Part shown: positions 1 to 64,000 of the stretch, one piece after another | How positions within the stretch are numbered: position 1 is the stretch's first letter | How the letters are laid out: each line of letters begins with the position of its first letter | The notes under the pieces: generated by a model | Database searches by the model: none | What the model was told of the DNA's origin: nothing | The model's input: only the letters and a program-made list of their open reading frames with translations | Source: a virus | Strand: one strand, 5' to 3' | Length of the DNA: 64,000 bases | IMG/VR virus record: IMGVR_UViG_3300040815_002027 | Made by a program: the position numbers and the translations under genes

Positions 1-2
1 AG

Positions 3-176
3 TTAAAAAAATTGCGTTTATCTGATGTTGTAAAATCGTTGCCTAAAGACACAGACGGATGCAATATAAACAGTGTTAGCAACTATTTTCACTGCCAAAG
101 AGAAGAAGAGATGGAAAGTAAATGTCAAACACAATGTGAACACTGTAAAGAATATTACAAACCATTAGAGCAATAA
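3..176 (+). CDS. 3' end of a small Cys-rich hypothetical protein (partial), reading through two GTT junction-like sites
   Basis: Manually translated open frame LKKLRLSDVVKS...CNINSVSNYFHC...CQTQCEHC...LEQ*; stop lies just before the AAC element at 187. Confidence 0.6.
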   Translation, partial: LKKLRLSDVVKSLPKDTDGCNINSVSNYFHCQREEEMESKCQTQCEHCKEYYKPLEQ

Positions 177-279
177 TATTACTGCCAACGTTTTGGCTAT
201 GTGCCGTATGACGATAGGAATATGGACATATAGCCGTTGTTGTGCATAGTAGCGGATTAATTAACTAAAGTTTGAATAA

Positions 280-465
280 ATGAAATTACAATTCTTAACA
301 ATCGAAATTGATGGAAAATGCTTTGACTTACCAAAGGATATGCAGATTCCGCAGAAAGGTAGCACTGTATTTATTGAGGGTAAAACAGGGATAGTTGAAA
401 ACATTCACTACCATATAGTAGACGGAAAAGTACACATGATAAGCATTTTTGCTACGAAAGGGTAG
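280..465 (+). CDS. hypothetical protein (cargo of GTT...AAC segment)
   Basis: ORF track, 61 aa; fills segment 239-479. Confidence 0.75.
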   Translation: MKLQFLTIEIDGKCFDLPKDMQIPQKGSTVFIEGKTGIVENIHYHIVDGKVHMISIFATKG

Positions 466-476
466 CTATTATGCAC

Positions 477-497
477 AACTATTTGTTAATCCAAGTT
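477..497. repeat. AACTATTTGTTAAYCCAAGTT conserved site, copy 1 (others at 1295-1315 and 11680-11700)
   Basis: Three copies, identical except one base, each directly after a gene 3' end finishing in AAC. Confidence 0.85.
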
Positions 498-520
498 ATT
501 AAGATAAAAAACAATAAAAG

Positions 521-682
521 ATGAAAAAGTACAGAATTACAATTAGAACCAGTTTTGGGTCATTTGAGATTGATGACATTGAAGCACAAGATGAGGATGA
601 GGCATTTGATAAGGCTTGTGAAGAGGCTAAAAAAGAAATTGATTGTGCAAAACTGGATGAAGTTTATGAGTACGATTCTTAA
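521..682 (+). CDS. small acidic hypothetical protein (53 aa, below ORF-track cutoff)
   Basis: MKKYRITIRTSFGSFEIDDIEAQDEDEAFDKACEEA...YDS*; A-rich leader. Confidence 0.75.
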   Translation: MKKYRITIRTSFGSFEIDDIEAQDEDEAFDKACEEAKKEIDCAKLDEVYEYDS

Positions 683-734
683 TGGTGCATAACGGTACAG
701 TATAACAGTAGTGCGGATAATTAAAAACAATAAT

Positions 735-941
735 ATGGATAAGTACACGAAAAAAGCGGTGTTTAGTTACTTAAAGAAGTATGACCACATAGCAAACGAA
801 GAGGACTTTATAGAAGTTACTGAATGGAAAAACGGTGAAGGATTTGATGTAGAGATAGTTGGAAAATTAAGTACAAGGTTTCAATTAACTTGGGGTGAAT
901 ACACCGCTTTGAAGAAGTTGGTTAAAAAACTTGATGGTTAG
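735..941 (+). CDS. hypothetical protein inside the loop of an AAC...GTT hairpin segment
   Basis: ORF 711-941; ATG 735 preferred; stop overlaps right IR arm. Confidence 0.75.
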   Translation: MDKYTKKAVFSYLKKYDHIANEEDFIEVTEWKNGEGFDVEIVGKLSTRFQLTWGEYTALKKLVKKLDG

Positions 942-1039
942 CATTACTGTTATACATTGTTGTAGTGTCGTTTTAATGCACTACAACGGCTACAGGTATG
1001 GCAATGTAATTTTACGGATTTGAAACACGGAAATTAATT

Positions 1040-1276
1040 ATGGACAAGATAGATAGATTAAAGCAATTACTTCTGACACACAGAACAGAAGATATAAGCA
1101 AATTAACATTTGAAGAAAGGATTGATTTTGACGATGCGTTTGCACAAGAGATAGTAAAATTATTTGCTATACCTGATGTTATAGAGCCGAAGGGAAAGTT
1201 AAAATGCGAATGTAAAGATGAGTGGATGGAAGATGTTATTTATGTTCAGTGTAGTAAGTGTGGTGAAAAGTACTAA
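1040..1276 (+). CDS. chimeric hypothetical protein with C-terminal Cys-rich zinc-ribbon-like module
   Basis: ORF crosses the GTT junction at 1178 (LFAIPD|V); CEC...CSKC at C-terminus. Confidence 0.75.
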   Translation: MDKIDRLKQLLLTHRTEDISKLTFEERIDFDDAFAQEIVKLFAIPDVIEPKGKLKCECKDEWMEDVIYVQCSKCGEKY

Positions 1277-1331
1277 CGCATTTTAATTCTCTATAACTAT
1301 TTGTTAATCCAAGTTATAAAAATAAGGAACA

Positions 1332-1700
1332 TTGGCAAATAAAAATAAAGACCTTAAATTAGTAAAAGTTGGTACTGTTCGAAAACATATGGATGCGCAT
1401 TTTAGAGATGAAATCAGCTACTCTGAAGCAGTTAATAGAATAAATAAAGAAGCAAATAAAAATATGAGAAATATGAAAGCAAAATTAACATTTATACTGC
1501 CAGAAGATAGGTACGAATATGACATGGCAGTCAATGGAAGCAATTGGCATCACGTTGCTTGGGAGATGTACCAATACTTGAGAGGCAAAACTAAATATGC
1601 ACCAGATGATGCTCATGAGGAGTACACTCAAGCAATGTCTGATTGTAAGGATAAGTTGTTTGAAATTATGCGAGAAAACGGAGTAGATTTTGACTTATGA
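1332..1700 (+). CDS. hypothetical phage protein
   Basis: ORF track; start uncertain (TTG, or internal ATG at MKAKLTF). Confidence 0.6.
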   Translation: MANKNKDLKLVKVGTVRKHMDAHFRDEISYSEAVNRINKEANKNMRNMKAKLTFILPEDRYEYDMAVNGSNWHHVAWEMYQYLRGKTKYAPDDAHEEYTQAMSDCKDKLFEIMRENGVDFDL

Positions 1701-2341
1701 GAAAATCAAAGTTTGACATATCATCACAAAAACCTTTGAGTTTTAGAATCAAAGAGTTTTTTAGAAGCCTACTTTTTTGGAAAGGTAGACAGAAAGGTGT
1801 GATTCATACCCGTAATATTATATTGGATGATTTCCGATATAAGGATGATTTCCGATACATCTTTTTTCCAAAAGATTTTGCTGAGAAATATGGATATTTG
1901 GGTACTTCTGTTTGGAATGAGGATAGTGTTTATTTCAAAGCACTTTATCCACTTGTTCTTGCATTAGATTATGAAGCAAAACCAAAATGGTGTCCAAGAT
2001 GGTTTCTTCGTTTTCTTGATGTATTTGGTTCTGATAGGTCAGTCGTTAGAGTTAGGAATTTGAGATTGCACAATTTACAAACAAAACTAACCAAAGGAAT
2101 TGCATTTGTAGATTGGAAAACAAAATGGAGTGATTACGATTTAAGAATCAGTATCCATGCACCTTCTCACTTACAAGATTTGGCTTCAGCCATTGAAGAA
2201 AAGTTTTATTCTAAAGGTAGACAGAAAGAGTTAGTAAAACAAATCAAACAGTTAGACCCAAATGCCTCTATAATATGGGGGAGTATAAAACGGTTAGAAG
2301 AACAATTAGAGAAGTTAGAAAATAAGGTTGTAGACTTATAA
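1697..2341 (+). CDS. hypothetical phage protein
   Basis: 214-aa ORF coupled to the upstream stop; internal DDFRYK-DDFRY duplication. Confidence 0.8.
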   Translation: MRKSKFDISSQKPLSFRIKEFFRSLLFWKGRQKGVIHTRNIILDDFRYKDDFRYIFFPKDFAEKYGYLGTSVWNEDSVYFKALYPLVLALDYEAKPKWCPRWFLRFLDVFGSDRSVVRVRNLRLHNLQTKLTKGIAFVDWKTKWSDYDLRISIHAPSHLQDLASAIEEKFYSKGRQKELVKQIKQLDPNASIIWGSIKRLEEQLEKLENKVVDL

Positions 2342-2378
2342 TACCTATAAATAAGGTTGTAGACTTATAATACCTATA
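2321..2378. repeat. perfect 29-bp tandem duplication AATAAGGTTGTAGACTTATAATACCTATA x2
   Basis: Direct inspection. Confidence 0.9.
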
Positions 2379-2408
2379 ATTGTGAATAACTACGATAAGT
2401 TTATTGTA

Positions 2409-2416
2409 TATTTATA
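2409..2416 (+). promoter_or_regulatory. putative phage late promoter TATTTATA (representative copy)
   Basis: Same octamer upstream of genes at 16946, 19811, 29386, 30531, 33417, 33864, 38696, 44143, 55228 (+) and 37583, 38470 (-). Confidence 0.6.
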
Positions 2417-2430
2417 TATAAACAGAATTA

Positions 2431-3135
2431 ATGAAAGACTTAAGAAAATTCTTATCTACAACTGCGAAACAGTATTTGAATGAACAAGCATCATTAGAAA
2501 ATGTGAAACTAAATGATAATTTTTGGGAATGGTTTGGTAATAGTAAAGTTGTTGATAAAGATGGGAATCCAATGATTTGTTATCATGGAACACCAAAAGG
2601 TGGTTTTACTGAATTTAAACCAAAAACTGGTTATAAAGGTAAATCAAAACAACAAGTTGATTTAGGTTCGCATTTTTCAATTGATAAAGAATATGCTTCA
2701 GGATATGCTGGTGATAAAAAAACATCAAAAGTTTATGAATCATTTTTGAGAATAGAAAATCCGTTATATACTAATCAAATGTTTTATAGAGAGGATAATG
2801 AAAAATTATTTCTCAATTATTTGAATTTTATAACCAAAACATTCAAATTAAAATTAGGTGGTGATTACTACTATAACAAAAATGGAGATAAGCAAAATGA
2901 ACCACAAAATATTATGCTCAATAGTTTTTTGATTGATAAAATACCATCAAATAAACTTTATAATAGTTTAATAGAATTTGGTTTTGATGGTGTTTTTCAC
3001 GAACCATATAATAGGGAGGGGTTGAGTCATTTTAAAAAACATCCATTGGCATACATAATTATAGAACCGAACCAAGTTAAATCAATTGATAATGATGGTA
3101 GTTGGGATGTAAATGATAATAATATTTATTCTTAA
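2431..3135 (+). CDS. ADP-ribosyltransferase-like protein (ART-PolyVal type)
   Basis: FWEWFGNSKVVDKDGNPMICYHGT, HFS..KEYASGYA, GFDGV, PNQVKSIDNDG motifs. Confidence 0.75.
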   Translation: MKDLRKFLSTTAKQYLNEQASLENVKLNDNFWEWFGNSKVVDKDGNPMICYHGTPKGGFTEFKPKTGYKGKSKQQVDLGSHFSIDKEYASGYAGDKKTSKVYESFLRIENPLYTNQMFYREDNEKLFLNYLNFITKTFKLKLGGDYYYNKNGDKQNEPQNIMLNSFLIDKIPSNKLYNSLIEFGFDGVFHEPYNREGLSHFKKHPLAYIIIEPNQVKSIDNDGSWDVNDNNIYS

Positions 3136-3266
3136 TTTTGTGTGGTGGAGAAAAAGTAAAACAAAAAGATTATAATCACGAAACTTAATACGAAGCACAA
3201 ACGTAGCATTGCATATAACTAATCGCTATCCGCATATTTATGGTGGATATACAACAAAAACAAATT

Positions 3267-4010
3267 ATGAAAACAGTTATATTAGGAGACATCCACGGAA
3301 CAAATTATTGGCAAACTATAATAAACTTCGAGAAACCTGATAGAGTTGTGTTCGTAGGAGATTATTTTGATTCTTTTGATATTCCTTACGATAAGCAGAT
3401 AGATAACTTCCTGGACCTCATAGAGTACAAGGAAAAAAGTGGGGGAGAAGTCATACTACTAATAGGTAACCACGACTATCATTATCTACCCTATATAAAC
3501 GACACATATACATCAGGCTATCAATCTAAATATGCTCATTTAATAAAACAAGTAGTAGAAACTAACTTACACCATCTACAGATAGCCTATCAGTTTGATG
3601 ACTTTCTAATAACACATGCAGGAGTAAGTGAAGAGTTTATGGATAATAACTTTGATAAGTGGTCTGAGGAAACTATAGTAGAACATCTTAATGATTTATT
3701 TAAATATAAACCTAATAAGTTTTTATTTAATGGTCTTGACCCTTATGGAGACGATACTTACCAGTCTCCTATATGGATAAGACCTAAAAGTCTTATGAGA
3801 GCAAACAAGACATCAGAACTAAAGAGAAGGTATGTTCAAGTAGTAGGGCATACTCAAGTAAAGGAAATTGATACGAAGGGAGGTGCTACGGGAGGAAGGT
3901 ATTATTTTATCGACTGCTTATCTACGAGTGGGCAGTATATGATCGTAGATGAAGATTCGTTTATTAATTTTAAAAGTTATAGAGATTATGATAAAGAAGA
4001 TACTGAGTAA
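3267..4010 (+). CDS. calcineurin-like metallophosphoesterase
   Basis: GDIHG, GDYFD, GNHD, THAG, VGHT motifs; ATG 3267 preferred. Confidence 0.9.
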   Translation: MKTVILGDIHGTNYWQTIINFEKPDRVVFVGDYFDSFDIPYDKQIDNFLDLIEYKEKSGGEVILLIGNHDYHYLPYINDTYTSGYQSKYAHLIKQVVETNLHHLQIAYQFDDFLITHAGVSEEFMDNNFDKWSEETIVEHLNDLFKYKPNKFLFNGLDPYGDDTYQSPIWIRPKSLMRANKTSELKRRYVQVVGHTQVKEIDTKGGATGGRYYFIDCLSTSGQYMIVDEDSFINFKSYRDYDKEDTE

Positions 4011-4200
4011 AGTTTGGAATTCAAAAATAATTTGTATATTGTTGCACACCAGGATAAAGATAAAGGACTTTCCTTATGAGATAGATCCTGTAACACAACG
4101 GCCCTACGGTAGGTATAAGTGTAAAATTTGCGGGAGAAGATACCTTGCCAATAATAGATTCGATTGGTATCAAATAGATATAAAGAAGAAACATAAATAA
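3988..4200 (+). CDS. hypothetical protein with CxxC
   Basis: ORF track 3949-4200; second ATG preferred. Confidence 0.55.
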   Translation: MIKKILSKVWNSKIICILLHTRIKIKDFPYEIDPVTQRPYGRYKCKICGRRYLANNRFDWYQIDIKKKHK

Positions 4201-4212
4201 ACTAATTATAGA

Positions 4213-4416
4213 ATGAACATAGGCGTACTAAAACATAACGAGACTGGATGGTACATCGAAACTCCAGATAGAGACTATAAACTACATCCTGAAGAAGAGA
4301 AGGTCTGTAACATGTATGTAGACTATTCTATAGACTGGATAGGAAAAACTGTAGAGTTCCGTATAAAGAAAGATAAAAAAATATCCTATGCTATTACAGA
4401 AAAGTTTGTAAAATAG
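4213..4416 (+). CDS. hypothetical protein
   Basis: ORF track. Confidence 0.7.
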   Translation: MNIGVLKHNETGWYIETPDRDYKLHPEEEKVCNMYVDYSIDWIGKTVEFRIKKDKKISYAITEKFVK

Positions 4417-4537
4417 AAAATAAAGATTTATATTAGCGTTTATGAAACACATTAAGCAAGCGTTACGACTATTACTACTATGTTGGCTTATTGTATTTCT
4501 ATTATTTATATTATTAATTAACTTAAATTAAAAGGTT

Positions 4538-4714
4538 ATGGCATTATTTTTTTTCGGTTTGGGAGCAGGAGTTTCTCTGTCGTTGGTTTTATCGTTTATT
4601 GGTATAAGGTCTTTAATTTTATCTAAAAAGAACAGCTCTTCTATAGAGGTGTTAGAGAATGACATTAGTTACAAGCTATCTATGATGCAAAAGCAGATAG
4701 CCAGACTTAAGTAA
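4538..4714 (+). CDS. small membrane-anchored protein (58 aa)
   Basis: MALFFFGLGAGVSLSLVLSFIG... manually translated. Confidence 0.6.
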   Translation: MALFFFGLGAGVSLSLVLSFIGIRSLILSKKNSSSIEVLENDISYKLSMMQKQIARLK

Positions 4715-4779
4715 GATTTTATGTGGGGACAAACTGTCCCCATTTGTTTTGAACTTTAATTTTAATAAAATAATTAACT

Positions 4780-5268
4780 ATGAATTTATTTTTTTTCCTT
4801 GTTGGTGTTAGCTGTTGCTTAATAGTTCTTCTCATTATCAACGCTGTTATTTTGCGAAACGATATAAATAGACTTAGGAAATCAGCATACAGAATGGAGA
4901 AGATGATTGAAGATGTTAATAATTCTTCGGACACTATGGCTATAACGTTAGAGAATAGACAAGATCGTTTAGCAGAAAGTCTCTCTCGCAGAATAGATGA
5001 TTTGATTGCTACTGTAGATGCTAATGAAAAAGATCTCTACAGAGCCTTATCGAACAAAGAGTGTGACATCGATACCAGATTTAATTCTAGTATAAATGGT
5101 ATTTACACTTCTTTAAAAGATATAGAAAATGTTGTTGATAACAACTCCAAAGAGGTTTATAACTCTTTAGATAAGTTAGAAGACAGGTTTGATAATAGGA
5201 TAGATACTGCTATGAAAATCTTTTATGAAGATTTACAAAGTCTAGAAGGTTCTATTGATAAGGCTTAA
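4780..5268 (+). CDS. membrane-anchored coiled-coil protein
   Basis: N-terminal hydrophobic helix followed by heptad-like acidic region. Confidence 0.8.
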   Translation: MNLFFFLVGVSCCLIVLLIINAVILRNDINRLRKSAYRMEKMIEDVNNSSDTMAITLENRQDRLAESLSRRIDDLIATVDANEKDLYRALSNKECDIDTRFNSSINGIYTSLKDIENVVDNNSKEVYNSLDKLEDRFDNRIDTAMKIFYEDLQSLEGSIDKA

Positions 5269-5325
5269 TACTCATGCTTTTTTTATACGTGGGAGGCTAG
5301 TCCTCCTACTTTTTAAATTTAAATT

Positions 5326-5646
5326 ATGATTAATACGTTACAATACTATTCTGAAAAATCTAAGTTTTTAGTATTCAAATACCATAGAGTAATTTTTGAT
5401 GATCTACTTTTTAAAGGCTGGTCTGCGCATAATAATTATAGAGAGGTTTTATCTTTATACATCTATCTTATGAATGTTTACTTTAGAGTCCCTTTAAACT
5501 TATTAGCATCTACTCTTCCGATTGAGGAGTGTAGGTGTAAACTATATCTGGATAGTATTAAGATTTCATATATAACTAAAATATCTGAAAAATTAGACAA
5601 TTATTCTGAACAGTATGATATAACTTTAGCTAAGTTGTTTAAGTAG
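5326..5646 (+). CDS. hypothetical protein
   Basis: ORF track. Confidence 0.6.
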   Translation: MINTLQYYSEKSKFLVFKYHRVIFDDLLFKGWSAHNNYREVLSLYIYLMNVYFRVPLNLLASTLPIEECRCKLYLDSIKISYITKISEKLDNYSEQYDITLAKLFK

Positions 5647-5755
5647 CCCAAACAAACTCTTCGCATCTTAGTTTGTTTTTAAATGTTTTTTTGTGAAAGG
5701 GTGAGGTAAAGTTCTCACCCTATTTAGAATCCAAAAAAGTTGCCGAGAAGCCCTA

Positions 5756-6025
5756 ATGAAAAATATACATACACTACAACTACATAATAAACTAATAATA
5801 GATAATAACACTTCAGTACTAAAAGTACCCAATGGACTAATATATACTATAAAGACAATAGAAACTATAACTAATACTAAAGATAATTCTAAATACACTA
5901 TAACAAATACTAATATAGTGTATGTACCTTATACTAATAACACTGATACTATAACAAATAAGGATACAGATAATAAACCTAACCCAGATATAGATCTACC
6001 AGATAGTCAATACACTATAATATAA
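5756..6025 (+). CDS. T/N-rich hypothetical protein
   Basis: ORF track; low-complexity, G-poor DNA. Confidence 0.45.
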   Translation: MKNIHTLQLHNKLIIDNNTSVLKVPNGLIYTIKTIETITNTKDNSKYTITNTNIVYVPYTNNTDTITNKDTDNKPNPDIDLPDSQYTII

Positions 6026-6154
6026 CTTTATTATGTTTATCAAACTAAAATGATTGTTAAATTAAATACATACACTATAACTAATAGGTTATTTTATAGT
6101 ATATATACACTATAATATATAACTACAAAGTATACGTTAGTCTTTCGTTTTTAC

Positions 6155-6188
6155 AGGCTTCTCACTTAGGTGGGAGGCCTTTTTATTT
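6155..6188 (+). terminator. intrinsic terminator
   Basis: AGGCTTCTCAC-TTAG-GTGGGAGGCCT followed by T tract. Confidence 0.8.
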
Positions 6189-6865
6189 ATAACCCTAAAG
6201 GGTGGAGGTGGGAAGGATTACAAAACGCATTCTAAAGGTTTACAAAATGTTTATCAAACTGGGGTGTCAAATTGGGGAGGTAGGTGCATATTTGCCCTGT
6301 CTTTTTCTCGACCCTCCATTTTTTTCCTACCAAATTTTATTTGGCCTGGGCTGGCCATCCTTCCTGGTTGATCTTCACCTGCCTGGTGGGTGGAGGACCT
6401 GGTCTGGTAGGAAATGCTTATAAGGGTCTACCTCATATCTATTTGTTTTGCGTGTTTGGTCAACCAGGGTCTGGTTGGAATAACTTATTTTTGAAAAAAG
6501 TTGGGAAAATATTTGGAGATGTGGGTGAGGTTATATTATCTTTGTGGAACTTTAAGCAAGGGGGGAGTCCTTCCTCCCGTTTCCATGTTTTAAGTTTTAG
6601 TTGATTAATGATTTTGGGGCCTCCTCTTTAACTAGGGGAGGCTTTCTTTTTATAACTCCAGAAGCTTATAAGGATGTTTCTGTATACTGGATTGTTTGCG
6701 TGTTTGACCAACCAGGCCTGGCAGGCTGGTAAGTTTGGTGTGAAGTTAGTAGGCGGCTTGGATCCTTAAGTTCAGTATAAAGTTAAACTACCTATTATAT
6801 AAGGTGTAGTATACTATATACACTATATACTATAAAGTTATTTTTTTTTAAAAAAGTTGCAGCGA

Positions 6866-6902
6866 GGTATTGTGTAATTAAAAACTTACTTATATATTTG
6901 CG
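6866..6902 (+). promoter_or_regulatory. Bacteroidota sigma-A-type promoter (TTG -33 / TATATTTG -7), representative of about 12 copies in 6.5-15.9 kb
   Basis: TAnnTTTG boxes near 6893, 7896, 8224, 8917, 10132, 10377, 11346, 12403, 13436, 14306, 14752, 15823, each shortly upstream of a gene; several share AAAAGTTTGCGGAGAAGAAATAAAAAACTATATTTGCAGAACATTAAT. Confidence 0.85.
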
Positions 6903-6928
6903 ACATCGTTAATCACTAAAATAGAAAT

Positions 6929-7324
6929 ATGATGAAAAAGATCAGGGTAACAAATGAAGAACTATTCTACGGTAAGAATGTAGAAGTATTTACTGAGAAC
7001 TTAAATGTAGGTACTATTAGAGGTAGGTTTATTGGTACTGGACATTTACGCATTGTATGGGATGGGGACTCTATGGTAAGTTCTGGTGAGTTTGGGAGGG
7101 ATGATTTTGAGGAGGACTTTGGGTTTGTGTTTGAGGTGGAGAAAAATCCTAAAGAGGAGCAGTACTTTATACTGAGGGATATCCAGAGGTCTGGGTATAA
7201 TGTAGTAACGTGTGGAGATTGTGGCACGGTTAATCTTGTTAGGTTTTCTGATGGAGACTTTTACAAGTGCCATAAATGTGGGTTTGATGATGACAGTAGT
7301 TCTTTTCCAGATTTATTTTATTAA
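6929..7324 (+). CDS. early protein with C-terminal zinc ribbon
   Basis: CGDCG...CHKCG, FPDLFY terminus; behind host-type promoter. Confidence 0.8.
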   Translation: MMKKIRVTNEELFYGKNVEVFTENLNVGTIRGRFIGTGHLRIVWDGDSMVSSGEFGRDDFEEDFGFVFEVEKNPKEEQYFILRDIQRSGYNVVTCGDCGTVNLVRFSDGDFYKCHKCGFDDDSSSFPDLFY

Positions 7325-7345
7325 TTAATTTAAAACTTAAATATT

Positions 7346-7633
7346 ATGACAAAGACAAAGATGTGTTCATTGGTAAAGTTAAACAACCTTATCTACAACT
7401 TTACCAAAGTTATTCCTTCCCTAAAGGAGCAGTACCTTCACTTTCATTATGATATATCTACGGATACAATATCTCTATTAGAGATTAATGGTGGAAAGCC
7501 TATGGAGGGAGATGATATGTCTATAAGGTTTTCTGAGGAGGGTGATTTGTATGAGATTACTGTAACTGGGGATAAGTCCTTTTGTAATACGGTAGGTGAT
7601 GTATTAAATCATATAGAGAATTGGTTTGCATAA
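7346..7633 (+). CDS. hypothetical early protein
   Basis: ORF track. Confidence 0.75.
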   Translation: MTKTKMCSLVKLNNLIYNFTKVIPSLKEQYLHFHYDISTDTISLLEINGGKPMEGDDMSIRFSEEGDLYEITVTGDKSFCNTVGDVLNHIENWFA

Positions 7634-7663
7634 TAACTTGTTTTATATCTGGAATTGGTGATG

Positions 7664-7698
7664 AACCTCTCCCCAACTTTTGGTGGAGGGGTTTTTTT
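7664..7698 (+). terminator. intrinsic terminator (related copies near 8697 and 11103)
   Basis: AACCTCTCC...GGAGGGGTT followed by T tract. Confidence 0.8.
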
Positions 7699-7934
7699 AT
7701 GCTTATAAGGATCTACCTTATATCTATTTGTTTTGCGTGTTTGCCCAACCAGGGAAGGTCTGGCCTGGTTAGTTTACTTTGAAGTTATTATAGAGCTGGT
7801 TAGTTTACTATAAACTTATTATATGTAGATCTACTTTAAAGTTATTTTTTTTGAAAAAAGTTGGGGTGAGGTATTGCGTAATTAAAAACTTACCTATATA
7901 TTTGCAACATCATTAATCATTAAAACAAAAAATT

Positions 7935-8198
7935 ATGAAAGCTTTTGTAGTATTAATCCTAGTTGAAGGTTCATTAGTAGAGCCAAGAAAGACTTGTGAA
8001 TTCCTTGAAGGAACTAAATTTGATATCGGAGGTTCAGTTCAAGCCACATCTACTGACGTATTGAACAAGGTTCTGTTTGAATTAGGTCTAAATGATTCTG
8101 ATGGCATAGGAGTGCTTTCAATTTCAGACTTTATGGACAGGTTTAATGACCAAGAATTAAACCCAGATGACTACTTTATGTCTTATGTGTATGCTTAG
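7935..8198 (+). CDS. hypothetical early protein
   Basis: ORF track, own promoter. Confidence 0.8.
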   Translation: MKAFVVLILVEGSLVEPRKTCEFLEGTKFDIGGSVQATSTDVLNKVLFELGLNDSDGIGVLSISDFMDRFNDQELNPDDYFMSYVYA

Positions 8199-8261
8199 TA
8201 TTGTGTAATTAAAAACTTTCCCCTATATTTGCAATCATTAATTAACTTTAAACTAAACAAT

Positions 8262-8672
8262 ATGGAAAACTTACAAATGATAAATATGTTAGACTTTCTG
8301 TTTGATATGTTAGAGCATTACCCAGACTTCCCAAATTATTCAGAAGCAAAACAGTTATCTGTTCTTACAAAGCATATAAACTATCAAGATGGTCATACTA
8401 AATTAAATTTACAGTATGATTATATAGGAGAAGCATCAGATGATTACTATAAAGTTATATTTGATATGAGTGATTTTGGTGAGGTATTTAAGTATGCAGA
8501 TGAAGAGGTTTTATCTGAAATAAAAAGTAGTGAAGAGTTTAAGAGTAATAATAAGTATTTTATGTTTAATGGTAAAGGTATAGTATCTAATGATGATATT
8601 ACTGTGTTAGGTTTTGACTCTAAAAAGATTGCACAGTACATATTAGAAGAGTATCATAATTTTATATGTTAG
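8262..8672 (+). CDS. hypothetical early protein
   Basis: ORF track 8229-8672; ATG 8262 lies downstream of the promoter. Confidence 0.8.
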   Translation: MENLQMINMLDFLFDMLEHYPDFPNYSEAKQLSVLTKHINYQDGHTKLNLQYDYIGEASDDYYKVIFDMSDFGEVFKYADEEVLSEIKSSEEFKSNNKYFMFNGKGIVSNDDITVLGFDSKKIAQYILEEYHNFIC

Positions 8673-8954
8673 CATAGTTTCGGATAGTATGTTTGAGCCT
8701 CTCCGCCAGATTTTGGTTGGAGGGGTTTTTTTATGCTTATAAGGATCTACCTTATACCTATCTGTTTTGCGTGTTTGCCCAACAGAGCTGGCTGATCTGT
8801 AAGTTTACTTTGAAGTTATTATATGTACTGGGTAGTTTACTGTAAACTTATTATATATAGGTTTAATAAAAAGTTATTTTTTTTTCAAAAAAGTTTGCGG
8901 AGAAGAAATAAAAAACTATATTTGCAGAACATTAATCATTAAAACATAACAAAC

Positions 8955-9359
8955 ATGAACAATTACGATTTCTTTTTATTCACAAAACTAGTGGATGTAA
9001 GATTCCCCAACAATAAGGATTCTTACGATGAGTTGTACGATACCTTATCTATGGCTTATAACTCTTTTCTATCAAGTAAGTATAACGACTTTGATAAAGG
9101 AGTTTATGAGTGTATAGAAGAATACTTGGAAGATGAGGACTTACCATTCAGACAATGTACAAAGACTGGTAGTTACATTGTAGAGGGGTATATGGTCAAT
9201 CACAATTTAATGTCGTACGGAGATATCGAATACTATGCTTCAGAAGAAGATTTAGTAGAAAGATTGAAGGAAACTTATCCTGAAATTTCAGATAAGGAAG
9301 AACTACTGGCTACTGCCTATGAAGATGAGTATTACTGTTGGACACAATTTAATAATTAA
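8955..9359 (+). CDS. acidic hypothetical early protein
   Basis: ORF track. Confidence 0.8.
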   Translation: MNNYDFFLFTKLVDVRFPNNKDSYDELYDTLSMAYNSFLSSKYNDFDKGVYECIEEYLEDEDLPFRQCTKTGSYIVEGYMVNHNLMSYGDIEYYASEEDLVERLKETYPEISDKEELLATAYEDEYYCWTQFNN

Positions 9360-9377
9360 CTTTAAACTAAAACTATT

Positions 9378-9572
9378 ATGGAAGATTTCAAATTAATCAA
9401 TGTACTGGAACTGGCTTCTGAACTAGCAGATATGAAAGTTAGAGAAATTATGGTAAACTTTTCAGATATTTACATTGAAGATAGTGATGGAAGTACAAGG
9501 TATACTGAAGAGGCTCAAGACCTATTTAACGAGTGGTACGATTCCTACACTGAACTAATACAATCTATTTAA
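9378..9572 (+). CDS. acidic hypothetical early protein
   Basis: ORF track. Confidence 0.8.
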   Translation: MEDFKLINVLELASELADMKVREIMVNFSDIYIEDSDGSTRYTEEAQDLFNEWYDSYTELIQSI

Positions 9573-9590
9573 CTTTAAACTAAAACTATT

Positions 9591-9836
9591 ATGGACAAAT
9601 TACTTAAATCTGAAATTGACAAAGCAAAAAAACTTTTAAAAGACAATGGCTACCAAACGTATAACTTGTGGCACATTGACGATGTATTGGATGAAGAAGG
9701 GCTTTTAGAGGATGGCGATAAGATGGAGATACTGGAAGAAGCACTCACAAATGAATGGGTTATAGAACAAATTTTTTTTATTATAAACGACATTAGAGAT
9801 AGGTATATTGAAGAAGTTAAAAACAAAAAAGCATGA
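9591..9836 (+). CDS. acidic hypothetical early protein
   Basis: ORF track; LWHIDDV motif. Confidence 0.8.
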   Translation: MDKLLKSEIDKAKKLLKDNGYQTYNLWHIDDVLDEEGLLEDGDKMEILEEALTNEWVIEQIFFIINDIRDRYIEEVKNKKA

Positions 9837-10084
9837 GAAGGAAGTATTTAAATAGAGTAACAGAAAGTGATTTTATAAACTGGTACTTTAGCGATTCAGA
9901 AGACTTGACCGAATTTGCAAAAGGTATTATTGATGAACTGGCAGAGACTGGTAAATGTAACTTGACTGTAAAGAAAGTATTTGATAACTGTGGGTATATA
10001 CCCTCACACATTTGCGAGTCTAAACTGGATGGGGAAGAATACCAACCGCACGAAGTTAGACTGGTAAAAGATATTTCTAATTAA
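9833..10084 (+). CDS. hypothetical early protein
   Basis: ORF track. Confidence 0.75.
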   Translation: MRRKYLNRVTESDFINWYFSDSEDLTEFAKGIIDELAETGKCNLTVKKVFDNCGYIPSHICESKLDGEEYQPHEVRLVKDISN

Positions 10085-10172
10085 AAGTAAAAAAGTTAGG
10101 GGAGAGTGTATAATAATTAAAAACTTTCCCCTATATTTGCAGAACATTAATTAACCATAAAAACTTAAAGTT

Positions 10173-10340
10173 ATGAAAGTAGCAAGACCCAAGACAGAAA
10201 AATGGCATAATGACCAAGAAGGTGATTGCAGAAAACCTATTGATAGAGATGGAAGTAAAAAATCATATTATAAAAAAGGATGGTGGAAAAGATATGATAG
10301 AAAGAAGTTTTTCCGCAATATTAACAAGTGGTTTGGATAA
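10173..10340 (+). CDS. small basic protein (55 aa)
   Basis: MKVARPKTEKWHND...KWFG*, directly behind a promoter. Confidence 0.65.
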   Translation: MKVARPKTEKWHNDQEGDCRKPIDRDGSKKSYYKKGWWKRYDRKKFFRNINKWFG

Positions 10341-10418
10341 TTACCGCTAAAAGTTTGCGGAGAAGAAATAAAAAACTATATTTGCAGAACATTAATTAAC
10401 AACTAAAAATTTAAAACT

Positions 10419-11078
10419 ATGCCAAACTGGTGTTCAAATTACGTAACGATTTACGGAGAAGATTTCTCCAAAGTAAAAGATTTACTTTTAACTAAAACTG
10501 ATGATGATGGTCTTTTCGAGCATACTGTAGGTATTGTAAAGGAAGGCTATTTAAGAGATGAAAAGTATAAAAATTTAGGAGAGGTTATGCTTGATAACAA
10601 ATACTTTAACTGGTACGACCACAACATAAACGAGTATGGTACAAAGTGGGATGTTAATGAGATTTCATTTGATGTTTTTGCCGACCCATCTGATGAGCAT
10701 ATTTCCTTTAGTTTTGAGTCCGCTTGGTCTCCTCCTTTAGAATGGGCAAGAAAACTGTCAGATAAGTTTAAAGTAATTGTGGTAATAGAGTATGCTGAAA
10801 ATGGTTGTGATTTTGGAGGTAGGTCAATATTTGAGAATGGAGATGAAAAGGAATTTGCACAATACACATACCTTAACTGGATGTTAGTTGATGATACGAG
10901 TGGAACTAGGTTTATGGAGGAAATAGAGTACATAACATCTCATATGGACAAAGATGAGTTTGAAGAGTATAAGCAGGATATTATAGAGTCTGCTGAAGAA
11001 CAGTTAGACTCTACTTTTGTAAAGACTGTTGTGGATGTATTTGATGAAATAGAAAAGAGTATGTTTGAAGAATCTTAA
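10419..11078 (+). CDS. DUF1281/YubB-like ferredoxin-fold protein
   Basis: MPNWCSN start, WY..N...YGTKWD, FESAWSPP, YAE.G.DF.G motifs. Confidence 0.8.
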   Translation: MPNWCSNYVTIYGEDFSKVKDLLLTKTDDDGLFEHTVGIVKEGYLRDEKYKNLGEVMLDNKYFNWYDHNINEYGTKWDVNEISFDVFADPSDEHISFSFESAWSPPLEWARKLSDKFKVIVVIEYAENGCDFGGRSIFENGDEKEFAQYTYLNWMLVDDTSGTRFMEEIEYITSHMDKDEFEEYKQDIIESAEEQLDSTFVKTVVDVFDEIEKSMFEES

Positions 11079-11386
11079 TAGTAATAGGTTATGTTTTAGA
11101 GTGCCTCTCCCCCGCTTTTGGAGGAGGGGTTTTTTTGTGCTTATAAGGATGATCCGATATACCTACTAGTTTGCGTGTTGTGTGAACTGGTTGAACGTAT
11201 TTGTAAGTTTATTTTAAAGTTATTGTACATACTATATGTTTACTTTTAAGTTATTATATGTATTATATGTTTACTGTAAAGTTATTCTGTTTACTTTTAA
11301 TTTATTTTTTTTTGTAGAAAAGTTTGCGGAGAAGAAACAAAAAACTATATTTGCAGAACATTAATCAACATTAAAAACTTAAAGTT

Positions 11387-11665
11387 ATGGAAACTTACAA
11401 AAAGATTGGTAATTACACATTCAAGTTAACATCAAAATACAATATTGGTGATGAAATTTTTTATCAGAATATGAAATGGAGTTATAAAGATGAGAAAAAT
11501 ATCATTACAAAAGAAAAGGCAAAAATAGTTGATATGTATGATTATGGTAATAAAAATTGGGGAACACTAAATGTTAGAGTTATACCTGAAAGAAAAGAAT
11601 TGTGGGATAAGGATGGTGGTAGGTGGATTAGTGAAAATGATATTATTTCAAAGGTGGGTGGGTAA
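11387..11665 (+). CDS. hypothetical protein followed by a cassette-type 3' end
   Basis: ORF track; followed by TTGCACATAAC and the conserved TATTTGTTAACCCAAGTT site. Confidence 0.8.
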   Translation: METYKKIGNYTFKLTSKYNIGDEIFYQNMKWSYKDEKNIITKEKAKIVDMYDYGNKNWGTLNVRVIPERKELWDKDGGRWISENDIISKVGG

Positions 11666-11714
11666 AAATTATTGCACATAACTATTTGTTAACCCAAGTT
11701 TAAACTTAATACCA

Positions 11715-12107
11715 ATGAAACTAACATTCAGTATTTTAATTATCTTTATATCTTTAACTGTACATTCACAGTCCAGAAGATTCACTTTAGATAAAAGTAA
11801 TTTAGCAACAGTACAAAGTAACAATATTAATCAACCAACAAAACAATCTACTATGAAGTTATTCATCGCAATCGAAGAAGGAAGGAACCTACGTTCCAGA
11901 TTCATTACAAGCTTGGAAATTATTGCTAGAAATGAAATTGAAGCTAGAAAAATTATCAGAGAGTATAATCGTTATGTATTTGATAATAAGTTAAAAGTAA
12001 AAGAATTGAACAGACCTATCATTTGTGAAGTAACTATGACTGGTGCATTTGAACACCATAAGAACTCTACTAGAGGGTTTTATAACCCTACTACAGAAGT
12101 ACAGTAA
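11715..12107 (+). CDS. hypothetical protein with predicted signal peptide
   Basis: MKLTFSILIIFISLTVHS|Q; alternative internal start MKLFIAIEE. Confidence 0.6.
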   Translation: MKLTFSILIIFISLTVHSQSRRFTLDKSNLATVQSNNINQPTKQSTMKLFIAIEEGRNLRSRFITSLEIIARNEIEARKIIREYNRYVFDNKLKVKELNRPIICEVTMTGAFEHHKNSTRGFYNPTTEVQ

Positions 12108-12130
12108 AGATATATTCACTCACTCTGTAT

Positions 12131-12165
12131 AAAGGTGCTACATTAATTTGTAGTGCCTTTTTTTA
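12131..12165 (+). terminator. intrinsic terminator of the ACATTAATTTGT-apex family (also near 14056, 15604, 16352)
   Basis: Stems differ but remain complementary; apex identical; T tracts follow. Confidence 0.85.
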
Positions 12166-12228
12166 TGCTTATAAGGATGATCCTTTATACCTATTAGTTT
12201 GCGTGTTTGATGAAGTGACCAGTCAGTA

Positions 12229-12364
12229 TATATGTTTATTGTAAAGTTATTCTGTATACTATATGTTTACTTTTAAGTTATTCTGTATACTATATGTTTA
12301 CTTTTAAGTTATTCTGTATACTATATGTTTACTTTTAAGTTATTCTGTATACTTTTAAGTTATT
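12229..12364. repeat. 31-bp tandem repeat TATATGTTTACTTTTAAGTTATTCTGTATAC, about 4 copies; degenerate arrays near 7770, 8800, 11205, 13285, 14165
   Basis: ATATGTTTAC recurs at 12261, 12292, 12323. Confidence 0.9.
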
Positions 12365-12441
12365 TTTTTTGCAGAAAAGTTTGCGGTGATGAAATAAAAA
12401 ACTATATTTGCAGAACATTAATCATTCTAAAACAACACAAT

Positions 12442-13164
12442 ATGAAAAGTTTAACGTTTTTATCAGCCAATCAAAAAGTTGTAAATGTCATTGCATTAAA
12501 TAAAACTAAAAATGGCAAAATAACTACACCGAATAAATTAATACTACAAACCTATCACTTTGATATTGAGCAAATAAATTTTGCCAAACAAGGTGGTAAA
12601 GGTATTAATTTAGATACTGGATTTCTTAATCCTAAATTAACTGAAAATAATTGTTTGAGCTGTCCTTTAAGATTTGGCGGTTGTTATACACATCACGGTA
12701 TCCAGCCTGTAGGCCATTTATCTATGTTACGTAGATTGGCTAAATTAGATAAAATACCTCAATATTCTGTTGATACCATTAACCAATCTTTAGCAATGTT
12801 ACAATTAACTACAAATAAATACATTAGGTTTGGCAGTTATGGGTGTCCAACAAATTTACCCTTTAATTTGGTACAATTATTAGCCGAAAATGCTAATAAC
12901 TATACGGGATATACGCATGAATGGCACAATCCTAAAAACTACAAATATATGGCTTATTTTATGGCTTCTACTCACCAAAGTGACCCTATATTCAGTAGCA
13001 AATTAGCCAATGATTTGGGTTTTAGAACATTTGAGATAGACGGAAAAGTTAATACCGTCCAATGTCCACATTCAACCAACAAAGATATTAAATGTGACAA
13101 ATGTGGTTTATGTAGCGGATATAAAGGTAAAGGAAAAACAAATATAGGTATCCCAAAACACTAG
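12442..13164 (+). CDS. Cys-rich phage protein, Gp88/DUF7227-like (possible Fe-S, radical-SAM-related)
   Basis: CLSCPL..GGCY, IRFGSYG.P, GYTHEW, MAST, GFRTF, CP...CDKCGLC; true ATG lies after the promoter. Confidence 0.65.
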   Translation: MKSLTFLSANQKVVNVIALNKTKNGKITTPNKLILQTYHFDIEQINFAKQGGKGINLDTGFLNPKLTENNCLSCPLRFGGCYTHHGIQPVGHLSMLRRLAKLDKIPQYSVDTINQSLAMLQLTTNKYIRFGSYGCPTNLPFNLVQLLAENANNYTGYTHEWHNPKNYKYMAYFMASTHQSDPIFSSKLANDLGFRTFEIDGKVNTVQCPHSTNKDIKCDKCGLCSGYKGKGKTNIGIPKH

Positions 13165-13186
13165 GTTTAGATTGATTAATTAGTTT

Positions 13187-13219
13187 AACGGCCTGGCAAT
13201 AAGTTAGGCCGTTTTTTTT
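13187..13219 (+). terminator. intrinsic terminator
   Basis: AACGGCCTGGC...GTTAGGCCGTT followed by T tract. Confidence 0.8.
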
Positions 13220-13476
13220 ATGCTTATAAGGATGATCCTTTATACCTATTTATTTGCGTGTTTGATTAATTACTAATTAGTGTTTATGTTTACTTTTAAG
13301 TTATTATACACACTATATGTTTATTGTAAAGTTATTCTATATAGTATATGTTTACTTTTAAGTTATTCTATATAGTATATGTTTACTTTTAAGTTATTTT
13401 TTTCTAGAAAATTTTGCGGTGATGAAATAAAAAACTATATTTGCAAAAGATTAATTAACAATTAAAACTTATTAAA

Positions 13477-13758
13477 ATGAGGAATTTAAAATTGCACGAA
13501 ATTATTGAAAGGTCTGAATCGCTTGTGGAAATTAGCTATAAAGACGTTGCACCAAAAGTAAAACAATTAAAAACTTACTACGGTACTAAAGTTTTCTTTT
13601 TGGCTACATTTGTTAGCAATGCTATTCAAGGTGGTATTGTTGTCCCAATAGATTATATAAATGAAGCAATAGATGAAATAGCACTACTACATTCAGAAGA
13701 TAATGAGGAATTTGAATATTTAAAAGAATTATACAGTCACCAAACAGTATTATTATAA
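13477..13758 (+). CDS. hypothetical early protein
   Basis: ORF track. Confidence 0.75.
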   Translation: MRNLKLHEIIERSESLVEISYKDVAPKVKQLKTYYGTKVFFLATFVSNAIQGGIVVPIDYINEAIDEIALLHSEDNEEFEYLKELYSHQTVLL

Positions 13759-13784
13759 TTAATTAACAATTAAAACTTATTATT

Positions 13785-14033
13785 ATGCCGTACTCAATTG
13801 AAGATACTATGGAAATTTACCTGTTAAATAATGAAACAGGCGAAGAATGTACTTTTAAAGTAGATTTCAACTATTACTATGACGAAGGTAGATATCACAG
13901 TGCGTGGGAAGATAGTTATCCTGCTGAAGAATGTCTGGAAGTTACATGGGTTGAAAATGAAGAAAATTTGCCCGACTGGGTAACTGAGGAAATGATATAT
14001 AATGAGGTGGAAAATAACTTACACTGTTATTAA
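13785..14033 (+). CDS. highly acidic small protein
   Basis: ORF track; E/D-rich. Confidence 0.8.
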   Translation: MPYSIEDTMEIYLLNNETGEECTFKVDFNYYYDEGRYHSAWEDSYPAEECLEVTWVENEENLPDWVTEEMIYNEVENNLHCY

Positions 14034-14346
14034 TATCATAGAAAAATAGTGTTAAAATAGGGTAACATTAATTTGTTATCCTATTTTTTTTCTTATAAGG
14101 AAGACCTAATATGCGTACTTGTTTGCGTGTTTGACCAATTGACTGGTTGACTGGATCTATTTTTATATGTTTACTTTAAAGTTATTCTGTATACTATATG
14201 TTTACTTTAAAGTTATTCTGTATACTATATGTTTACTTTTAACTTATTATTACTATCAAAATAACTTTTTAGTAAAAAAAATTAACTTGATATTGAAATA
14301 AAAACTATCTTTGTATCGTATTAATTAATAACTAAAACAACACAAC

Positions 14347-14505
14347 ATGGAATTTTTAAAAGAATTCGAATTGCAAGGATTTACTTACCACCTAGTTTTA
14401 CACTGCGAAAAAACATACTTTTTTTTCGCTGGACTATTTTTTGAGGCTAACGGTTTTGAGTCTCAAATAACCGTTGAAAATTACATTTTATCATTATTAA
14501 ATTAA
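14347..14505 (+). CDS. small hypothetical protein (52 aa)
   Basis: Manually translated; behind promoter at 14306. Confidence 0.6.
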   Translation: MEFLKEFELQGFTYHLVLHCEKTYFFFAGLFFEANGFESQITVENYILSLLN

Positions 14506-14511
14506 TTAACT

Positions 14512-14691
14512 ATGCTAAACTTAATCAAGCTCGTATTTTTGGTTTTAATTGGTATTGCATTATTGTATATTGATGCGGTTATAAAAATACCACAATTAAA
14601 ACTTATTGCATCATTTCCTTTTATGACAGTGGGAATATATCTAATTATCCTATTCCTTTTCCCTAAATTGGAAAAGCGGATAATTGGCTAA
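14512..14691 (+). CDS. small two-TM membrane protein
   Basis: MLNLIKLVFLVLIGIALLYI...GIYLIILFLFP. Confidence 0.6.
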   Translation: MLNLIKLVFLVLIGIALLYIDAVIKIPQLKLIASFPFMTVGIYLIILFLFPKLEKRIIG

Positions 14692-14791
14692 CTTTTTTTT
14701 AATTGGGTGAAAATTTTTTCATCCAATTATTCTTTATTTCAAATTTATTTATATCTTTGCTATCATTTTAAACTTTAAAAATTTTCAAAAC

Positions 14792-15580
14792 ATGGAAAAA
14801 GTAATTTCAAAAGACGAATTAATTAAGATTTGTCCAGCAGTAATTTCAAAGCAATCACCATCAGTTAAAAGCCGTTATGTTCATATTAACACTATGGACG
14901 TTATTGAGCAAGTATTAAACAGTGGCAATTGGGATATTACCAAAGCAATTGGTAAGGACCAATACGGTTACCATCAAGTTATCTTGACTCAAAACGATAG
15001 TTTTGAGAACACTGACAAATTAGGAAAATTGTTTCCTCAAATTAAAGTAATTTCGTCTCATGACGGTACAACAAAATTTCAGATGCTTATGGGTATTTTT
15101 AGACTCATTTGTGATAACGGTTTAGTTGCACCGATGAAAAATACTTCAGAAGCAAATACCGTAAAACATATTGGCATAGACACTGATTATGTTAACGGGG
15201 TAATCGAAAATACTTTATCTAACGGTTACGGTATTATTGGGAAAATTTCTAAAATGAGGAACACTGATATTTTTGAGGATGCAAAAATAGACCTTATTAA
15301 CACCGCACTATTGACTAAAGGTAGGGTACATGAAAATGAGGCTAGTAACTTTATTTCAAAGTTAAATACCGAAACCTACAAATCTATTTGTGAAATAAAT
15401 AGACCACAGGATGCGGGAAATAATATTTGGAATGTTTTTAATACCGTTCAAGAAAATGTGCTACGTGGTAATTATACGGTTTACGGGGAAAAGAATAGAA
15501 AGGCTAGACCTGTTACTGATTTTCGACTAAACGACCGTATTAATACAGCTATGTTTGAAAAGGTATTAGAACTAGTATAA
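14792..15580 (+). CDS. DUF932/DUF945 family protein
   Basis: SRYVHINT, SHDGT, GIFRLICDNGLV, WNVFNTVQEN motifs. Confidence 0.85.
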   Translation: MEKVISKDELIKICPAVISKQSPSVKSRYVHINTMDVIEQVLNSGNWDITKAIGKDQYGYHQVILTQNDSFENTDKLGKLFPQIKVISSHDGTTKFQMLMGIFRLICDNGLVAPMKNTSEANTVKHIGIDTDYVNGVIENTLSNGYGIIGKISKMRNTDIFEDAKIDLINTALLTKGRVHENEASNFISKLNTETYKSICEINRPQDAGNNIWNVFNTVQENVLRGNYTVYGEKNRKARPVTDFRLNDRINTAMFEKVLELV

Positions 15581-15864
15581 CATTAAAATAGTCTAGCATT
15601 AAGATAGGGTAACATTAATTTGTTACCCTATTTTTTTATCTTATAAGGACGGTATAATATGTATATTTATTTGCGTGTTTGACCTATTTTAAAGCGGTTT
15701 TTTTAGACGTTTTTTTGTTGACTGGGATTGTTCCCTATTGAGTAAAAAAAAGTCCTGAAATTAGCCTTAAAATAGCCTTGTAAAAAAAATGAAAAAAAAT
15801 TAACTTGATATTGAAATAAAAACTATCTTTGTGGAAATTAATTTTTTAACTAAACTTAACTATC

Positions 15865-16332
15865 ATGAAAAATTTAAAAGAACTTTTAGATTATTTGCAC
15901 AAATTAATCGTACTGGAAAACCGCTCAAATGTCGGCTTTGTATGGATAGGGAAAACGTCCATTGCTAACTTAAATAAGTTAGGCAAAGAACTTTATCCTG
16001 AGGGAATAACTAAGGTGCAAAAGACTAAGGCTAATATTGCTAATAAAATTAGCCGTCATTTTGATAAAGTTAATGAGCCGTTAAAAGGTATTGGTACATG
16101 GGGAAAAAGGATACATGCTGGACGTGTTGACCACAAAGAAGCAAGTTATATTGAAGTTTTCAGTGCGAAAAATGAGTATCAATATTTTTGCAATGCTACG
16201 GGCAATGAATTAAATTTTGCTGAAATTAAGCAATACCTATCTTTAAGACAGCCAACAGCACATAAATATAGACGTTTTAAATTGGATGCAAATGTAGATT
16301 TTGTTTCCTTTGCAGGAAAGCGATTTAAATAG
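15865..16332 (+). CDS. hypothetical basic early protein
   Basis: ORF track, own promoter. Confidence 0.75.
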   Translation: MKNLKELLDYLHKLIVLENRSNVGFVWIGKTSIANLNKLGKELYPEGITKVQKTKANIANKISRHFDKVNEPLKGIGTWGKRIHAGRVDHKEASYIEVFSAKNEYQYFCNATGNELNFAEIKQYLSLRQPTAHKYRRFKLDANVDFVSFAGKRFK

Positions 16333-16745
16333 CCTATAATTTAGTTTAAATAGGGGACTACATTAATTTGTAGTCCCTTTTTTTGTGCCTATCTTATTCT
16401 AATAGGCTATTTAGACGTCAAATTTTAGACGTTTTTTTATTTTAGGTATATTACTATCATATTGATACAAGTATCGAAATTTCGCCTTAAAATAGGCAAT
16501 TAGACCATCCAGAATATTATACTATTATTTAAGTGTTTTACGAAATTATATTTTATAATTTAAAAGTATAATTTAGCCAAAGTATAATATAATAATATAA
16601 TTTGGTATTATACGTGTATGGCGAAATTATATTTGGGGGTTAGGTTTCTTGGCGATATAAAATTTGGTGGAGGGTGGCCTGGCGCAGACTCGTTTTTATA
16701 TCGAGGTCAAAATTTTTTACTGGGAAAAGTGTTTATCAAACTGGA

Positions 16746-16841
16746 CCTACCTCCCTACCTCCCTACCAACCCTATCCTTCCATCCTACCTACCCACCTAC
16801 CTACCATCCTACCAACCTACCTACCAACCTACCAACCCATC
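16746..16841. repeat. C-rich low-complexity (CCTA/CCAA/CCCA)n tract
   Basis: About 95 bp with no G on the + strand. Confidence 0.9.
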
Positions 16842-16998
16842 AGTCTACTTAGTCATATACCTCCAGCCTTACTCTTTGTATCAAACATAAAGGATCGAAA
16901 AAAGTTGGGGGGAGACTCTAAAAAATTATTTGCCTAAAAAGTAAATATTTATATAAGAATAGTATTTTAAAAAAATTCCGCAAAAAAAATTTTTTCCT

Positions 16999-17631
16999 GT
17001 GAGACTAGTTTCCCTACTTCCTATTAGAGAGTCTGTAACTTCCAAGTTTTCTTCTATGATCAAGTCTAATCCAGGGCTTATTACAAAGACTTTACTACCC
17101 ACTTCAGTTCTTATGTTAATACCTTTATTAGCTAATAGTAGGAGTGTTAAGTATTTGGTTCCAGATCATAAAGACACTTTGTTAAGTTTTTGGCGAAGGT
17201 CTATTAAGTATTTAGGAAGTAGTGTAATTTCTATAAAGGAGTATGATATAGACTTGGATAAGTTAACTCCAGAAATTGTTGGCGAGATGTCTGCATCTTC
17301 TGTTGATATTATAACAGCCAGGGTAATCTTAGATTTGCTTTCCAAAGATATTTTAACAAAAGTTAAGGTTAGATCAGATAAGGTAAGAAAAGCTGTGTCG
17401 TATTTGGTAAAGGATATTACCAATTTAAAGGATATTGACGATAGTGCTATAGATGCGTATTTAGAGTCTTTAAGGGATGGGAGTAATACTTTTTCTTATA
17501 ATGGCATTCAGTATAATACCTATTTAGAAGATAGTCCTATTCAGATTGCAAAAGCAGAATTAAGTGATAAGGCAAGTGATCATAAAAAAGTTGGCGAGAT
17601 GGTAGACGAATTAGAAAAACTGTTAAAATGA
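16999..17631 (+). CDS. hypothetical protein
   Basis: ORF track, GTG start downstream of TATTTATA. Confidence 0.7.
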   Translation: MRLVSLLPIRESVTSKFSSMIKSNPGLITKTLLPTSVLMLIPLLANSRSVKYLVPDHKDTLLSFWRRSIKYLGSSVISIKEYDIDLDKLTPEIVGEMSASSVDIITARVILDLLSKDILTKVKVRSDKVRKAVSYLVKDITNLKDIDDSAIDAYLESLRDGSNTFSYNGIQYNTYLEDSPIQIAKAELSDKASDHKKVGEMVDELEKLLK

Positions 17632-18281
17632 TAAAACTAAAAGACATACTTTTAGAGGTTAGTAAGGTGTTTTATCACGGCACTCCAGATTCCAGGCAGA
17701 TATCAAAACAAGCTGGTTTTGAAAGAAAGACAAAAACTATAAACTATATAGAGGATTTGGATAGATACAAAGAATTACAAAGACAGCTTAAGGATACAGA
17801 CTATGCTAATATAGGACAGATAGGTAAAGAGATAAAGTCTTTAGAAAAAAAACATACTTTTAGATCTCCTATATTTTTAACAGATACTCTTTCAGTTGCA
17901 AAGACATATAGTAAGAAGCCTGCCTGGGGTAGTCAGAATAGTACCCCTAAAGTGTATAAGGTAAAGACCAGTCCTTCAAAGATATTAACCTTAGATATAA
18001 AAGGTAAGAGGTTTGATTTTTTAGATGTAGGTTTAGTTGCAGGTGCGTTTAAAAGTGCGGGAGAAGATACTAACACCTTCCATAATTTATTACAAAAGTA
18101 TGAGTACTATCAGTTAGGTAACATAGAAGGAGTACCTACAGACTCTTTAGTGGCTATTGCAGACGAGTTAGGCTTTGACTGTATTGATGTTTTAAATGCA
18201 GAGGATAGTTATAATGTAGGAAACAAATTATCAACAATAAGAATTATGTTGGAACCAAACGATATAAATATTATAAGATGA
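17628..18281 (+). CDS. ART-fold-like protein with MIKLKDILLE leader
   Basis: FYHGT, IFLTD...AKTYS, GFDCI motifs. Confidence 0.65.
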   Translation: MIKLKDILLEVSKVFYHGTPDSRQISKQAGFERKTKTINYIEDLDRYKELQRQLKDTDYANIGQIGKEIKSLEKKHTFRSPIFLTDTLSVAKTYSKKPAWGSQNSTPKVYKVKTSPSKILTLDIKGKRFDFLDVGLVAGAFKSAGEDTNTFHNLLQKYEYYQLGNIEGVPTDSLVAIADELGFDCIDVLNAEDSYNVGNKLSTIRIMLEPNDINIIR

Positions 18282-19297
18282 TTAAATTAAAAAACATTGT
18301 AGAGAGTATCTTAAAAGAAAGAATATCAGATATAGTATACCACGCTACGTATCTTAATAAAGGCCTAAGCATATTAAAACAAGATGCTTTTGTTTTAGCT
18401 ACTGTAACTGGTACTAAATCTGAAAAAGAAAAAAATAAAGGTAAAAACTACTATATGTCTTTAGCAAGATCTATGAGCAGTGGTTATAATCTTTTTAGAA
18501 ATGCTAGACAAATTATATTTTTTAAACTTGATGGAAAATTGTTGGGAAATAACTTAAAAGGAGGTCCTATAGATTATTGGGATGGTATGCATATGATGAA
18601 TATAAGTAATATGACAAATAAAGAAATGGAAGATAGAATATTCTCGGATAAACCTAAAATAGAAAATGCTTCTAAATATATAGAAGAGGTATATATTTTT
18701 TTAGGAGAAAAAAAATTTAAAATGAATAAAGATGAAAAAGGTATACCTACTGGTACATATACATCCTGGTATGAATTGGAAAATATGTTATCAGATAATA
18801 CAAAAAACATTATATTACAAATACTTGTACTACTAAAAAAAAGAGGCATACCTTTTTACATATACTTTAATAAATCAGATTTATTATCAAACAATAAGAA
18901 AAATGCCGTCAATTTTAAACAACTTAATTTAGGAGATAGAAAAGGTAATTTAGAATACAGTTATGACCGCTCAGATGTAAATAAATATAGGTATTTGGAA
19001 AAATCTCAATTATTAATATACTTATATTATTTTAACAATATAAATAAAATTAAAAACATTGTTCCAAAACACTATAAAGATATTGTAAAATCTAAAGTAT
19101 ACGATATAACTAAGTTACATAAAAACGATTTTCTAATGAGTGAGTATATTAGAAGTTTAAAAGGTGAGATCCACAATGAAAAATCTAAAAACAACAACTA
19201 TATTAATAGGCTCAATAAAATAATGAGAGATGAAAAATTAACTAATTTAGAAGACCTTGTTACCTTAATATCAAAAAAATGGGATAAAATATTATGA
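18278..19297 (+). CDS. leader-bearing protein, paralog of 27198 (possible ART fold)
   Basis: ERISDIVYHAT, YYMSLAR, LDG, EDRIF shared with 27198. Confidence 0.7.
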   Translation: MIKLKNIVESILKERISDIVYHATYLNKGLSILKQDAFVLATVTGTKSEKEKNKGKNYYMSLARSMSSGYNLFRNARQIIFFKLDGKLLGNNLKGGPIDYWDGMHMMNISNMTNKEMEDRIFSDKPKIENASKYIEEVYIFLGEKKFKMNKDEKGIPTGTYTSWYELENMLSDNTKNIILQILVLLKKRGIPFYIYFNKSDLLSNNKKNAVNFKQLNLGDRKGNLEYSYDRSDVNKYRYLEKSQLLIYLYYFNNINKIKNIVPKHYKDIVKSKVYDITKLHKNDFLMSEYIRSLKGEIHNEKSKNNNYINRLNKIMRDEKLTNLEDLVTLISKKWDKIL

Positions 19298-19779
19298 TTA
19301 AATTAAAACAAATACTAAACACCTTAACAGAATCATTAGAAAGATTACAATTCTCAAACTGGGAGATTCCTGACTTAAAGCAGCTTAAGCTAGAGTTTAA
19401 GGTAGAGCATCAGCTAAAAAGAAATAACTTTTTTGAAAGTGAAGAAGATTTCTTAGAAAGAGTAGATAAAGGTGAGATAATAACAATAACAGAGCAAGAT
19501 GATAGAAGTATATCTTATAGATCAAGAACAAAGAGCTTTGATCAGCTACATAATCTTATAAGAAGTTACGCTTCTTATCCAGAGTTTAGAAATGAGGATA
19601 CTTTAAAAAATATTTACAAAGGTTTTAGAGAAGGTAAGGCTATGGATTTACCTATTGTAATTGAGTTTAGTAACGGAGCAAGAAGAATATTCTCTGGAAA
19701 TACAAGATTAGATGTAGCCTTTCAGTTAGGGGTTACTCCTGTAAAGGTTCTTCTTATAAAGTCTGACCGAGAATATTAA
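19294..19779 (+). CDS. ParB/Srx-like domain protein with leader
   Basis: LPIVI...IFSGNTRL motif. Confidence 0.55.
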   Translation: MIKLKQILNTLTESLERLQFSNWEIPDLKQLKLEFKVEHQLKRNNFFESEEDFLERVDKGEIITITEQDDRSISYRSRTKSFDQLHNLIRSYASYPEFRNEDTLKNIYKGFREGKAMDLPIVIEFSNGARRIFSGNTRLDVAFQLGVTPVKVLLIKSDREY

Positions 19780-19831
19780 TATCCGCTGCGTATTTTGTGG
19801 CGGAGAAGTATATTTATATTAAAACAACAGT

Positions 19832-20932
19832 ATGAACAAACAACTTATTAAAGAAGAAATCGCCAAAATACAGAGAATTGCAGAGGTAAAACAGCAATTA
19901 GACGGCAAATATGAGTATCCTTCCTATACAAATGAGCAAATTGAGGTCTTAAAGGAGGGTTTTTTAGACAAAATGAAGGCTAAGTTTAAGGATAAGTTTA
20001 CATATGATCCTAACGTAAAAGCTATCTATTCTTATATAAAAGGTGGCGGAAAAGGCAATTTAAGGCTTCAAAACTACCCTTATGGTACATTTCCACCTGA
20101 ATTGAAGAAAGTTGGCGGCAATTTTACTGTATCTTCTTCTAAAATAGAGGAGTTTTCTCCTAAAATGCAGATAGATGGAGATTTAACTGTTATGAAAACA
20201 GATATAAAGAATTTAGGAAAAGACTTAACTATTAAGAATGACCTAGCTATTATAAACTGTACTAACTTAAATGTATTTCCTAATAAGATTTTTGTTGGGG
20301 GAAGTATTGCAATCAAGGACACTCCGATAAAATCTTGGCCCAAAACTATATCAAAGATCAACGGTAATCTAGGATTATATAAAACAGATGTAGCTGAACT
20401 ACCTTCAGGTCTATCTGTAAACGGAGTTCTAGATTTAAGAGACACTCCGATAAAGAAGATTCCAGATAATTTATTTGTAGCAGATAGTTTGTATGTGACT
20501 GGATGTCCTAATCTTAAGGGTGTATTCAGTTTTGGAAAAAATATTAGAGTAGATAAGAATGTTCATTTAAAGAAGACTCCTTTGATGAAGAGCTTAAGTA
20601 CTCAGGATGATGTAAAAAGTTTTGTTGAAGCTACTGGTATGCAAGTAGGTGCGATACACTACGGTAAAAAATATCCTGTTGCTTTTAATGCTGGAAAAAA
20701 ATCAAAGAAGGTAACAGCAGACATTGGAGGTAAGATCAGAGCTAAGCGAACAGCTCAAGGAGGTGGAGGGTTTGGCGGACAACTTGGAGCAGGTGGTAGA
20801 GCTGCTGGTGGAAGTAGAAAGAAGAGTATCTTCAACATCTTCAGAGAAAGTTTAAAAGAGGCTGAATATAGTCCAGAGGAGTTAAAGGAGATCGAAGGTG
20901 CTATTTCTATCTTACAAAAATATGATGCCTAA
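19832..20932 (+). CDS. leucine-rich-repeat-like protein with Gly-rich tail
   Basis: Repeats LPSGLSVNGVLDLRDTPIKKIPDNLFV. Confidence 0.75.
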   Translation: MNKQLIKEEIAKIQRIAEVKQQLDGKYEYPSYTNEQIEVLKEGFLDKMKAKFKDKFTYDPNVKAIYSYIKGGGKGNLRLQNYPYGTFPPELKKVGGNFTVSSSKIEEFSPKMQIDGDLTVMKTDIKNLGKDLTIKNDLAIINCTNLNVFPNKIFVGGSIAIKDTPIKSWPKTISKINGNLGLYKTDVAELPSGLSVNGVLDLRDTPIKKIPDNLFVADSLYVTGCPNLKGVFSFGKNIRVDKNVHLKKTPLMKSLSTQDDVKSFVEATGMQVGAIHYGKKYPVAFNAGKKSKKVTADIGGKIRAKRTAQGGGGFGGQLGAGGRAAGGSRKKSIFNIFRESLKEAEYSPEELKEIEGAISILQKYDA

Positions 20933-21486
20933 TGAACATATTAAAGGTAAGTAAGAATAAGCCTTTAGTAGATGCTATTGCCAACAGACATCCTATATCT
21001 TTTATGTATTATGGAGACAAGAACAGAGATGTACTTGTAGGTAAGAGGCAGTACGCTGAACCTGTTGCTATAGGAATCTCAAAAAAAGGCAATCTTATGA
21101 TAAGATGTTACATAGAGCCTCCAACCAAGTCTAAGTCAGGCTATAAGAGGAGTTACTGGAGAACTTATTTAGTCTCTGGTATGAGAGGTGTGGTTGTTAT
21201 GAAATCTAAAACTTTTGATTTAACAAGACCATTATATAATGGTGGAGGGGATGATAGGACTATGGTAACTACACTGTTTTCTAATGAGCCTGGTGCTGAT
21301 CCGTACAGAACTCCAAAACAGATTCAGGCTGATGAGAAAAAGAAGCAAAGAGAAAAGGACACTCAGATTTCAGATAAGATAAAGAAGTCTATACAAGATA
21401 AGGTTAAAAAAGCAAGAGGGAACTTGAGTGCGAGGGATAAGGCCTTTATCAAACAGCAACAAGAAAAGTTAAAAAGAAAAAGATGA
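20932..21486 (+). CDS. WYL-domain-like protein
   Basis: ISFMYYG, R.YAEPVAIG, IRCY, WRTYLVSGM pattern. Confidence 0.6.
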   Translation: MNILKVSKNKPLVDAIANRHPISFMYYGDKNRDVLVGKRQYAEPVAIGISKKGNLMIRCYIEPPTKSKSGYKRSYWRTYLVSGMRGVVVMKSKTFDLTRPLYNGGGDDRTMVTTLFSNEPGADPYRTPKQIQADEKKKQREKDTQISDKIKKSIQDKVKKARGNLSARDKAFIKQQQEKLKRKR

Positions 21487-22088
21487 CAAAGCTATCTGAG
21501 TTAAAAAAAGAAACGCTTTTAAATACTGAAGAGTATTATGAGGTAGCTAAGGCTATAAGAGCTGGCAAACCTATAGACTTTTATTACTCACAAAAAAGTT
21601 CAGTATCTCCTTTATACTGGGCTGGTCCTGGTGCTGGACCTGAAGCTTCAAAAAGAATAACCGTCCAACCCTATGCTTTAGGTATATCTAATAAGTATAC
21701 TGGATCTGGAGTCTTTATGTTGGCAATGATAAGAAAAGGAGAAACCTTTAGTATGTCCAACACAGGAATTTGGAGAACTTATTATTTACATAGAATGGCA
21801 GATATAGAGCAGTCTTCTGAAAGGTGGGTAACGCCTAATAAAAGACCGCCAGATGATAAATTATTTAAAAATATAGGAGATATAACAATGGTACACAGAG
21901 AATTAAACAGCATACCTCAAGATGACACTCTAGATACAGACGTAGACTATGAGATAAGCGAAGCTGAAGAAGCGGATATTAAAAACCTACAAAAAGATGT
22001 AGAGGAGTTTAGTAAGAATAAGGAGAAGATAAAGACAAAGTTATCTGATATTGCCAAACAACTTTTAGGAGATAAAGACAAGAAATGA
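21483..22088 (+). CDS. WYL-domain-like protein (paralog)
   Basis: IDFYY, RITVQPYALG, WRTYYLHRM. Confidence 0.6.
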   Translation: MTKLSELKKETLLNTEEYYEVAKAIRAGKPIDFYYSQKSSVSPLYWAGPGAGPEASKRITVQPYALGISNKYTGSGVFMLAMIRKGETFSMSNTGIWRTYYLHRMADIEQSSERWVTPNKRPPDDKLFKNIGDITMVHRELNSIPQDDTLDTDVDYEISEAEEADIKNLQKDVEEFSKNKEKIKTKLSDIAKQLLGDKDKK

Positions 22089-22651
22089 TAAAGATATTAC
22101 TTTTTACATTTGCCCCCATCTTTTTGATGGCACAAGATAACTCTCTATTTTATAGTTTTGGCTTTTATATGAACGATGTAAGAGACTTAGATGGGAGAAC
22201 TCCTATATCTTTAGAGATAGGTGCTGATATGGACACTTACACTGCGTCTTTGCAATCAGATGTAAGAAGAGGAAAGACTTACATAGGGAATTATGTTTCT
22301 AACTCTGATCCTGTTAGTATAGACACCAGGTATGTAATTAATGGTAAGATAAATAAGAATCATTTATTAGGAGGGTATGGGCAGTTTACAACAACTGCAA
22401 TGGCCATAGATGGAGCTGCCATAGGATTATCTTATAGGTATATAAATAAGCCTACAAAAGTTTTTTCTTTTTTTGCCGACTTTTTTTTGCCTGTATTAGG
22501 CTATAACAAAATAAGAAAGTGGAACCCTGTTGACGAGCGTGTAAATAGTATTATCTTTGGACATAACCTTAATCCTGCCTACAAAGCCAGGAACACAGAA
22601 ATTAGGTTTAAAGTAGGATTAGTAATTAGAAACTTTATAAATGAAAGATAA
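22085..22651 (+). CDS. putative exported outer-membrane beta-barrel-like protein
   Basis: Signal peptide ending MA|Q; alternating beta pattern; paralog of 25039. Confidence 0.55.
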   Translation: MIKILLFTFAPIFLMAQDNSLFYSFGFYMNDVRDLDGRTPISLEIGADMDTYTASLQSDVRRGKTYIGNYVSNSDPVSIDTRYVINGKINKNHLLGGYGQFTTTAMAIDGAAIGLSYRYINKPTKVFSFFADFFLPVLGYNKIRKWNPVDERVNSIIFGHNLNPAYKARNTEIRFKVGLVIRNFINER

Positions 22652-23153
22652 AGAAGAAATGTCTCCACAAGAGAAAAAGATGGAGATGTTAAAAAAACAT
22701 TACAAGTCTTTACCTCTTCCTAAAGTAAGAGATATACAGGCGCAGTTAAAAAGAAAGTCTAAAAGATACCAGGACTTAGGTACAAAAGTTCCTAAAGATG
22801 TCACGTCTTTACAAAGAACATTAACTTATATTATCAGAGCAAAAGAAGCAGAAGCTATAGAAAAAGGTGCGGTGAAGGAAAGCATTGATTATGGGGTTTT
22901 AAAGGATCTAATAACAAGTAGGATAAAGGTAAAGCCTTTAAAAAAAGTAAAACAGTCTATTTTTCCAAATGCTATAGATGTTTGGAAGTTATCAGAAAAT
23001 ATTTACTTAAAGACTACAGACGATAATAACCTAGTATTATTTAGTATGTCTGCTGATGATAATTTAAAACTTAAGTACAAAGAGTTGAAAAAAATTGGCG
23101 GAGATGAAGATCTCTCTAACTTTTTAAATTTAGCAAAAAGAAAAAAAGTATGA
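22641..23153 (+). CDS. hypothetical protein
   Basis: ORF track. Confidence 0.75.
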   Translation: MKDKEEMSPQEKKMEMLKKHYKSLPLPKVRDIQAQLKRKSKRYQDLGTKVPKDVTSLQRTLTYIIRAKEAEAIEKGAVKESIDYGVLKDLITSRIKVKPLKKVKQSIFPNAIDVWKLSENIYLKTTDDNNLVLFSMSADDNLKLKYKELKKIGGDEDLSNFLNLAKRKKV

Positions 23154-23971
23154 AACAAAACACTTTTTACAAATTATATGATAAGTTAATATTAGAAACT
23201 ATAAGCATCCTATCAGAATCTCAGTTAGACCAATTAAAGGCAACTTTTGTTGGGGAAGGAGAATTAGACAAACCTGTTAAGATAGGAGGCAAAAAAGAGA
23301 AAGGCAAAAAAATGTCGGAAGATGTTTGGAATAAAATCTCTAATTTAACTGTATCTCGTGCTAATAAGGATAATACCAAATTAAAAGATTTACCTCAATA
23401 TTTTATCTGGTTGTTAAAAATGGTAGCAGCAGAAAAACTCCCAAAGGAAGATATAGACCAATTTGGAGATTCCAGTTTTGGAAAAGGTCTTATATCCAGG
23501 TTTATTAGTAAAAAGATAGCAAAGTATCTAAAACAAAGAGATATAACAAAGTATAGTAATATAGAGGATTTAAGAACTGACGTAGCTGATGCAGAAGACC
23601 AATTACCCTACGAGTATGAACAAGGAGAAAATTTAGTGCCTAAAGAAGGTATAGATGAGTTAAAACAAGTTGGAGTAGACCTTATAGGTACTGTTGCAGG
23701 ATATCAATGCTTTAAAGTATCTCAAGGAAATGATAGTGAAGAGACTTTTAAAGTATATACTAAATATTTGGCAAAATGTGCAAGTGGGGATATCACTTTA
23801 GATATTTGTACTATGAGAAATTATGATAGTTTTAAAAAGTACATAAAAAATGAAGATTATTATATATTCTTTAACACTAATGATAAAAAAGCACCTTACC
23901 AGTTTGGATACGGTAGTCAGCAGTTTCACGATGTAGGAAATAGAAGTGTCATTGCCGCTGATTATGAATAA
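23150..23971 (+). CDS. hypothetical protein with leader-like N-terminus
   Basis: ORF track; KLILE, ICT, YQF, QFHD motifs. Confidence 0.75.
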   Translation: MKQNTFYKLYDKLILETISILSESQLDQLKATFVGEGELDKPVKIGGKKEKGKKMSEDVWNKISNLTVSRANKDNTKLKDLPQYFIWLLKMVAAEKLPKEDIDQFGDSSFGKGLISRFISKKIAKYLKQRDITKYSNIEDLRTDVADAEDQLPYEYEQGENLVPKEGIDELKQVGVDLIGTVAGYQCFKVSQGNDSEETFKVYTKYLAKCASGDITLDICTMRNYDSFKKYIKNEDYYIFFNTNDKKAPYQFGYGSQQFHDVGNRSVIAADYE

Positions 23972-23982
23972 AGTATAGGATA

Positions 23983-24597
23983 ATGAAAAAACACATATTA
24001 CAATTTTTTAAATTTTTAAAAGATAAGGAAGGTAAATCAGCTCCCTTAAAACTCAAGCTCTTAGACCCACAAACTTTTGGTAAACCCACAAAAAATCAGT
24101 TAAATGTAAAAGGTGACTTAAATTTAAGTAAGACAAATATAAAGGAACTACCTCAAGGACTACAGGTGAGTGGGGATTTAGATTTAAGCGGTTGCACATC
24201 TCTTACAAAACTTCTACAAGGACTACAGGTGGGTGGGAGTTTAGATTTACAAGGCTGTACTTCTCTAAAAGAACTACCTCAAGACCTTAAGGTGGGTGAC
24301 GGTATAAATTTAATGGATTGCACATCTCTTAAAGAATTACCACAAGACCTTTATGTGGGTGAAGATTTAGATTTAGAAGGTTGCACATCGCTTAAAGAAC
24401 TCCCACAAGGACTACAGGTGGGTTGGAGTTTAAATTTAATGGATTGCACATCTTTAAAAGAACTTCCACAAGGTCTTAAGGTGATTGATAATTTATGGTT
24501 AGTAAACACACCTATAGCAGATAAATACTCAAAAGAAGAGATAAAAAAGATGATAGAAGATGGGGGAGGATTTGTTGAAGGTGAAATTAATGTATAA
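23983..24597 (+). CDS. LRR protein with 6 repeats of about 21 aa
   Basis: xVxxxLxLxxCTSLKELPQxL repeats. Confidence 0.9.
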   Translation: MKKHILQFFKFLKDKEGKSAPLKLKLLDPQTFGKPTKNQLNVKGDLNLSKTNIKELPQGLQVSGDLDLSGCTSLTKLLQGLQVGGSLDLQGCTSLKELPQDLKVGDGINLMDCTSLKELPQDLYVGEDLDLEGCTSLKELPQGLQVGWSLNLMDCTSLKELPQGLKVIDNLWLVNTPIADKYSKEEIKKMIEDGGGFVEGEINV

Positions 24598-25022
24598 TGA
24601 AAAAACACATAGCACAATTCTTTAAATTTTTAGAGGATAAGGAAGGTAAGCCTGCTCCGTTAAGACTCAAGCTCTTAGATCCTCAAACATGGGGTAAACC
24701 TACGAAGGAAGATTTAAACGTTAAAGGTGATTTAGATTTATCAGAAACAAACATAAAAGAGCTTCCACAAGGACTTAAGGTAGATAAGAATTTATGGCTA
24801 GATGGTTGTACATCGCTTGAAAAACTACCCCAAGGTCTTAAGGTGGGGTGGCTTTTAGATTTAACAGATTGCACCTCCCTTGAAAAACTACCCCAAGGAC
24901 TTGAGGTGGGTATGGGTTTAAATTTAACAAACACACCCATAGCACAAAAATACTCAAAAGAAGAAATACGAAAAATGATCGAGCGTGGAGGTAAATCTGT
25001 TAAAGGTCAAATTATTATATAA
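24597..25022 (+). CDS. LRR protein with 3 repeats of about 21 aa (tandem paralog)
   Basis: Same N- and C-caps as 23983. Confidence 0.9.
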   Translation: MKKHIAQFFKFLEDKEGKPAPLRLKLLDPQTWGKPTKEDLNVKGDLDLSETNIKELPQGLKVDKNLWLDGCTSLEKLPQGLKVGWLLDLTDCTSLEKLPQGLEVGMGLNLTNTPIAQKYSKEEIRKMIERGGKSVKGQIII

Positions 25023-25038
25023 TGGAAAAACACAAATT

Positions 25039-25671
25039 ATGAAACAGATTATAACAACATTCCTACTACTATTAGGAATCACAACCTATTCTCAAACAGG
25101 GTGCTATACTTTTCCTTCAAGTACAAGATCATCGGTAGGTGTTTTAAAACTTGGAGCAGGTATTATGCCATTTATGATGCAAGACAATGACCAGCTTCCT
25201 ATTAGAATGTTTATGATGGAGATGGAGTATAAAACTTGGGGAGGAGGAGTTCAACTTGATGCGAGATCAGGTAAGACATATCTATCAAAAACATTTCCCT
25301 ATGCTCCTTCCATATCTATGGATTCAAGACTCTACGGCTATCATAATATGAATGATAATGTATCTATAGGAGGATACGGACAGATTAACTCTACAAGTAT
25401 GTGGGTGGATGGATGTGCTTTGGGAGGACTCCTACGATACTCACAAGACTTTAAGAACGTTGGTATGTTTGGACAAGTACAACTACCTTTCTTTAGTATG
25501 CAAAGAAGACCTCCCTCAACGGTAGCAAATGGGATGGAGCATCAAAAACTATATTGGTTTGGTATTCCTGAAAATTTTGGGCAAGATGACTTTCACAAAA
25601 CAAGACCATCAGAATATAGATTTACAGTTGGAGTATATATAAGAATAAACAGTAGAATATATCCATATTAA
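25039..25671 (+). CDS. putative exported outer-membrane beta-barrel-like protein
   Basis: MKQIITTFLLLLGITTYS|Q signal; shares RxGKTY, GGYGQ, DGxAxG, ExRFxVG with 22085. Confidence 0.55.
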   Translation: MKQIITTFLLLLGITTYSQTGCYTFPSSTRSSVGVLKLGAGIMPFMMQDNDQLPIRMFMMEMEYKTWGGGVQLDARSGKTYLSKTFPYAPSISMDSRLYGYHNMNDNVSIGGYGQINSTSMWVDGCALGGLLRYSQDFKNVGMFGQVQLPFFSMQRRPPSTVANGMEHQKLYWFGIPENFGQDDFHKTRPSEYRFTVGVYIRINSRIYPY

Positions 25672-25684
25672 TAAACCCAGCCTT

Positions 25685-26185
25685 ATGATTAAACTAAAGG
25701 AAATATATAATACATATATCATTTCAGAATTTACAAAATCTGATTATATAGAAATACCTTATGGTAAAGATGATGGTATAGATTATGATACTTTAGAGGA
25801 TGAAGGGTTAGAAGATTATGAAGATGATATACTTGACCAAATAGATACCTTAGAAAAAGAGTCTGGAATACATTTTACAAGAGATAGGTTTATAGATACA
25901 ATATTATTTCATAAAAAAGATAATAAGGTAGTTGGAGTGTTATACTATTCTGATGATACTGATAAATTTACCTTTGATGTAATAGTCTCTAAAGATTATA
26001 GAAATAAAGGAATAGCTTCTTATTTAGTTAAATTGGCTTTAGATTTTTATAACTTTGATACAGAAATGTTTAATAATAAAATAGAAGTAGATGCAGTTAA
26101 TCCGATTATGGCTAATTTACTAAAAACTAAATTTAATTTTAAAGTAAAAGAAAAACTACCTGGTAGAGAAATACTCACACGATAA
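25685..26185 (+). CDS. GNAT acetyltransferase with leader
   Basis: VIVSKDYRNKGIASYLV acetyl-CoA-binding motif. Confidence 0.8.
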   Translation: MIKLKEIYNTYIISEFTKSDYIEIPYGKDDGIDYDTLEDEGLEDYEDDILDQIDTLEKESGIHFTRDRFIDTILFHKKDNKVVGVLYYSDDTDKFTFDVIVSKDYRNKGIASYLVKLALDFYNFDTEMFNNKIEVDAVNPIMANLLKTKFNFKVKEKLPGREILTR

Positions 26186-26196
26186 GACAACTAATT

Positions 26197-26775
26197 ATGA
26201 TTAAACTAAAGCCACTTGTAGAAGGTATTTTAAAAGAAAGATATGATATTTCCAAATACGACAATATGTTAAAACAAAAATATGATATAGATTATTCAGA
26301 CTTAAATTATTTAGGAAGTGGAGACTTTGGTGAAGCATATTCTGATGATGAAGGGAAGGTCTTTAAGTTTACAAGTTCTAAAAGCGAGGCATCATTAGCA
26401 AAAGAAATATTGAAAAGTAACTCAAAGTATGATGCCTTTGCAGATATCTACGATGTAGTAGATTTAGATAATAGAGTGACACTCATAGTACAAGAAGAAT
26501 TAGAAGAAGACAGTTCTATAGAAGATATGTACTATCAAGTAGAAAATATATTAGCTAATCAAGAACTTCCTATACAGTATATACATAATTTAGATTATGA
26601 TGAATTAGACGAAGAAATTGATTCAGAGTTAGAAAAATTTATTAACGATTTAGAAGATATAGTTAGGTCGTATAGAATGTTAGGTATAGAAGCCTCTGAT
26701 ATACGCCCAGAAAATATGGGATATGATAAATCAGGTAAACTAAAAGCATTTGATATAGATGATAAAAATAAGTAA
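26197..26775 (+). CDS. minimal Ser/Thr protein kinase-like protein with leader
   Basis: LGSGDFGEAY Gly loop, VFK, DIRPENMG catalytic loop, FDID. Confidence 0.8.
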   Translation: MIKLKPLVEGILKERYDISKYDNMLKQKYDIDYSDLNYLGSGDFGEAYSDDEGKVFKFTSSKSEASLAKEILKSNSKYDAFADIYDVVDLDNRVTLIVQEELEEDSSIEDMYYQVENILANQELPIQYIHNLDYDELDEEIDSELEKFINDLEDIVRSYRMLGIEASDIRPENMGYDKSGKLKAFDIDDKNK

Positions 26776-26776
26776 G

Positions 26777-27205
26777 ATGATTAAACTAAGACAACTATTA
26801 AAAGAAGCCAAGAAGAAACTCTATCCTTGTCCTAAACCAACAAAGGATTTAAAACTTAATACAAAGAATAGAAACAAGGCTATTAAAGCAGACCACATTA
26901 AGTATGGTCCTTTAAACGTAGATAAGCCAGGAAACTTTTGGAAACAAATAGCAAAGTTTTGGAACACAGAAGAAGATGCAGCAAAGTCTTCTTTATGCGG
27001 TAACTGTGCTGCATTTGATGTATCTCCAAGAATGAAGCAGTGTATGCCTGGAGAACTACAAGATGATGATGGAGAGTTAGGATATTGTTGGATGCACCAC
27101 TTTAAGTGCCACTCTGCAAGGACTTGTAGAACTTGGGCGAAGGGTGGACCTATAAAAACAGATGATGTATCTGAAACTTGGCAAAATCAAAAATCAGATG
27201 ACTAA
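26777..27205 (+). CDS. Cys/His-rich metal-binding protein with leader
   Basis: MIKLRQLLKE; CGNC, GYCWMHHFKCHSARTCRTW. Confidence 0.75.
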   Translation: MIKLRQLLKEAKKKLYPCPKPTKDLKLNTKNRNKAIKADHIKYGPLNVDKPGNFWKQIAKFWNTEEDAAKSSLCGNCAAFDVSPRMKQCMPGELQDDDGELGYCWMHHFKCHSARTCRTWAKGGPIKTDDVSETWQNQKSDD

Positions 27206-28220
27206 ATTAAAGATATTATTAGAACAAGTATTAAAAGAGCGTATAACTGATAAAGTGTATCATATAACTACTATAGAAAATGCTCTAAATATCTTACAAT
27301 CAGATTCTTTTAAAGCATCTAAAGTGTATGCTAAAGACAAAGAAAAGGAGATAAACCCAGAAGGTTATGATTATTATATGTCTACTGCCAGGGTAAGAAA
27401 TAGTATTTATATTAAAGATCACGCATCCTCATTCTCTGAAGTTATGTTTGTATTAGATGGTAATAAGTTAAATCAGAATTTCAAAGGAAGAGCTGTGAAT
27501 TATCACGCAGGTAGTTCACATTCGCCTACAAGAAGGTATTCAGAAGATGAAGATAGAGTGTTTTTGAAAAAACCCTTTATAAAAAACTTCTCAAAATATA
27601 TAAAAAGAGTAGATATATTTATTAAAGAATCTACAAATAGTAATAATATTAATTGGATAGCGGCTAGAAAAATTATTTTAAAATGTAAAAAATATAATAT
27701 AGACTATTTAATATTTAATAAAAGGGGAGATTTTATAAAAGGAGACAAAAAATTATCTATCCCTTTTGAAGATGTTAAAGGCTATATGAAAGGAGACTTA
27801 CCAAAACGTAGACCTTTTCTAGATACTTTAGATAGAAAAGAGAAACAGTATGTAACATCTTTTATATTTCTATACCATTCTAAGTCTTTATATGATTTCT
27901 ATGTTAAAAATAAAACAAAAGGCTATCCTTATATTTTTCCTAATAATAATTTAAAACCAGAAGAGTTAAAAAAATGGATAAGCAATCCTAAGAATAAGGC
28001 TGATTTATTATCATCTCTAGTACGTGTACTAGACGAGTTTGGTGATATAACAAGCTATTCATTCTTTTTTAGTATACGTGATAAAGATAATACACACAAA
28101 AGAATAAGTGATGCTATAGAAAAAATATTTAGAACAGAAAGAGTAAGAAGTTTAGATGATAAGTTAGAGTCTAAAATAATAAACAAGTGGAAAGATATAT
28201 TAGATAATTATATAGAATAA
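27198..28220 (+). CDS. leader-bearing protein, paralog of 18278
   Basis: MTKLKILLEQVLKE start; VYHIT, YYMSTAR, EDEDRVF. Confidence 0.75.
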   Translation: MTKLKILLEQVLKERITDKVYHITTIENALNILQSDSFKASKVYAKDKEKEINPEGYDYYMSTARVRNSIYIKDHASSFSEVMFVLDGNKLNQNFKGRAVNYHAGSSHSPTRRYSEDEDRVFLKKPFIKNFSKYIKRVDIFIKESTNSNNINWIAARKIILKCKKYNIDYLIFNKRGDFIKGDKKLSIPFEDVKGYMKGDLPKRRPFLDTLDRKEKQYVTSFIFLYHSKSLYDFYVKNKTKGYPYIFPNNNLKPEELKKWISNPKNKADLLSSLVRVLDEFGDITSYSFFFSIRDKDNTHKRISDAIEKIFRTERVRSLDDKLESKIINKWKDILDNYIE

Positions 28221-28221
28221 G

Positions 28222-29319
28222 ATGACTAAATTAAAGATATTATTAGAACAAGTTTTAAAAGAGCGTATAACTGATGAAGTCTATCACCTGACTACCACAC
28301 GAAGAGCTTTGTCTATTTTAGAGTCAGATACTTTTAAAGCATCTACTGTATTTGGAACATATTTAGATACGAAACAATTAATTAGAGAAATATTAAAGGA
28401 GAAAACAATTAATAATTTGGGATTAATGACCCAAATATTATATCATGGCACAAAGTATGAATTTGATAAATTTGATTTAAATTTTTTTAATAGTGGTTCT
28501 GGAGATGGTGGATGGCTAGGTTATGGTATTTATTTAACTAATGATTATGAATATGCTGAATCATATGGTAATGTTTTGGAGTGTAAGATTAATATTAAAA
28601 CCCCATATATTATTTCAGAATTTAGTTATAGTAGAAGTCCAGAAAAATTAGCCAATGAATTAGGTGTTAAAAATGCTAGAGAAATTACAAAAAAATTAAT
28701 AAAAGAGGGCTATGATTCAGTTGTTTTAACCTATCCAGATAAAGGTTACACTAAAGACGATGAATATAGTGAATTTATAGAGATATGCGTTTTTAATCCA
28801 AATGATATTCAAATAATGAATAATTTAAATGAACAACAAATATCCTTACATAAAAGTGAGTTGTTTGCCTTAGAAGATGATATACTAAAAAACATTCCAG
28901 ATGGTTACTTATATCATGGTTCAAATAACATATCTTACTTTAATGATACGTCTGATATAGATACATCAAACAATACGGTTAATGCTAAAAGTAAATATTT
29001 ATTTTTAACACCAAACAAGTTAACAGCATTCAATTATTCTACAATAAATAATGGTATGAATGTTAAAATAAGTGATAAAAGTGGTGTTTTATCGTTTGCT
29101 TTAAAAAAAGCTAAAGGTAAGAAATTAACATCAAACGAACTAAAATATAGTAATATGGTTGAGTTTGAAGAGATATTAGATTATTACAAAAACAAAGGCT
29201 ATGATTATGTGATAATAGTACCAGATGGTAGAAACTATGCTATACTAAATCCTAGTATATTAAAAATAGTAAGTAAAACATATACATATGATATTATTAA
29301 TAATCAAACTATAAATTAA
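28222..29319 (+). CDS. chimeric protein: leader plus two ART-like domains
   Basis: LYHGT..GYGIYLT..YAESYG..GYDSV and LYHGS..LFLT..AFNYS..GYDYV. Confidence 0.7.
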   Translation: MTKLKILLEQVLKERITDEVYHLTTTRRALSILESDTFKASTVFGTYLDTKQLIREILKEKTINNLGLMTQILYHGTKYEFDKFDLNFFNSGSGDGGWLGYGIYLTNDYEYAESYGNVLECKINIKTPYIISEFSYSRSPEKLANELGVKNAREITKKLIKEGYDSVVLTYPDKGYTKDDEYSEFIEICVFNPNDIQIMNNLNEQQISLHKSELFALEDDILKNIPDGYLYHGSNNISYFNDTSDIDTSNNTVNAKSKYLFLTPNKLTAFNYSTINNGMNVKISDKSGVLSFALKKAKGKKLTSNELKYSNMVEFEEILDYYKNKGYDYVIIVPDGRNYAILNPSILKIVSKTYTYDIINNQTIN

Positions 29320-29411
29320 AATCCAAGATAATAAAAAAGTGGAAAGATATATTAGATAATTATATAGAAAAGCAAAACTAAGATATATTTATACATAAAA
29401 CCTATTCTATA

Positions 29412-29834
29412 ATGAAAACTCACAAACTAAAAGTAACTCTTAACGAGATAAAAAGAATGCAAGAATTGGCAGGAATACAGACTTTAAAAGAGTCGATGTC
29501 TAATAACCAAAATATAGAAGTTATTGTAAATTTTAAAAAATCACAATTAGAATTTTATGACCCAGAAGAACACGATTTAATTGGGTCTTTTGAGTTTGAA
29601 CCTCTTGCGAATGGGACTATTGATACTGACAAAACAGGTATCTTAGATTTATTTAAAAATGATTATAGTTTTAATATCTTAATAAAAGGTATAGATTATG
29701 AAGGTAAAGAACTAAGAAATTTAGAAATGGACGATGTTATAAGGAATCCTAAAGACCTTATGGATACATTAAACGATGCTGTTCTTGATTACGATAGTAT
29801 GATGAATCTTGATGCTATGGGAAAACTTGGTTAA
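29412..29834 (+). CDS. hypothetical late protein with EIKRMQELAGI motif
   Basis: ORF track; downstream of TATTTATA. Confidence 0.75.
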   Translation: MKTHKLKVTLNEIKRMQELAGIQTLKESMSNNQNIEVIVNFKKSQLEFYDPEEHDLIGSFEFEPLANGTIDTDKTGILDLFKNDYSFNILIKGIDYEGKELRNLEMDDVIRNPKDLMDTLNDAVLDYDSMMNLDAMGKLG

Positions 29835-29878
29835 TATAAAAACTACATACTTATACACAAACAAACAATTTAAACATT

Positions 29879-30469
29879 ATGAAATTACACAGTTTATTTT
29901 TTATTTTAATGTTATCTCTTTTTAGTTGTTCAACTGAGGGAGATGTAGACACAACAGAACAGGAAGGAAAAGATACAGTAATTGTAGATGTTCCTACAGG
30001 AGATGTGGTTGATGCTCCTGTTGTTTCCGCTCCTATAAAAAAGAAGAAGCCAGTTTTAAAACAAGAAGACTTGCCTAAATCTCCAGATGGTAGTGTTGTA
30101 GAAATGTCTACAGAAGAAGTAGAGGAGTCAGTAGTAACTCCTCCTATCTTTTTTGACTGTGAGCTTAAAAAAAGAGAAAGATCTCAGATGAGATGCTCAG
30201 AAAAGTATTTACAGTCTTATGTAGAAGAGCATATTGAGTTTGAAGCAGAACAAGGAGTAGAACATTATGCTTCTGTTAAGTTTAGTATTAGAGCTAACGG
30301 ATCAACAGGAACCGTAACTATTTTAGGCACTAGTGACGATCAGTTCGGTGCAGCTGTTGTAAAAGTTATAAAAAAACTCAATGTAGATGGTCTTATGTGG
30401 ACTCCAGCTTATAAAGACGGAGAAGCTATTAATTATGACTATTATACTGAGTTTGAGATAAAGTATTAA
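29879..30469 (+). CDS. lipoprotein with TonB C-terminal-like domain
   Basis: LFS|C lipobox, Pro/acidic linker, VKFSIRANG...WTPAYKDGEAI. Confidence 0.7.
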   Translation: MKLHSLFFILMLSLFSCSTEGDVDTTEQEGKDTVIVDVPTGDVVDAPVVSAPIKKKKPVLKQEDLPKSPDGSVVEMSTEEVEESVVTPPIFFDCELKKRERSQMRCSEKYLQSYVEEHIEFEAEQGVEHYASVKFSIRANGSTGTVTILGTSDDQFGAAVVKVIKKLNVDGLMWTPAYKDGEAINYDYYTEFEIKY

Positions 30470-30493
30470 TATTTAGTGTATTTTTAGTAACTT

Positions 30494-30529
30494 AAAGGAG
30501 ACTTACAGTAATGTTTGTCTCCTTTTTTT
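30494..30529 (+). terminator. intrinsic terminator
   Basis: AAAGGAGAC...GTCTCCTTT followed by T tract. Confidence 0.75.
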
Positions 30530-30688
30530 ATATTTATATTAAAGTATTATTATGATTATAGAGAGTCCGCTCCCGCTAATTTTACTGTATACATTTCTGT
30601 TTATTATAGTAGGATATGGTATAAAGTTTCATCAAGATGGTGTTACTTTTAAAGATTTGTACCGTAGTTTAAAAGATAAGTTTAGAAA

Positions 30689-32335
30689 ATGAAACACCAA
30701 GAAAAATATATAAAACTTATATTAGAGAATCTTTCTAGTATTAATAATTTAGAAGAAGATATAACAGCAGGAAGAGCTGTAGTATACCATAGAACAGGTA
30801 ATGATGCAACGGTAAAAGGGGTATCAACAAATGGATATAGGGTAGGAGTCGGAGCTTATTATGGTGCTGGAATCTATACTTGCTATGAATTAGAATCTCA
30901 ACTAAGATCAGAAATGAAGAATAGTTACGGCAGTATTTTAATTGAAAATAAAGTAAGAACTTTAGATGATTTTATAATTTTTGACTATGATATAGCTAAA
31001 AAGATATACAAATCAAACTACACCTTGGATAAGCAACTTCAAAAAATTCTAGGTAACGAGTGGAGTAAGTATAAGAACAATAAATACTTAAAAGAAATAA
31101 TAGAGTCTACAGAAAAAGCTCAAGGAGGATTTACTTCCAATGTAGCTCAAGCGTTTTATAATAGTTTCAGTGAAACTATAGTGAGAAAATGTAGGGGCAT
31201 GATTATGTATGGGCGAAAGGATGGAAAAACATTATTAGCTTATGATGCCAAAAATATAGTACCTATAAGATACTCTTTAGATGATGGTAAAACCTGGAAA
31301 AATGTTTTAACTAAAGATTTTTATAAACACATAAAAAAGTTAAACCCTAAACCTAAAGATGCAGGAATTTCTCATGATATTTCGAATTTAGATAGGGGGG
31401 TATTCGCTCCTGCTGATAGGTTTAAGAAATTATCTGATTATGATAAAAATAGATTTATAGATATAATTATACAAAAAAAATTAAACTCTATACCGAAAGA
31501 GTACGCTGAGTATCTTCCAAAAGAATCTAGGGATAAATATGTAAACTATATTTTAAAAATAGCAACACTAAAAGACCCCAATTTTAGTATAACTGCTTCT
31601 GATTTTTTAAATTGGCCAAAAGACATACAAGACAAGTTTTTGGATGGGATTATCAAACTAAATTTTAACTCTGATACTGAAACTTATGCAACTTTTACGG
31701 GTATGTCTGAGTTAAGTGGAAGCGATTTTGTTAAACTTGATAAAAAAACTAGAAATAATCTAAATAGACTATTTACTAAATATCCTAATTTTAGAAAGGT
31801 ATCTATAGAGCAGATAAAATCTATGAATTTTGACCAACTAAAAGATATATTTGTTAAGAAAAAGCACGAATTTAACGGTTTAGAAACAAGGCCAGATTTA
31901 ATAAAAATAATCCCAGAACCATTACAAATTTTATGGGTTAAGCAGTATAATGGTACTTTTGGTAATGAGATCCTAAATGCTATTAAGTCTGTAAGAGTAA
32001 AAAAGTATATAGCAGATAAATTATCTGAAAAAAGCGATAGGATACCATCTAGTATATGGAGGTATTTTACCACAGAACAAAGAAGAGAGTATATAAATAG
32101 CATTGTTGAGCGTAATAATACTACAAAGTACCCAGTAATATTACCAGCTGAAGTTCTTTCTGATAAGGAAAATAAATACTATATAGACAATGTATTAGAA
32201 ATTGGAGATAAACTACCAGTTAACTATTTTGATAAGCTCCCACAAAACTTAAAAGACTATTATTCTGAAAAATATAATTCAAAAAATAAGTTAAAAAATA
32301 TTGCAGAAATATTTATCAAGAAATATAAGAAATAA
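30689..32335 (+). CDS. protein with N-terminal ART/PARP-like domain and helical C-terminus
   Basis: VYHRT...GAYYGAGIYT; KYIKLILE leader-like start. Confidence 0.6.
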   Translation: MKHQEKYIKLILENLSSINNLEEDITAGRAVVYHRTGNDATVKGVSTNGYRVGVGAYYGAGIYTCYELESQLRSEMKNSYGSILIENKVRTLDDFIIFDYDIAKKIYKSNYTLDKQLQKILGNEWSKYKNNKYLKEIIESTEKAQGGFTSNVAQAFYNSFSETIVRKCRGMIMYGRKDGKTLLAYDAKNIVPIRYSLDDGKTWKNVLTKDFYKHIKKLNPKPKDAGISHDISNLDRGVFAPADRFKKLSDYDKNRFIDIIIQKKLNSIPKEYAEYLPKESRDKYVNYILKIATLKDPNFSITASDFLNWPKDIQDKFLDGIIKLNFNSDTETYATFTGMSELSGSDFVKLDKKTRNNLNRLFTKYPNFRKVSIEQIKSMNFDQLKDIFVKKKHEFNGLETRPDLIKIIPEPLQILWVKQYNGTFGNEILNAIKSVRVKKYIADKLSEKSDRIPSSIWRYFTTEQRREYINSIVERNNTTKYPVILPAEVLSDKENKYYIDNVLEIGDKLPVNYFDKLPQNLKDYYSEKYNSKNKLKNIAEIFIKKYKK

Positions 32336-32357
32336 TGCAAAAGCTAAAAGAAAATAA

Positions 32358-33062
32358 ATGATAAACTTCTGTAACTATACCTGGATAACAAAAGAAAGAT
32401 GGGGAGAAGTACATCCAGATAAACCTTATGTCTGGTATGATAGTGATAGTGTTGTGCAGAATAGTAGTACAGAGATAAGTTTAATATCTAAATATAAGCC
32501 AAAGTATTTTGAACATATAGGAAGAACTGCTCAAATGGCAGTAGGGTTATTATCTTCTACCGAAAAATTTGGGTATGGTAGATTTGATCTTGAAGCAAAG
32601 CTTCCAAACCTACCTTATAGTTGGCCCGCCTTTTGGATGTGGTCTTGGTCAGATTGGCCGCCAGAAATAGATGTATTTGAAGGGTATAGTGATAAGAAAG
32701 GAAGGTACGATTTATCGTTATGGTCTAAAATATTTAATAATATATTCTATAAAGTAGAATCAAATATACACATTAAAGATAGAGATACTAAATGGGATAT
32801 AGGAGGAAGACCTCACTTTTTTGGTCATAGGGACCCAAGATATAATTTTAACAAATATTCAGTTATATGGACACCGAGATTGATATCTTTTTACTATAAT
32901 GATACTTTAGTCAGAAAAGTAGAGGACGGTAGAGTTTTACAGTTAGTAAATGGTCATAAAATGAACGTGATTATAAACACGAGCTGTTACAGATACCATA
33001 AAGATCATCTCAAAAATGTGGGGGAGATGAAAATAAAAAACTTTAAGTACACAAGTTTATAA
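32358..33062 (+). CDS. glycoside hydrolase family 16
   Basis: FGYGRFDLEAKLP, WPAFWM, EIDVFE catalytic motif. Confidence 0.85.
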   Translation: MINFCNYTWITKERWGEVHPDKPYVWYDSDSVVQNSSTEISLISKYKPKYFEHIGRTAQMAVGLLSSTEKFGYGRFDLEAKLPNLPYSWPAFWMWSWSDWPPEIDVFEGYSDKKGRYDLSLWSKIFNNIFYKVESNIHIKDRDTKWDIGGRPHFFGHRDPRYNFNKYSVIWTPRLISFYYNDTLVRKVEDGRVLQLVNGHKMNVIINTSCYRYHKDHLKNVGEMKIKNFKYTSL

Positions 33063-33103
33063 ATTTTTTACTATATTTGTGTTTTTAAACAAAACTCATA
33101 ATT

Positions 33104-33265
33104 ATGAAAGTTTTAATTATTACTTCTGTAGTTATCTTAATTGGGGTAGGTCTATACTACTCTATTAAGAACTACCTTAATGAAGAAAGAGAAAAAGATT
33201 TAACTGTTAGTGGTAAGAACGTTAAGACCACAAGTACCCCAAGAAAAAAATCTACAAAGAAATAA
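33104..33265 (+). CDS. small membrane-anchored basic protein
   Basis: MKVLIITSVVILIGVGLYY...; promoter TATATTTG at 33072. Confidence 0.6.
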   Translation: MKVLIITSVVILIGVGLYYSIKNYLNEEREKDLTVSGKNVKTTSTPRKKSTKK

Positions 33266-33434
33266 CTCGATTTCTTCCTTTTTACCTCCCTGTTTAGGGA
33301 GGTTTTTTCTAACCTTAAAAATTTAAAAGTTATGACATTAATTTCAGTTATTGGAGCATTATTCATCGCAGTAGCCATTTACCTAGCAGTAGAAGACGCA
33401 AAAAATTGTTAACACCTATTTATAATAAAAGCCT

Positions 33435-33668
33435 ATGCAAGAAAGTATAAAAAGAATAGGAGATAAATGGGTTGTTTATCCTAAAAAAGGCGGGAGCAGA
33501 CTCGGAACTCACTCCTCTAAAGAAAAAGCACAAAAACAACTATCTGCTATAGAAATAAGTAAAAAAGAAAGAGGTGTAAAAGAATACATCAAACAAAGAA
33601 TGGTAGATGTAAAAGATAAGAGATTGTTCTTAGAAAGATTATTAGAAAAATGTAAATGTAAAAATTAA
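33435..33668 (+). CDS. small phage protein
   Basis: LGTHSSKEKAQKQLSAIEISK. Confidence 0.75.
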   Translation: MQESIKRIGDKWVVYPKKGGSRLGTHSSKEKAQKQLSAIEISKKERGVKEYIKQRMVDVKDKRLFLERLLEKCKCKN

Positions 33669-33671
33669 ATT

Positions 33672-33863
33672 ATGGATGATAGACAATTTGAACAATGGTC
33701 TACAGGGTTTATAGCCTTATTAGTATTAACCCTTATTATATACACTATAAAAAGAATGACCAATACTTTTGTAAATATCTCTTTTGTAGAAATATGGGGG
33801 TCATTGGTAATACTACTAAATATAGTATCTGGTCTTTTGATTTTACAAAAAAAAGAAGAATGA
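33672..33863 (+). CDS. small two-TM protein (holin candidate)
   Basis: Two hydrophobic segments, charged C-terminus, 2 kb upstream of endolysin. Confidence 0.45.
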   Translation: MDDRQFEQWSTGFIALLVLTLIIYTIKRMTNTFVNISFVEIWGSLVILLNIVSGLLILQKKEE

Positions 33864-33885
33864 TATTTATAGATAAACCATTTGA

Positions 33886-35748
33886 ATGTGGAATCTATTT
33901 AAAGCTCAGCTTATGGCTGAGTATTCTCCTACAACCTACCTTATAAAAGACCTAAACAAGTTAGGTAGACATGGGAGGTATATAGAGCCATTATATCAAA
34001 GACATATAGACATCACATCTGGAGGGAGACTATTGCCAAGAATAGGACTCCCTCAAGCTTTTGAGTACTACTTTAAAGCTGTTGCTATAGCTAATAGATT
34101 TGGACTTAGCGACAATAACCCAAACTTATCTAACCAACTAAAGATACAGCACTTAGCTTACTGGACTGGTAGAATAATAGACAGTCCTACAGCCATAGTT
34201 ATAACATTATTTCCTGGTATATGGACTGATATCTTTTTTAAACCTAACTTTTTACCTAGTGCTAAGAAATGGATAGACGCATTAAGTTTGTCTATGTACT
34301 TACAAAAGTGTAGTGTATTAGGCATAAGAATAAGTAAAGTACCTCCTTTTATAGTAACTCCTTGGTCTGGATTTATGTACAAAAGTTTAGATGGAGGACT
34401 TTCTTTAGGCTCTATTGTAGGGTCTATTCTAGATCAGTTTAATTTAACACTTGATGTATTTAGTGCTATTGTGTATAGAGGAGATACTTCTGTACTGAAC
34501 CCCTTAAAACCCATATATGCTAATGCTATAAATTCTGTACTGACTCCTGAAGTTTACGAGTTAGCTAACTCTATACCAAATTTATACGGACAGGATTTTA
34601 ACGGTATAGATTTGTCTGTGGGAGGTAATAATAAACCTGTAGAAGGAGTAATACTAAATTCTTTTGAAAGTATATGTAAAGGATTTCTATCTCAGTATGC
34701 TACTGCCTCTTCTGGTGGAGGTTTCTTCTCCGCAGAAAATCCAAGACCAAACCTAACTATACTTGTTGGAGTTATAGGTTTAGAACAAGAGAAAAAAGAA
34801 TGGATAAACCAATATAGAAAAGGTATTACTGTAATATCTTATAATGAGTTAAGAAGACCTTTAGCCCAGGAGTATTATGAAAGATGGAGGCCAGGCAATA
34901 GAGGGCCTTACAGGTTAAGATACCCCTACGATGATGAGTTTGCGGAATATAACTTCTTTTCTGGAGAGAATATAACATACTCATACACTTCGAGAAGATA
35001 TGGCATAGGGATATCTTTTTCCGATTATATAAGATATAGAGACCCTTTATTTGATATTACTATGAAAAAAGCGGAAGATATGATCTATGAGCTTCTTATA
35101 GCAGGCCAACCAGTCGTATTTGACGCTAGAAATTTGGAGCGAGAAGACAGAAACAGACTACAGACAAACTTAAAAAGACGAATAGAATCAAAGATACAAT
35201 CAGATTTTTTAGATGAATTTAATTTACTTATAGATGAAAGATATTATAATAGAAGTCAATGGACAGAAGAGCAGAGACAAGAATACGATAAAAGAATAAG
35301 AGAGCTATTAGGAGTAACCTTTTCTATGAAAATATTTGATTATGAAGATATTTTTGCTGGAGATTTAGACTTCTTTAACTTCACAGAACTAAGAGAGTCA
35401 GAGTTAATAGATCAAGAGATAGTAAGTTCTTTATTACAAGATAATACTTTTATATCAGAGTTAGCAGAGTTTCAGCAAAACTCTCCAAATATAGAATCCT
35501 ATAAAGAGTATCCAAGAGATAACAACAAAGCAGCTTATCTAAAAAAATTACTATATAATAAAGTTATAGAAAATTACGATACTGAATACTTAAAAGAAGA
35601 AGGTATAAATGAAAGTTATGATCCAAGATTAATTAGACTTATAGTAGACACTCAAATAAGAAGATTTCAAGATGACAAAAGAGATAGAGAGAGATCTATA
35701 GAGAATCCTAGAGCATATAGAGATAATTATTCATTAATAACAATATAA
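33886..35748 (+). CDS. large hypothetical protein with degenerate P-loop-kinase-like segment
   Basis: LTILVGVIG (no GKS/T), VVFDARNLEREDR. Confidence 0.6.
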   Translation: MWNLFKAQLMAEYSPTTYLIKDLNKLGRHGRYIEPLYQRHIDITSGGRLLPRIGLPQAFEYYFKAVAIANRFGLSDNNPNLSNQLKIQHLAYWTGRIIDSPTAIVITLFPGIWTDIFFKPNFLPSAKKWIDALSLSMYLQKCSVLGIRISKVPPFIVTPWSGFMYKSLDGGLSLGSIVGSILDQFNLTLDVFSAIVYRGDTSVLNPLKPIYANAINSVLTPEVYELANSIPNLYGQDFNGIDLSVGGNNKPVEGVILNSFESICKGFLSQYATASSGGGFFSAENPRPNLTILVGVIGLEQEKKEWINQYRKGITVISYNELRRPLAQEYYERWRPGNRGPYRLRYPYDDEFAEYNFFSGENITYSYTSRRYGIGISFSDYIRYRDPLFDITMKKAEDMIYELLIAGQPVVFDARNLEREDRNRLQTNLKRRIESKIQSDFLDEFNLLIDERYYNRSQWTEEQRQEYDKRIRELLGVTFSMKIFDYEDIFAGDLDFFNFTELRESELIDQEIVSSLLQDNTFISELAEFQQNSPNIESYKEYPRDNNKAAYLKKLLYNKVIENYDTEYLKEEGINESYDPRLIRLIVDTQIRRFQDDKRDRERSIENPRAYRDNYSLITI

Positions 35749-35751
35749 GAA

Positions 35752-36645
35752 ATGTATTACAGATTTGGATCAAAAGGAGATAAAGTAAGAGAAATACAAA
35801 TAGCTTTAAAACTACACGTTGACGGTATTTACGGTAGAATGACAGAAGCTGCGGTAAAAAACTTTCAGATAAAAAATGGAATGCATCCTGATGGAGTAGC
35901 TTCTCCAGATGTACTGAACTTACTACTAGGAGATAACTATACTACCGACACTCTAGAAAGTTTCTATAAGGAAGGTAATTTTATAAGAAGATGGTTAAGG
36001 GAAGGGGAGTATACAGAAGAACCTGTAAAGAAAGAATACATATTCTTACACCATACAGCAGGCAGCTACCACCCTTTTTACACAATTGATGGTTGGGAGA
36101 GAGATAAAAGAGGAAGAGTGGCTACTGAGTTTGTTATTGGAGGCAGGTCCTTTTTAGGTACAAATGACTATGACGGTCTTATAGTACAAGCATTTCCAGA
36201 TGATTGCTGGGCATATCATTTAGGAGTTCCTAACCAGTACTTAGAAAAATACTCGGTAGGTATAGAGATATGTAATTTTGGTAAATTAACCGAAAAAGAA
36301 GGTAAATATTTTAACTATTTAGGGCAGGAAGTACCAGAAGATCAAGTTTGTGTACTAAAAGAAGAATATAGAGGGAGTAAATACTATCATAACTACACAG
36401 AAAAGCAGATAGTAGCACTTGAGAGACTTATTAAGTTCTTAGCAGATAAACACTCAATAGACCTAGAAAAAGGTCTAAAAACATGGCTAAAAACGTTTTC
36501 TCCTACTATTGCCTTTGATTTTTACTCAGATGCTATACAAGGTAAGGTAAAAGGACTTTTATCGCATACAAATGTCAGAAAAGGTCACGAGAAGCAAGAC
36601 ATATATCCACATCCAGGAATACTAGATATGCTTAATAGATTATGA
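35752..36645 (+). CDS. endolysin: peptidoglycan-binding domain plus Amidase_2
   Basis: DGIYGRMTEAAVKNFQ; LHHTAG, AYHLG, SVGIEICN, SH...KQD. Confidence 0.9.
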   Translation: MYYRFGSKGDKVREIQIALKLHVDGIYGRMTEAAVKNFQIKNGMHPDGVASPDVLNLLLGDNYTTDTLESFYKEGNFIRRWLREGEYTEEPVKKEYIFLHHTAGSYHPFYTIDGWERDKRGRVATEFVIGGRSFLGTNDYDGLIVQAFPDDCWAYHLGVPNQYLEKYSVGIEICNFGKLTEKEGKYFNYLGQEVPEDQVCVLKEEYRGSKYYHNYTEKQIVALERLIKFLADKHSIDLEKGLKTWLKTFSPTIAFDFYSDAIQGKVKGLLSHTNVRKGHEKQDIYPHPGILDMLNRL

Positions 36646-37065
36646 TATACCTTTAACTAAATGATCTTCTATATACTTTATAATCATTTTTATATCTTTT
36701 ATAGAATAAAACTCTCCTATAATTTCACCATCAGCATATAGCAGGTAGGTTTTCTTATTATTTCTAATTAAACCTTCTGCAATTCTTAAATCTACACCAT
36801 TTACATTCTTTTGGGCGATAGGGTTGTCATAGTTAAACGCCTTCTGTCTAATATCGTCTTTTCTTCTCCCAAAAAAATTAGAGACATCTCCATCAACATA
36901 GTTTGCTTCTATTTCCTTTTGAAGCTCTTCGGCTTCTTTTTTATCTAAAAACTTCCCCTTTACCGTATTGTCTAAAGCTGGTAATGCTATATTTTTTAAT
37001 TGTTCAACTTTATTTTCTGTTAGAAGAATTTTTATGTTGGTAGGAAGTAGTTCTTTTAGTTTCAT
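36640..37065 (-). CDS. hypothetical protein with MKLKELL leader
   Basis: ORF track. Confidence 0.75.
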   Translation of the reverse strand: MKLKELLPTNIKILLTENKVEQLKNIALPALDNTVKGKFLDKKEAEELQKEIEANYVDGDVSNFFGRRKDDIRQKAFNYDNPIAQKNVNGVDLRIAEGLIRNNKKTYLLYADGEIIGEFYSIKDIKMIIKYIEDHLVKGIS

Positions 37066-37094
37066 TTTATTTTAAGATAGCCGAGACTTGTTAA

Positions 37095-37517
37095 TTACTC
37101 AGATTTTATACTAATTTGTTTTGGTTGCTGACTTTCTTTATAAGGTATAGTAATACTTAAAATACCTTTGGATAGTTTAGCTTCTAGTTTTTCTAAATCA
37201 TATCTTCCAGATAGCTTATACCCTAAATCGAAAGAACGTTGTACAATAGACCTTACAATATAATTAACATCTTCGCCAATTTTTGGCTTATCGTATTTTA
37301 TACGTAAGGTATCTGCTGTTACTGTAATGGTAATATCCTCTAACTCTGCTCCTACACAAGCTAGTTGTAGTTGCAACCCCTCATCAGATTGGATTAAGTC
37401 AATAGGATAATTAATGTTGTTTTCTTTTACTGATAGATAATCAGCTTTTTGGTCGAAAAAATTCTTCAAGAAAACATCAACAGAAGAAAAAGGTACGGAA
37501 TTTACTTTTCTAATCAT
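37095..37517 (-). CDS. small heat-shock protein (Hsp20/alpha-crystallin)
   Basis: YPIDL, LACVG, RSIVQRSF, AKLSKGILSITIP. Confidence 0.9.
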   Translation of the reverse strand: MIRKVNSVPFSSVDVFLKNFFDQKADYLSVKENNINYPIDLIQSDEGLQLQLACVGAELEDITITVTADTLRIKYDKPKIGEDVNYIVRSIVQRSFDLGYKLSGRYDLEKLEAKLSKGILSITIPYKESQQPKQISIKSE

Positions 37518-37592
37518 TTCTAATAGTTTTGTGCCTCCTAAGATGGCAGTTAATAAATAAAATGCTCGGCTATCTTATTTACTATAAATATA

Positions 37593-38096
37593 CTAATTTA
37601 AGCACAAATCCTGCTCTAATTGACCTAAAAACTCGTATTTTACATAATACTTATGGTTAAAACCTTTAGGTCTTTCTTGGTTTTTAGATTTTAAAAAGAA
37701 TATTCCTTTTAAAAATAGATTTCTGTGTACAAATTTTTTTATTTCTTCTTCTGAATTTGAACTTAAATGTATCTCCCTATCCATGTGGTTTACTATGGCC
37801 ACTACTGCGTCCGTATCTTTAGGAGTACCTTTTGTTCTAATATTCAAAATATCATCTATTTGATCCAGATTAAAATCGTCATTAAGTAAATCTTCTGACT
37901 TGTCTAAACCAGAATCATCTAAATCATCTTCAGAATATTCAGGATCGAACATATCAAATATTATCTCATGGCCATCAACTAAATCTAACAGAGAGTCTAA
38001 TTCCCCAGCCATTATTTTTTGAACAACTATTATTTTAGACTCGTCTTCAAGATTCATGTAAAACGTGAAGAAATCAGAATAATCATAGTCTTTCAT
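37593..38096 (-). CDS. acidic hypothetical protein
   Basis: ORF track. Confidence 0.75.
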   Translation of the reverse strand: MKDYDYSDFFTFYMNLEDESKIIVVQKIMAGELDSLLDLVDGHEIIFDMFDPEYSEDDLDDSGLDKSEDLLNDDFNLDQIDDILNIRTKGTPKDTDAVVAIVNHMDREIHLSSNSEEEIKKFVHRNLFLKGIFFLKSKNQERPKGFNHKYYVKYEFLGQLEQDLCLN

Positions 38097-38368
38097 TATA
38101 TTTCGAATTTAAGTATATTAGGAAGATATTCAGGATCTCTATAATTAGCTTGAGTTTCGTTTGATAGGTTAGTGGTTATTTTTTTTACAATATTAGCGTA
38201 AGATTTAACCACATAGCCTTTCTTCTCTTTACTGTCACTCAAAGCTAAAAAAACTGTCCCTTTTTCAGATACAACATCGTACTTTTTAATTTTATTAGTA
38301 TAATAAGTTTTAAAAATAAGACCTAGTTCATAGGATTTTGTTATAGGGTTTTTAAATATTACTTTCAT
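38096..38368 (-). CDS. hypothetical protein
   Basis: ORF track. Confidence 0.7.
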   Translation of the reverse strand: MKVIFKNPITKSYELGLIFKTYYTNKIKKYDVVSEKGTVFLALSDSKEKKGYVVKSYANIVKKITTNLSNETQANYRDPEYLPNILKFEI

Positions 38369-38716
38369 TTTCGTATATTAATTTTTTGTTAATTCTAATA
38401 GTTAGTATTGTTTTTTTAAATTTTTTTTTGTAACTTCGCAGAAAATTTGACTTGTATAAATTACTCAACTATAAATATAAAAACATAAAAATAGTTACAT
38501 AAAAACTTAAACTAAAAACTAAAACTTAACATAAAAACTAATAACTATAAAAAGTAAATATAATAAAAAATAAATAAAAAACTAAACTTTGGCAAAGTTA
38601 CAATTGCTAGGTAGGCGTACTCTATCTTTAATTTTTTTGAAATTTTATGCATATTTTTTTAATACTGAATTGTAAAATATTATTATCTTTATATTTATTT
38701 ATATAAAAAGAAAACT

Positions 38717-38902
38717 ATGAGTAGTGCAAAAGATACCTATAGAGGTAATGCTGAACATAAACTTAGTGAGATTAAAGATCAAGTAGCTATGATAAAGAGA
38801 CAGGTAGAGAGAGGATCTTTAACTGAAGTTCAACTAAAACAGAGACTTGACTCTCTACTTAAAGACTTAGATCAAACAACTTTTTTATTATCCTTGACTT
38901 AG
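38717..38902 (+). CDS. small coiled-coil protein
   Basis: ORF track. Confidence 0.7.
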   Translation: MSSAKDTYRGNAEHKLSEIKDQVAMIKRQVERGSLTEVQLKQRLDSLLKDLDQTTFLLSLT

Positions 38903-38906
38903 TATA

Positions 38907-39950
38907 ATGTTTAAGAAGAACTTAATTCTAGTATTAGTAGTAGTTTCTGCACTAACTATATCTGGTGCTGCTGCTTATTTTTCTGTTTACGGTTTATCTA
39001 AACTATTTGCTGGAGCTGGTATATCTGTAGTAATTATGGCTTCTGTATTAGAAGCTTCTAAACTAATAACTGCATTTGCACTTCATGATAGAAGGGATGA
39101 TTTACCTAAATTAGTAAGAGTTTATTTGTCGATTGCTGTAGCTGTTTTGATGATTATTACTTCTGCTGGTATATACGGATTTTTGTCTAATGCTTACCAA
39201 GTAACAGCAACTGCTAATACTATTGTAGAGAAAGAAGTAGGAATTATTAACGCTAGAGTAGATAATTTAAACACTAGATTATCTGATGCTCAATCTGAAA
39301 GAGAGAGTATTGTAAACGATATAAACCAATTAAGACAAGGTCTATCTTCTGGTACACAGATCTCGTACATAGATAAAGAGTCTGGGGAAAGGATAACTAC
39401 TACTTCTTCTGCTACTCGAAAATCTTTAGAGAATCAACTAGAAGATGCTGTAGCAAGACGAGATATTGTGTCTTCTAAAATAGAAGATCTTTCTACTCAA
39501 ATAGACTCTTTGAAGATAGGTATTTTAGAAAAACAATCTAATAATGAAGCTGCTGCTGAGTTAGGTCCTTTAATTTACCTTTCTAAAATTACTGGATTAG
39601 AAATGGATACTGTTATTAATTATTTTATTTTAATGATTATCTTTGTATTCGATCCATTAGCTATTACTTTAGTTATTTCTATAAGTTATCTGTCTAATTC
39701 ATCAAAAAATAAAGTTAAAAATTTTGCTATCGGTGTAGATAATAGTATATTAAACGAAGTTTTTAAGACAGATAAAAATTCTAAAGAAGAGGAGATAATA
39801 AATACATTTAACGATATACAAAAAACTAAACCCAAAACGTTAAAAAGAAAGCCAAGAGTAATTAATACTAAAAAAGATACTATAAAAACTGCACCAACTA
39901 AAAAAGTTGCGGAGAAGAACCAAACAACAGACGAAAAAAAAAAGAAGTAA
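38907..39950 (+). CDS. multi-TM coiled-coil membrane protein; possibly extended to 40189 by a -1 frameshift
   Basis: 3 N-terminal TMs, coiled coil, FVFDPLA TM; A10 run before the stop. Confidence 0.85.
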   Translation: MFKKNLILVLVVVSALTISGAAAYFSVYGLSKLFAGAGISVVIMASVLEASKLITAFALHDRRDDLPKLVRVYLSIAVAVLMIITSAGIYGFLSNAYQVTATANTIVEKEVGIINARVDNLNTRLSDAQSERESIVNDINQLRQGLSSGTQISYIDKESGERITTTSSATRKSLENQLEDAVARRDIVSSKIEDLSTQIDSLKIGILEKQSNNEAAAELGPLIYLSKITGLEMDTVINYFILMIIFVFDPLAITLVISISYLSNSSKNKVKNFAIGVDNSILNEVFKTDKNSKEEEIINTFNDIQKTKPKTLKRKPRVINTKKDTIKTAPTKKVAEKNQTTDEKKKK

Positions 39951-40212
39951 AAAATTATAAAGTAAGTTTAGTAAATAAGACAGTACCTAAGTTTGAGATA
40001 GTAGATAATGGCCACAAAGTTTTAAGAAAGCATAATGTAGAAGAAGTAATAATAGAGCCTTTATATGATGATAACTTCATAACAGATGAAACAATTAAGG
40101 ACAGTTATGCGTTATTAGCACCTAAAGACTTTGAGAGCATGACAGATGAAGATATAAAGAATTGGTATAGAAAAAATAAAAGTAAGTAATTTTTAACCAA
40201 ACATAAATAGTT

Positions 40213-40932
40213 ATGAATGAGCAACAAGTTTTAGACGTTAAGGAAAAGTTTAGGAAACTTATGGGATATGCAAAAGAGTATATTCCTGAAAGGTTCGAAC
40301 TAATCTATCAGATGCACACTGGTTTTGGAAGTAGAATTTTAACTGCTCCAGCTAGTTCTATTGATTATTATCATAATGCTTTTCCTGGTGGTTACATAGA
40401 CCATGTCTTAAGAGTGGTAGAGTTTTCTATGAATCTTTACAACTTTTATGTAGAAAATGGCATGTCTGTAAAAGGCTTTACCAAAGAAAACTTAGTTTTT
40501 GTTGCTATGCACCATGATTTGGGCAAGTTAGGTTTTCCAGGAGAAGGTAGGGAGAAGTACTTACCTAATGATTCTGAGTGGCATAGAAAAAATCTAGGTA
40601 AAGTGTATAAGCACAATGAGAACATTCCTTTTGCTTTAGTTCAAGATTTATCCTTGTATTTACTGCAAAAAAGTGGAATAAGCATGTGTTTTGAAGAGTT
40701 TTTAGCTATAAAAATACATGATGGTTTATATGATGATACAAATAAACCTTACTTTATAAGTAGGACTGAGAGTGCTGGATTAAGAAGCAATCTCCCTTAT
40801 ATAGTCCATACTGCCGATTTAATGGCTTCTAAGCACGAGTACTCTATGTGGAAAGACTCTAACAACCCAGAAACAGAGAAACAGGAAGAAGAGTCTGCTG
40901 TTGAGTTTTTTAAGAAAATATTCGAACAATGA
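40213..40932 (+). CDS. HD-domain phosphohydrolase (YhaM-like)
   Basis: APAS..YHNAFPGG..DH, HHDLGK, IHDG, HTAD. Confidence 0.85.
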   Translation: MNEQQVLDVKEKFRKLMGYAKEYIPERFELIYQMHTGFGSRILTAPASSIDYYHNAFPGGYIDHVLRVVEFSMNLYNFYVENGMSVKGFTKENLVFVAMHHDLGKLGFPGEGREKYLPNDSEWHRKNLGKVYKHNENIPFALVQDLSLYLLQKSGISMCFEEFLAIKIHDGLYDDTNKPYFISRTESAGLRSNLPYIVHTADLMASKHEYSMWKDSNNPETEKQEEESAVEFFKKIFEQ

Positions 40933-41255
40933 TCCTTTACGTACTTAGTTTAATATTGGTTATTCTTGTTTATGTTATATATGTGTCTCAAGTAAGACTC
41001 TATAAGTATAAAAACTTATTAAATGAGTCTTATCTTGAGTCTGAAAATCTATTGGATTTTATTTCTGAAATTAATAGAAGATTATATGAAGATTATAAAG
41101 CTTTGAAAGAAGTGGATAGGAGAGGCTCTTTCGAGTCAGATGACGAGGTAGGTTTTGTTTTTACAAATATTAAAAAAACAGTAGAGGATTCTTACATATT
41201 TGTTAACAAATACCTCAAGCAAGAATCTGATGCCGAAAAAGAAAAAGAAGAATAA
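40929..41255 (+). CDS. membrane-anchored phage protein
   Basis: N-terminal TM; GSFESDDEVGFVF. Confidence 0.75.
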   Translation: MILYVLSLILVILVYVIYVSQVRLYKYKNLLNESYLESENLLDFISEINRRLYEDYKALKEVDRRGSFESDDEVGFVFTNIKKTVEDSYIFVNKYLKQESDAEKEKEE

Positions 41256-41913
41256 TCAGTACTTTACTTTAGATGTAGATGATGCAATAGAAAAGTATAA
41301 CAGTTCTCAAAACGATTATGAAAAGAATAGAATCTATGTAACCAGGATTTATCCTGCATTTGATAAGTTATCAGAAAATTTAATAAACACTTACAAATGT
41401 CCTTACATAGATTCTTCTTTTGAAGACCTAAAACACGATTTAGTATCCTTTCTAACAGAGAAATTAGATAAATTCTCTAGAGGTTCTGGTAAAGCTTACT
41501 CTTATTATACTAGAACTGGAATCAATTACCTTATAGCTAGAAACAATAAAAATTACGCTCTTACCAAAAAAAGAGAAGAAGTAGATGTAGACTTAGCTGA
41601 TGAAGAAAGAGATTTAGTCAGTGAAGCCTATGAAGACTCTTTTAGAGAGTCTTTAGACTCTTTTATGTCTGAATGGATAGAGTATGTAGACAGCAAATTA
41701 GATATATTATTCGATAACCAAGAGGAGAAGGCTATTGCCGATTCTGTTTTGGAGTTATTTAGATTAAGGAAGACAATGGATCATTTTTCTAAGAAATCTT
41801 TATATCTATTAATAAGGGAGAGGACTCAATTAAAGACTCAAAAAATAACAACTGTAGTAAATATTTTAAAAGAAAACTTCTTTCATAGGTTTAATGATTA
41901 TCAAAACAGATAA
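41230..41913 (+). CDS. putative late-transcription sigma factor (T4 gp55-like)
   Basis: KLSENLI, EDLKHD, EKLDKF...GKAYSYYT...NYLI pattern resembling sigma region 2; ATG 41230. Confidence 0.55.
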   Translation: MPKKKKKNNQYFTLDVDDAIEKYNSSQNDYEKNRIYVTRIYPAFDKLSENLINTYKCPYIDSSFEDLKHDLVSFLTEKLDKFSRGSGKAYSYYTRTGINYLIARNNKNYALTKKREEVDVDLADEERDLVSEAYEDSFRESLDSFMSEWIEYVDSKLDILFDNQEEKAIADSVLELFRLRKTMDHFSKKSLYLLIRERTQLKTQKITTVVNILKENFFHRFNDYQNR

Positions 41914-41916
41914 AAT

Positions 41917-42294
41917 ATGGACGATCCTAAAGATGTAGATTTATTTGATGGTGTTACCTTTTCTGATTTAATGAAGGATATCTACTATAACAGTAAAATT
42001 AAACAGAAAAAAATAGAAGATCTTATAGATCAACTAACTCCTATGATGACTAACTTATCGGATGTAGTTCTTACTGCTCCTTTAATAAAAGATTATCTTG
42101 ATATAGGAGTTAAAAACGATGACCATTTATTAAAACTAGCTTCTGTAGTTCAAAGGTACTCAGCTAACGCTGCTAAATCTAACAATTCTGAACTAATGTT
42201 ATTAAGTGAGGATGAGAAGTTACAATTGATGGAATTGGCTGAACAAGAGGTCAAACAATTAAACACTTCAAATGATATTAGCGGAAGTAGTTGA
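41917..42294 (+). CDS. phage helical protein
   Basis: ORF track. Confidence 0.75.
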   Translation: MDDPKDVDLFDGVTFSDLMKDIYYNSKIKQKKIEDLIDQLTPMMTNLSDVVLTAPLIKDYLDIGVKNDDHLLKLASVVQRYSANAAKSNNSELMLLSEDEKLQLMELAEQEVKQLNTSNDISGSS

Positions 42295-44140
42295 AACAGC
42301 TAAATTATCTTATGGTGAAAATACCAGAGATGAAAACGATAAGATAGTACCTTTAGGAACAATAAGGGTAAAGATTATAAATAGAAGCTCTAATGTAAAT
42401 GTCACTTACGAGTACGCTAGACCTTTTACTTTAAATTTAGGCATGGTTCCTATGAATGGGGAGCATGTTATGATATTTGAAGGCCCTGCTGTTGATACAA
42501 AACAGAACGAATATATAACTCCTAAGTATTATTATTTACCTTTTCCTATAAACTCTACGGATGATGTAGTAATAAACCAATTACCAGACTTTTCTTACAA
42601 TACAACTAGTAAAAATGGGGTAAAACCCACAAAACGCCCCTTAAAATTAGGAGAAACTTTCCCACTTCCAGCAAGGCCAATATCTCCTTTACAGCCTTAT
42701 GAAGGAGACTTTTTAGTACAAAATAGGAGCGGATCGTCTTTAAGATTAGGTACAGGGACAAAAAACAACAAACAATACGGAAAAAAACCTGATTTTCATA
42801 AAGATACTAACCCTGGAGATCCTTTTTTTGCTATGACTTTAGAAAGGCCAGGAAGTCCTAAACCTAGACCTGCTGCTGAAGTTCCTAAATTACCTTCTGA
42901 ACAAAATAAACATAACTCAGACAAAAGAAAAAGTCAGAAATATAGGACAGAGACTATAGGAAATAACATAACTGGTATTTTTGGCGGGATAAGCCAACAG
43001 TATAAAAAGATAGTACTTGCTAGATCTAGATATTCTGAAACTAAAACTGTACCGAGTTATAAAAAACCTCAAATACTATTAGATACTGATAGGATAACTC
43101 TTAATGCTAAGAAAGATAGACTGTTTTTATTAGGTAAAAAAAGAGTTATTATAGAAGGTAGAAAGATACAATTAACGACAGACGAGCATAATGTAGATTT
43201 TGATGACTTAGTTAATAGAGTACAGGATTTAGCTAGAGAGCTACATAGACTTACCTCTGCTCAAGCTTTTTACTCTACAGTATTTGGACCTACAGGACCT
43301 GCTACTAACTTAGCAGAAGTACTTAGAATACATATTTTATGTCAAAGATGGCATTTAGTTCCTCCATCTTTATTCCCTAGTATACCCAGTTTCTCTTTAC
43401 CTAATTACGATTTTGGTATAAACTCGGTTACTCCTAATATAATACTCAAATTCTTAAGATTAGCCACATCAGCTTCAGAAGCGTTAGCTAGAGCTAATGC
43501 TATAAATTTTGCAAATTCAGAATTAGGAGTAGATATAAACCAAAATTACAATGCTTCTTTATTCTCAGGTGGAGTAGGATCAAATAATCCAGACGGAAGT
43601 AGCAGTTCTGGTAATCAAGGAAGCTCTAATAGTGGAGATGGTATGCCTAAAGGAGGAGGTTGCGGATCTTTATGTGGTCCAGACGGTCTACCTATAGAGC
43701 AATCTGGTTCTGGAATTACCCAAACAACTTCCAGTATAACTCCAATCGTACCAGAGTATCCAGTAGAAGAACCTGAAGTTATAGATCTTGAAATTACTGA
43801 AAGTTTAAGTATAGACAATAAGGATAAAGAATGTTCTGGAGTTGTATACGAGTTTACTGGCGATATGTTTGATGGCTTAACAGGAGTTACCAAACCTACT
43901 AAAAAAGATATAGTTCTTTTAATAGGGCAAAACCAAGAGTGTTCTGGATGGTATATTCTAGAGCCTGGAGAAGAAGAAGAGTATAATATACCTGAAAATG
44001 GACTAATAACTTTAGATACATTAGCAGATTCTGATTGTATATCTAGAGGATTATCTAATCAGGTGTGTAATAAAGATTCGTTTATTGTGAATACTAGTAT
44101 TAAAAAAACCGATAAACTGGTTAAAATAATTAAAAATTAA
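42272..44140 (+). CDS. putative baseplate hub/spike-related protein with low-complexity extension
   Basis: PYEGD..Q.R.G.S.R.G, ILLDTDRITLNAK; position upstream of gp25-like gene. Confidence 0.5.
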   Translation: MILAEVVETAKLSYGENTRDENDKIVPLGTIRVKIINRSSNVNVTYEYARPFTLNLGMVPMNGEHVMIFEGPAVDTKQNEYITPKYYYLPFPINSTDDVVINQLPDFSYNTTSKNGVKPTKRPLKLGETFPLPARPISPLQPYEGDFLVQNRSGSSLRLGTGTKNNKQYGKKPDFHKDTNPGDPFFAMTLERPGSPKPRPAAEVPKLPSEQNKHNSDKRKSQKYRTETIGNNITGIFGGISQQYKKIVLARSRYSETKTVPSYKKPQILLDTDRITLNAKKDRLFLLGKKRVIIEGRKIQLTTDEHNVDFDDLVNRVQDLARELHRLTSAQAFYSTVFGPTGPATNLAEVLRIHILCQRWHLVPPSLFPSIPSFSLPNYDFGINSVTPNIILKFLRLATSASEALARANAINFANSELGVDINQNYNASLFSGGVGSNNPDGSSSSGNQGSSNSGDGMPKGGGCGSLCGPDGLPIEQSGSGITQTTSSITPIVPEYPVEEPEVIDLEITESLSIDNKDKECSGVVYEFTGDMFDGLTGVTKPTKKDIVLLIGQNQECSGWYILEPGEEEEYNIPENGLITLDTLADSDCISRGLSNQVCNKDSFIVNTSIKKTDKLVKIIKN

Positions 44141-44167
44141 TCTATTTATATAAAAAAGTTTTACGTA

Positions 44168-44515
44168 ATGAAGCCTAATGCAGAATCTAAGATTAGAAAA
44201 ATTATTAGAGAAGAGCTTGATTTTTATTTTTCAAAATTAAGTAACAAATTAGACGAAATATCTAATAGTAAAGGAAGTACCTTATCAGAGTATAAGACTG
44301 AGATTTCTAAGGAAGAAGTATCTTCTCAGCGAAAAAAACTTAGAAGTAAATTTGGAACTTTAATGAGTAGTATTTCAGAAGGCATAGACTTAGAAAATGT
44401 GCCTAATGTTGGACTGACACCTGAAATGTTAGAAGGAAATAAAAAACTAGAGCATCTTCAAGATGTCTTTACCAAAGACTACAGTCAACTTATTAAAAAA
44501 ATGAATGAAAGATAA
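44168..44515 (+). CDS. hypothetical virion-region protein
   Basis: IRKIIREE start; FTKDYSQLIKKM end. Confidence 0.75.
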   Translation: MKPNAESKIRKIIREELDFYFSKLSNKLDEISNSKGSTLSEYKTEISKEEVSSQRKKLRSKFGTLMSSISEGIDLENVPNVGLTPEMLEGNKKLEHLQDVFTKDYSQLIKKMNER

Positions 44516-45042
44516 TGGCCATACCTACAGTATTTAAATCTTATGAAGTAGATAATTTTCCAGACAAAGCTGTTGGAATACTACTTCCTTTTAACGGTAA
44601 TGCAGATACTGTAGATGTAAAAAAAGGCAATAACTATTTCTATAAAAATAGAGGAGTAAAAGATGTTAAACCTTTTAAATTATCTTATTCTACAGAAGAG
44701 CAAGCAATAAGTAATCTTGTTAATTTACTTTTAACTAGAAAGGGTGAGAGGTTAATGCAGCCAAACTTTGGATCTATGATACCAGAGTTTTTATTTGAAC
44801 CTAATTCTAAAAAAGGAAGAGAGAGACTAAGATTGTCGGTAGAGGAAGATATAAACTTTTGGCTTCCTTATATAGTAATAAATAATATAAGCGTTTTAGC
44901 AGAGCAAGATAGAGCATTTCCTGATAGCTATGCAGAGCATAATGCTATTGTTAAAATAGAGTTTCAAGTTACTGAGCTAGGAGCAAATATGACAGTTACA
45001 GTATTTTTAGATGGAGCATCAATTAATTTTGAAGTAGCATAA
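44515..45042 (+). CDS. baseplate wedge protein, gp25-like
   Basis: NLLLTRKGERLMQPNFGS...LFEP...WLPYI. Confidence 0.9.
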   Translation: MAIPTVFKSYEVDNFPDKAVGILLPFNGNADTVDVKKGNNYFYKNRGVKDVKPFKLSYSTEEQAISNLVNLLLTRKGERLMQPNFGSMIPEFLFEPNSKKGRERLRLSVEEDINFWLPYIVINNISVLAEQDRAFPDSYAEHNAIVKIEFQVTELGANMTVTVFLDGASINFEVA

Positions 45043-45043
45043 T

Positions 45044-46933
45044 ATGAGTTCAAGACTATTAACAAATAATATAAGAAAGCAAGTAAAATATCTAAATAAA
45101 GATTTTGGAGGTTTTAGGACTGAACTTATAAACTTTACTAAAAATTATTTTCCAGAAACTTATAATGATTTTAATGAGTCATCTCCAGGGATGATGTTCA
45201 TGGAACTAGCTGCTGCGACTGGGGATATTTTGTCTTTCTATACTGATATACAATTAAGAGAATCCCTACTGATAACAGTTGAGGAAAATATAAATTTATA
45301 CAATATAGCTCATTCTTTAGGGTATAAGCCTAAGTTTATAACTCCTGCCTCTGTTGATTTAGATATGTTCCAGTTAGTTCCTTCCAGAAATTCTGGAGCA
45401 AGTACAATACCTGACTTTAGATATGCTCTACAAATAGAATCAAATGCAGTAGTTACAAATGGTAATGGATCTGAGTTTAGGACTATAGATAATGTAGATT
45501 TTTCTTATAGTTCATCTTTAGACACTACAGAAATTACAGTATACTCTCTAGATAGTTCGGGAGAGGTAGAATACTTCTTATTAAAGAAGAAAGTAAAAGC
45601 TGTATCTGGAAATATAAAGACAAGAACCTACGAATTTACAAACCCAAAGCCTTATGATAAGATAGTACTACCTGAAACAGATGTGTTAGAGATAGTAGAT
45701 ATATATGATTCTGATGGCGATAGATGGTACGAGACTCCATATTTAGCTCAAGACTTAATACCTATAACAGTCCCTAACCTACCTTACAATGATGCACATT
45801 TAGCTAAATATAGAACTACAGCACCATATCTCATTCAGTTTAAGCAGAGCGAAAGGAGGTTTGTATCTAGACTTAGAGAAGACAATTTAACTGAAATACA
45901 GTTTGGTTCTGGAGTTAGTGCTGAATATGATGAAGAGATTATACCTAATCCTTTTAATGTTGGATTTGGACTTGATTATTTTGAGAGGGTGGTAGACTTA
46001 AGTATAGACCCTAAGAACTTTTTATACACAAAAACATACGGCAAAGCACCTTCTGATACTACTTTAACTATAAGATATACTACTGGAGGTGGAGTTGGAG
46101 ATAATGTCTCAGCAAACTCTCTATCTCAGATATCTTCTATAAATGTCACAACTCCGCAATCTAATCTAGATTCTGTAACTTATAGTGCAGTAGTAAATAG
46201 TGTTGCTGTTAATAACCCTCACCCAGCAAGAGGAGGTATTTCTAGTAGAAATGTAGAGGATGTTAGAAGAGATGCGTTAGCTAATTTTGCCGCACAAAAT
46301 AGAGCTGTTACAAAAGAAGACTACATTGTAAGATGTTATAGCATGCCTGCAAAATATGGGGCTATAGCTAAAGTTTGCGTGGAGTTAGATGACCAAATAG
46401 TAGATGATAATATAGATAATAGGGATAGAAATTACTTTGGTATAAACTTATATGTATTAGGTTATGATGAGAATAAGAACTTTTCTGCAATAAATGATGC
46501 GGTGAGGTTCAATCTATTAAACTACTTAAAGCAGTACAGAATTATGACAGATTCTGTAAATATAAAAGATGCTCATATTATTAATATAGGAGTAGATTTT
46601 GAAATAATTGTAGATCAAACTTATAATAGTAATGAAGTTCTTTTAAAATGTATAGACTCTTTAAAAAATTACTTTAATAATGAGAAAATGGGTATAGGTA
46701 AACCTATATTTAAAAATACAGTTTTAAAAGAAATTTCTCTTGTAGAAGGGGTTTTGTCTGTTACTAGTTTAGAATTTTTTAATCTTTACGACACCTCTAA
46801 AGGATATTCTGGTAATGTATATGATATCGAAGCTGCGACTAAAAGAAATATTATATACACTTCCTTGGATCAATCTATATTTGAGATAAAGTATCCAAAT
46901 AAAGATATTAGAGGTAGAGTAGCAAACTATTAA
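45044..46933 (+). CDS. baseplate wedge subunit, T4 gp6 / baseplate J-like
   Basis: YLNKDF, YNDFNESSPGMM, IQFGSG, AQNRAVTKEDY. Confidence 0.9.
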   Translation: MSSRLLTNNIRKQVKYLNKDFGGFRTELINFTKNYFPETYNDFNESSPGMMFMELAAATGDILSFYTDIQLRESLLITVEENINLYNIAHSLGYKPKFITPASVDLDMFQLVPSRNSGASTIPDFRYALQIESNAVVTNGNGSEFRTIDNVDFSYSSSLDTTEITVYSLDSSGEVEYFLLKKKVKAVSGNIKTRTYEFTNPKPYDKIVLPETDVLEIVDIYDSDGDRWYETPYLAQDLIPITVPNLPYNDAHLAKYRTTAPYLIQFKQSERRFVSRLREDNLTEIQFGSGVSAEYDEEIIPNPFNVGFGLDYFERVVDLSIDPKNFLYTKTYGKAPSDTTLTIRYTTGGGVGDNVSANSLSQISSINVTTPQSNLDSVTYSAVVNSVAVNNPHPARGGISSRNVEDVRRDALANFAAQNRAVTKEDYIVRCYSMPAKYGAIAKVCVELDDQIVDDNIDNRDRNYFGINLYVLGYDENKNFSAINDAVRFNLLNYLKQYRIMTDSVNIKDAHIINIGVDFEIIVDQTYNSNEVLLKCIDSLKNYFNNEKMGIGKPIFKNTVLKEISLVEGVLSVTSLEFFNLYDTSKGYSGNVYDIEAATKRNIIYTSLDQSIFEIKYPNKDIRGRVANY

Positions 46934-46936
46934 TAG

Positions 46937-48067
46937 ATGAATTATTCATTTTATCCTGTATACGACACTACCATATACGAAAAGTCTTCCATAAGGAACG
47001 CTGGTATTGATCAGATACTTGAGTTAATAAAAAATGTACCTAATATACCTGACCCAGAAGATGGATATTATTGGGACGGTGTTTATAATTCTAGAATTTT
47101 AATAAAATTTGATACTAACGAAATAAATGGCCTTATTAACAAAGGCAAAATACCTTCAAATTCTAGATTCTACCTTAGTTTAAAAGGTACTAGAGCGGTT
47201 AATGTGCCTATAAGTTATAGTTTGGATGTATTTGCTGTATCACAGTCATGGGATAATGGGAGAGGACACTACAATGATTATCCAGAAATAACAACAGGAA
47301 CTTCTTGGAGATATAGAGATGGTTATTATTTAGGGGATGGTACTTTATGGGTGACAGGATCACTATCTTCAGGAACTACTGCTTCTTACTCTACTGTTGC
47401 TGGAGGAGGTACATGGTATACAGGGTCTGAGTTTTATGCTTCTCAAACATTTGACTATGCTTCTACCCCAGATATAAGAGTAGATGTGTCTAATATAGTC
47501 AGACAATGGTTGAGCGGCAGTATAGATAATAATGGTTTTATAGTAAAAAAACCAGATAATATAGAAGCAAGCGATGATTATACTGGCAATATAAGGTTCT
47601 TCAGTAAAGATACTCATACTATATACATACCTAAGTTAGAGGCTGTTTGGGATGATAGTGTGTTTGAGTCTACTTCTTCTTTATCTGAAATAGTAGATGA
47701 TTACTCTGTATACATAAGTAATATAAAAAAAGAGTATAGAACATCGAGTAAAGAGACTTTTAGAGTCGTAGCTAGAGATAGATATCCAAGTTTAGATTAT
47801 TCTAATTCTAGTAATTATCTTAACTTTAAAAGACTTCCAACATCATCTTATTATGCTATACAAGACAGTGTTACTGATGATTATATAATACCTTTTGATA
47901 CTGGATCTACTAGAATGAGTATTGATAGTGAAGGGAATTATTTTAAAATAGATATGCGAACTTTTTTGCCAGAAAGATACTATAAAATAGTATTAAAGGT
48001 AGTCACTGATGGTGGAGATTCTGAGGACATTATAGATGAAGGATTTTATTTTAAAGTTGTTAGATGA
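46937..48067 (+). CDS. structural protein with DNRLRE-like beta-sandwich domain
   Basis: DTTIYE, SRILIKFD, DVSNIVRQW..NNGF, FFSKDT..PKLE. Confidence 0.6.
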   Translation: MNYSFYPVYDTTIYEKSSIRNAGIDQILELIKNVPNIPDPEDGYYWDGVYNSRILIKFDTNEINGLINKGKIPSNSRFYLSLKGTRAVNVPISYSLDVFAVSQSWDNGRGHYNDYPEITTGTSWRYRDGYYLGDGTLWVTGSLSSGTTASYSTVAGGGTWYTGSEFYASQTFDYASTPDIRVDVSNIVRQWLSGSIDNNGFIVKKPDNIEASDDYTGNIRFFSKDTHTIYIPKLEAVWDDSVFESTSSLSEIVDDYSVYISNIKKEYRTSSKETFRVVARDRYPSLDYSNSSNYLNFKRLPTSSYYAIQDSVTDDYIIPFDTGSTRMSIDSEGNYFKIDMRTFLPERYYKIVLKVVTDGGDSEDIIDEGFYFKVVR

Positions 48068-49701
48068 CAGAATTAGAAAAAATACAAGGAGATTGTACTG
48101 ATGGTTGTGATGAGACTCTTGTAGTCGGAGCTGCTCCAGAAAATTCGGAGAGAAGATATTCTCCTGGATTCTTAGATAGTGGTAGATTGGGTTTGGGTTC
48201 TGGAGGTCCTGCTCCTATAGATTATGAAGCTTTAGGTATACCTAGACCTACTACTAATCCTAGAGGCCTTATAACTGGTTTTGCTAAATATGTTGTTTTT
48301 AAGGAGAAGGTAGGAAATGTATATAAAGAGTATGTAGTAGATATTAAGAAAAGAGAGGACGTAAAAAATGAAACTTCTGGAGAAAATTTAACAAAAGAGC
48401 AATTAGATGCTATAAACATAAAATTTTTATCTCAAAATAATTTAGGCAAAAAAATAGTGCCTATAACTTATAGTAGTTTAAATGGGGAACTGGTTGTTAA
48501 TCCTGCTTTTTTGGGCATAGTTCCTGAGAAGAGGGTTATAGCAGATTCTGAATTATGCTCTCAAATAGATTGTGAGTTTTCGTTCTTTACTGGAGATGAT
48601 GCAGTTGAGCCAGAAGTTATCTATCCGCCAGGTACATTCTTTAGAGTTGCTTTAGACACTTTAGAAGGAGGTCTTTCTCTTCCTAAGTGTGACCAAACTA
48701 TCTACTTTGTAACTCAAGGAAACTGTGTTTGTGAGATACCTAATAAGAAGACTTTACAGGTTATGCTTGTAGAGAGAAATAAAGTAATAGAGAGTGTCTT
48801 TGTTATAGAATCTTTCCAGTTTGATAACTTTGATGTTACTGGACAGTGTCCTAATAGGGCCTCCGAATGGTTAGAAAGATTTGAAATCGAGTCTGGATGT
48901 AAGACTCCTGAAGTAGATATTGATCTAAGTCCGTTTGATAATATTAAGTTCCCAGAATTACCTAGCGTAATTCAAGGTCCTATGGGTATGGCAGGAACTC
49001 CAGGATTCCCAGGAATGCCAGGTGTACCAGGTGTACCAGGAAATAATGGAGAAGCAGGGTCAGATGGTGAGCCAGGAGAGTCTGGAAGCCCAGGAACTCC
49101 AGGACAGCCAGGAAGTGCAGGTGCGCCAGGAGAATGTCCTGATTGTCCATCTCCTTCACCTGCTCCAGAAGAGCCTACTGCTGGTGATGGGTCTTGTAAG
49201 AAGTATAGATTTGTTTACTTAGGAAACCCAGGCGGAGGTTCTGGAGGAGGAGGTTCTGATGTATCCGCTGGAGATGTAAGAAATAATGGAGAGGACTTCC
49301 AAAGCTATTTAGGTGGCGGAGGAGGAGGCCAAGGTTCTGGAATAGGTGATTTTGGTGGAGGAGGATTTGGAGGTGGTGTAGATAGTGGTTTAGGAGGTTT
49401 TGGAGAGTTTGATAACCCTAATTATCAAAGTGGCTTAACCGATGCTGGAGGTACTTTTAATCCAGAAACCATAATGGGGTCTGATACAGGTAATGTTACT
49501 TTAGGTCTAATAGATGCACTAACTGGATTTAGATCAGGGTTGTCTTATTTTGGTGTAGGAGGAGGCGAGAATCAATCTGATGTTCCTTTAGAAGGTGGTT
49601 TAGAAGATGTACAAGATTTTTTGGATAGACTAGCTAATCAGAGCCAAGTTGAAGACAAAAGCGAGAATTCGAATGTTAATATACTAGACCAATTAAAGTA
49701 A
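48064..49701 (+). CDS. putative fiber-associated protein with collagen-like and Gly-rich segments
   Basis: About 18 consecutive G-X-Y triplets (GPMGMAGTPGFPG...). Confidence 0.75.
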   Translation: MTELEKIQGDCTDGCDETLVVGAAPENSERRYSPGFLDSGRLGLGSGGPAPIDYEALGIPRPTTNPRGLITGFAKYVVFKEKVGNVYKEYVVDIKKREDVKNETSGENLTKEQLDAINIKFLSQNNLGKKIVPITYSSLNGELVVNPAFLGIVPEKRVIADSELCSQIDCEFSFFTGDDAVEPEVIYPPGTFFRVALDTLEGGLSLPKCDQTIYFVTQGNCVCEIPNKKTLQVMLVERNKVIESVFVIESFQFDNFDVTGQCPNRASEWLERFEIESGCKTPEVDIDLSPFDNIKFPELPSVIQGPMGMAGTPGFPGMPGVPGVPGNNGEAGSDGEPGESGSPGTPGQPGSAGAPGECPDCPSPSPAPEEPTAGDGSCKKYRFVYLGNPGGGSGGGGSDVSAGDVRNNGEDFQSYLGGGGGGQGSGIGDFGGGGFGGGVDSGLGGFGEFDNPNYQSGLTDAGGTFNPETIMGSDTGNVTLGLIDALTGFRSGLSYFGVGGGENQSDVPLEGGLEDVQDFLDRLANQSQVEDKSENSNVNILDQLK

Positions 49702-49703
49702 TT

Positions 49704-50867
49704 ATGGCTATAGTAAAATATAAAGATTGTAGTGGAGCAGATAAATCAGTAGATAAAGAGTCTACTTTTGAAATATGTGCTACTGATCCTAATAGCTTTG
49801 AGTATAACCCTAGTTTATGGAGAGTAGAAGAGGTGGGATCTTGTGAAGAAGTAAAACCAGCATGTAATAAATATAGAATAACAAGAGAAAGAGGAGGTAT
49901 AGATAGGTCTACTATATTGCTTGTAGAGTGTGAGTCTGGAACTCCTAAAAAAGCAGTACTTAAGGCTAAGAAAAATAGTATTATAGAAATATGTTCTCAA
50001 AAAGAACCGATGTGGGCAAAGGCTTCTTTATTAGAAGGTCTTGTAAAAATAGAAAAAATAGGTGTATGTGGAGCAGACGAAGAGCAGGTAAACGAAGACG
50101 CTCCAGTACCTGCTAATAGGTACTATCAATTAACTCCATGTAATAGTTCCAATGTAGTAGTATACACCAAAAGAGAGCCTGCATTAGATAATGAAAGGGT
50201 TTCTATATCTAATCCTCAAGATGTAGGAGTGCCTTCAAATGTTAATTGGACCTATAATGGACAGACAACGAATGCTGATAATCCTGGAGTTCTAGCTGCA
50301 AGTATTTTCTCTAAGAATGTTTCTGGATGTACAGATACTCAGGAAGATATTTTGGATGGGGGTTTAGATAGACCTAAAGCTAATCCTTACAGTATAAGAA
50401 TAGGCGTGAGTCAAGCAGGAATACAGGCTAAGTTAAGTATAGACGGTACAGAAAGGACTGTAAGTTCTAATAATCTTTTTGTTATTTCTAATTTTAACCC
50501 TACTTCATCTTCTGATACTAGAAGAGTACCTTCTATAAGTTATTCTGTTGGAGATTTAGTACAAGGAACAGATTCTAAAGGATTAGTTAGAGATTATATA
50601 ATTTCTAATATAAGTGAAACATACTCTAACGGTACAGAAAGAAGGACTAATAACTTAAATCAAGGAGATAGATTTAAGTATGTAGGTCAGAATGTTTCTT
50701 TTGATATATTGTATAATTTTTATTTAGAATTAGCCGAAAATGTTCAAGAAGATACTACGCCACCATCTCCACCAGTTACTGGAGGCCCAGACGGCAACAC
50801 TAACAATGTTACTAGGACAGGAAATAATAACTCATCACAAAATGAAACTGTTTTCCAGCCTAGATAA
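49704..50867 (+). CDS. Cys-containing structural/fiber protein
   Basis: Shares RYY...PCN...NERVS...GVP.NV.WTYNGQTT module with 57054. Confidence 0.7.
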   Translation: MAIVKYKDCSGADKSVDKESTFEICATDPNSFEYNPSLWRVEEVGSCEEVKPACNKYRITRERGGIDRSTILLVECESGTPKKAVLKAKKNSIIEICSQKEPMWAKASLLEGLVKIEKIGVCGADEEQVNEDAPVPANRYYQLTPCNSSNVVVYTKREPALDNERVSISNPQDVGVPSNVNWTYNGQTTNADNPGVLAASIFSKNVSGCTDTQEDILDGGLDRPKANPYSIRIGVSQAGIQAKLSIDGTERTVSSNNLFVISNFNPTSSSDTRRVPSISYSVGDLVQGTDSKGLVRDYIISNISETYSNGTERRTNNLNQGDRFKYVGQNVSFDILYNFYLELAENVQEDTTPPSPPVTGGPDGNTNNVTRTGNNNSSQNETVFQPR

Positions 50868-50897
50868 ATTTAAAGATAAACTATATATATAGATAAT

Positions 50898-53800
50898 ATG
50901 TCATTAGAAAGATTTACAAATAATATAGAGATTCTACAGTCTAATAAAAGACTGCAAGGTTTATATATTTCTAATGAAGACATAAATTCTTTAAACTACA
51001 AATTAGCTTATTTAGGAGATGTTTCTACACATAATTTAATTGTAGAAAGTCATTTGTATAATAATTCAGGTAATTATCTCAACTCTATCTACAATACGCC
51101 TTATAGATACTATAGTGAGTATAAGGACTTTTCTTTTGACTTGGCCACTTTATTTGATTCTCTAAATATTTTAAGTGGGGAGTATAAAATAAGTATGTCT
51201 TTCCTAATAAATATATTAGGAGAGTCTAAAAACCCACCTTTAAGTTTAGCGGAAATAAGTCCAGATAGAACTGAGGTTAAATTAATTGTAAAAAAATCTT
51301 ATTTAGATTCTTTTCCGAACATAAGACAAGAAGTAGAGTATTTTAAAGAAGTTGCAGGGTTTATTAGATCTCAAGAGAGATTAAATAGTATAGCTGTAAA
51401 TTTCGGTAGAAATTATATATTTAACGTAGTAAATATAAAAGTAGATTGTGAGGATGATTTAATAATATATTGTAAGTTATATTCTCCTTTACTTGATGAT
51501 ATAGCTTTGAACAGTCTATCTTACATATCTTTAAAAGTTTTAGAAGATTATGTAGAAAATGTAGTAGTACGTACTGAAGAAAGTGGCGGAGATGTAACAA
51601 TACTAAGAGGCCCTAAATTTACAGATTGTAGTCCATTAGAATCAAGTAACGAAACAGATATAAAGAACTGGAATAATTTATTAGATTCGGATTCTTTAAG
51701 TGCTTCTAGAATAATAAATAGTGTATTATCAGGATCAAATGATGTAGATCTTAACTTAGATTTTACAGATTTTAAAAACTTTGTATTATACGGATCTGCT
51801 GAAGAGAGACTAAAGAACTATGACTACAAACTAAAGTTAATAGAGTACTATGATTCTGAAAAGTCTAATATATCTGCCCAACCTGCAAACTCTTCTTCCT
51901 ATGTTTCTAATTTATTAGACACTTATACTAACAGAAAAGAGACTTTAATATCTAATTTTGATAAGTTTGAGGAGTTTTTATATTATAGTACTGGGAGTTT
52001 ATTTTCTTATGATATTACAGGAAGTATATCTCCGAGTCCCAAGTATATAGTATCTAATAAGCTAGTAAACTATTCAGTAACTTCTTCTCAATATAGCAGT
52101 TGGTATACTTCTTTAATAGAAGATGCTAAAGAATACGATAGAACTAACTACAGTAGTTTTTATTTTAACACTCCAGATCATATATTAAGAGACCCTAATA
52201 ATAGTCAATATATCCTATTCATACATATGGTAGGACAGCATTTTGACAATATATATAACTTTATTAGAAAGTTAACTGATATACATAGAAGAGATGAACA
52301 TCCTGAAAGAGGCATACCGAATGAGCTTTTACCTTACTATGTTAGGTCTTTAGGTTGGAAGATTCAGAATACTAAGTCATTAAGTGACTTATGGTTATAT
52401 AAATTAGGAGTTGATGCTACTGGATCTTTAGAGACTCCTGTTGGAGAATTAGCTAGTAAATCTCATCAAAGTTTATCTGAACAAGTATGGAGGAGGATAG
52501 TAAATAACTTACCGTATCTATTAAAAACAAAAGGATCTACAAGATCCATACGAGCTTTGTTTTCTATTTATGGAATACCATTTACTCTTATAAGCGTTAA
52601 AGAGTACGGAGGACCAGAAGTAGATGAAGATAATCCTCCTATATTATCAGAAGATAAGTTTCAATACTTACTAAATTTAGATGGAGACCAGTATATAGAA
52701 ATACCTAGATTACTAGTAACTTCTTCTTTTGATGATACTGTCCAGATACCTCAAACTACTGAGTTTAGATTTAGAACAGACTATAAGTCTGCTCCTAGTA
52801 TGAGTTTATGGGCTATAGAAGAGTCGGGGAGCAGAACAAACATACTACATAACTTAGAAATAGTTAAGCACACTTCATCATTATATGGTCAAGATACTTA
52901 TGGATATTTAAGATACTCTGGTTCTTCTTTTGAGAGTACTAGTAGTCTATTACCTTTATATGATAATGATATATGGACTGTCAGAATGTACTCTGACTAT
53001 CCTATATACTCTGGATCTTTGTTTACTGGAAAACTAAATATAGATGTAGCTAAATCCAGTGATTTTGTAGAAAATAGAGTATCACTATCCTCTAGCTTCT
53101 ATGTCAGTTCCTCTGTTAATGATATGTTGTACTCTTTAGGTGCTACTTCATCTATAGAGCCTTTTGGGCATACCGTTGTTTTTGGTGGCACAACAGGAAG
53201 CAATTCGACTAGATTTAGTGGTTCTGTCCAATCTTATAGGGAGTATTTTGGAAGTTTTTCTAAAAAAGTATTTGAACAGCACGTATTAAACCCTTCAAGT
53301 TACCATTCTACTGCTTTTTCTAGTTCTTATGACCAACTTTATAGGTATTATCCATTAGGTGTAGACAATTTAAGATTTGACCATTCTATTAAAACAGAGT
53401 TGAGTTCTAGCCAACCTAATCAAATATTTTACGGTAGGAACACAGCCCAGATGGTTAACTTCACTGGAAGTCAGTCGCAACAATATACGGCAAAAACAGA
53501 GACTCACTACAGATATTATCCTTCTTTAGGAGCCAATAACCCTAAGTCAAATAAAATTAGACTAGAGTCATCTAAATTAGTTAGGCAACTATCTCCAGAT
53601 AGAAGGGCAGAAGTCAGTAGATATGATAAAGAGCAAAAAGATAGTAATAGACTTGCTGTTGTTTTCTCTCCAACTGATCAAATAAACAAAGATATATCTA
53701 ATCAATTCGGCAGCTATAACTTTGAAAATTTTATAGGAGACCCTGAACACGGAACGCTCACTACTTACCCAGATTTAAGAACAGCAAATGAAGAGTACTT

Positions 53801-55202
53801 TAAGAAATTTACTAAGGCAAACGATATAGGTAAGTTTATAGAGGTGTTTAGTTTGTATGACTACTCTGTATTTGAGCAAATAAAGCAGCTTGTACCTGCA
53901 AGAGCTAACTTAGTTACTGGAGTTTTAATAGAACCTTCTATATTAGAGAGATCTAAGATTAAAAGGACATTTCCAGAGATAAATGTCTTGCAGAAAGAGA
54001 CTGTTTTACCTTCATCCAGGCCAGAATTTACTCCAAGGTATATTGATATACCTCAAGGTATTTTGGAGTTGCCTATAGAGTTAGAAGTAGAAAGGTCAAA
54101 AGAACTTGCAGTAATAGAGCCTTCTTTAGGTTTAGAGGTAGATAGAGAAAAGATGGTATCTGAGTTTTCTACAAACATTGAAGTTGAGGTAGAGAGATCT
54201 AAAAATGTGGGGCAAGAAAGTCTTCTTACTTTGTCTTTTGATAATAACGAGACTGGGGTAAAAAATTATACTGGAGAAATATCTACTACAGATAACTATG
54301 AGATTTCTGGAGACTCTTCTTTGTTTATAGACTCTCTTGGTAAGGCTACTACTGTACGAGGCGATGTTGTCACAGTCAAAAAAGATATTATAGAGAATGG
54401 ACAGATAGTAAGACAGCCTTTCAGTAACGGAGATGTAGTAACTACAACAGAAACTTTCACTTATAAAAGAGACGGTCAAACTTATACTGTAACTATAACT
54501 GATGATAAGTTTGTACCTTTTACGGCAGAAGCTCAATCACTAAAAAGAAATATAGACACAAATAACTATTTAGACATAGAAAAATATGGTGTTGGTTCTT
54601 TCTATGTATACTCTTCTAGTGTAGAAGTAGATTTTGATATTAATCAATTAACTAATGATAATTACATATTCTACTTTACTACTATAGAGCCTGACATATC
54701 CGTTGTTACTGAGCTTTCGGCTTCTAGCTTCCAAGAATTTTTAAATACGTATAATTACAACGTATATACAGGAAAAAACGTTATATATAAGAATTTAGAT
54801 TTAGGATCAGTAGTAGGTACTTATCATATCACTGGTTCTAGAATTTATGATAATGTAAAAAAATATAATTATTTTTATTCTAGTTCTGGGGAGTTTATAC
54901 AAGGACAAACTTCTCCTAATATGTTAAAATCTCCTGTATATTTATCTAATAGAACTGGTTCTAAATCTGATTACATTAGAGAATTAGACTATGCTATAAA
55001 TAAAGAATACAAAGCTTTTTATAGTTCTTCCTTAGAATATGCTAATTACCAGCATTTTACAGATGGTAGTATAGCTAGGTCTAGATTTGAAGGTTCTAAA
55101 TTAGTCGGACCTGCTATAAATGTAGATTCTCCTAATACAGTAACAGGTAGGCCAGTAGTAACTGTTACTATACTTAATGAAAATGATATTATTGTTCAAT
55201 AA
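50898..55202 (+). CDS. large baseplate/tail structural protein
   Basis: 1434 aa; EISPDRTE, MVGQHFD, NNLPYLLKTKGS, KEYGG; located in baseplate module. Confidence 0.75.
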   Translation: MSLERFTNNIEILQSNKRLQGLYISNEDINSLNYKLAYLGDVSTHNLIVESHLYNNSGNYLNSIYNTPYRYYSEYKDFSFDLATLFDSLNILSGEYKISMSFLINILGESKNPPLSLAEISPDRTEVKLIVKKSYLDSFPNIRQEVEYFKEVAGFIRSQERLNSIAVNFGRNYIFNVVNIKVDCEDDLIIYCKLYSPLLDDIALNSLSYISLKVLEDYVENVVVRTEESGGDVTILRGPKFTDCSPLESSNETDIKNWNNLLDSDSLSASRIINSVLSGSNDVDLNLDFTDFKNFVLYGSAEERLKNYDYKLKLIEYYDSEKSNISAQPANSSSYVSNLLDTYTNRKETLISNFDKFEEFLYYSTGSLFSYDITGSISPSPKYIVSNKLVNYSVTSSQYSSWYTSLIEDAKEYDRTNYSSFYFNTPDHILRDPNNSQYILFIHMVGQHFDNIYNFIRKLTDIHRRDEHPERGIPNELLPYYVRSLGWKIQNTKSLSDLWLYKLGVDATGSLETPVGELASKSHQSLSEQVWRRIVNNLPYLLKTKGSTRSIRALFSIYGIPFTLISVKEYGGPEVDEDNPPILSEDKFQYLLNLDGDQYIEIPRLLVTSSFDDTVQIPQTTEFRFRTDYKSAPSMSLWAIEESGSRTNILHNLEIVKHTSSLYGQDTYGYLRYSGSSFESTSSLLPLYDNDIWTVRMYSDYPIYSGSLFTGKLNIDVAKSSDFVENRVSLSSSFYVSSSVNDMLYSLGATSSIEPFGHTVVFGGTTGSNSTRFSGSVQSYREYFGSFSKKVFEQHVLNPSSYHSTAFSSSYDQLYRYYPLGVDNLRFDHSIKTELSSSQPNQIFYGRNTAQMVNFTGSQSQQYTAKTETHYRYYPSLGANNPKSNKIRLESSKLVRQLSPDRRAEVSRYDKEQKDSNRLAVVFSPTDQINKDISNQFGSYNFENFIGDPEHGTLTTYPDLRTANEEYFKKFTKANDIGKFIEVFSLYDYSVFEQIKQLVPARANLVTGVLIEPSILERSKIKRTFPEINVLQKETVLPSSRPEFTPRYIDIPQGILELPIELEVERSKELAVIEPSLGLEVDREKMVSEFSTNIEVEVERSKNVGQESLLTLSFDNNETGVKNYTGEISTTDNYEISGDSSLFIDSLGKATTVRGDVVTVKKDIIENGQIVRQPFSNGDVVTTTETFTYKRDGQTYTVTITDDKFVPFTAEAQSLKRNIDTNNYLDIEKYGVGSFYVYSSSVEVDFDINQLTNDNYIFYFTTIEPDISVVTELSASSFQEFLNTYNYNVYTGKNVIYKNLDLGSVVGTYHITGSRIYDNVKKYNYFYSSSGEFIQGQTSPNMLKSPVYLSNRTGSKSDYIRELDYAINKEYKAFYSSSLEYANYQHFTDGSIARSRFEGSKLVGPAINVDSPNTVTGRPVVTVTILNENDIIVQ

Positions 55203-55254
55203 AATTAAATAAAAATAACAAACTATATATTTATAATAAAAACCAATTTACATT

Positions 55255-55941
55255 ATGGGATATTTAAATAATTCATCAATTGTAATTGATGCCGTCCTTA
55301 CTAAAAAAGGGAGAGAACTTTTGGCGAGAGGACAAAATGAGTTTAGAGTAGCTTTCTTTGCGCTTTCTGATGACGAAGTAGATTACTCTCTATGGAATAG
55401 CGATCACCCTTTAGGTAGTGCTTATTATGGCAGAGCTATAGAAAACCTTCCTATTACTGAAGCGGTTACTGACGAAACGCAAGTAATGAAGTACCCTTTA
55501 GTAACTTTACCTAAAAACACAGTTAGGATTCCAGTTGTAGCAGTTTCTCAGACTGCTTATACGTTTAAATCTCCCTCTGACAGAATTACAATTACTCCAT
55601 CTACAACAAACTTCCCTTCAGGTAATGCTGCATTAGGGTATACGGCAGTACTTAGTGATAGCGATGCCGCTACTTTTGTAGAAGTGACACCGACACCTTC
55701 ACAGCAAGCGGGACAGGATGCTGCTAGATCCATTGCTCCTGCTATAACAGATTTAGAATCTTCACAAACAGTAGTTGTGACTGGAACATCTTTTGTACTT
55801 TCAGGTAAGTTCTCTACTCTTAGAAGCAAGAGTGCTACTTTAACTATTATAGGAAATGAAACTGGTGGTAGAGTTTCTATAGATTTAACTATAAACAGAC
55901 TTACTACTTCTAATTCTCCTGGAGCAAATATCACAACTTAA
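55255..55941 (+). CDS. baseplate/tail structural protein
   Basis: MGYLNNSSIVIDAVLTKKGRELLA, FALSDDEVDY. Confidence 0.7.
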   Translation: MGYLNNSSIVIDAVLTKKGRELLARGQNEFRVAFFALSDDEVDYSLWNSDHPLGSAYYGRAIENLPITEAVTDETQVMKYPLVTLPKNTVRIPVVAVSQTAYTFKSPSDRITITPSTTNFPSGNAALGYTAVLSDSDAATFVEVTPTPSQQAGQDAARSIAPAITDLESSQTVVVTGTSFVLSGKFSTLRSKSATLTIIGNETGGRVSIDLTINRLTTSNSPGANITT

Positions 55942-55958
55942 TAAATAAAAATTAAATT

Positions 55959-57032
55959 ATGTTTATAAGATTCGCTGCTGATGATGTTATCCCAAATCAA
56001 CAGGAAACAGTAACAAGAGCAATGTTTTCTGAAAATGTAGGTAATCTAACTACATTCTTTTCATCATCTGCTCAAACATCTGGACAAAAAGCCTATTACT
56101 ACGAAGTTTATAATAGTGCTTCTACATCTGCTACAGCAGAGCCTCAATTTTCTGTAACATATGGACATAGATTAGGTTCTGGTTCTTCTGGAGAAGGAGG
56201 TCAAGTAGACGACACACCGTCAAGAGCTATTTATGCTCAGTACAGACAACTATGCTTAGATGCTGGAACTCAGGCATTTACTGTAGATGGTAGAACTGTT
56301 AACTCTATTTACGTACTTAACTTTAATAGAGCGAGACTCAAAGATGGCATTGATGAAGGAAATATAGAGTTGAACTTGCATAATTTATCGGGTTCTCAGT
56401 ATCCTAATAATGTACATACAGGTTCTAATGTAATGGTAGACTTTACTAATAGAAATGCTATTAGATTGGTAGATGATAGTAAAATAGCTAACGCTACGCT
56501 TACTACAGCAGGAGAAGTTTACAATATTGTATCAGGAACTATAGAAGATGGAGTCTATAACCAGGTTGCTCCTGTTTATTACGGGAAACTGTATCCTAGA
56601 CTTGGAGTAGCTATATTAGATGGAGATATGTTAGATGCTTCTGCTTCTTTTGGCACTGTTTCTGGTTCTGGAGTAGCAGGGGATAATGCCTTTAAATTAT
56701 TTACATCTTTATCAGGTTCTGCTGCTTTCTTAACTGATGGTAGCGGAGATGCTCTAGGATTGTCAGCGAGAAGCAAAGAATATGTGAAATCTACTCATTA
56801 TTATGTAAGAGCTAGAGCTTCTCAGTATAACTTCTCAAATAATCCTACATTTGTTACAGGATCTGATGGAGATTTAGCTATATCTGATTTTATAAACGAT
56901 CCTAAAGTGTACATAACTACCGTAGGACTTTATGATGAAGATAAGAATTTATTAGCAGTAGCTAAAACTAGTAAGCCAATACAAAAGTCTTTTAGAAAAG
57001 AGACTTTAATAGAGGTTAAACTGGATTACTAA
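55959..57032 (+). CDS. tail/baseplate structural protein (tail-collar-like C-terminus)
   Basis: YITTVGLYD..NLLAVAK.SKP. Confidence 0.7.
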   Translation: MFIRFAADDVIPNQQETVTRAMFSENVGNLTTFFSSSAQTSGQKAYYYEVYNSASTSATAEPQFSVTYGHRLGSGSSGEGGQVDDTPSRAIYAQYRQLCLDAGTQAFTVDGRTVNSIYVLNFNRARLKDGIDEGNIELNLHNLSGSQYPNNVHTGSNVMVDFTNRNAIRLVDDSKIANATLTTAGEVYNIVSGTIEDGVYNQVAPVYYGKLYPRLGVAILDGDMLDASASFGTVSGSGVAGDNAFKLFTSLSGSAAFLTDGSGDALGLSARSKEYVKSTHYYVRARASQYNFSNNPTFVTGSDGDLAISDFINDPKVYITTVGLYDEDKNLLAVAKTSKPIQKSFRKETLIEVKLDY

Positions 57033-57053
57033 TATAGTAGTTAAAAATTATTT

Positions 57054-59984
57054 ATGGCTTGTAAAAGGTATGACGTAACAGTACAGCCTGGGAGATCTTC
57101 AGGATTTATACAATATATACAATGTAATACGTTAAGCTTAGTTTCTCGTGCAGTGAGTTCTAATGCTCCCCTACTATTAACAGACGTAGAAACCGTACAA
57201 ACTACAGTAGGTGTTATAGTAGAGGAGTTAGATGGAGGAGGTACGGGAGGTAGTACACCTCCACCACCGCCTACTACAAGATACTATGAAGTCGTACCTT
57301 GTAACAATGCTAATATAGCAAGATATACTACAAGACCTCCACAAGCACTTAATGAACGTGTTTCTGTAACAGATAGAGGAGGAGTACCAGCTAATGTTAG
57401 TTGGACATATAATGGACAAACAACTACCAGTCCAGGAACTATAACCAGTGTTTTTGGAACAGGTAGATCTGGGTGTATTGATGCACCGCCACCGCCACCG
57501 CCACCTCCTCCTGCGCCTTCTACTACTCCTATTACTTTAGGTAGAACTGATTTAGTTAATAGTGCGCAAGCTTGTTTTAGATTTAATCAAGGCAGTCTTC
57601 CTACACGTACTTATTATATAGACAGTGACTTATTTCAAAACACGACTATACTAACTACCGATAGTACTGGTTTTAATACGGTTCCTGACGGAACGTACAC
57701 TAACGGTCAGTATTATATTAATGTTAGAGGAGGTAGATTAGAGAGTGCTGTAGTATGTCAAAATGTACCACCTCCTATAGATCCTGTAGATCCTGTTGAT
57801 CCTATAGAGTTAGAACTTACCTACTATACTATTAGGTCTTGTGAAGGAGGGGATGGTGGTGGAGTAAATATATTAAGGTCTACAATAAGACCTCCTAGTG
57901 TAGAAAGAGAACGAGTTGTTTACCAAGGGCAGGATTATGTATACACTGGGCAATCTTCTGGAAGGATTCAAGGTTCAAGAGCAATACCTCCTGCTCAATT
58001 AACTGGAACAAGGAGTTCTGGTTGTCAAACACAGCCTAACTATATACAGTATTCTGCATTAAGATCATGTAATAACAGTAATATAGTTATTTACACTACT
58101 AGAGTAGCGTCTTACTCTTCTGAGCAGGTTGAGATTAATGGTGACACTTATTATTACTCTAGCCCCCCAACTCAGAGAAGGCCTCCTTCTGGATCTACAA
58201 TAGTAAATGGTAGAGATATAGTTAGTACAGGTAGAGTACGATGTGAAAGAGAATCTGTAGGTCCTCCAACACCTCCTCCATCTGGTCCAGGATCTCCACC
58301 TCCTCCGCCACCACCTACTACAGTAAGGTGTACTTTTAGGGAGATAGTTAGACCTTCTTTAGCGCAATCTTTTAATTCTATATTTGCTGGAGAAGAGTTT
58401 ACTTTAGGAGATTTCATAGCTGGTGAGATTTTATTAAATGGAGAGCCTATAGGATTAGGAGAGGCTACTGTAACGCTTACCATAGGGCAGAGGTATGTAG
58501 TTGAGTTTAGAAAACCTTCTCACCCATACTTTCAATTTAGTGATGGAAGCCCTTCAAGATATGTAATAGAATCTGCTGGTATAGGTACTAATTTAGTAGA
58601 AAGTATTTTTACTCCTACATTTAATGCCGATACTGGAAGATTAAGAATAACTACTTCTTATGATCCTAATATAGCAGGATCTACAGGAAATGGTGAGATT
58701 TTTATAACAGGGAGAGGAAGTGTCGGTAAAGGTAGTGCTGAAGTAGAGCTTCCTCCAGGAGACTATACAGTTTATTTTGGAAGCATTTCTGCTCCAGGTT
58801 TAATATTTACTACTCCTGAAAAGAGGTTAGTTAAGGTAGAAATAGGTAAAACAGCTACTACAAATGGATTTTACACGTCTGTACCTTTACCTACAGGATA
58901 TTGGTTAAAGCCTGTTGACAGTATAGAGAAATTACAGTACAATGCTGTAACTACTAAAGGAATGTTCTCTAATAATATAGGCAATTTGACCACGTTCTAC
59001 TCTTCTAGTATTACTGCTTCTTTGGATAACCACTATACTCATGTTTATCACGAGCCTTTGACAAGTCTTACTTCTTCTATACAGTTTAGTTTGGCTTACG
59101 GAAATTATTACGGTTCTGGATCTAATGATGAAGGAGGTCAGATAAGTGATACTCCTACTAGAGCTATCTATGGACAGTATAGAAACATAATACTAGGTAA
59201 TTCTAATGGTAAATTTAATTTATCTGGTCAAGAAACTGACAGTATTTATGTTTTATCTTTCCAAAAAGATAGAAGAGACACAAGAGCTGATTATAATGCT
59301 TTAGAAATAAATTTAGCGCATTTATCTGGGTCTGAATTTATAAACGGAGAAGGATTTATGGCGGCTCATACAGGCTCTAATGTAAAATTAGGCGGAGAAG
59401 GAAAAGTATTAAGACTAATATCAGACTACAAGATAAATAATAACCCTATAAGAACTGTACCATCCGCTCCTATAGAGTATAATATAGTATCTGGATCTAT
59501 AGAAGATGGGGTTTATAACTCTAACTCTCCACATTATTATGGTAAATTGTACCCTAGTATAGGAGTGGCTATATTAGATGCAACTAAATTAGACGTTTCT
59601 GCTTCTTTTGGCACTGTAACATCTAGAGAAGTTGATGGCAAGAATCAGCTAAAGTTGTTTACAGCTATTTCAGGAGCAGCTCAGTATACTGATGCTAGTG
59701 GCGATTACTTAGGAATGAAGGCAAGAGCTACAAAAGAAGAGTTAGTTTACCATTATCTTATAAATGTAAGAAATAAAGAGTTTAACTTGTCTAATAATCC
59801 TACATATTATAATGCAGATGATGGTCTTATAGTAGATGGCTTTATAGATGATCCTAAGACATACATAACTACTATAGGATTGTATGATGTTAACAGAAAT
59901 TTAATAGCTGTAGCAAAACCTTCTGTAGCTGAGTTTAATAGCTTTACAGATGAAGTTATGTTTAATGTAAAACTAAAGTTCTAA
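57054..59984 (+). CDS. Pro-rich multi-domain structural protein; C-terminal third is a paralog of 55959
   Basis: Poly-Pro linkers; MFS.N.GNLTTF...DTP.RAIY.QYR...YITTIGLYD. Confidence 0.75.
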   Translation: MACKRYDVTVQPGRSSGFIQYIQCNTLSLVSRAVSSNAPLLLTDVETVQTTVGVIVEELDGGGTGGSTPPPPPTTRYYEVVPCNNANIARYTTRPPQALNERVSVTDRGGVPANVSWTYNGQTTTSPGTITSVFGTGRSGCIDAPPPPPPPPPAPSTTPITLGRTDLVNSAQACFRFNQGSLPTRTYYIDSDLFQNTTILTTDSTGFNTVPDGTYTNGQYYINVRGGRLESAVVCQNVPPPIDPVDPVDPIELELTYYTIRSCEGGDGGGVNILRSTIRPPSVERERVVYQGQDYVYTGQSSGRIQGSRAIPPAQLTGTRSSGCQTQPNYIQYSALRSCNNSNIVIYTTRVASYSSEQVEINGDTYYYSSPPTQRRPPSGSTIVNGRDIVSTGRVRCERESVGPPTPPPSGPGSPPPPPPPTTVRCTFREIVRPSLAQSFNSIFAGEEFTLGDFIAGEILLNGEPIGLGEATVTLTIGQRYVVEFRKPSHPYFQFSDGSPSRYVIESAGIGTNLVESIFTPTFNADTGRLRITTSYDPNIAGSTGNGEIFITGRGSVGKGSAEVELPPGDYTVYFGSISAPGLIFTTPEKRLVKVEIGKTATTNGFYTSVPLPTGYWLKPVDSIEKLQYNAVTTKGMFSNNIGNLTTFYSSSITASLDNHYTHVYHEPLTSLTSSIQFSLAYGNYYGSGSNDEGGQISDTPTRAIYGQYRNIILGNSNGKFNLSGQETDSIYVLSFQKDRRDTRADYNALEINLAHLSGSEFINGEGFMAAHTGSNVKLGGEGKVLRLISDYKINNNPIRTVPSAPIEYNIVSGSIEDGVYNSNSPHYYGKLYPSIGVAILDATKLDVSASFGTVTSREVDGKNQLKLFTAISGAAQYTDASGDYLGMKARATKEELVYHYLINVRNKEFNLSNNPTYYNADDGLIVDGFIDDPKTYITTIGLYDVNRNLIAVAKPSVAEFNSFTDEVMFNVKLKF

Positions 59985-59988
59985 TGAT

Positions 59989-61659
59989 ATGCTTGAGCCT
60001 ACAGTATTTAATAAAGTCAATAGGGATGATTATTCGGTCATCCCTTTTGAAGCAAATAAGCAATTTAATGTAAATGTTTCCCAATTAGGTAACCAAGGTT
60101 ATTCAGTAAAAAAAGCACAATACTTTAGAGACCCTTTAGCTATAAGTGCTTCTCTTAATAGTGTTAGAAATGCTCCCACAAGTTCTGATGGTTCGTATAA
60201 TTATCAAAACTGGAGGATCATAAACCAACTATATTATAGAAACCCTTATGACCCTGTAGAGTCTTTTGAAGGACATATAAGAGAGTTTACTGATAAAAGG
60301 TTATTTCTTACCGCTAGTATAGTTTCCTCCCCTTATATGGACATTGGAGAGGGTTTTAAGAAAGGCTCTGTTACTATAACTAGTACTAATTTGAATTTAT
60401 CTGATGATTCTAACTATAACTTAATAGATAATACTATAAGTACGTCTAGTTTTGCAGATAAAGATTATTTAGACCTTTATTTAGGATTCCAAGAGTTATA
60501 CAGGCACACTAAATATGGTTATAGCACTAATTTATCTACTACTTCTAACTACGAATCTAATACTGTACTTCAAAATACTGAGTATATTCTAAAAAATGTA
60601 TCTGTCTCTAAAGGTATAGAGATTAACAGTACAGGTAGTGGTGCGCAGATAGATTTTACAAGAGACTCCTACTTAGAAATCAAACATAATGAGCAGCTAT
60701 CTTATGAAAAAGATGAGGACTTTTCTATATCTTTATGGATAAAAGCTCCTGTATCTCAAAGTAATGTCGATACTGAAGAGAATTCTATTTTAACGAAAAG
60801 AACTTATTCCAAAATAGACTATTCTGGTATTCATAATACTCAACTAGAGAATGGTTCTATAACTAAAAGAAACTACATATCATCATCTATAGATTATTCT
60901 CCTGCTCCGTTCTATCCTTATGATATAGCTATAAAGAATCAAACATCTGTAGATTCTGGAAAAGTTATTTTTAGGAGGTCTGATGGGCTGAATATTCTAA
61001 CATTAAGTACTGTTTCTCCTATTAATGATGGTATTTATCATCATTTTTGTGTTACTAAAAGTGGAAGTTTATTCTCTACATATTTAGATGGCGTATTAGA
61101 ATCTACTGGATCTGAATTAGGGTTCCAATCAACCAATGCTAGTTCCATAATTTTTGGGGGAGAGGACAAAAGAGGCACACAACAATTTTCAGGATCTTTA
61201 GATGAGATAAGATTTTATAGTAAAGCAGCGAATATAACAGAAATATCATCATCTTTAGCAGAAAATACTAATGGATTACTATACCAAACAAATAGAGTAG
61301 GTAACGTATTCTACAGAAGAGGAGAAATAATACTAACATCACCTATAGAAAAATATCATAATTATTTTGATACAGATAATTGGAATTTGAAGTACAAAAA
61401 TAAATACTCTATATATGAGTATGAGACTTTAGTACGAGTTAAAAAAGGTATGTTTAATAAAACTATGAATCCATCATCTACTCAAAGTCCAAAGTCTAAC
61501 TTATATTTGAATGATTTTACAGGTTCTTTATCGCCATACGCTACTACGGTAGGATTGTACAATAAAGATTATCAATTAGTGGCTGTGGGGAAGTTAGGGA
61601 GACCTTTAAAGATGCGGGATGATGTAGATGTCAATATAATTGTGAGATGGGATTATTAA
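59989..61659 (+). CDS. structural protein with LamG/concanavalin-like domain
   Basis: DFSISLWIK, HHFCVT, FSGSLDEIRFY; C-terminal ATTVGLYN..LVAVGKL. Confidence 0.8.
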   Translation: MLEPTVFNKVNRDDYSVIPFEANKQFNVNVSQLGNQGYSVKKAQYFRDPLAISASLNSVRNAPTSSDGSYNYQNWRIINQLYYRNPYDPVESFEGHIREFTDKRLFLTASIVSSPYMDIGEGFKKGSVTITSTNLNLSDDSNYNLIDNTISTSSFADKDYLDLYLGFQELYRHTKYGYSTNLSTTSNYESNTVLQNTEYILKNVSVSKGIEINSTGSGAQIDFTRDSYLEIKHNEQLSYEKDEDFSISLWIKAPVSQSNVDTEENSILTKRTYSKIDYSGIHNTQLENGSITKRNYISSSIDYSPAPFYPYDIAIKNQTSVDSGKVIFRRSDGLNILTLSTVSPINDGIYHHFCVTKSGSLFSTYLDGVLESTGSELGFQSTNASSIIFGGEDKRGTQQFSGSLDEIRFYSKAANITEISSSLAENTNGLLYQTNRVGNVFYRRGEIILTSPIEKYHNYFDTDNWNLKYKNKYSIYEYETLVRVKKGMFNKTMNPSSTQSPKSNLYLNDFTGSLSPYATTVGLYNKDYQLVAVGKLGRPLKMRDDVDVNIIVRWDY

Positions 61660-61671
61660 AAGTGAATAAAG

Positions 61672-62244
61672 ATGATAAAACTAAAAGAACTACTAGAAAG
61701 ACTCCAGACTGAACAAGATATAGAGGGATTTAAAACCCCAGAAAAATATGCCACATCAGGACAGTATTTTGAAAATGGTGATGAACCAAGCATATTAGGG
61801 AAAAGAGTATGGATACATACTAATAGAAGGCACAGAAATGATAAAGTTAATGGTATAATAGGTATATATAAAAGTACAGACAAAGGGTCTAAAATACCTA
61901 CTGTAATCGGATACACTAATCAAATAAGACTTGTTGGGGATATTTTTTTTGATGTTAGTCAATCAGGAGTAGATAGAATAAAAAAAACAGATAAAAGAAC
62001 ATTAGTAGCAGGTATATCAGGTATTGTAGGAAAGGTTAACAAAGGTTCAACATCAGGAATGGAAAAAATAACTTTTAATCCAAAATCTAAGCATATTAAA
62101 GGATTTCATAAAGTAGGAGGAGATGTAGAGGGAGGTGGTGAATTATTGTCAGCGGATGAAGTTTATATGGAGGCGGACTCATATACAAGTGATGGTGGTG
62201 AGGTTAGATGGAACGTTTATGCAAAAGGTCTTAAGTACAAATAG
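61672..62244 (+). CDS. hypothetical protein with MIKLKELLE leader
   Basis: ORF track. Confidence 0.8.
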   Translation: MIKLKELLERLQTEQDIEGFKTPEKYATSGQYFENGDEPSILGKRVWIHTNRRHRNDKVNGIIGIYKSTDKGSKIPTVIGYTNQIRLVGDIFFDVSQSGVDRIKKTDKRTLVAGISGIVGKVNKGSTSGMEKITFNPKSKHIKGFHKVGGDVEGGGELLSADEVYMEADSYTSDGGEVRWNVYAKGLKYK

Positions 62245-63207
62245 TATGATAAAACTTAAAGAAATTTTGCAAGAGGCTAAAAGAGATGCTTCTTTAGTAA
62301 AGAACTTTAAGGAATTTGTGAATGAATCAATTTACTATCATGGGACAACATTACCTAAATCAAACCCAAAAATTGACTCTTTTAAAACTAAAACTGGATT
62401 TAGAAGTAATTCAATGACAGGTTTAAAACGTTTGGTTAATTCTCCTTGGATATTTTTTACTGATGATTATCATTTAGCACAAAAATTTGGCTCGGCTAAA
62501 ACAGCTGGTTTATATCACGATAAAGGTGATTTTTCACATAAAACAGTTGTTTTAGAGTATGATATTGACGAATCTAAATTAAATATATTAGATTTAACAA
62601 TGGGTGATTTTATTGAAAAAATTGAAAAAATTGTAGATAGCGACATACTAAATAATTATTATGGTAGTATGGTTGCTTTTTATGACATTGAAATTGAAGA
62701 TACTTGGGAGTTGTTAGATGATAATATCATAAGTAATATTATAATTAAAAAAGGGTTTGATTCAGTTAAGTTAATTGAAAGTGGTGGTAAATCATTAGCC
62801 ATACATATAAGCAAAGTTAATACGGTAGTCAAACAAAGACAATAGTGTGTAGTAAAATTATTTTTGTTTTTCATCACGAAACTCAATTATAAGTACCAAT
62901 ATAGCACTTGTACATAACGGTTGAGAATATAAGTAGTATCCGATTTGAAACAAGAAACTTAAAGTTTAATATAAATGTTAAACAGAAGTAGTAGCTTAAA
63001 TGAAACACATAACTCGGTTATTACTTATATTCTTTGTTATGTACAGGTGCGGTGGGTTTAAGACAAAACTTAATTAGAACCACAGACAAAAAACAAAAAT
63101 AATTGAGATATACATATAAACTTATTAACTTGTAGTATGATAAAACTTAAAGAAATTTTGCAAGAGGCTAAAAGAGATGCTTCTTTAGTAAAGAACTTTA
63201 AGGAATT
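62242..63207 (+). mobile_element. cassette-like insertion bounded by a perfect 75-bp direct repeat (62242-62316 = 63133-63207) and containing a complete attC-like hairpin (62904-63050)
   Basis: GCACTTGTACATAAC / GTTATGTACAGGTGC outer arms; AGAATATAAGTA / TACTTATATTCT inner arms. Confidence 0.75.
62246..62845 (+). CDS. ART-like protein fused to the duplicated leader of the downstream HD gene
   Basis: YYHGT, IFFTDD..LAQKFG, GFDSV; true ATG 62246. Confidence 0.75.
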   Translation: MIKLKEILQEAKRDASLVKNFKEFVNESIYYHGTTLPKSNPKIDSFKTKTGFRSNSMTGLKRLVNSPWIFFTDDYHLAQKFGSAKTAGLYHDKGDFSHKTVVLEYDIDESKLNILDLTMGDFIEKIEKIVDSDILNNYYGSMVAFYDIEIEDTWELLDDNIISNIIIKKGFDSVKLIESGGKSLAIHISKVNTVVKQRQ

Positions 63208-63667
63208 ACTTCTTATGTTCCCCAAGGAAGTTAGAGATAAGGTTATGCGTTTAAAATGTGTTCCTCAAAATCCTAAGTGGCATCCAGAAGGAAATACTTT
63301 AAAACATACAATATTAGTTGTAAGGAGAGCTATAGAGCATTCAAATAAGGATGCAGATATGATTATAGCAGCACTATTTCATGATGTAGGTAAGTATGAT
63401 ACTTTAGGTACGAATCCAAAAACAGGACAACCGACTGCTTTTGGACACGAAAAAGTTTCAGCCGAGGAAGTAGAAAAATATAAAGATGCTATAGAGTCTC
63501 TTGGAGGAAATGTGAGTAGAATAAAAGCTATAGTAAAAGACCATATGAGAATAAAAAAATATGGGGAGATGAGACAAAAAAAGAAAGAACAAATGGAAGC
63601 TATGGAGATTTTTGATGACTTGAAATTCTTTTGTAACAAACTAGATAAAGGAGGAATAGACATATGA
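63137..63667 (+). CDS. HD-domain protein (type seen in CCA-adding enzymes) with leader
   Basis: QNPKWHPEGNTLKHT, ALFHDVGK, GHE, HM. Confidence 0.85.
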   Translation: MIKLKEILQEAKRDASLVKNFKELLLMFPKEVRDKVMRLKCVPQNPKWHPEGNTLKHTILVVRRAIEHSNKDADMIIAALFHDVGKYDTLGTNPKTGQPTAFGHEKVSAEEVEKYKDAIESLGGNVSRIKAIVKDHMRIKKYGEMRQKKKEQMEAMEIFDDLKFFCNKLDKGGIDI

Positions 63668-64000
63668 TGAAATTAACTACACTTTTGAAAGAATCAAGAA
63701 CTTACACAGGAGACTATGTTGCACAACATATAAAAGATATAACGCCTGATGAAGATATGATTCCTGATTATTTTATTAGCAAATATATAAAACCTAACGA
63801 TGGTTGGGAGAGGAAATCTATAAGAATAAAAGATTTATTGAAAACTGATGAATCCTTTAAAGAGTATTTTGACTCAGGAGAAGATAGATATTACGGTTAT
63901 GATATGGATGAAGATGATTTAAATTTAGAATTAGTAGTTTATAACGGGAATTTATTAGATGGTTACAGTAGAGCGACCAAACTTTTAAATAATGATTTTA
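63664..64000 (+). CDS. leader-bearing ParB-like protein (partial, runs off window)
   Basis: MMKLTTLLKE...ELVVYNGELLDGYSRA, manually translated. Confidence 0.6.
   Translation, partial: MMKLTTLLKESRTYTGDYVAQHIKDITPDEDMIPDYFISKYIKPNDGWERKSIRIKDLLKTDESFKEYFDSGEDRYYGYDMDEDDLNLELVVYNGNLLDGYSRATKLLNNDF

Follow-up and report, generated by a model that had tools for sequence, protein, structure and literature searches.

An integron-like array of alternating hairpin and cassette tiles in a large tailed phage, with apparent exchange at two joints

Integrons recombine attC sites whose recombined (bottom) strand is built in the order RYYYAAC, spacer, stem, loop, stem, spacer and GTTRRRY, with cleavage at the first AAC (PMC5027507). 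Flipped-out bases of these sites are docked by the I2 helix of the integrase (PMC7790495), and Nivina et al. (2016) found that once such bases are removed, some attC sites are recombined by IntI1 to nearly the same extent on either strand (PMC5027507). Among phages, Polaribacter phage P12002L was listed by Qi et al. (2023) as carrying a CALIN, that is, an integrase-less attC cluster; that paper reports two of its sites as ordinary attC, and attC1 of P12002L as the one of six sites without recombination by IntI1 (PMC9892861).

The window, by which we mean the whole 64,000-nt stretch of DNA analysed here (IMG/VR virus record IMGVR_UViG_3300040815_002027), begins with an array of tiles joined alternately at AAC and GTT triplets. 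Because class B tiles, read on the + strand, correspond to attC sites and class A tiles to cassette bodies, this alternation is ordinary integron anatomy. The array and its relatives share with integrons the AAC/GTT cores, the matched cassette ends, the hairpin with asymmetric spacers, a strand favoured by G·T pairing, and the placement of arrays beside a tyrosine recombinase and a docking site that is not a hairpin. They differ from integrons in that the phage recombinase is shorter at I2, a G·T wobble replaces the extrahelical bases, the ends pair over ~15 bp, phage genes lie on the folding strand, the recombinase lies downstream and co-oriented, hairpin loops hold genes or start codons, both joints are exchanged, and there are several docking sites per genome. 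The system behaves like an integron and yet is no member of that group, since the integrase insertion, the flipped-out bases, the direction of the genes and the single crossover all differ: where integrons use one crossover, relatives of the window show exact exchange at both AAC and GTT. The structure-directed, integron-like shuffling proposed in the first-pass annotation of this sequence is supported by these exact breakpoints and by the exchange of both joints.

Our preferred reading, to which we assign a probability of roughly two in three, is an integron-like system that would act mainly at AA|C and less often at G|TT, with exchange at the second joint yielding new two-module proteins. 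The first-pass annotation had called the system possibly undescribed, which holds in part. The sites themselves were already in P12002L (PMC9892861), whose attC1 is a B tile of the present phage family with 6/3 spacers and whose genome contains 12 further B tiles by our parser; the available part of Qi et al. (2023) describes neither a dedicated recombinase nor genes encoded in loops, and neither the A stem nor fusions in frame (PMC9892861). For the recombinase, the loop genes and the fusions we found no publication in a literature search whose coverage ended at subscription journals, and in which Qi et al. was the one related work.

Tiles, genes and site anatomy

B tiles were parsed by the pattern AAC-spacer-arm...arm-spacer-GTT, which returned three of them in positions 1-1400: 187-241, 691-961 and 985-1180, with arms of 16-22 bp and an AAC-side spacer longer by 3 nt (2 nt in 187-241). 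Dinucleotide shuffles of the same 1,400 positions (n = 500) gave no B tile in 495 cases, one in five and two or more in none, and shuffled phage DNA gave one in 340 kb, compared with 944 from real loci totalling 2.9 Mb; the possibility that chance would yield such repeats equally often, allowed for in the first-pass annotation, found no expression in these controls. One caveat is that the loci used to train the junction weight matrix included a sister contig of the window.

Three A tiles are firm, all of them on the + strand, as are the other elements and genes of the array. Tile 239-479 has 15-bp matched ends, in which 14 of the 15 end positions form Watson-Crick pairs and the remaining one a G·T pair, the empty 29-nt tile 959-987 has matched ends of 9-10 bp, and tile 1178-1297 has 9 bp. 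The stretch 75-189 is a weak or hybrid A tile in which six of the first seven end positions pair, and 495-693, which had also been proposed as an A tile, was rejected, its ends matching over 5 bp only. The latter is no A tile because 477-499 is a third kind of element, a putative attI-like docking site that starts with AAC followed by TATTTGTTAATCC and is repeated over 23 bases at 1295-1317. We interpret this repeat as a docking site because sister genomes carry other A tiles ending at its AAC.

The genes lie within this framework as first annotated, namely one in an A tile (280-465), one in a B loop (735-941) and one running from a B tile into an A tile (1040-1276). At the left edge, 3-176 is the 3' part of a 101-aa gene whose start lies upstream of the window; it runs through the right arm of a further B tile and across the joint at GTT 27-29, and its C-terminal part occupies the weak tile 75-189. 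For the front half of this gene, another locus (L319) has a different A tile joined exactly at GTT 27-29, and 27-62 is similar to the start of yet another A tile, complete in L318. The B hairpin 187-241 is empty, with fold z-scores of -3.1 on the + strand and -1.1 on the - strand. The 61-aa gene 280-465 within A tile 239-479 has no family match in Pfam or PHROG. A 53-aa gene (521-682) lies between the first docking site and the next AAC joint, outside any matched A tile; in L318 (2003-2756) it is present twice, with the docking site in front both times, and the two together may form a mobile unit. The B hairpin 691-961 holds in its loop a whole 68-aa gene (735-941), homologues of which occur outside cassettes in many phages. 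The family of the empty A tile 959-987 comprises more than 119 viral and 98 genome matches, with compensatory changes in the arms. The loop of B hairpin 985-1180 supplies a start codon and 46 codons running through GTT, and the resulting 78-aa gene (1040-1276) consists of two modules, a front half from the B tile and a Cys-rich back half from A tile 1178-1297, with GTT read as valine. A GCGGAT box stands between left arm and start codon in both tile classes (249-260 in an A tile, 709-722 in a B tile) and is possibly an expression or binding signal. No Rfam family was found in a search of the window array.

Across the family, the ends of 549 A segments, taken between B tiles with no pairing filter, form pairs of all four types over about 15 bases, and positions 5-8 are paired in 82-87% of cases versus 26-47% in shuffles; pairing figures for the B arms carry some circularity, since pairing was itself a criterion for choosing B tiles. 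Both stems carry a conserved G·T pair, at position 11 of the A end (T in 98%) and 15 bases before GTT in the B stem (T in 97%). Since each wobble T is followed by TA seven bases further on, the A and B stems resemble two half-sites arranged around a spacer. The first-pass annotation had recommended folding both strands, and in 95% of sites it is the gene strand that folds better, with a mean advantage of 2.8 kcal/mol; among phage A tiles, 189 of 194 code on the better-folding strand. The AAC-side spacer is 2-4 nt longer in 664 of 693 sites, an excess larger than the corresponding difference in classical attC. B stems are without a bulge in 472 of the 693, and a bulge on the arm opposite AAC is seen in only about 80, at scattered positions; no conserved flipped-out base opposite AAC was found among the 693 sites, which have the conserved G·T wobble instead. 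The core ends RYYYAAC and GTTRRRY are present and matched within the cassette, as had been claimed from the window (5.1 of 6 positions pair with the tile's own end versus 2.5 of 6 with the preceding end). Inverted tiles number at most 9 of 778, most of them low-scoring. B tile lengths in all phage loci cluster near 46, 86, 123 and 190 bases, with gaps between these values.

Exchange at the AAC and GTT joints

Evidence for mobility comes from comparison among relatives, in which breakpoints fall exactly on AAC or GTT for every firm tile of the window. At AAC, B 691-961 and A 959-987 move as one unit in two loci (L003, L316), ending at AAC. The pair 985-1297 is precisely missing from three near-identical sister genomes (L313, L314, L317), in which the empty A tile abuts the docking site and the presence/absence difference breaks exactly at AAC. 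Among related A tiles at 317 loci, the upstream B was kept and the downstream neighbour changed in 8 pairs, both changed in 4, and the upstream neighbour alone changed in none. We conclude from these comparisons that the working cassette is B+A, mobile at AAC, and that GTT is a second, slower exchange point. Of the two interchangeable tile classes first proposed, the exchange of both joints is borne out and the equivalence is not: mobility is unequal, with B+A moving between identical copies and GTT swaps seen mostly between copies that are 3-20% diverged. In L200, at 3946, an AAC within the 3' end of an ordinary gene has received a B+A unit, much as integron cassettes insert at secondary (attG) sites.

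At GTT, the clearest case is B 985-1180, which has seven partner A families. It stands alone in L200 at 97.4% identity, where the match stops on GTT and the A tile beyond is unrelated (57.8%, a value inside the random range, the maximum of which is 62%); in L500, B and A are 86.7% and 91.7% identical to those of the window. The L200 swap is thus younger than the split from L500, since L200 shares the closer B yet has an unrelated A and L500 shares both. The L200 arrangement was read on 23 contigs, and an assembly chimera is therefore unlikely. Other tiles of the window behave likewise: B 187-241 stands alone in L142 (96% identity), flanked on both sides by other A tiles; A 239-479 stands alone in three loci (L303, L304, L305), preceded by unrelated B tiles, and copies of it at 90-93% identity lie behind four unrelated B tiles and have four different downstream neighbours; and the same A as 1178-1297 follows an unrelated B in L320. 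In a set of 990 units from 428 loci, seven of 26 A families have more than one B partner, all at 80-94% identity (7 of 18 below 95% identity and 0 of 8 above), and the alternative B tiles of one A family have only 1-4 nt in common before GTT. Coding-B families with more than one A number four among eight correctly parsed. These fractions are biased upward, because the A 239-479 family and the B 985-1180 family were fetched deliberately. Shared attC families are normal in integrons, and for this reason 451 B pairs in which both flanks differ were left out as proof of swapping at GTT, in favour of A families and coding-B families. The pairs L579/L166 and L350/L365/L366 were dropped as parse artefacts.

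The GTT joint also bears on protein structure. Of the B tiles from phages (n = 824), 124 enclose a complete gene and 191, about a quarter, contribute a start codon whose reading frame continues through GTT; in 148 of the 191, GTT serves as a valine codon. Behind frame-0 leaders the A tile is open in frame 0 in 226 of 238 units, as compared with 76 of 171 without a leader; of 52 frame-1 leaders, 45 precede an A tile of that frame; and the A tile has a start of its own in 20 of 237 cases behind a leader versus 231 of 510 otherwise. A single A family with fixed ends accounts for 55 units, in which roughly 47 B families are combined with roughly 50 interiors, every unit being in frame (a few mis-bounded). 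For the 78-aa gene of the window, homologues of the front half have at least nine other tails, and one homologue of the tail has another front half. Among related phages, then, one front half of a predicted protein occurs with many different back halves. Searches of the cassette proteins against Pfam, PHROG and Atlas gave no function, the only leads being weak zinc-ribbon matches below 0.9; a role in host takeover or anti-defence is our guess.

The strongest competitor to a two-joint system holds that AA|C alone is cut and B+A is the sole unit, so that new B-A pairs arise when cassettes are born or by phage recombination at short stretches held in common, and joins look exact as only exact ones keep both stems and the reading frame. 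The dominance of B+A, the absence of any A family at 95% identity or above that has changed its B, and the near-absence of inversions all fit such a history, and members of one B family have about 20 nt in common before GTT, a length sufficient for phage annealing proteins (Red/Sak-type recombinases). This account is nevertheless hard to reconcile with finding the same A behind unrelated B tiles that share 1-4 nt before GTT, in seven families and in L320, with a spacer before GTT that always remains with B, and with a 97%-identical B that has an unrelated A. We regard it as unlikely, and retain exchange at both joints as the better explanation.

Recombinases, mechanism and alternatives

No recombinase was found in the window, as the first-pass annotation had stated, nor in the 70.8-kb sister contig (43% complete) or the 20 kb further to the right. 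Tyrosine recombinases of any kind are present in 11 of 50 phage records with tiles and in 3 of 17 near-complete phages with tiles; given the latter fraction, the window array could depend on a visiting enzyme or be partly frozen. Eight of the 11 belong to one family of 264-290 aa, which lies directly after parsed tiles in seven of the eight. In a separate set of 64 loci fetched by the recombinase protein, the recombinase is preceded within 1.5 kb by a B tile of the same orientation in 62 and followed by one in 4, so that the tyrosine recombinase whose co-occurrence the first-pass annotation had suggested looking for does accompany arrays of the family. A conserved, attI-like site lies 50-67 nt before the recombinase start codon at 57 loci; the docking sites of the window have only their first six bases in common with it, and no recombinase beside them.

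The family recombinase has a full catalytic set. Its best sequence matches are archaeal XerA and XerD, with Xer scores of 146-206 bits at best against a cut-off of 220 for XerA and far below those of XerC and XerD, and a fold search placed VchIntIA first by a small margin. Against IntI it scores 100-165 bits (cut-off 265), with TIGR02249 below cut-off and split around model positions 180-239, and it is about 48 residues shorter than VchIntIA at the I2 helix, positions 176-209 of the profile spanning 179-260 of VchIntIA. Bacterial homologues (~40% identity) lie near chromosomal arrays of the same sites, in which genes run in the classical direction, opposite to that of phage arrays. Bacterial chromosomes with the same sites (L415, L420, L429-L432, L435) are mostly of Bacteroidota, with one Desulfitobacterium. 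The cultured Cellulophaga phage phi13:2 (L517, 1862-4600) has six B tiles followed by a 428-aa tyrosine recombinase, which was rejected as a member of the present recombinase family since it belongs to a different one.

Under the preferred reading, the folded single strand would be bound by a small tyrosine recombinase that comes from another part of the genome, from another phage or from the host. Its site would be a dumbbell, with an A stem (~15 bp) and a B stem (~20 bp), each bearing one conserved G·T wobble, on either side of an asymmetric spacer. Cutting of the gene-carrying strand mainly at AA|C would excise B+A units and insert them at docking sites or other AAC joints, and a rarer exchange at G|TT, most simply by a cut at the AAC of the opposite strand, would provide a B tile with a new A partner. 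The start codon within many B loops has a fixed frame relative to GTT, so that such swaps would create new two-module small proteins. Sequence comparison demonstrates the site anatomy, base-exact breakpoints at AAC and at GTT, the predominance of B+A, the frame matching and, within the family, the link between recombinase and array; single-strand folding as the substrate, an enzyme acting on the window phage and opposite-strand cutting behind the GTT swaps are what we would add to these. A second cut within the B half-site was considered and rejected, as the bases before GTT remain with B. We would put even odds on the fuller proposition that a single small, dedicated recombinase is responsible both for cassette movement at AAC and for in-frame re-pairing of protein halves at GTT, by single-strand recombination that dispenses with the I2 helix regarded as necessary for it, and so furnishes Bacteroidota phages with a combinatorial library of small proteins.

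The experiments of Nivina et al. (2016) offer a parallel, in that their sites likewise have no extrahelical bases, and cutting of both strands would place crossovers at both ends of the hairpin. Theirs, in contrast, is a laboratory side reaction that inverts cassettes, whereas the phage arrays show almost no inversions and apparently use their second joint productively. Opposite-strand cutting should also invert tiles, and the near-absence of inversions is thus the weak point of the two-joint model; perhaps inversions are purged, or perhaps something else produces the GTT swaps.

A Xer-like enzyme working on double-stranded or cruciform DNA by two strand exchanges, with the joints as the two ends of one overlap region, is improbable. 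XerA, XerC and XerD are the closest to the phage recombinase by sequence and have the full catalytic set and the compact catalytic domain; the two half-sites are pseudo-symmetric, and the insertion that in IntI blocks the second exchange is absent (PMC7790495). The phage protein is, on the other hand, below every Xer cut-off and the phage sites are not dif-like duplexes: their half-sites are brought together only by the folding of one strand over loops of 10-600 nt, the conserved G·T pair is meaningful on one strand only, and a second cut in the B half-site would carry the last 5 nt before GTT along with A, of which no case was seen.

Still less credible, and largely refuted, is an ordinary CALIN derived from a host integron and run by classical IntI. 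The core triplets are identical, no recombinase lies near the window array, and one mis-bounded P12002L site did recombine with IntI1 (PMC9892861), yet the full B-type site attC1 of that phage failed to do so. There are no conserved flipped-out bases, the genes are on the folding strand in nearly all phage A tiles, and the linked recombinase falls well short of the IntI cut-off. Least probable of all is that the inverted repeats are RNA structures controlling small early genes and the mosaicism generic phage recombination: the better-folding strand is indeed the coding one and a short common box precedes start codons in both tile classes, but breakpoints fall on the triplets to the base, gene-less empty tiles are conserved, the recombinase link is close to invariable, and Rfam has no such family.

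If the two-joint reading is right, it would amount to phage-encoded modular protein building by site-specific recombination across thousands of Bacteroidota phages, and would account for a sizeable group of small orphan genes in phages. It would also touch on two open questions about integrons: how cassettes gain their attC, given that the joint between site and body is here visibly exchanged, and whether the I2 helix is needed for single-strand recombination. With the cultured tile carriers P12002L and phi13:2 and the standard attC conjugation assay, these proposals can be tested now.

The phage genome and its relatives

The phage is a large tailed one, with a baseplate, an endolysin and a T4-type portal encoded to the right of the array; the 20 kb walked further to the right of the window contains structural genes only. 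The tile system is common in Bacteroidota phages (the 990 units above), and from the occurrence of the tile family the host is probably a member of the Bacteroidota. The window agrees with JGI contig Ga0436637_0000093, from base 288 of the latter, at 3,941 of 3,941 compared bases. A sister IMG/VR record (3300040856_002293; 70.8 kb, 43% complete) is ~98% identical to the window over the array.

Several other features of the window were recorded. The segment 2314-3316, comprising an ART-PolyVal gene (2431-3135) and its flanks, is represented by about 80 bases in a sister contig (L310), and a perfect 29-base tandem duplication (2320-2377) lies at the left edge of this indel. In L321 a homologue of the ART-PolyVal gene is followed by an AAC joint used for tile insertion, and the AAC matching it is at ~3214 in the window. 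In two regions (17628-29319 and 61672-63667) the same short N-terminal motif (MIKLK...) starts many genes, a second type of shared leader. An isolated B hairpin of the tile family, found by the parser on the + strand at 62916-63038 and distant from the array, lies upstream of an HD-domain gene and is preceded by an A-type right end, which suggests that the phage may have more insertion points.

Follow-up and report, generated by a model that had tools for sequence, protein, structure and literature searches.

A two-module gene of an uncultured phage is read across two hairpin-bounded DNA units that meet at a GTT codon

The DNA analyzed here, below called the window, is a stretch of 64,000 nucleotides that begins 2843 nt into a 70.8-kb uncultured viral contig (L001; IMG/VR UViG 3300040856_002293). 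Its G+C content is about 31%, its genes lie almost all on one strand, and it contains no tRNAs. Megablast of positions 1–6000 and tblastn of the 78-aa protein described below gave no useful match among deposited phages. Most of the large ORFs scanned in the window are without a family match: of the 20 ORFs of at least 150 aa between positions 10419 and 36645 that were compared with PHROGs, 17 were unmatched at E ≤ 1e-5 and the remaining three matched families of unknown function. As far as can be judged from such searches, the phage lineage is largely uncharted; its host is probably a member of the Bacteroidota.

Several features away from the locus of interest were seen in passing. Genes 2431–3135 and 28222–29319 match the polyvalent-protein ADP-ribosyltransferase domain PF18760 (68 and 54.5 bits, respectively), and in contig L006 a PF18760-type gene adjoins that contig's copy of the two-module gene. 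The stop codon of ORF 1697–2341 is spanned by a perfect tandem duplication of 29 nt (2320–2377, family D10). Between 6414 and 7931 a segment is repeated about 1 kb apart, comprising a 56-nt and a 103-nt family (D1 and D2, 87–93% identity); the same region holds the short repeats D4–D6, has a negative AT skew and differs in strand composition.

The first 1.3 kb of the window consist of small ORFs, and Pfam and PHROGs assign a family neither to ORF 1040–1276 nor to its small neighbors. ORF 1040–1276 (all features of the window given here are on the plus strand) belongs to the accessory early region of an uncultured phage and is composed of two modules. It starts with ATG and encodes a fusion protein of 78 aa, of which residues 1–47 form a helical N module and residues 48–78 a Cys-rich C module (CxC...CxxC). 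The gene lies across two hairpin units. The first, an AAC...GTT unit (985–1180) recognized by an inverted-repeat search and by a 22-bp stem in the fold, has AAC 985–987 and GTT 1178–1180 as terminal triplets and contains, in this order, a left arm in the 5′ leader (993–1015), the ATG at 1040, a variable N core and a right arm (1154–1175) that is read ...VKLFAIP. The repeat search had returned only the pair 993–1004/1164–1175, which the fold lengthens to the 22 bp between 993–1015 and 1154–1175. The second, a GTT...AAC unit (1178–1297), carries the startless C module with its stop codon at 1274–1276, and is closed by an outer helix (1178–1186/1289–1297) and an inner helix (1194–1208/1277–1291) with a bulge (1187–1198) that harbors a CGAAG box. 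DNA alignments delimit a 14-nt junction common to all pairings (1167–1180), in which the last bases of the right arm are followed by a spacer of 2 nt and by GTT.

RNAfold of positions 950–1305 gave exactly three abutting domains (959–987, 993–1175 and 1178–1297; z = −2.7). AAC 985–987 both ends the hairpin 959–987 and begins the N unit, and GTT 1178–1180 both ends the N unit and begins the C unit. The DNA here is built as a series of units, each bounded by a hairpin and abutting the next at an invariant AAC or GTT triplet. The first-pass annotation had claimed that ORF 1040–1276 starts inside a tile of one class (class B, the AAC...GTT unit) and ends in a tile of another (class A, the GTT...AAC unit), reading through the right arm as TTT GCT ATA CCT GAT GTT, and that the Cys-rich part has no start of its own. 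The two tiles were confirmed, the six codons are in frame at 1163–1180, and there is no usable start before the first Cys pair of the C half, the sole in-frame ATG being residue 63.

Both halves of the ORF are under purifying selection, with pN/pS of 0.1–0.2 for the N half and of 0–0.03 for the C half (C1), where in three comparisons pS was 0.36–0.56 and pN 0–0.019, corresponding to 5–7.5 synonymous vs 0–1.5 non-synonymous differences; the other two frames are closed. By this substitution pattern both halves are coding. What the protein does is not known. The C half of the window, with its CxC...CxxC pattern, has no Pfam match; C modules of relatives fall just under zinc-ribbon cut-offs (e.g., PF08271, 27.5 bits vs 29). 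A language-model search for look-alikes yielded only weak leads, which were zinc-ribbon clusters with scores of at most 0.88, AlphaFold, run on the single sequence, gave a poor model with two N-terminal helices (pLDDT 48.6), and no Rfam family matched.

A search of 5.8 billion proteins retrieved 15 relatives of the 78-aa protein, all of them from metagenome contigs. Across their alignment residues 1–47 are 73–98% identical, and beyond ...AIP-x-V the tails are unrelated, most of them with two Cys pairs. That each half would be found with other partners, always joined at one D|V codon pair, had been predicted. Searched separately, the N half was indeed found joined to at least 12 unrelated C types in phage and metagenome contigs, and the C half was found behind a different N module in contig L005, with 95% nucleotide identity. 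The join is always at the same GTT, read as Val in the same frame; the preceding codon is not fixed and encodes D, V, N or A.

With residues 39–78 as query, the window's tail with the entire C half was retrieved in only three other clusters; a fourth match, P0003, is a truncated form of 61 aa, and in P0011 (51 aa), one of the three, the window's C half stands behind a different front part of 18 residues. When the N half was used for an exhaustive profile search, it turned up on its own (P0014 and P0020), within a protein of 132 aa (P0019), and with further tails. The second N module (N2), that of L005, carries another zinc-ribbon tail in L008 (939–1148), the two sequences being alike through the same 14-nt junction and diverging thereafter. 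In sum, N1 pairs with C1 and with many other C modules, N2 pairs with C1 and with one other, and the C3-like and "...NCG" families of C modules have two to four different N partners each. The DNA of C1 is 88–95% identical behind its two unrelated N modules, with mostly synonymous differences; the pairing of C1 with N2 depends on a single 659-bp contig (L005). The pairings recur in independent samples and assemblers (P0005 in 14 contigs, P0002 in eight, P0008 in five), and L010/L011 as well as L012/L013 show the same pairings from different runs.

To locate breakpoints, the entire 64-kb window was compared with each of the contigs by blastn. Contigs L002–L004 and L010/L011 share with the window only 985–1180/1200, while L015–L017 share exactly 985–1297, which there stands in another setting, with an N6 methylase on its upstream and DNA polymerase A on its downstream side, homology being absent past AAC 1297. 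L005 shares 1167–1277, as far as the L005 contig reaches. DNA identity is about 97% up to GTT 1178–1180 and is gone within some 20 nt after it. The ends of the homology blocks are, at alignment resolution, AAC 985, GTT 1180, AAC 1297 and AAC 189, so that the test for cassette edges at a triplet (the G|TT criterion of integrons) is met. There is one exception: the block around gene 735–941 that is shared with L007 ends inside the arms. In L002 (3490–3984) an upstream ORF of 164 aa crosses AAC into the left arm of the following AAC...GTT unit, from which its last 12 residues come; this is a second type of read-through across a unit edge.

The AAC...GTT unit behaves as a chassis. A scan of metagenomes for the right arm turned up loci whose leader arm and last 11 codons are near-identical DNA, without any synonymous change over 22 columns, and whose N cores between these arms cannot be aligned (L150, L168, L219, L249 and a 218-aa protein in L242). 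Further cases came from a scan of viral contigs (L034, L094, L099, L122, L132 and L137) and from contigs of metagenome-assembled genomes mostly binned as Bacteroidota (L262, L268, L273, L274, L288 and L290). The same nucleotide-conserved arm, invariably read in one frame, terminates at least 20 unrelated N cores. Across loci with unalignable N cores the chassis arms are about 95–100% identical; they pair as a 22-bp stem, and conserved flanks extend them to roughly 33–45 nt. In an alignment of 12 loci 97.6% of the stem pair cells are paired and AAC and GTT are invariant; at four stem pairs both partners have changed in a compensatory way, and 11 of the 12 loci retain two G.U pairs. Some of the compensatory changes replace an amino acid (in L008, Ala to Thr; in L012, Pro to His; in L006, Asp to Ala), which indicates that the stem outranks the peptide.

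An exact 14-mer scan of viral contigs for the junction returned mostly chance matches and repeat proteins of the IPDVPEEP type, from which about ten true users of the junction were chosen by context. Within the window the junction motif is not above chance (14 matches at up to two mismatches vs eight expected, only two of them meaningful), and the case therefore rests on structure and on the comparison between contigs, where the result goes far past what chance would give. One 5.9-kb contig binned as Flavobacteriaceae (L290:3561–4790, minus strand) has three junction-type two-module genes in tandem.

The GTT...AAC units have module-specific arms; some carry whole genes, others carry startless, mostly zinc-ribbon-like modules that open at GTT. 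Of 21 C modules, 18 have a module-specific helix of 8–17 bp that brings the junction GTT together with an AAC located 1–21 nt past the stop codon and so closes the stretch between them. In a stricter closure test 17 of 18 junction GTT codons reached a helix of at least 8 bp, vs 16% of 389 other in-frame GTT codons. Nine modules use the TAA within their terminal ...TAAC as stop codon. The claim that the junctions are frame-locked was supported in this form, the frame being fixed at both ends, by the GTT read as Val at the 5′ end and by the stop within ...TAAC in these nine modules. Since the frame of the junction is fixed, a chassis placed before any startless GTT...AAC unit yields an in-frame fusion protein.

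The mismatches in these helices are mostly G.T (ten, vs two A.C), which indicates that it is the sense strand that folds, either as RNA or as single-stranded DNA. A subfamily of the C units has a conserved GCGAAGC box in the 5′ bulge, usually read R-S-E-Q, from which the recurring linker VVGRSEQL arises. In C1 two compensating 1-nt indels shift the bases of the box into another frame, and what is conserved is therefore the nucleic acid and not the peptide. GCGAAGC forms an unusually stable DNA mini-hairpin (PMC13037366).

Further units lie upstream of ORF 1040–1276. ORF 3–176 is the 3′ part of a 101-aa ORF of the same construction (L001:2714–3019) and contains a variant of the right arm with GTT 27–29, followed by a 48-nt in-frame insert. 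The first-pass annotation had seen two in-frame signatures in this ORF with GTT read as Val, and GTT 27–29 and GTT 75–77 are in frame, as it stated. The insert (30–77, 16 codons, ending in the second GTT) is absent from the homologous gene in L019. Programmed ribosomal bypassing was weighed as an explanation of the GTT...GTT insert, and it was rejected on the grounds that no stop follows the take-off codon and that the frame stays open. The second GTT opens the GTT...AAC unit 75–189, the Cys-rich C module of the 101-aa ORF, and homology to L019 stops at its AAC (187–189). The arms of this unit form a perfect 8-bp pair in L019 and have two mismatches in the window. In P0004 the Cys-rich C family of the 101-aa ORF is joined to the N module of ORF 1040–1276.

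A further GTT...AAC unit (239–479) carries a whole gene (280–465) with its own start between 15-nt arms with one G.T mismatch (239–253/465–479, pair I9). The inverted repeat around gene 735–941 (700–955, arms 700–714/941–955, pair I7) likewise has 15-nt arms with one G.T mismatch; L007 shares the gene, and its arms differ from those of the window yet are complementary to each other. The hairpin 959–987 is a minimal, empty GTT...AAC unit with 9-bp arms, whose AAC doubles as the first triplet of the next unit; it is homologous to L094:2555–2592, where the GCGAAGC box is still present and a recombinase gene follows 55 nt downstream. The AAC of the C unit is followed by a conserved, non-palindromic site of about 23 nt (1295–1317) with a second copy at 478–500 (family D3), and D3-related sites also follow units upstream of the window (L001:2265 and 2648). 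When the 5′ and 3′ flanks of all small genes were compared, complementarity reached the ≤5% level in 11 of 54 (Mann-Whitney p = 0.10), an enrichment in the tail only. Not every gene is hairpin-bounded.

How modules come to be exchanged between such units is a matter of inference, without read-level or experimental evidence. We favor recombination at hairpins in the manner of integrons and place homologous recombination at the conserved arms second. For the gene as a whole, our reading is that of a two-module gene made of hairpin units with integron-like, structure-guided exchange, to which we assign a probability of about 0.55. The integron-like mode is favored by unit edges that fall at triplets without flanking homology, by arms that are module-specific and covary, by the strand bias of the pairing, and by the DNA-type hairpin box. 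Recombination would be steered by the fold of the sense strand and would exchange units through crossovers at or next to the GTT and AAC triplets, in resemblance to integron attC sites; the enzyme might be an Xer-like tyrosine recombinase provided by some phages or by the host. The use of such a system could be the rapid diversification of small early proteins, which perhaps bind host or defense factors. It had been inferred earlier that tile exchange creates fusion proteins; that the halves assort independently agrees with this, but neither ongoing exchange nor the enzyme responsible has been demonstrated.

One difficulty of the integron-like reading is the enzyme. The 70.8-kb contig from which the window comes, only 43% complete, yielded no tyrosine recombinase (PF00589), and none of the larger ORFs compared with PHROGs (20) or with Pfam (10) matches a family with a recombinase or replication function. 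Among related viral records only about one in 10–11 has a PF00589 recombinase (L094), and among the records that are at least 90% complete it is one in five. L094, which counts in favor of the reading, is a complete 74.8-kb phage with direct terminal repeats; at 1351–1875 and 2555–3481 it shows empty units of both types (GTT...AAC, then AAC...GTT) directly followed by one that carries a gene, with the minimal unit beside the recombinase gene. Its recombinase (277 aa) is of the Xer/IntI type and scores below all curated cut-offs (TIGR02249, 147.7 bits vs 265). Other points also speak against the reading: the chassis arms have the length and the conservation that ordinary homologous recombination requires, the polarity of the GTT...AAC units is opposite to that of attC, and the edge of the 735–941 block is off the triplet. 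Moreover, it is conceivable in principle that template switching, and not selection, keeps complementary arms alike.

In the strongest rival the same modules are exchanged when conserved arms recombine by ordinary homology, in the way of the PeSLs of T4-type phages (see below), the hairpins have a role at the RNA level in early transcripts (processing, stability or translation), and GTT and AAC are merely the ends of conserved sequence. PeSL-mediated shuffling is documented (PMC2839356, PMC4122927), arms of about 95–100% identity around unalignable N cores are what such recombination needs, the missing recombinase in most related phages would cease to be a problem, and the conserved G.U pairs are compatible with an RNA fold. 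We consider this explanation less likely than the integron-like one, although it remains serious. Past AAC 1297 and AAC 189 there is no shared sequence in which a second crossover could take place, and the arms of the C units, being module-specific and only 8–17 bp long, offer too little and too variable sequence for homologous exchange. An RNA stem of 22 bp within an ORF would more probably impair its expression, the units showed no promoter signal of the sigma-70 type and no terminator, and the GCGAAGC box is a hairpin motif of the DNA type.

That the pairings are chimeric assemblies joined at the shared arms had to be considered because all relatives are metagenome contigs and the L005 pairing was seen only once, on 659 bp, but this is very improbable: the same pairings were obtained from independent samples and assemblers, the shared arms of 15–45 nt are shorter than the reads and than the final k-mers given in the contig names (k119, k141), and the C1 copy of L005 has synonymous differences of its own. 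Still less credible is an origin without any exchange, by fast divergence of the C terminus under diversifying selection behind a conserved N domain; the protein alignment, with its conserved N half and variable C half, could be taken this way, but the change is a step and not a gradient, C families recur behind unrelated N cores, and the C1 DNA remained nearly the same behind its two N modules. Nor is there much to be said for the N module alone as the real product with the sequence after GTT as incidental read-through: versions of the N module with tails of only 4–16 residues do exist (P0013, P0014 and L168), but the low pN/pS of C1 and its two closed alternative frames, the recurrence of Cys pairs across unrelated C modules, and the sub-threshold zinc-ribbon matches of the relatives speak against it.

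The observations can be extended, as a tentative proposal in which we have less than even confidence, to Bacteroidota phages in general. They would possess an integron-related, structure-guided system that acts inside reading frames, in which hairpin chassis and startless C modules are joined at GTT; this would be a prokaryotic form of exon-like shuffling that generates combinatorial two-domain early proteins, possibly as a means of keeping up with host defenses. Domain shuffling is usually inferred from old and blurred events, whereas here the swap points are exact, marked by nucleotides and fixed in frame, and dozens of natural pairings of front and back halves can be read directly. Should a recombinase act on the hairpins, they would amount to a gene-capture system for protein modules as well as for whole genes, and the concept of the integron would then cover phages and coding sequence, too. 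Short peptides such as ...VKLFAIPDV and VVGRSEQL recur in otherwise unrelated small phage proteins because they are translated recombination or structure arms, and the arms can serve as a handle in searches for accessory, possibly counter-defense genes of uncultured Bacteroidota phages.

Among known systems integrons come closest. Like attC sites, the units are imperfect hairpins that vary in sequence and retain structure, the AAC/GTT triplet and a bulge or spacer in the arms; the pairing is strand-biased, the swap edges are at the triplet, and arrays can exist without an integrase nearby. Some integron cassettes are startless and are translated as fusions from a start in attI. The AAC...GTT unit even has the polarity of attC, invariant triplets, an asymmetric spacer and an inner stem, but at 196 nt it is longer than attC (57–141 nt), carries the start of an ORF in its loop, and has conserved arms. 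Identity of the units with classical attC sites was rejected on polarity (GTT...AAC being opposite) and on size. Also unlike in integrons, no IntI was found, the recombinase of the sole relative that has one being a short, Xer-like enzyme under the integron-integrase cut-off; two unit types of opposite polarity alternate and share triplets, with the cargo inside the hairpin loop; one unit type has sequence-conserved arms; and one swap point lies in a fixed frame within ORFs, so that protein halves are shuffled and not whole genes. Clusters of attC sites lacking an integrase (CALINs) have been reported in phages, including a Polaribacter phage; the portion of that publication on which we rely does not describe in-frame junctions in its account of phage attC sites (Qi et al., 2023; PMC9892861).

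PeSLs of T4-type phages likewise occur in hyperplastic early regions rich in small ORFan genes, where short conserved stem-loops mark the points of exchange (PMC2839356, PMC4122927). They differ in being intergenic cassettes of promoter and terminator that recombine by homology and move whole genes, whereas here many arms are module-specific and one junction is intra-coding and frame-locked. Nine promoter-like sites were counted vs 12.3 expected, in a scan that omits Bacteroidota-type promoters, and two terminator-like sites vs 0.9 expected, neither of them at a unit. Exchange by homology as in PeSLs is possible for the chassis arms and leaves the edges at the module-specific arms unexplained.

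Ogata and co-workers are said to have found in 2000 that palindromic elements of Rickettsia are inserted in frame in protein genes. These, too, are palindromic DNA translated within proteins with the frame intact, but they are one repeat family without cargo, whereas here palindromic arms bracket variable modules and join two domains. Polymorphic toxins (CdiA with its VENN motif) and the internal proteins of T4 with their N-terminal targeting sequence combine a conserved N part, a short conserved junction and a replaceable C-terminal module, and in this architecture they resemble the product of ORF 1040–1276. Their junctions are conserved as peptide and recombine by homology; here, in contrast, the junction is a nucleic-acid stem in which compensatory changes override amino acids, and the N part is replaceable as well.

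Follow-up and report, generated by a model that had tools for sequence, protein, structure and literature searches.

A short N-terminal tag shared by unrelated phage proteins resembles the capsid-targeting propeptides of T4

Thirteen proteins encoded in the window (the whole 64-kb stretch analysed here, from a large uncultured phage of Bacteroidota) share an N-terminal tag of 10-17 residues, twelve of them on the + strand and one, with a variant tag, on the - strand. We propose, with a probability of roughly 0.7, that this shared N-terminus is a T4-type capsid-targeting propeptide. Since their tag closely resembles the one that T4 uses for head loading and then clips off, the 13 tagged proteins probably travel inside the virion. 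The first-pass annotation had proposed T4-type head loading for a large repertoire of unrelated enzymes: its 13 strong N-termini were all found where it placed them, and its reading is partly supported. Every test run fits a protease-cleaved leader of the T4 type, but its count of unrelated enzymes was too high. The tagged genes are the following:

17628..18281, + strand: 217-aa protein, leader MIKLKDILLE, body of unknown family (no family match in Pfam or PHROG)
18278..19297, + strand: 339-aa protein, leader MIKLKNIVESILKE, ADP-ribosyltransferase fold, DarT/Tpt1-like (AF2 and Foldseek)
19294..19779, + strand: 161-aa protein, leader MIKLKQILNTLTE, ParB/sulfiredoxin-like (Atlas)
25685..26185, + strand: 166-aa GNAT acetyltransferase, leader MIKLKEIYNTYIISE (Pfam Acetyltransf_1, E 1.3e-7)
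26197..26775, + strand: 192-aa protein-kinase-like protein, leader MIKLKPLVEGILKE (PHROG 'kinase', E 7e-4)
26777..27205, + strand: 142-aa protein placed here by its leader, MIKLRQLLKE, unknown body (no family match in Pfam or PHROG)
27198..28220, + strand: 340-aa paralog of the 18278 protein, leader MTKLKILLEQVLKE (blastp of bodies, E 2e-18)
28222..29319, + strand: 365-aa ART-PolyVal protein, leader MTKLKILLEQVLKE (Pfam ART-PolyVal, E 2.8e-14)
36640..37065, - strand: 141-aa protein, leader variant MKLKELLPTNIKILLTE, unknown body, adjoining an HSP20 gene
61672..62244, + strand: 190-aa protein, leader MIKLKELLE, Phage_L5_gp82-like (Pfam PF25735, E 1.5e-6)
62246..62845, + strand: 199-aa protein, leader MIKLKEILQE, first 23 codons identical to the first 23 of the HD gene
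63137..63667, + strand: 176-aa HD-domain phosphohydrolase, leader MIKLKEILQE (Pfam HD, E 1.2e-7)
63664..63999, + strand: protein cut by the window end, placed here by its leader, MMKLTTLLKE

The tag follows the consensus M-I-K-L-K-x-[LI]-[LI]-x-E, which in some proteins runs on to another h-x-E at residue 13-17. Its Glu falls at residue 9, 10, 13, 14, 15 or 17 depending on the window protein, and three of them have Val or Tyr at position 8. A regular-expression search for M[ITM]KL[KRT] in all six frames of the window gave 12 matches, each a + strand gene start in which two hydrophobic residues directly follow. The same motif occurred 0.43 times on average, and three times at most, in 100 dinucleotide-preserving shuffles; the extended tag pattern averaged 0.06 matches. 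As had been claimed, the leader is absent from the early island and from the baseplate genes: the six-frame search returned no match at 1-16 kb (early island) or at 38.7-61.6 kb (baseplate/structural block). DNA 5' of the tagged genes is unconserved, the likeness beginning at the ATG, and the tag codons differ synonymously (ATA/ATT, CTA/TTA/CTT, AAA/AAG). The tag is non-random, confined to gene starts and under selection at the protein level.

With 20 residues removed, the tagged bodies are mutually unrelated in blastp apart from one paralog group (18278, 27198 and 28222). They form about ten unrelated groups, namely ART-fold, ART-PolyVal, GNAT, HD, kinase-like, ParB-like and L5 gp82-like proteins and unknowns. 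They are 141-365 aa long, and none has more than one recognisable domain. The count given by the first-pass annotation was inflated, with about ten independent families in place of 13, because of the three paralogs and of the leader duplicated between 62246 and 63137. Most tagged genes of the window overlap or abut neighbouring genes, and tagged arrays lie on both sides of the baseplate block. Three untagged neighbours (22085, 24985 and 29879) have classical hydrophobic signal or lipoprotein-like starts.

Looser variants of the leader had also been put forward. We regard those at 16999, which starts with GTG, and at 21483 as doubtful; 2431, 23150, 29412 and 30689 carry [LIV]-x-E within 18 residues, as does 15865, which had not been listed, and by a rough estimate about a quarter of proteins would do so by chance. 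That [LIV]-x-E is short and common by chance counts against the propeptide reading, as does the varying place of the Glu in the window proteins. Two of these loose candidates are described below:

2431..3135, + strand: loose candidate, ART-PolyVal, start MKDLRKFLSTTAKQYLNE, weak leader match (Pfam E 1.8e-18, from residue 42)
29412..29834, + strand: loose candidate, start MKTHKLKVTLNEIKRMQELAGIQTLKE (RMQxLAGI motif common to two immuto proteins)

In the AF2 model of the 18278 protein the leader forms a helix at residues 2-13, of low confidence (pLDDT about 55-73), and the domain begins at residue 19; the best Foldseek matches are Tpt1, DarT and pierisin. Its homologues in other phages bear varied N-extensions (MIINEVILSE, MNFKEYYLLRE, MFNE and others) whose h-x-E ends 1-2 residues ahead of the conserved core, in the family alignment directly ahead of the conserved ISDIVYHxT; four homologues have an extension ending in VLAG, without Glu. 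The 19294 protein reaches an Atlas feature score of 0.94-0.95 to ParB_N clusters, with structural alignments that begin at residue 8-15, and its homologue in relative G002 starts with MIKLK too. Likewise, the 26197 protein aligns from residue 9-16 with T7-kinase and Pkinase clusters (Atlas structure TM 0.60). Both sets of structural alignments thus begin behind the leader. The - strand gene at 37065 has an identical copy in L001.

To follow the tag beyond the window, we scanned IMG/VR with a DNA pattern for MIKLKxhhxE and obtained at least 154 matches at no fewer than 119 loci. At least 138 of the matches listed start ORFs of at least 60 aa without an upstream in-frame ATG. The conserved positions are 4 (L), 7 and 8 (L/I) and 10 (E); at position 6, which the pattern left free, the listed leaders prefer Asp. 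The tagged proteins listed make up at least about 80 blastp families, including Mom, NUDIX, RNase_T, zeta/AAA_33 kinase, ADPrib_exo_Tox and SprT. Compared after removal of the leader, 106 of the 119 loci listed have a protein in common with the window, Mel-JY01 or immuto phages: the tag is confined to one phage clade with T4-type head genes.

These data bear on the possibility, which we consider unlikely, that the shared start is a nucleotide feature without a role in the protein, be it an A/T-rich initiation region suited to Bacteroidota translation without Shine-Dalgarno sequences, or a microhomology or junction of cassette recombination by which new bodies would be joined to resident gene starts. 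The leader DNA is A/T-rich (ATGATTAAACTAAAA), and an exact 75-bp direct repeat (62242-62316 and 63133-63207), covering the leaders of 62246 and 63137 and accompanied by hairpins in a nearby 290-nt spacer, shows recent DNA-level copying of one leader. However, the 138 leaders listed comprise 128 distinct 30-nt versions with constant amino acids, and position 4 is Leu in 130 and Phe in eight, although the pattern permitted both through TTY and the genomes are A/T-rich. Initiation requires neither a Glu at position 10 nor the hydrophobic pair, the mostly overlapping or abutting genes of the window leave no space for junction hairpins, and the restriction to one clade also argues against such a feature. 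Finally, orthologues exchange entire 10-mers yet retain h-h-x-E. One syntenic head-module protein starts with MIKLK[NTS]ILLE in several relatives, MIRLKNILLE in one and MYEYVEYILE in Mel-JY01.

Mel-JY01 is the closest cultured relative, its baseplate wedge protein being 52% identical to that of the window. The gp21-like protease that the first-pass annotation had suggested looking for is encoded there (Peptidase_S77, gp21 family; E 6e-30), together with a gp20-type Portal_T4 and a Gp23 capsid protein. In five capsid proteins of the clade, QLI[SDEK]E/[AS] is aligned with the cleavage site FLTE/A (slash at the cut) of T4 gp23, and the clade's scaffold proteins contain many [LI]xE sites, 34-50 per 1000 residues. 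Among the listed leader-bearing loci, 29 hold the protease: all 38 of their tagged genes are co-directional and 33 lie downstream of it. Where scaffold or capsid genes are visible as well in the listed loci, all 17 tagged genes are located between them and the protease. In some relatives tagged genes adjoin recA, helicase or primase genes, not head genes, and Mel-JY01 has three tagged ART-like ORFs beside its helicase gene. In the literature we found no virion proteomics of Mel-JY01 or immuto phages.

We suggest the following course for a T4-type propeptide. The tagged proteins would be made together with virion genes; the short amphipathic leader would bind the prohead scaffolding core, so that the proteins become enclosed; a gp21-family (Peptidase_S77) prohead protease would cut after the Glu of [LIV]-x-E, leaving the mature enzyme inside the head; and the cargo would exit with the DNA at infection. 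Core binding, cleavage, packaging, ejection and the role of the cargo in the host are inferred, and the protease and head machinery that would take part are known from relatives, the head genes of this genome lying outside the window.

The capsid targeting sequence of T4 IPI, IPII and IPIII goes back to Mullaney & Black 1996 (reviewed in PMC9026906). Ten residues of IPIII are enough for head targeting; leader residues 4 and 7 serve targeting, 8 and 10 processing, and gp21 cleaves after L/I-x-E (PMC9026906). These four positions are the conserved ones in the leader here. A 10-residue propeptide is likewise removed from gp24 by the prohead protease gp21 (PMC9026906; PMC3012670). The T4 sequences, read from NC_000866, are MAKINELLRE/S for the start of gp24, MKTYQEFIAE/A for those of IPII and IPIII, and the gp23 cut given above. 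Both systems have about ten N-terminal residues ending in h-h-x-E on otherwise unrelated proteins; gp20, gp21 (S77), gp22 and gp23 homologues are seen in the relatives, and a conserved LIxE of the clade capsid protein stands at the T4 gp23 cut position. MIKLKxLLxE is nearer to gp24 MAKINELLRE than to the IP tag, whereas MYEYVEYILE of Mel-JY01 shares Tyr4, Glu6, Ile8 and Glu10 with IPII and IPIII. Unlike in T4, the hosts here are Bacteroidota (the TAnnTTTG promoter class is present), and the three IPs contrast with 13 tagged proteins in the 64-kb window and at least about 80 families in the IMG/VR matches listed. The T4 IPs are small and basic; the predicted cargo here consists mostly of enzyme-sized domains.

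T4 Alt is a packaged, injected ADP-ribosyltransferase. Like the tagged ART-fold enzymes, it has a short propeptide at its N-terminus, beginning MELITE in Alt, that closes with x-E. The ART genes of the window stand beside baseplate genes, which Alt-family genes also adjoin (PMC5512222); by fold, however, the window ARTs are ART-PolyVal and DarT/Tpt1-like, and no Alt-family match was seen. Polyvalent proteins, found in phages and conjugative elements and proposed to be delivered with DNA, hold 2-15 conflict-related domains per polypeptide (Iyer et al. 2017, PMC5512222). ART-PolyVal, ParB-like, GNAT, kinase and nuclease domains and the same proposed delivery role recur here, but on separate small proteins, each with its own tag, instead of one giant fusion; their size and single recognisable domain at most rule the window proteins out as polyvalent proteins. 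In phiKZ-like phages and SPN3US, all giant phages, head and ejection proteins are processed; a diverged gp21 homologue clips propeptides behind Glu from many head proteins, at an S/A-x-E motif and with no single shared 10-residue leader described (PMC9026906, PMC5694885). The likeness lies in head-protein propeptides cut after Glu, although that phage lineage is unrelated.

Still less probable than a nucleotide feature is a leader that times the activity of toxic enzymes, as a degron or as an inhibitory or stabilising pro-sequence removed by a protease, and has no part in capsid loading. Toxicity is conceivable for many of the cargo domains (ART, kinase, zeta-like, nuclease) and the leader terminates in a protease-type site, but a detached 10-residue helix, as modelled by AF2, is unlikely to inhibit so many folds, the T4 precedent ties cleavage to the prohead interior, and the tagged genes sit between protease and scaffold genes. 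We give very little credence to a leader that sends proteins elsewhere (to membrane or periplasm in the manner of a signal peptide, to tail or baseplate, or to another intracellular compartment): the arrays flanking the baseplate block and the signal-like starts of untagged neighbours favour it, but the leader has no h-region because its 3-4 hydrophobic residues are broken up by Lys, Asp and Glu, we know of no precedent for an N-terminal tail-targeting tag, and tagged genes cluster in head modules, whereas in 80 relatives almost none stood less than 10 kb from the baseplate wedge gene. A Sec or lipoprotein signal peptide, which would need a positively charged n-region and behind it an unbroken hydrophobic h-region of at least seven residues, was rejected, as Lys, Asp and Glu break up the hydrophobic residues of leaders such as MIKLKDILLE.

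The capsid-targeting propeptide may also be read more broadly. To our mind the odds lean slightly towards MIKLKxLLxE being one portable address, which would load at least 100 families into the capsids of a very large uncultured clade of Bacteroidota phages with T4-like heads. Cargo may be recruited by grafting of the tag, since the exact 75-bp duplication at 62242/63133 shows leader copying; with a portable address, new cargo could be gained simply in this way. The cargo families named under this broader reading are ARTs, kinases, GNAT, HD, NUDIX, Mom, exonucleases and superoxide dismutase. The description of the cargo as host-modifying or anti-defence, made by the first-pass annotation, derives from domain names and is putative.

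If the tag works as in T4, the proteins that these abundant aquatic phages inject could be listed from sequence alone, giving an extensive list of candidate proteins for take-over and counter-defence, many without a known family. Several likely host-modifying enzymes would be among them: ADP-ribosyltransferases, a T7-kinase-like protein and an acetyltransferase. Head loading, in T4 a matter of three small coliphage proteins, would then prove to be a general strategy that distant relatives use far more extensively, and a short natural tag would be at hand for loading proteins into capsids of Bacteroidota phages.

As for expression, a promoter-like motif precedes the first tagged array:

16946..16953, + strand: TATTTATA, promoter-like motif 5' of the 16999/17628-19779 tagged array

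No + strand terminator-like site was found between 16946 and 30122. Tagged arrays follow copies of the motif, which also stands ahead of baseplate and structural genes, the latter at 33864, 38696, 44143 and 55228, and the tagged arrays share apparent transcription units with structural genes. By this association of motif and genes, TATTTATA is a putative late promoter; late expression would not be general, because some tagged genes in relatives adjoin recA, helicase or primase. The TAnnTTTG host-type motif occurs solely at genes in 6.9-13.5 kb. Twelve of the 14 + strand copies of TATTTATA sit 15-60 nt before an ORF start, and one copy lies 22 nt upstream of the loose candidate at 2431.

All 13 strong N-termini behind the first-pass annotation's proposal of a shared MIKLKxxL...E leader are present in the window; we write the leader as M-I-K-L-K-x-[LI]-[LI]-x-E. 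The pattern M[ITM]KL[KRT] matched 12 times in the six-frame translation, and all 12 matches are plus-strand gene starts followed by two hydrophobic residues; 100 dinucleotide-preserving shuffles gave 0.43 matches on average and never more than 3, while the extended pattern averaged 0.06. The tag is real, lies far above chance and is under selection at the peptide level. A feature of the DNA itself, serving initiation or recombination, is a less likely explanation. The 50 nt upstream of the tagged genes are unrelated, likeness starts right at the ATG, and differing synonymous codons encode the conserved residues, so selection acts on the leader peptide itself.

At one locus a leader was copied by a recent DNA event. 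Tagged genes 62246 and 63137 have the ATG and first 23 codons in common through a direct repeat, exact over 75 bp (62242-62316 and 63133-63207). The copies bracket an 891-bp insert made of a gene body and nested inverted repeats (62856/63089, 62904/63036 and 62924/63011), with hairpins in the spacer. The segment 62242-63207 has the look of a recent insertion of the cassette type, which copied the 5' end of its target gene and so would have grafted the resident leader onto another body. Such grafting illustrates how new cargo gains the tag; alone, it is insufficient to account for the conservation of the tag.

Once the first 20 residues are removed, mutual similarity remains only among 18278, 27198 and 28222. 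Most bodies under the leader are thus unrelated, as had been claimed, but these three are similar to one another and the leader of 62246/63137 was duplicated; with this paralogy and the shared repeat, the "more than a dozen" unrelated enzymes come down to about ten independent bodies. Two of the looser candidates are doubtful, 21483 and 16999, which starts with GTG; the rest carry [LIV]-x-E within 18 residues, a feature to be expected by chance, as we estimate, in about one protein in four. The recognisable bodies are the following.

Bodies of tagged proteins in the window (gene start, assignment, source)
28222: ART-PolyVal, Pfam
2431 (loose leader): ART-PolyVal, Pfam
25685: GNAT, Pfam
63137: HD, Pfam
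61672: Phage_L5_gp82, Pfam
18278: ART fold (DarT/Tpt1-like), predicted structure (AF2 and Foldseek)
26197: protein-kinase/T7-kinase-like, PHROG E 7e-4, Atlas TM 0.60
19294: ParB/sulfiredoxin-like, Atlas feature score 0.94-0.95

The other tagged window proteins have no recognisable family; PHROGs named only 26197, by a weak match, and PDB sequence searches with 19294, 26197 and 18278 returned chance-level matches only. In the AF2 model of 18278 (22 homologues, mean pLDDT 76), residues 2-13 form a helix detached from the domain, which starts at residue 19. The model's best Foldseek matches, Tpt1/KptA, DarT and pierisin (E about 0.01, probability 0.9-1.0), all have the ADP-ribosyltransferase fold. 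For 19294 and 26197, the structural alignments begin at residues 8-16, past the leader.

The window (30% GC) comes from a large myophage, and a search for near-identical DNA among sequenced phages gave no match. The gp6-like baseplate wedge protein encoded at 45044-46933 shares 52% identity with its counterpart in Microcystis phage Mel-JY01 (190 kb genome) and 40% with those in the Flavobacterium immuto phages. IMG/VR contains about 600 relatives; a scan there with the 28222 protein alone found none. Microcystis is the recorded host of Mel-JY01 (PP395634.1); its nearest kin, as found with the window's wedge protein, are among Flavobacterium phages and the Bacteroidota-type window phage.

The tag recurs in these relatives. 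Three ART-like ORFs of Mel-JY01 (60276, 60923 and 62056) start with MIKLKSLLQE, MIKLKSLLKE and MIKLMSLVTE, and two relatives with wedge proteins about 50% identical have genes starting with MIKLK, one a homologue of 19294. The leader scan of relatives that had been suggested was run on IMG/VR as a back-translated DNA pattern for MIKLKxhhxE (h, hydrophobic residue), and yielded at least 154 matches in at least 119 loci. Among the matches listed, 146 of 154 open ORFs of at least 60 aa, and 138 of these leaders have no in-frame ATG upstream, so that at least 138 stand at ORF starts. These 138 comprise 128 distinct 30-nt versions; position 4 is Leu in 130 and Phe in 8, although the pattern permits either, and Asp is favoured at the unconstrained position 6. 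Among the tagged ORFs listed, 135 fall into about 80 blastp families. Most match no Pfam family; the remainder include Mom, NUDIX, RNase_T, AAA_33/zeta-toxin kinase, ADPrib_exo_Tox, OmpA, SprT-like and cell-wall hydrolase. In several IMG/VR proteins E-N-M-R-R-F-G-T-K-N-L directly follows the MIKLK leader, and may be a second conserved module.

With leaders removed, 106 of the 119 listed loci have one or more proteins (E < 1e-10) in common with Mel-JY01, the immuto phages or the window; the tag is thus a near-marker of one clade rather than general to A/T-rich phages, and on these loci appears limited to that clade, whose head assembly is of the T4 type. The evidence on head genes comes from the relatives' genomes, since an exact-protein walk upstream of the window ended at a contig starting 287 nt before it. 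Mel-JY01 has genes for a protease of the Peptidase_S77 family (E 6e-30), to which the T4 prohead protease gp21 belongs, for a T4-type portal and for a capsid protein of the Gp23 family; its head module also includes a ribosomal protein S21 gene (22183-22410). In Mel-JY01 and four IMG/VR relatives, the capsid N-termini have a conserved QLI[SDEK]E|[AS] that aligns with the T4 gp23 cut site FLTE|A, and the scaffold proteins have gp22-like starts and many [LI]xE sites. Scaffold proteins are low-complexity coiled coils, and we know of no defined structure for the binding partner of the T4 capsid targeting sequence (CTS).

Head-module genes are present in 42 of the 119 listed loci. Where the protease is visible (29 loci), all 38 tagged genes lie on its strand and 33 downstream of it; where scaffold or capsid is visible as well, 17 out of 17 sit in a variable slot between protease and scaffold. 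In the relative L225 (14331-14969), an Fe/Mn superoxide dismutase with the leader MKLKTILKEILE is encoded between prohead protease and scaffold/capsid genes. One protein, rich in Lys and Glu and about 380 aa long, holds a syntenic place in this slot among relatives. Several of them have it with the start MIKLK[NTS]ILLE|K, another with MIRLKNILLE, and Mel-JY01 (at 22429) with MYEYVEYILE|K. The 10-mer is swapped as a unit with h-h-x-E retained; the Mel-JY01 version resembles the T4 internal-protein tag in Tyr4, Glu6, Ile8 and Glu10. Almost no tagged genes occur in the 80 baseplate-centred loci of relatives, because in the window more than 10 kb separates the wedge gene from the tagged arrays.

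We compared the leader with N-termini taken from the T4 genome: MAKINELLRE|S (gp24), MKTYQEFIAE|A (IPII and IPIII), MNEPQLLIE (gp21) and MELITE (Alt), besides the known gp23 maturation site FLTE|AEIGG. The leader has the length of the T4 propeptides and is conserved at the same positions, which in it are L4, h7, h8 and E10; it is nearly superimposable on the gp24 propeptide. In T4, gp21 cleaves on the C-terminal side of L/I-x-E, ten N-terminal residues of IPIII are enough for head incorporation, and CTS residues 4 and 7 serve targeting while 8 and 10 serve processing (PMC9026906). T-even internal proteins are diverse save for the conserved CTS (PMC3012670), possibly a general route by which T4-like phages load diverse proteins (PMC9026906).

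We therefore favour, at a probability of about 0.7, a T4-type capsid-targeting leader that is removed by the protease. The tag is shaped like verified T4 propeptides, and in relatives it is often encoded within the head module. The same peptide could be a pro-sequence without packaging or a targeting signal for another site; we consider both less likely. The concept is a greatly enlarged case of the mechanism already known from T4 CTS work. Our literature searches found no phage paper for 'MIKLK', no description of the leader, and no proteomics paper on Mel-JY01 or the immuto phages.

One protein family gives independent evidence. Homologues of 18278 in other phages carry unrelated N-extensions (MIINEVILSE, MNFKEYYLLRE, MRARELFE and MFNE, besides a long extension that ends in VLNE), almost all of them finishing h-x-E one or two residues ahead of the conserved ISDIVYHxT core; contrary to this pattern, four end in VLAG. 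The immuto phage NC_055915 has a recurrent leader MENFDLKKFLVEN, then [KR]LT, on four proteins (1803, 103806, 117631 and 118632) and MKKQILSEQF[KR]RMQxLAGIITE on two (25061 and 111675); one MIKLIDLLTE protein (24569) occurs beside the immuto leaders. The motif RMQELAGI of the latter two proteins also occurs in window gene 29412.

As to expression, the motif TATTTATA has 14 plus-strand copies in the window, 12 of them 15-60 nt ahead of an ORF start.

Copies of TATTTATA in the window (position, strand, context)
16946, plus: ahead of the first tagged array
19811, plus: further copy
29386, plus: further copy
33864, plus: ahead of a structural unit
38696, plus: ahead of a structural unit
44143, plus: ahead of a structural unit (gene before gp25)
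55228, plus: ahead of a structural unit

No plus-strand terminator-like site was found between 16946 and 30122, and the third tagged array (61672 onward) comes straight after structural genes beginning at 55255. The TATTTATA units may be late. Another element, cTATATTTGcagaacattaat (form a(a/c)ctatatttgcagaacattaat), has ten copies about 35-40 nt before small genes at 6893-13480. This TAnnTTTG-type class is confined to that block, whereas the tagged arrays and structural units have TATTTATA ahead of them. In Bacteroidota, TAnnTTTG is the -7 element of housekeeping promoters; its presence fits a Bacteroidota host and, ahead of ten genes, would mark the 6.9-13.5 kb block as host-polymerase (early) genes. 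The upstream motif ATAWAAAC was rejected as not specific and TATTTATA taken instead; a sigma-70 promoter scan of the window stayed at shuffle level and was uninformative.

Elsewhere, the window encodes a GH16 glycoside hydrolase (32358-33062), a PG_binding_1 and Amidase_2 protein that is a likely endolysin (35752-36645), an HSP20 small heat-shock protein (37095-37517, minus strand) and, within the baseplate block, a collagen-repeat protein (48064-49701). Three untagged genes in the tagged-gene block (22085-22651, 24985-25671 and 29879-30469, the last with a TonB_C domain) have classical hydrophobic signal or lipoprotein-like starts. Finally, 23983-25022 and 19832-20932 are tandem paralogs without the leader, with near-identical starts (MKKHILQFFKFLKDKEGK and MKKHIAQFFKFLEDKEGK) and weak LRR_EndoS Pfam matches.
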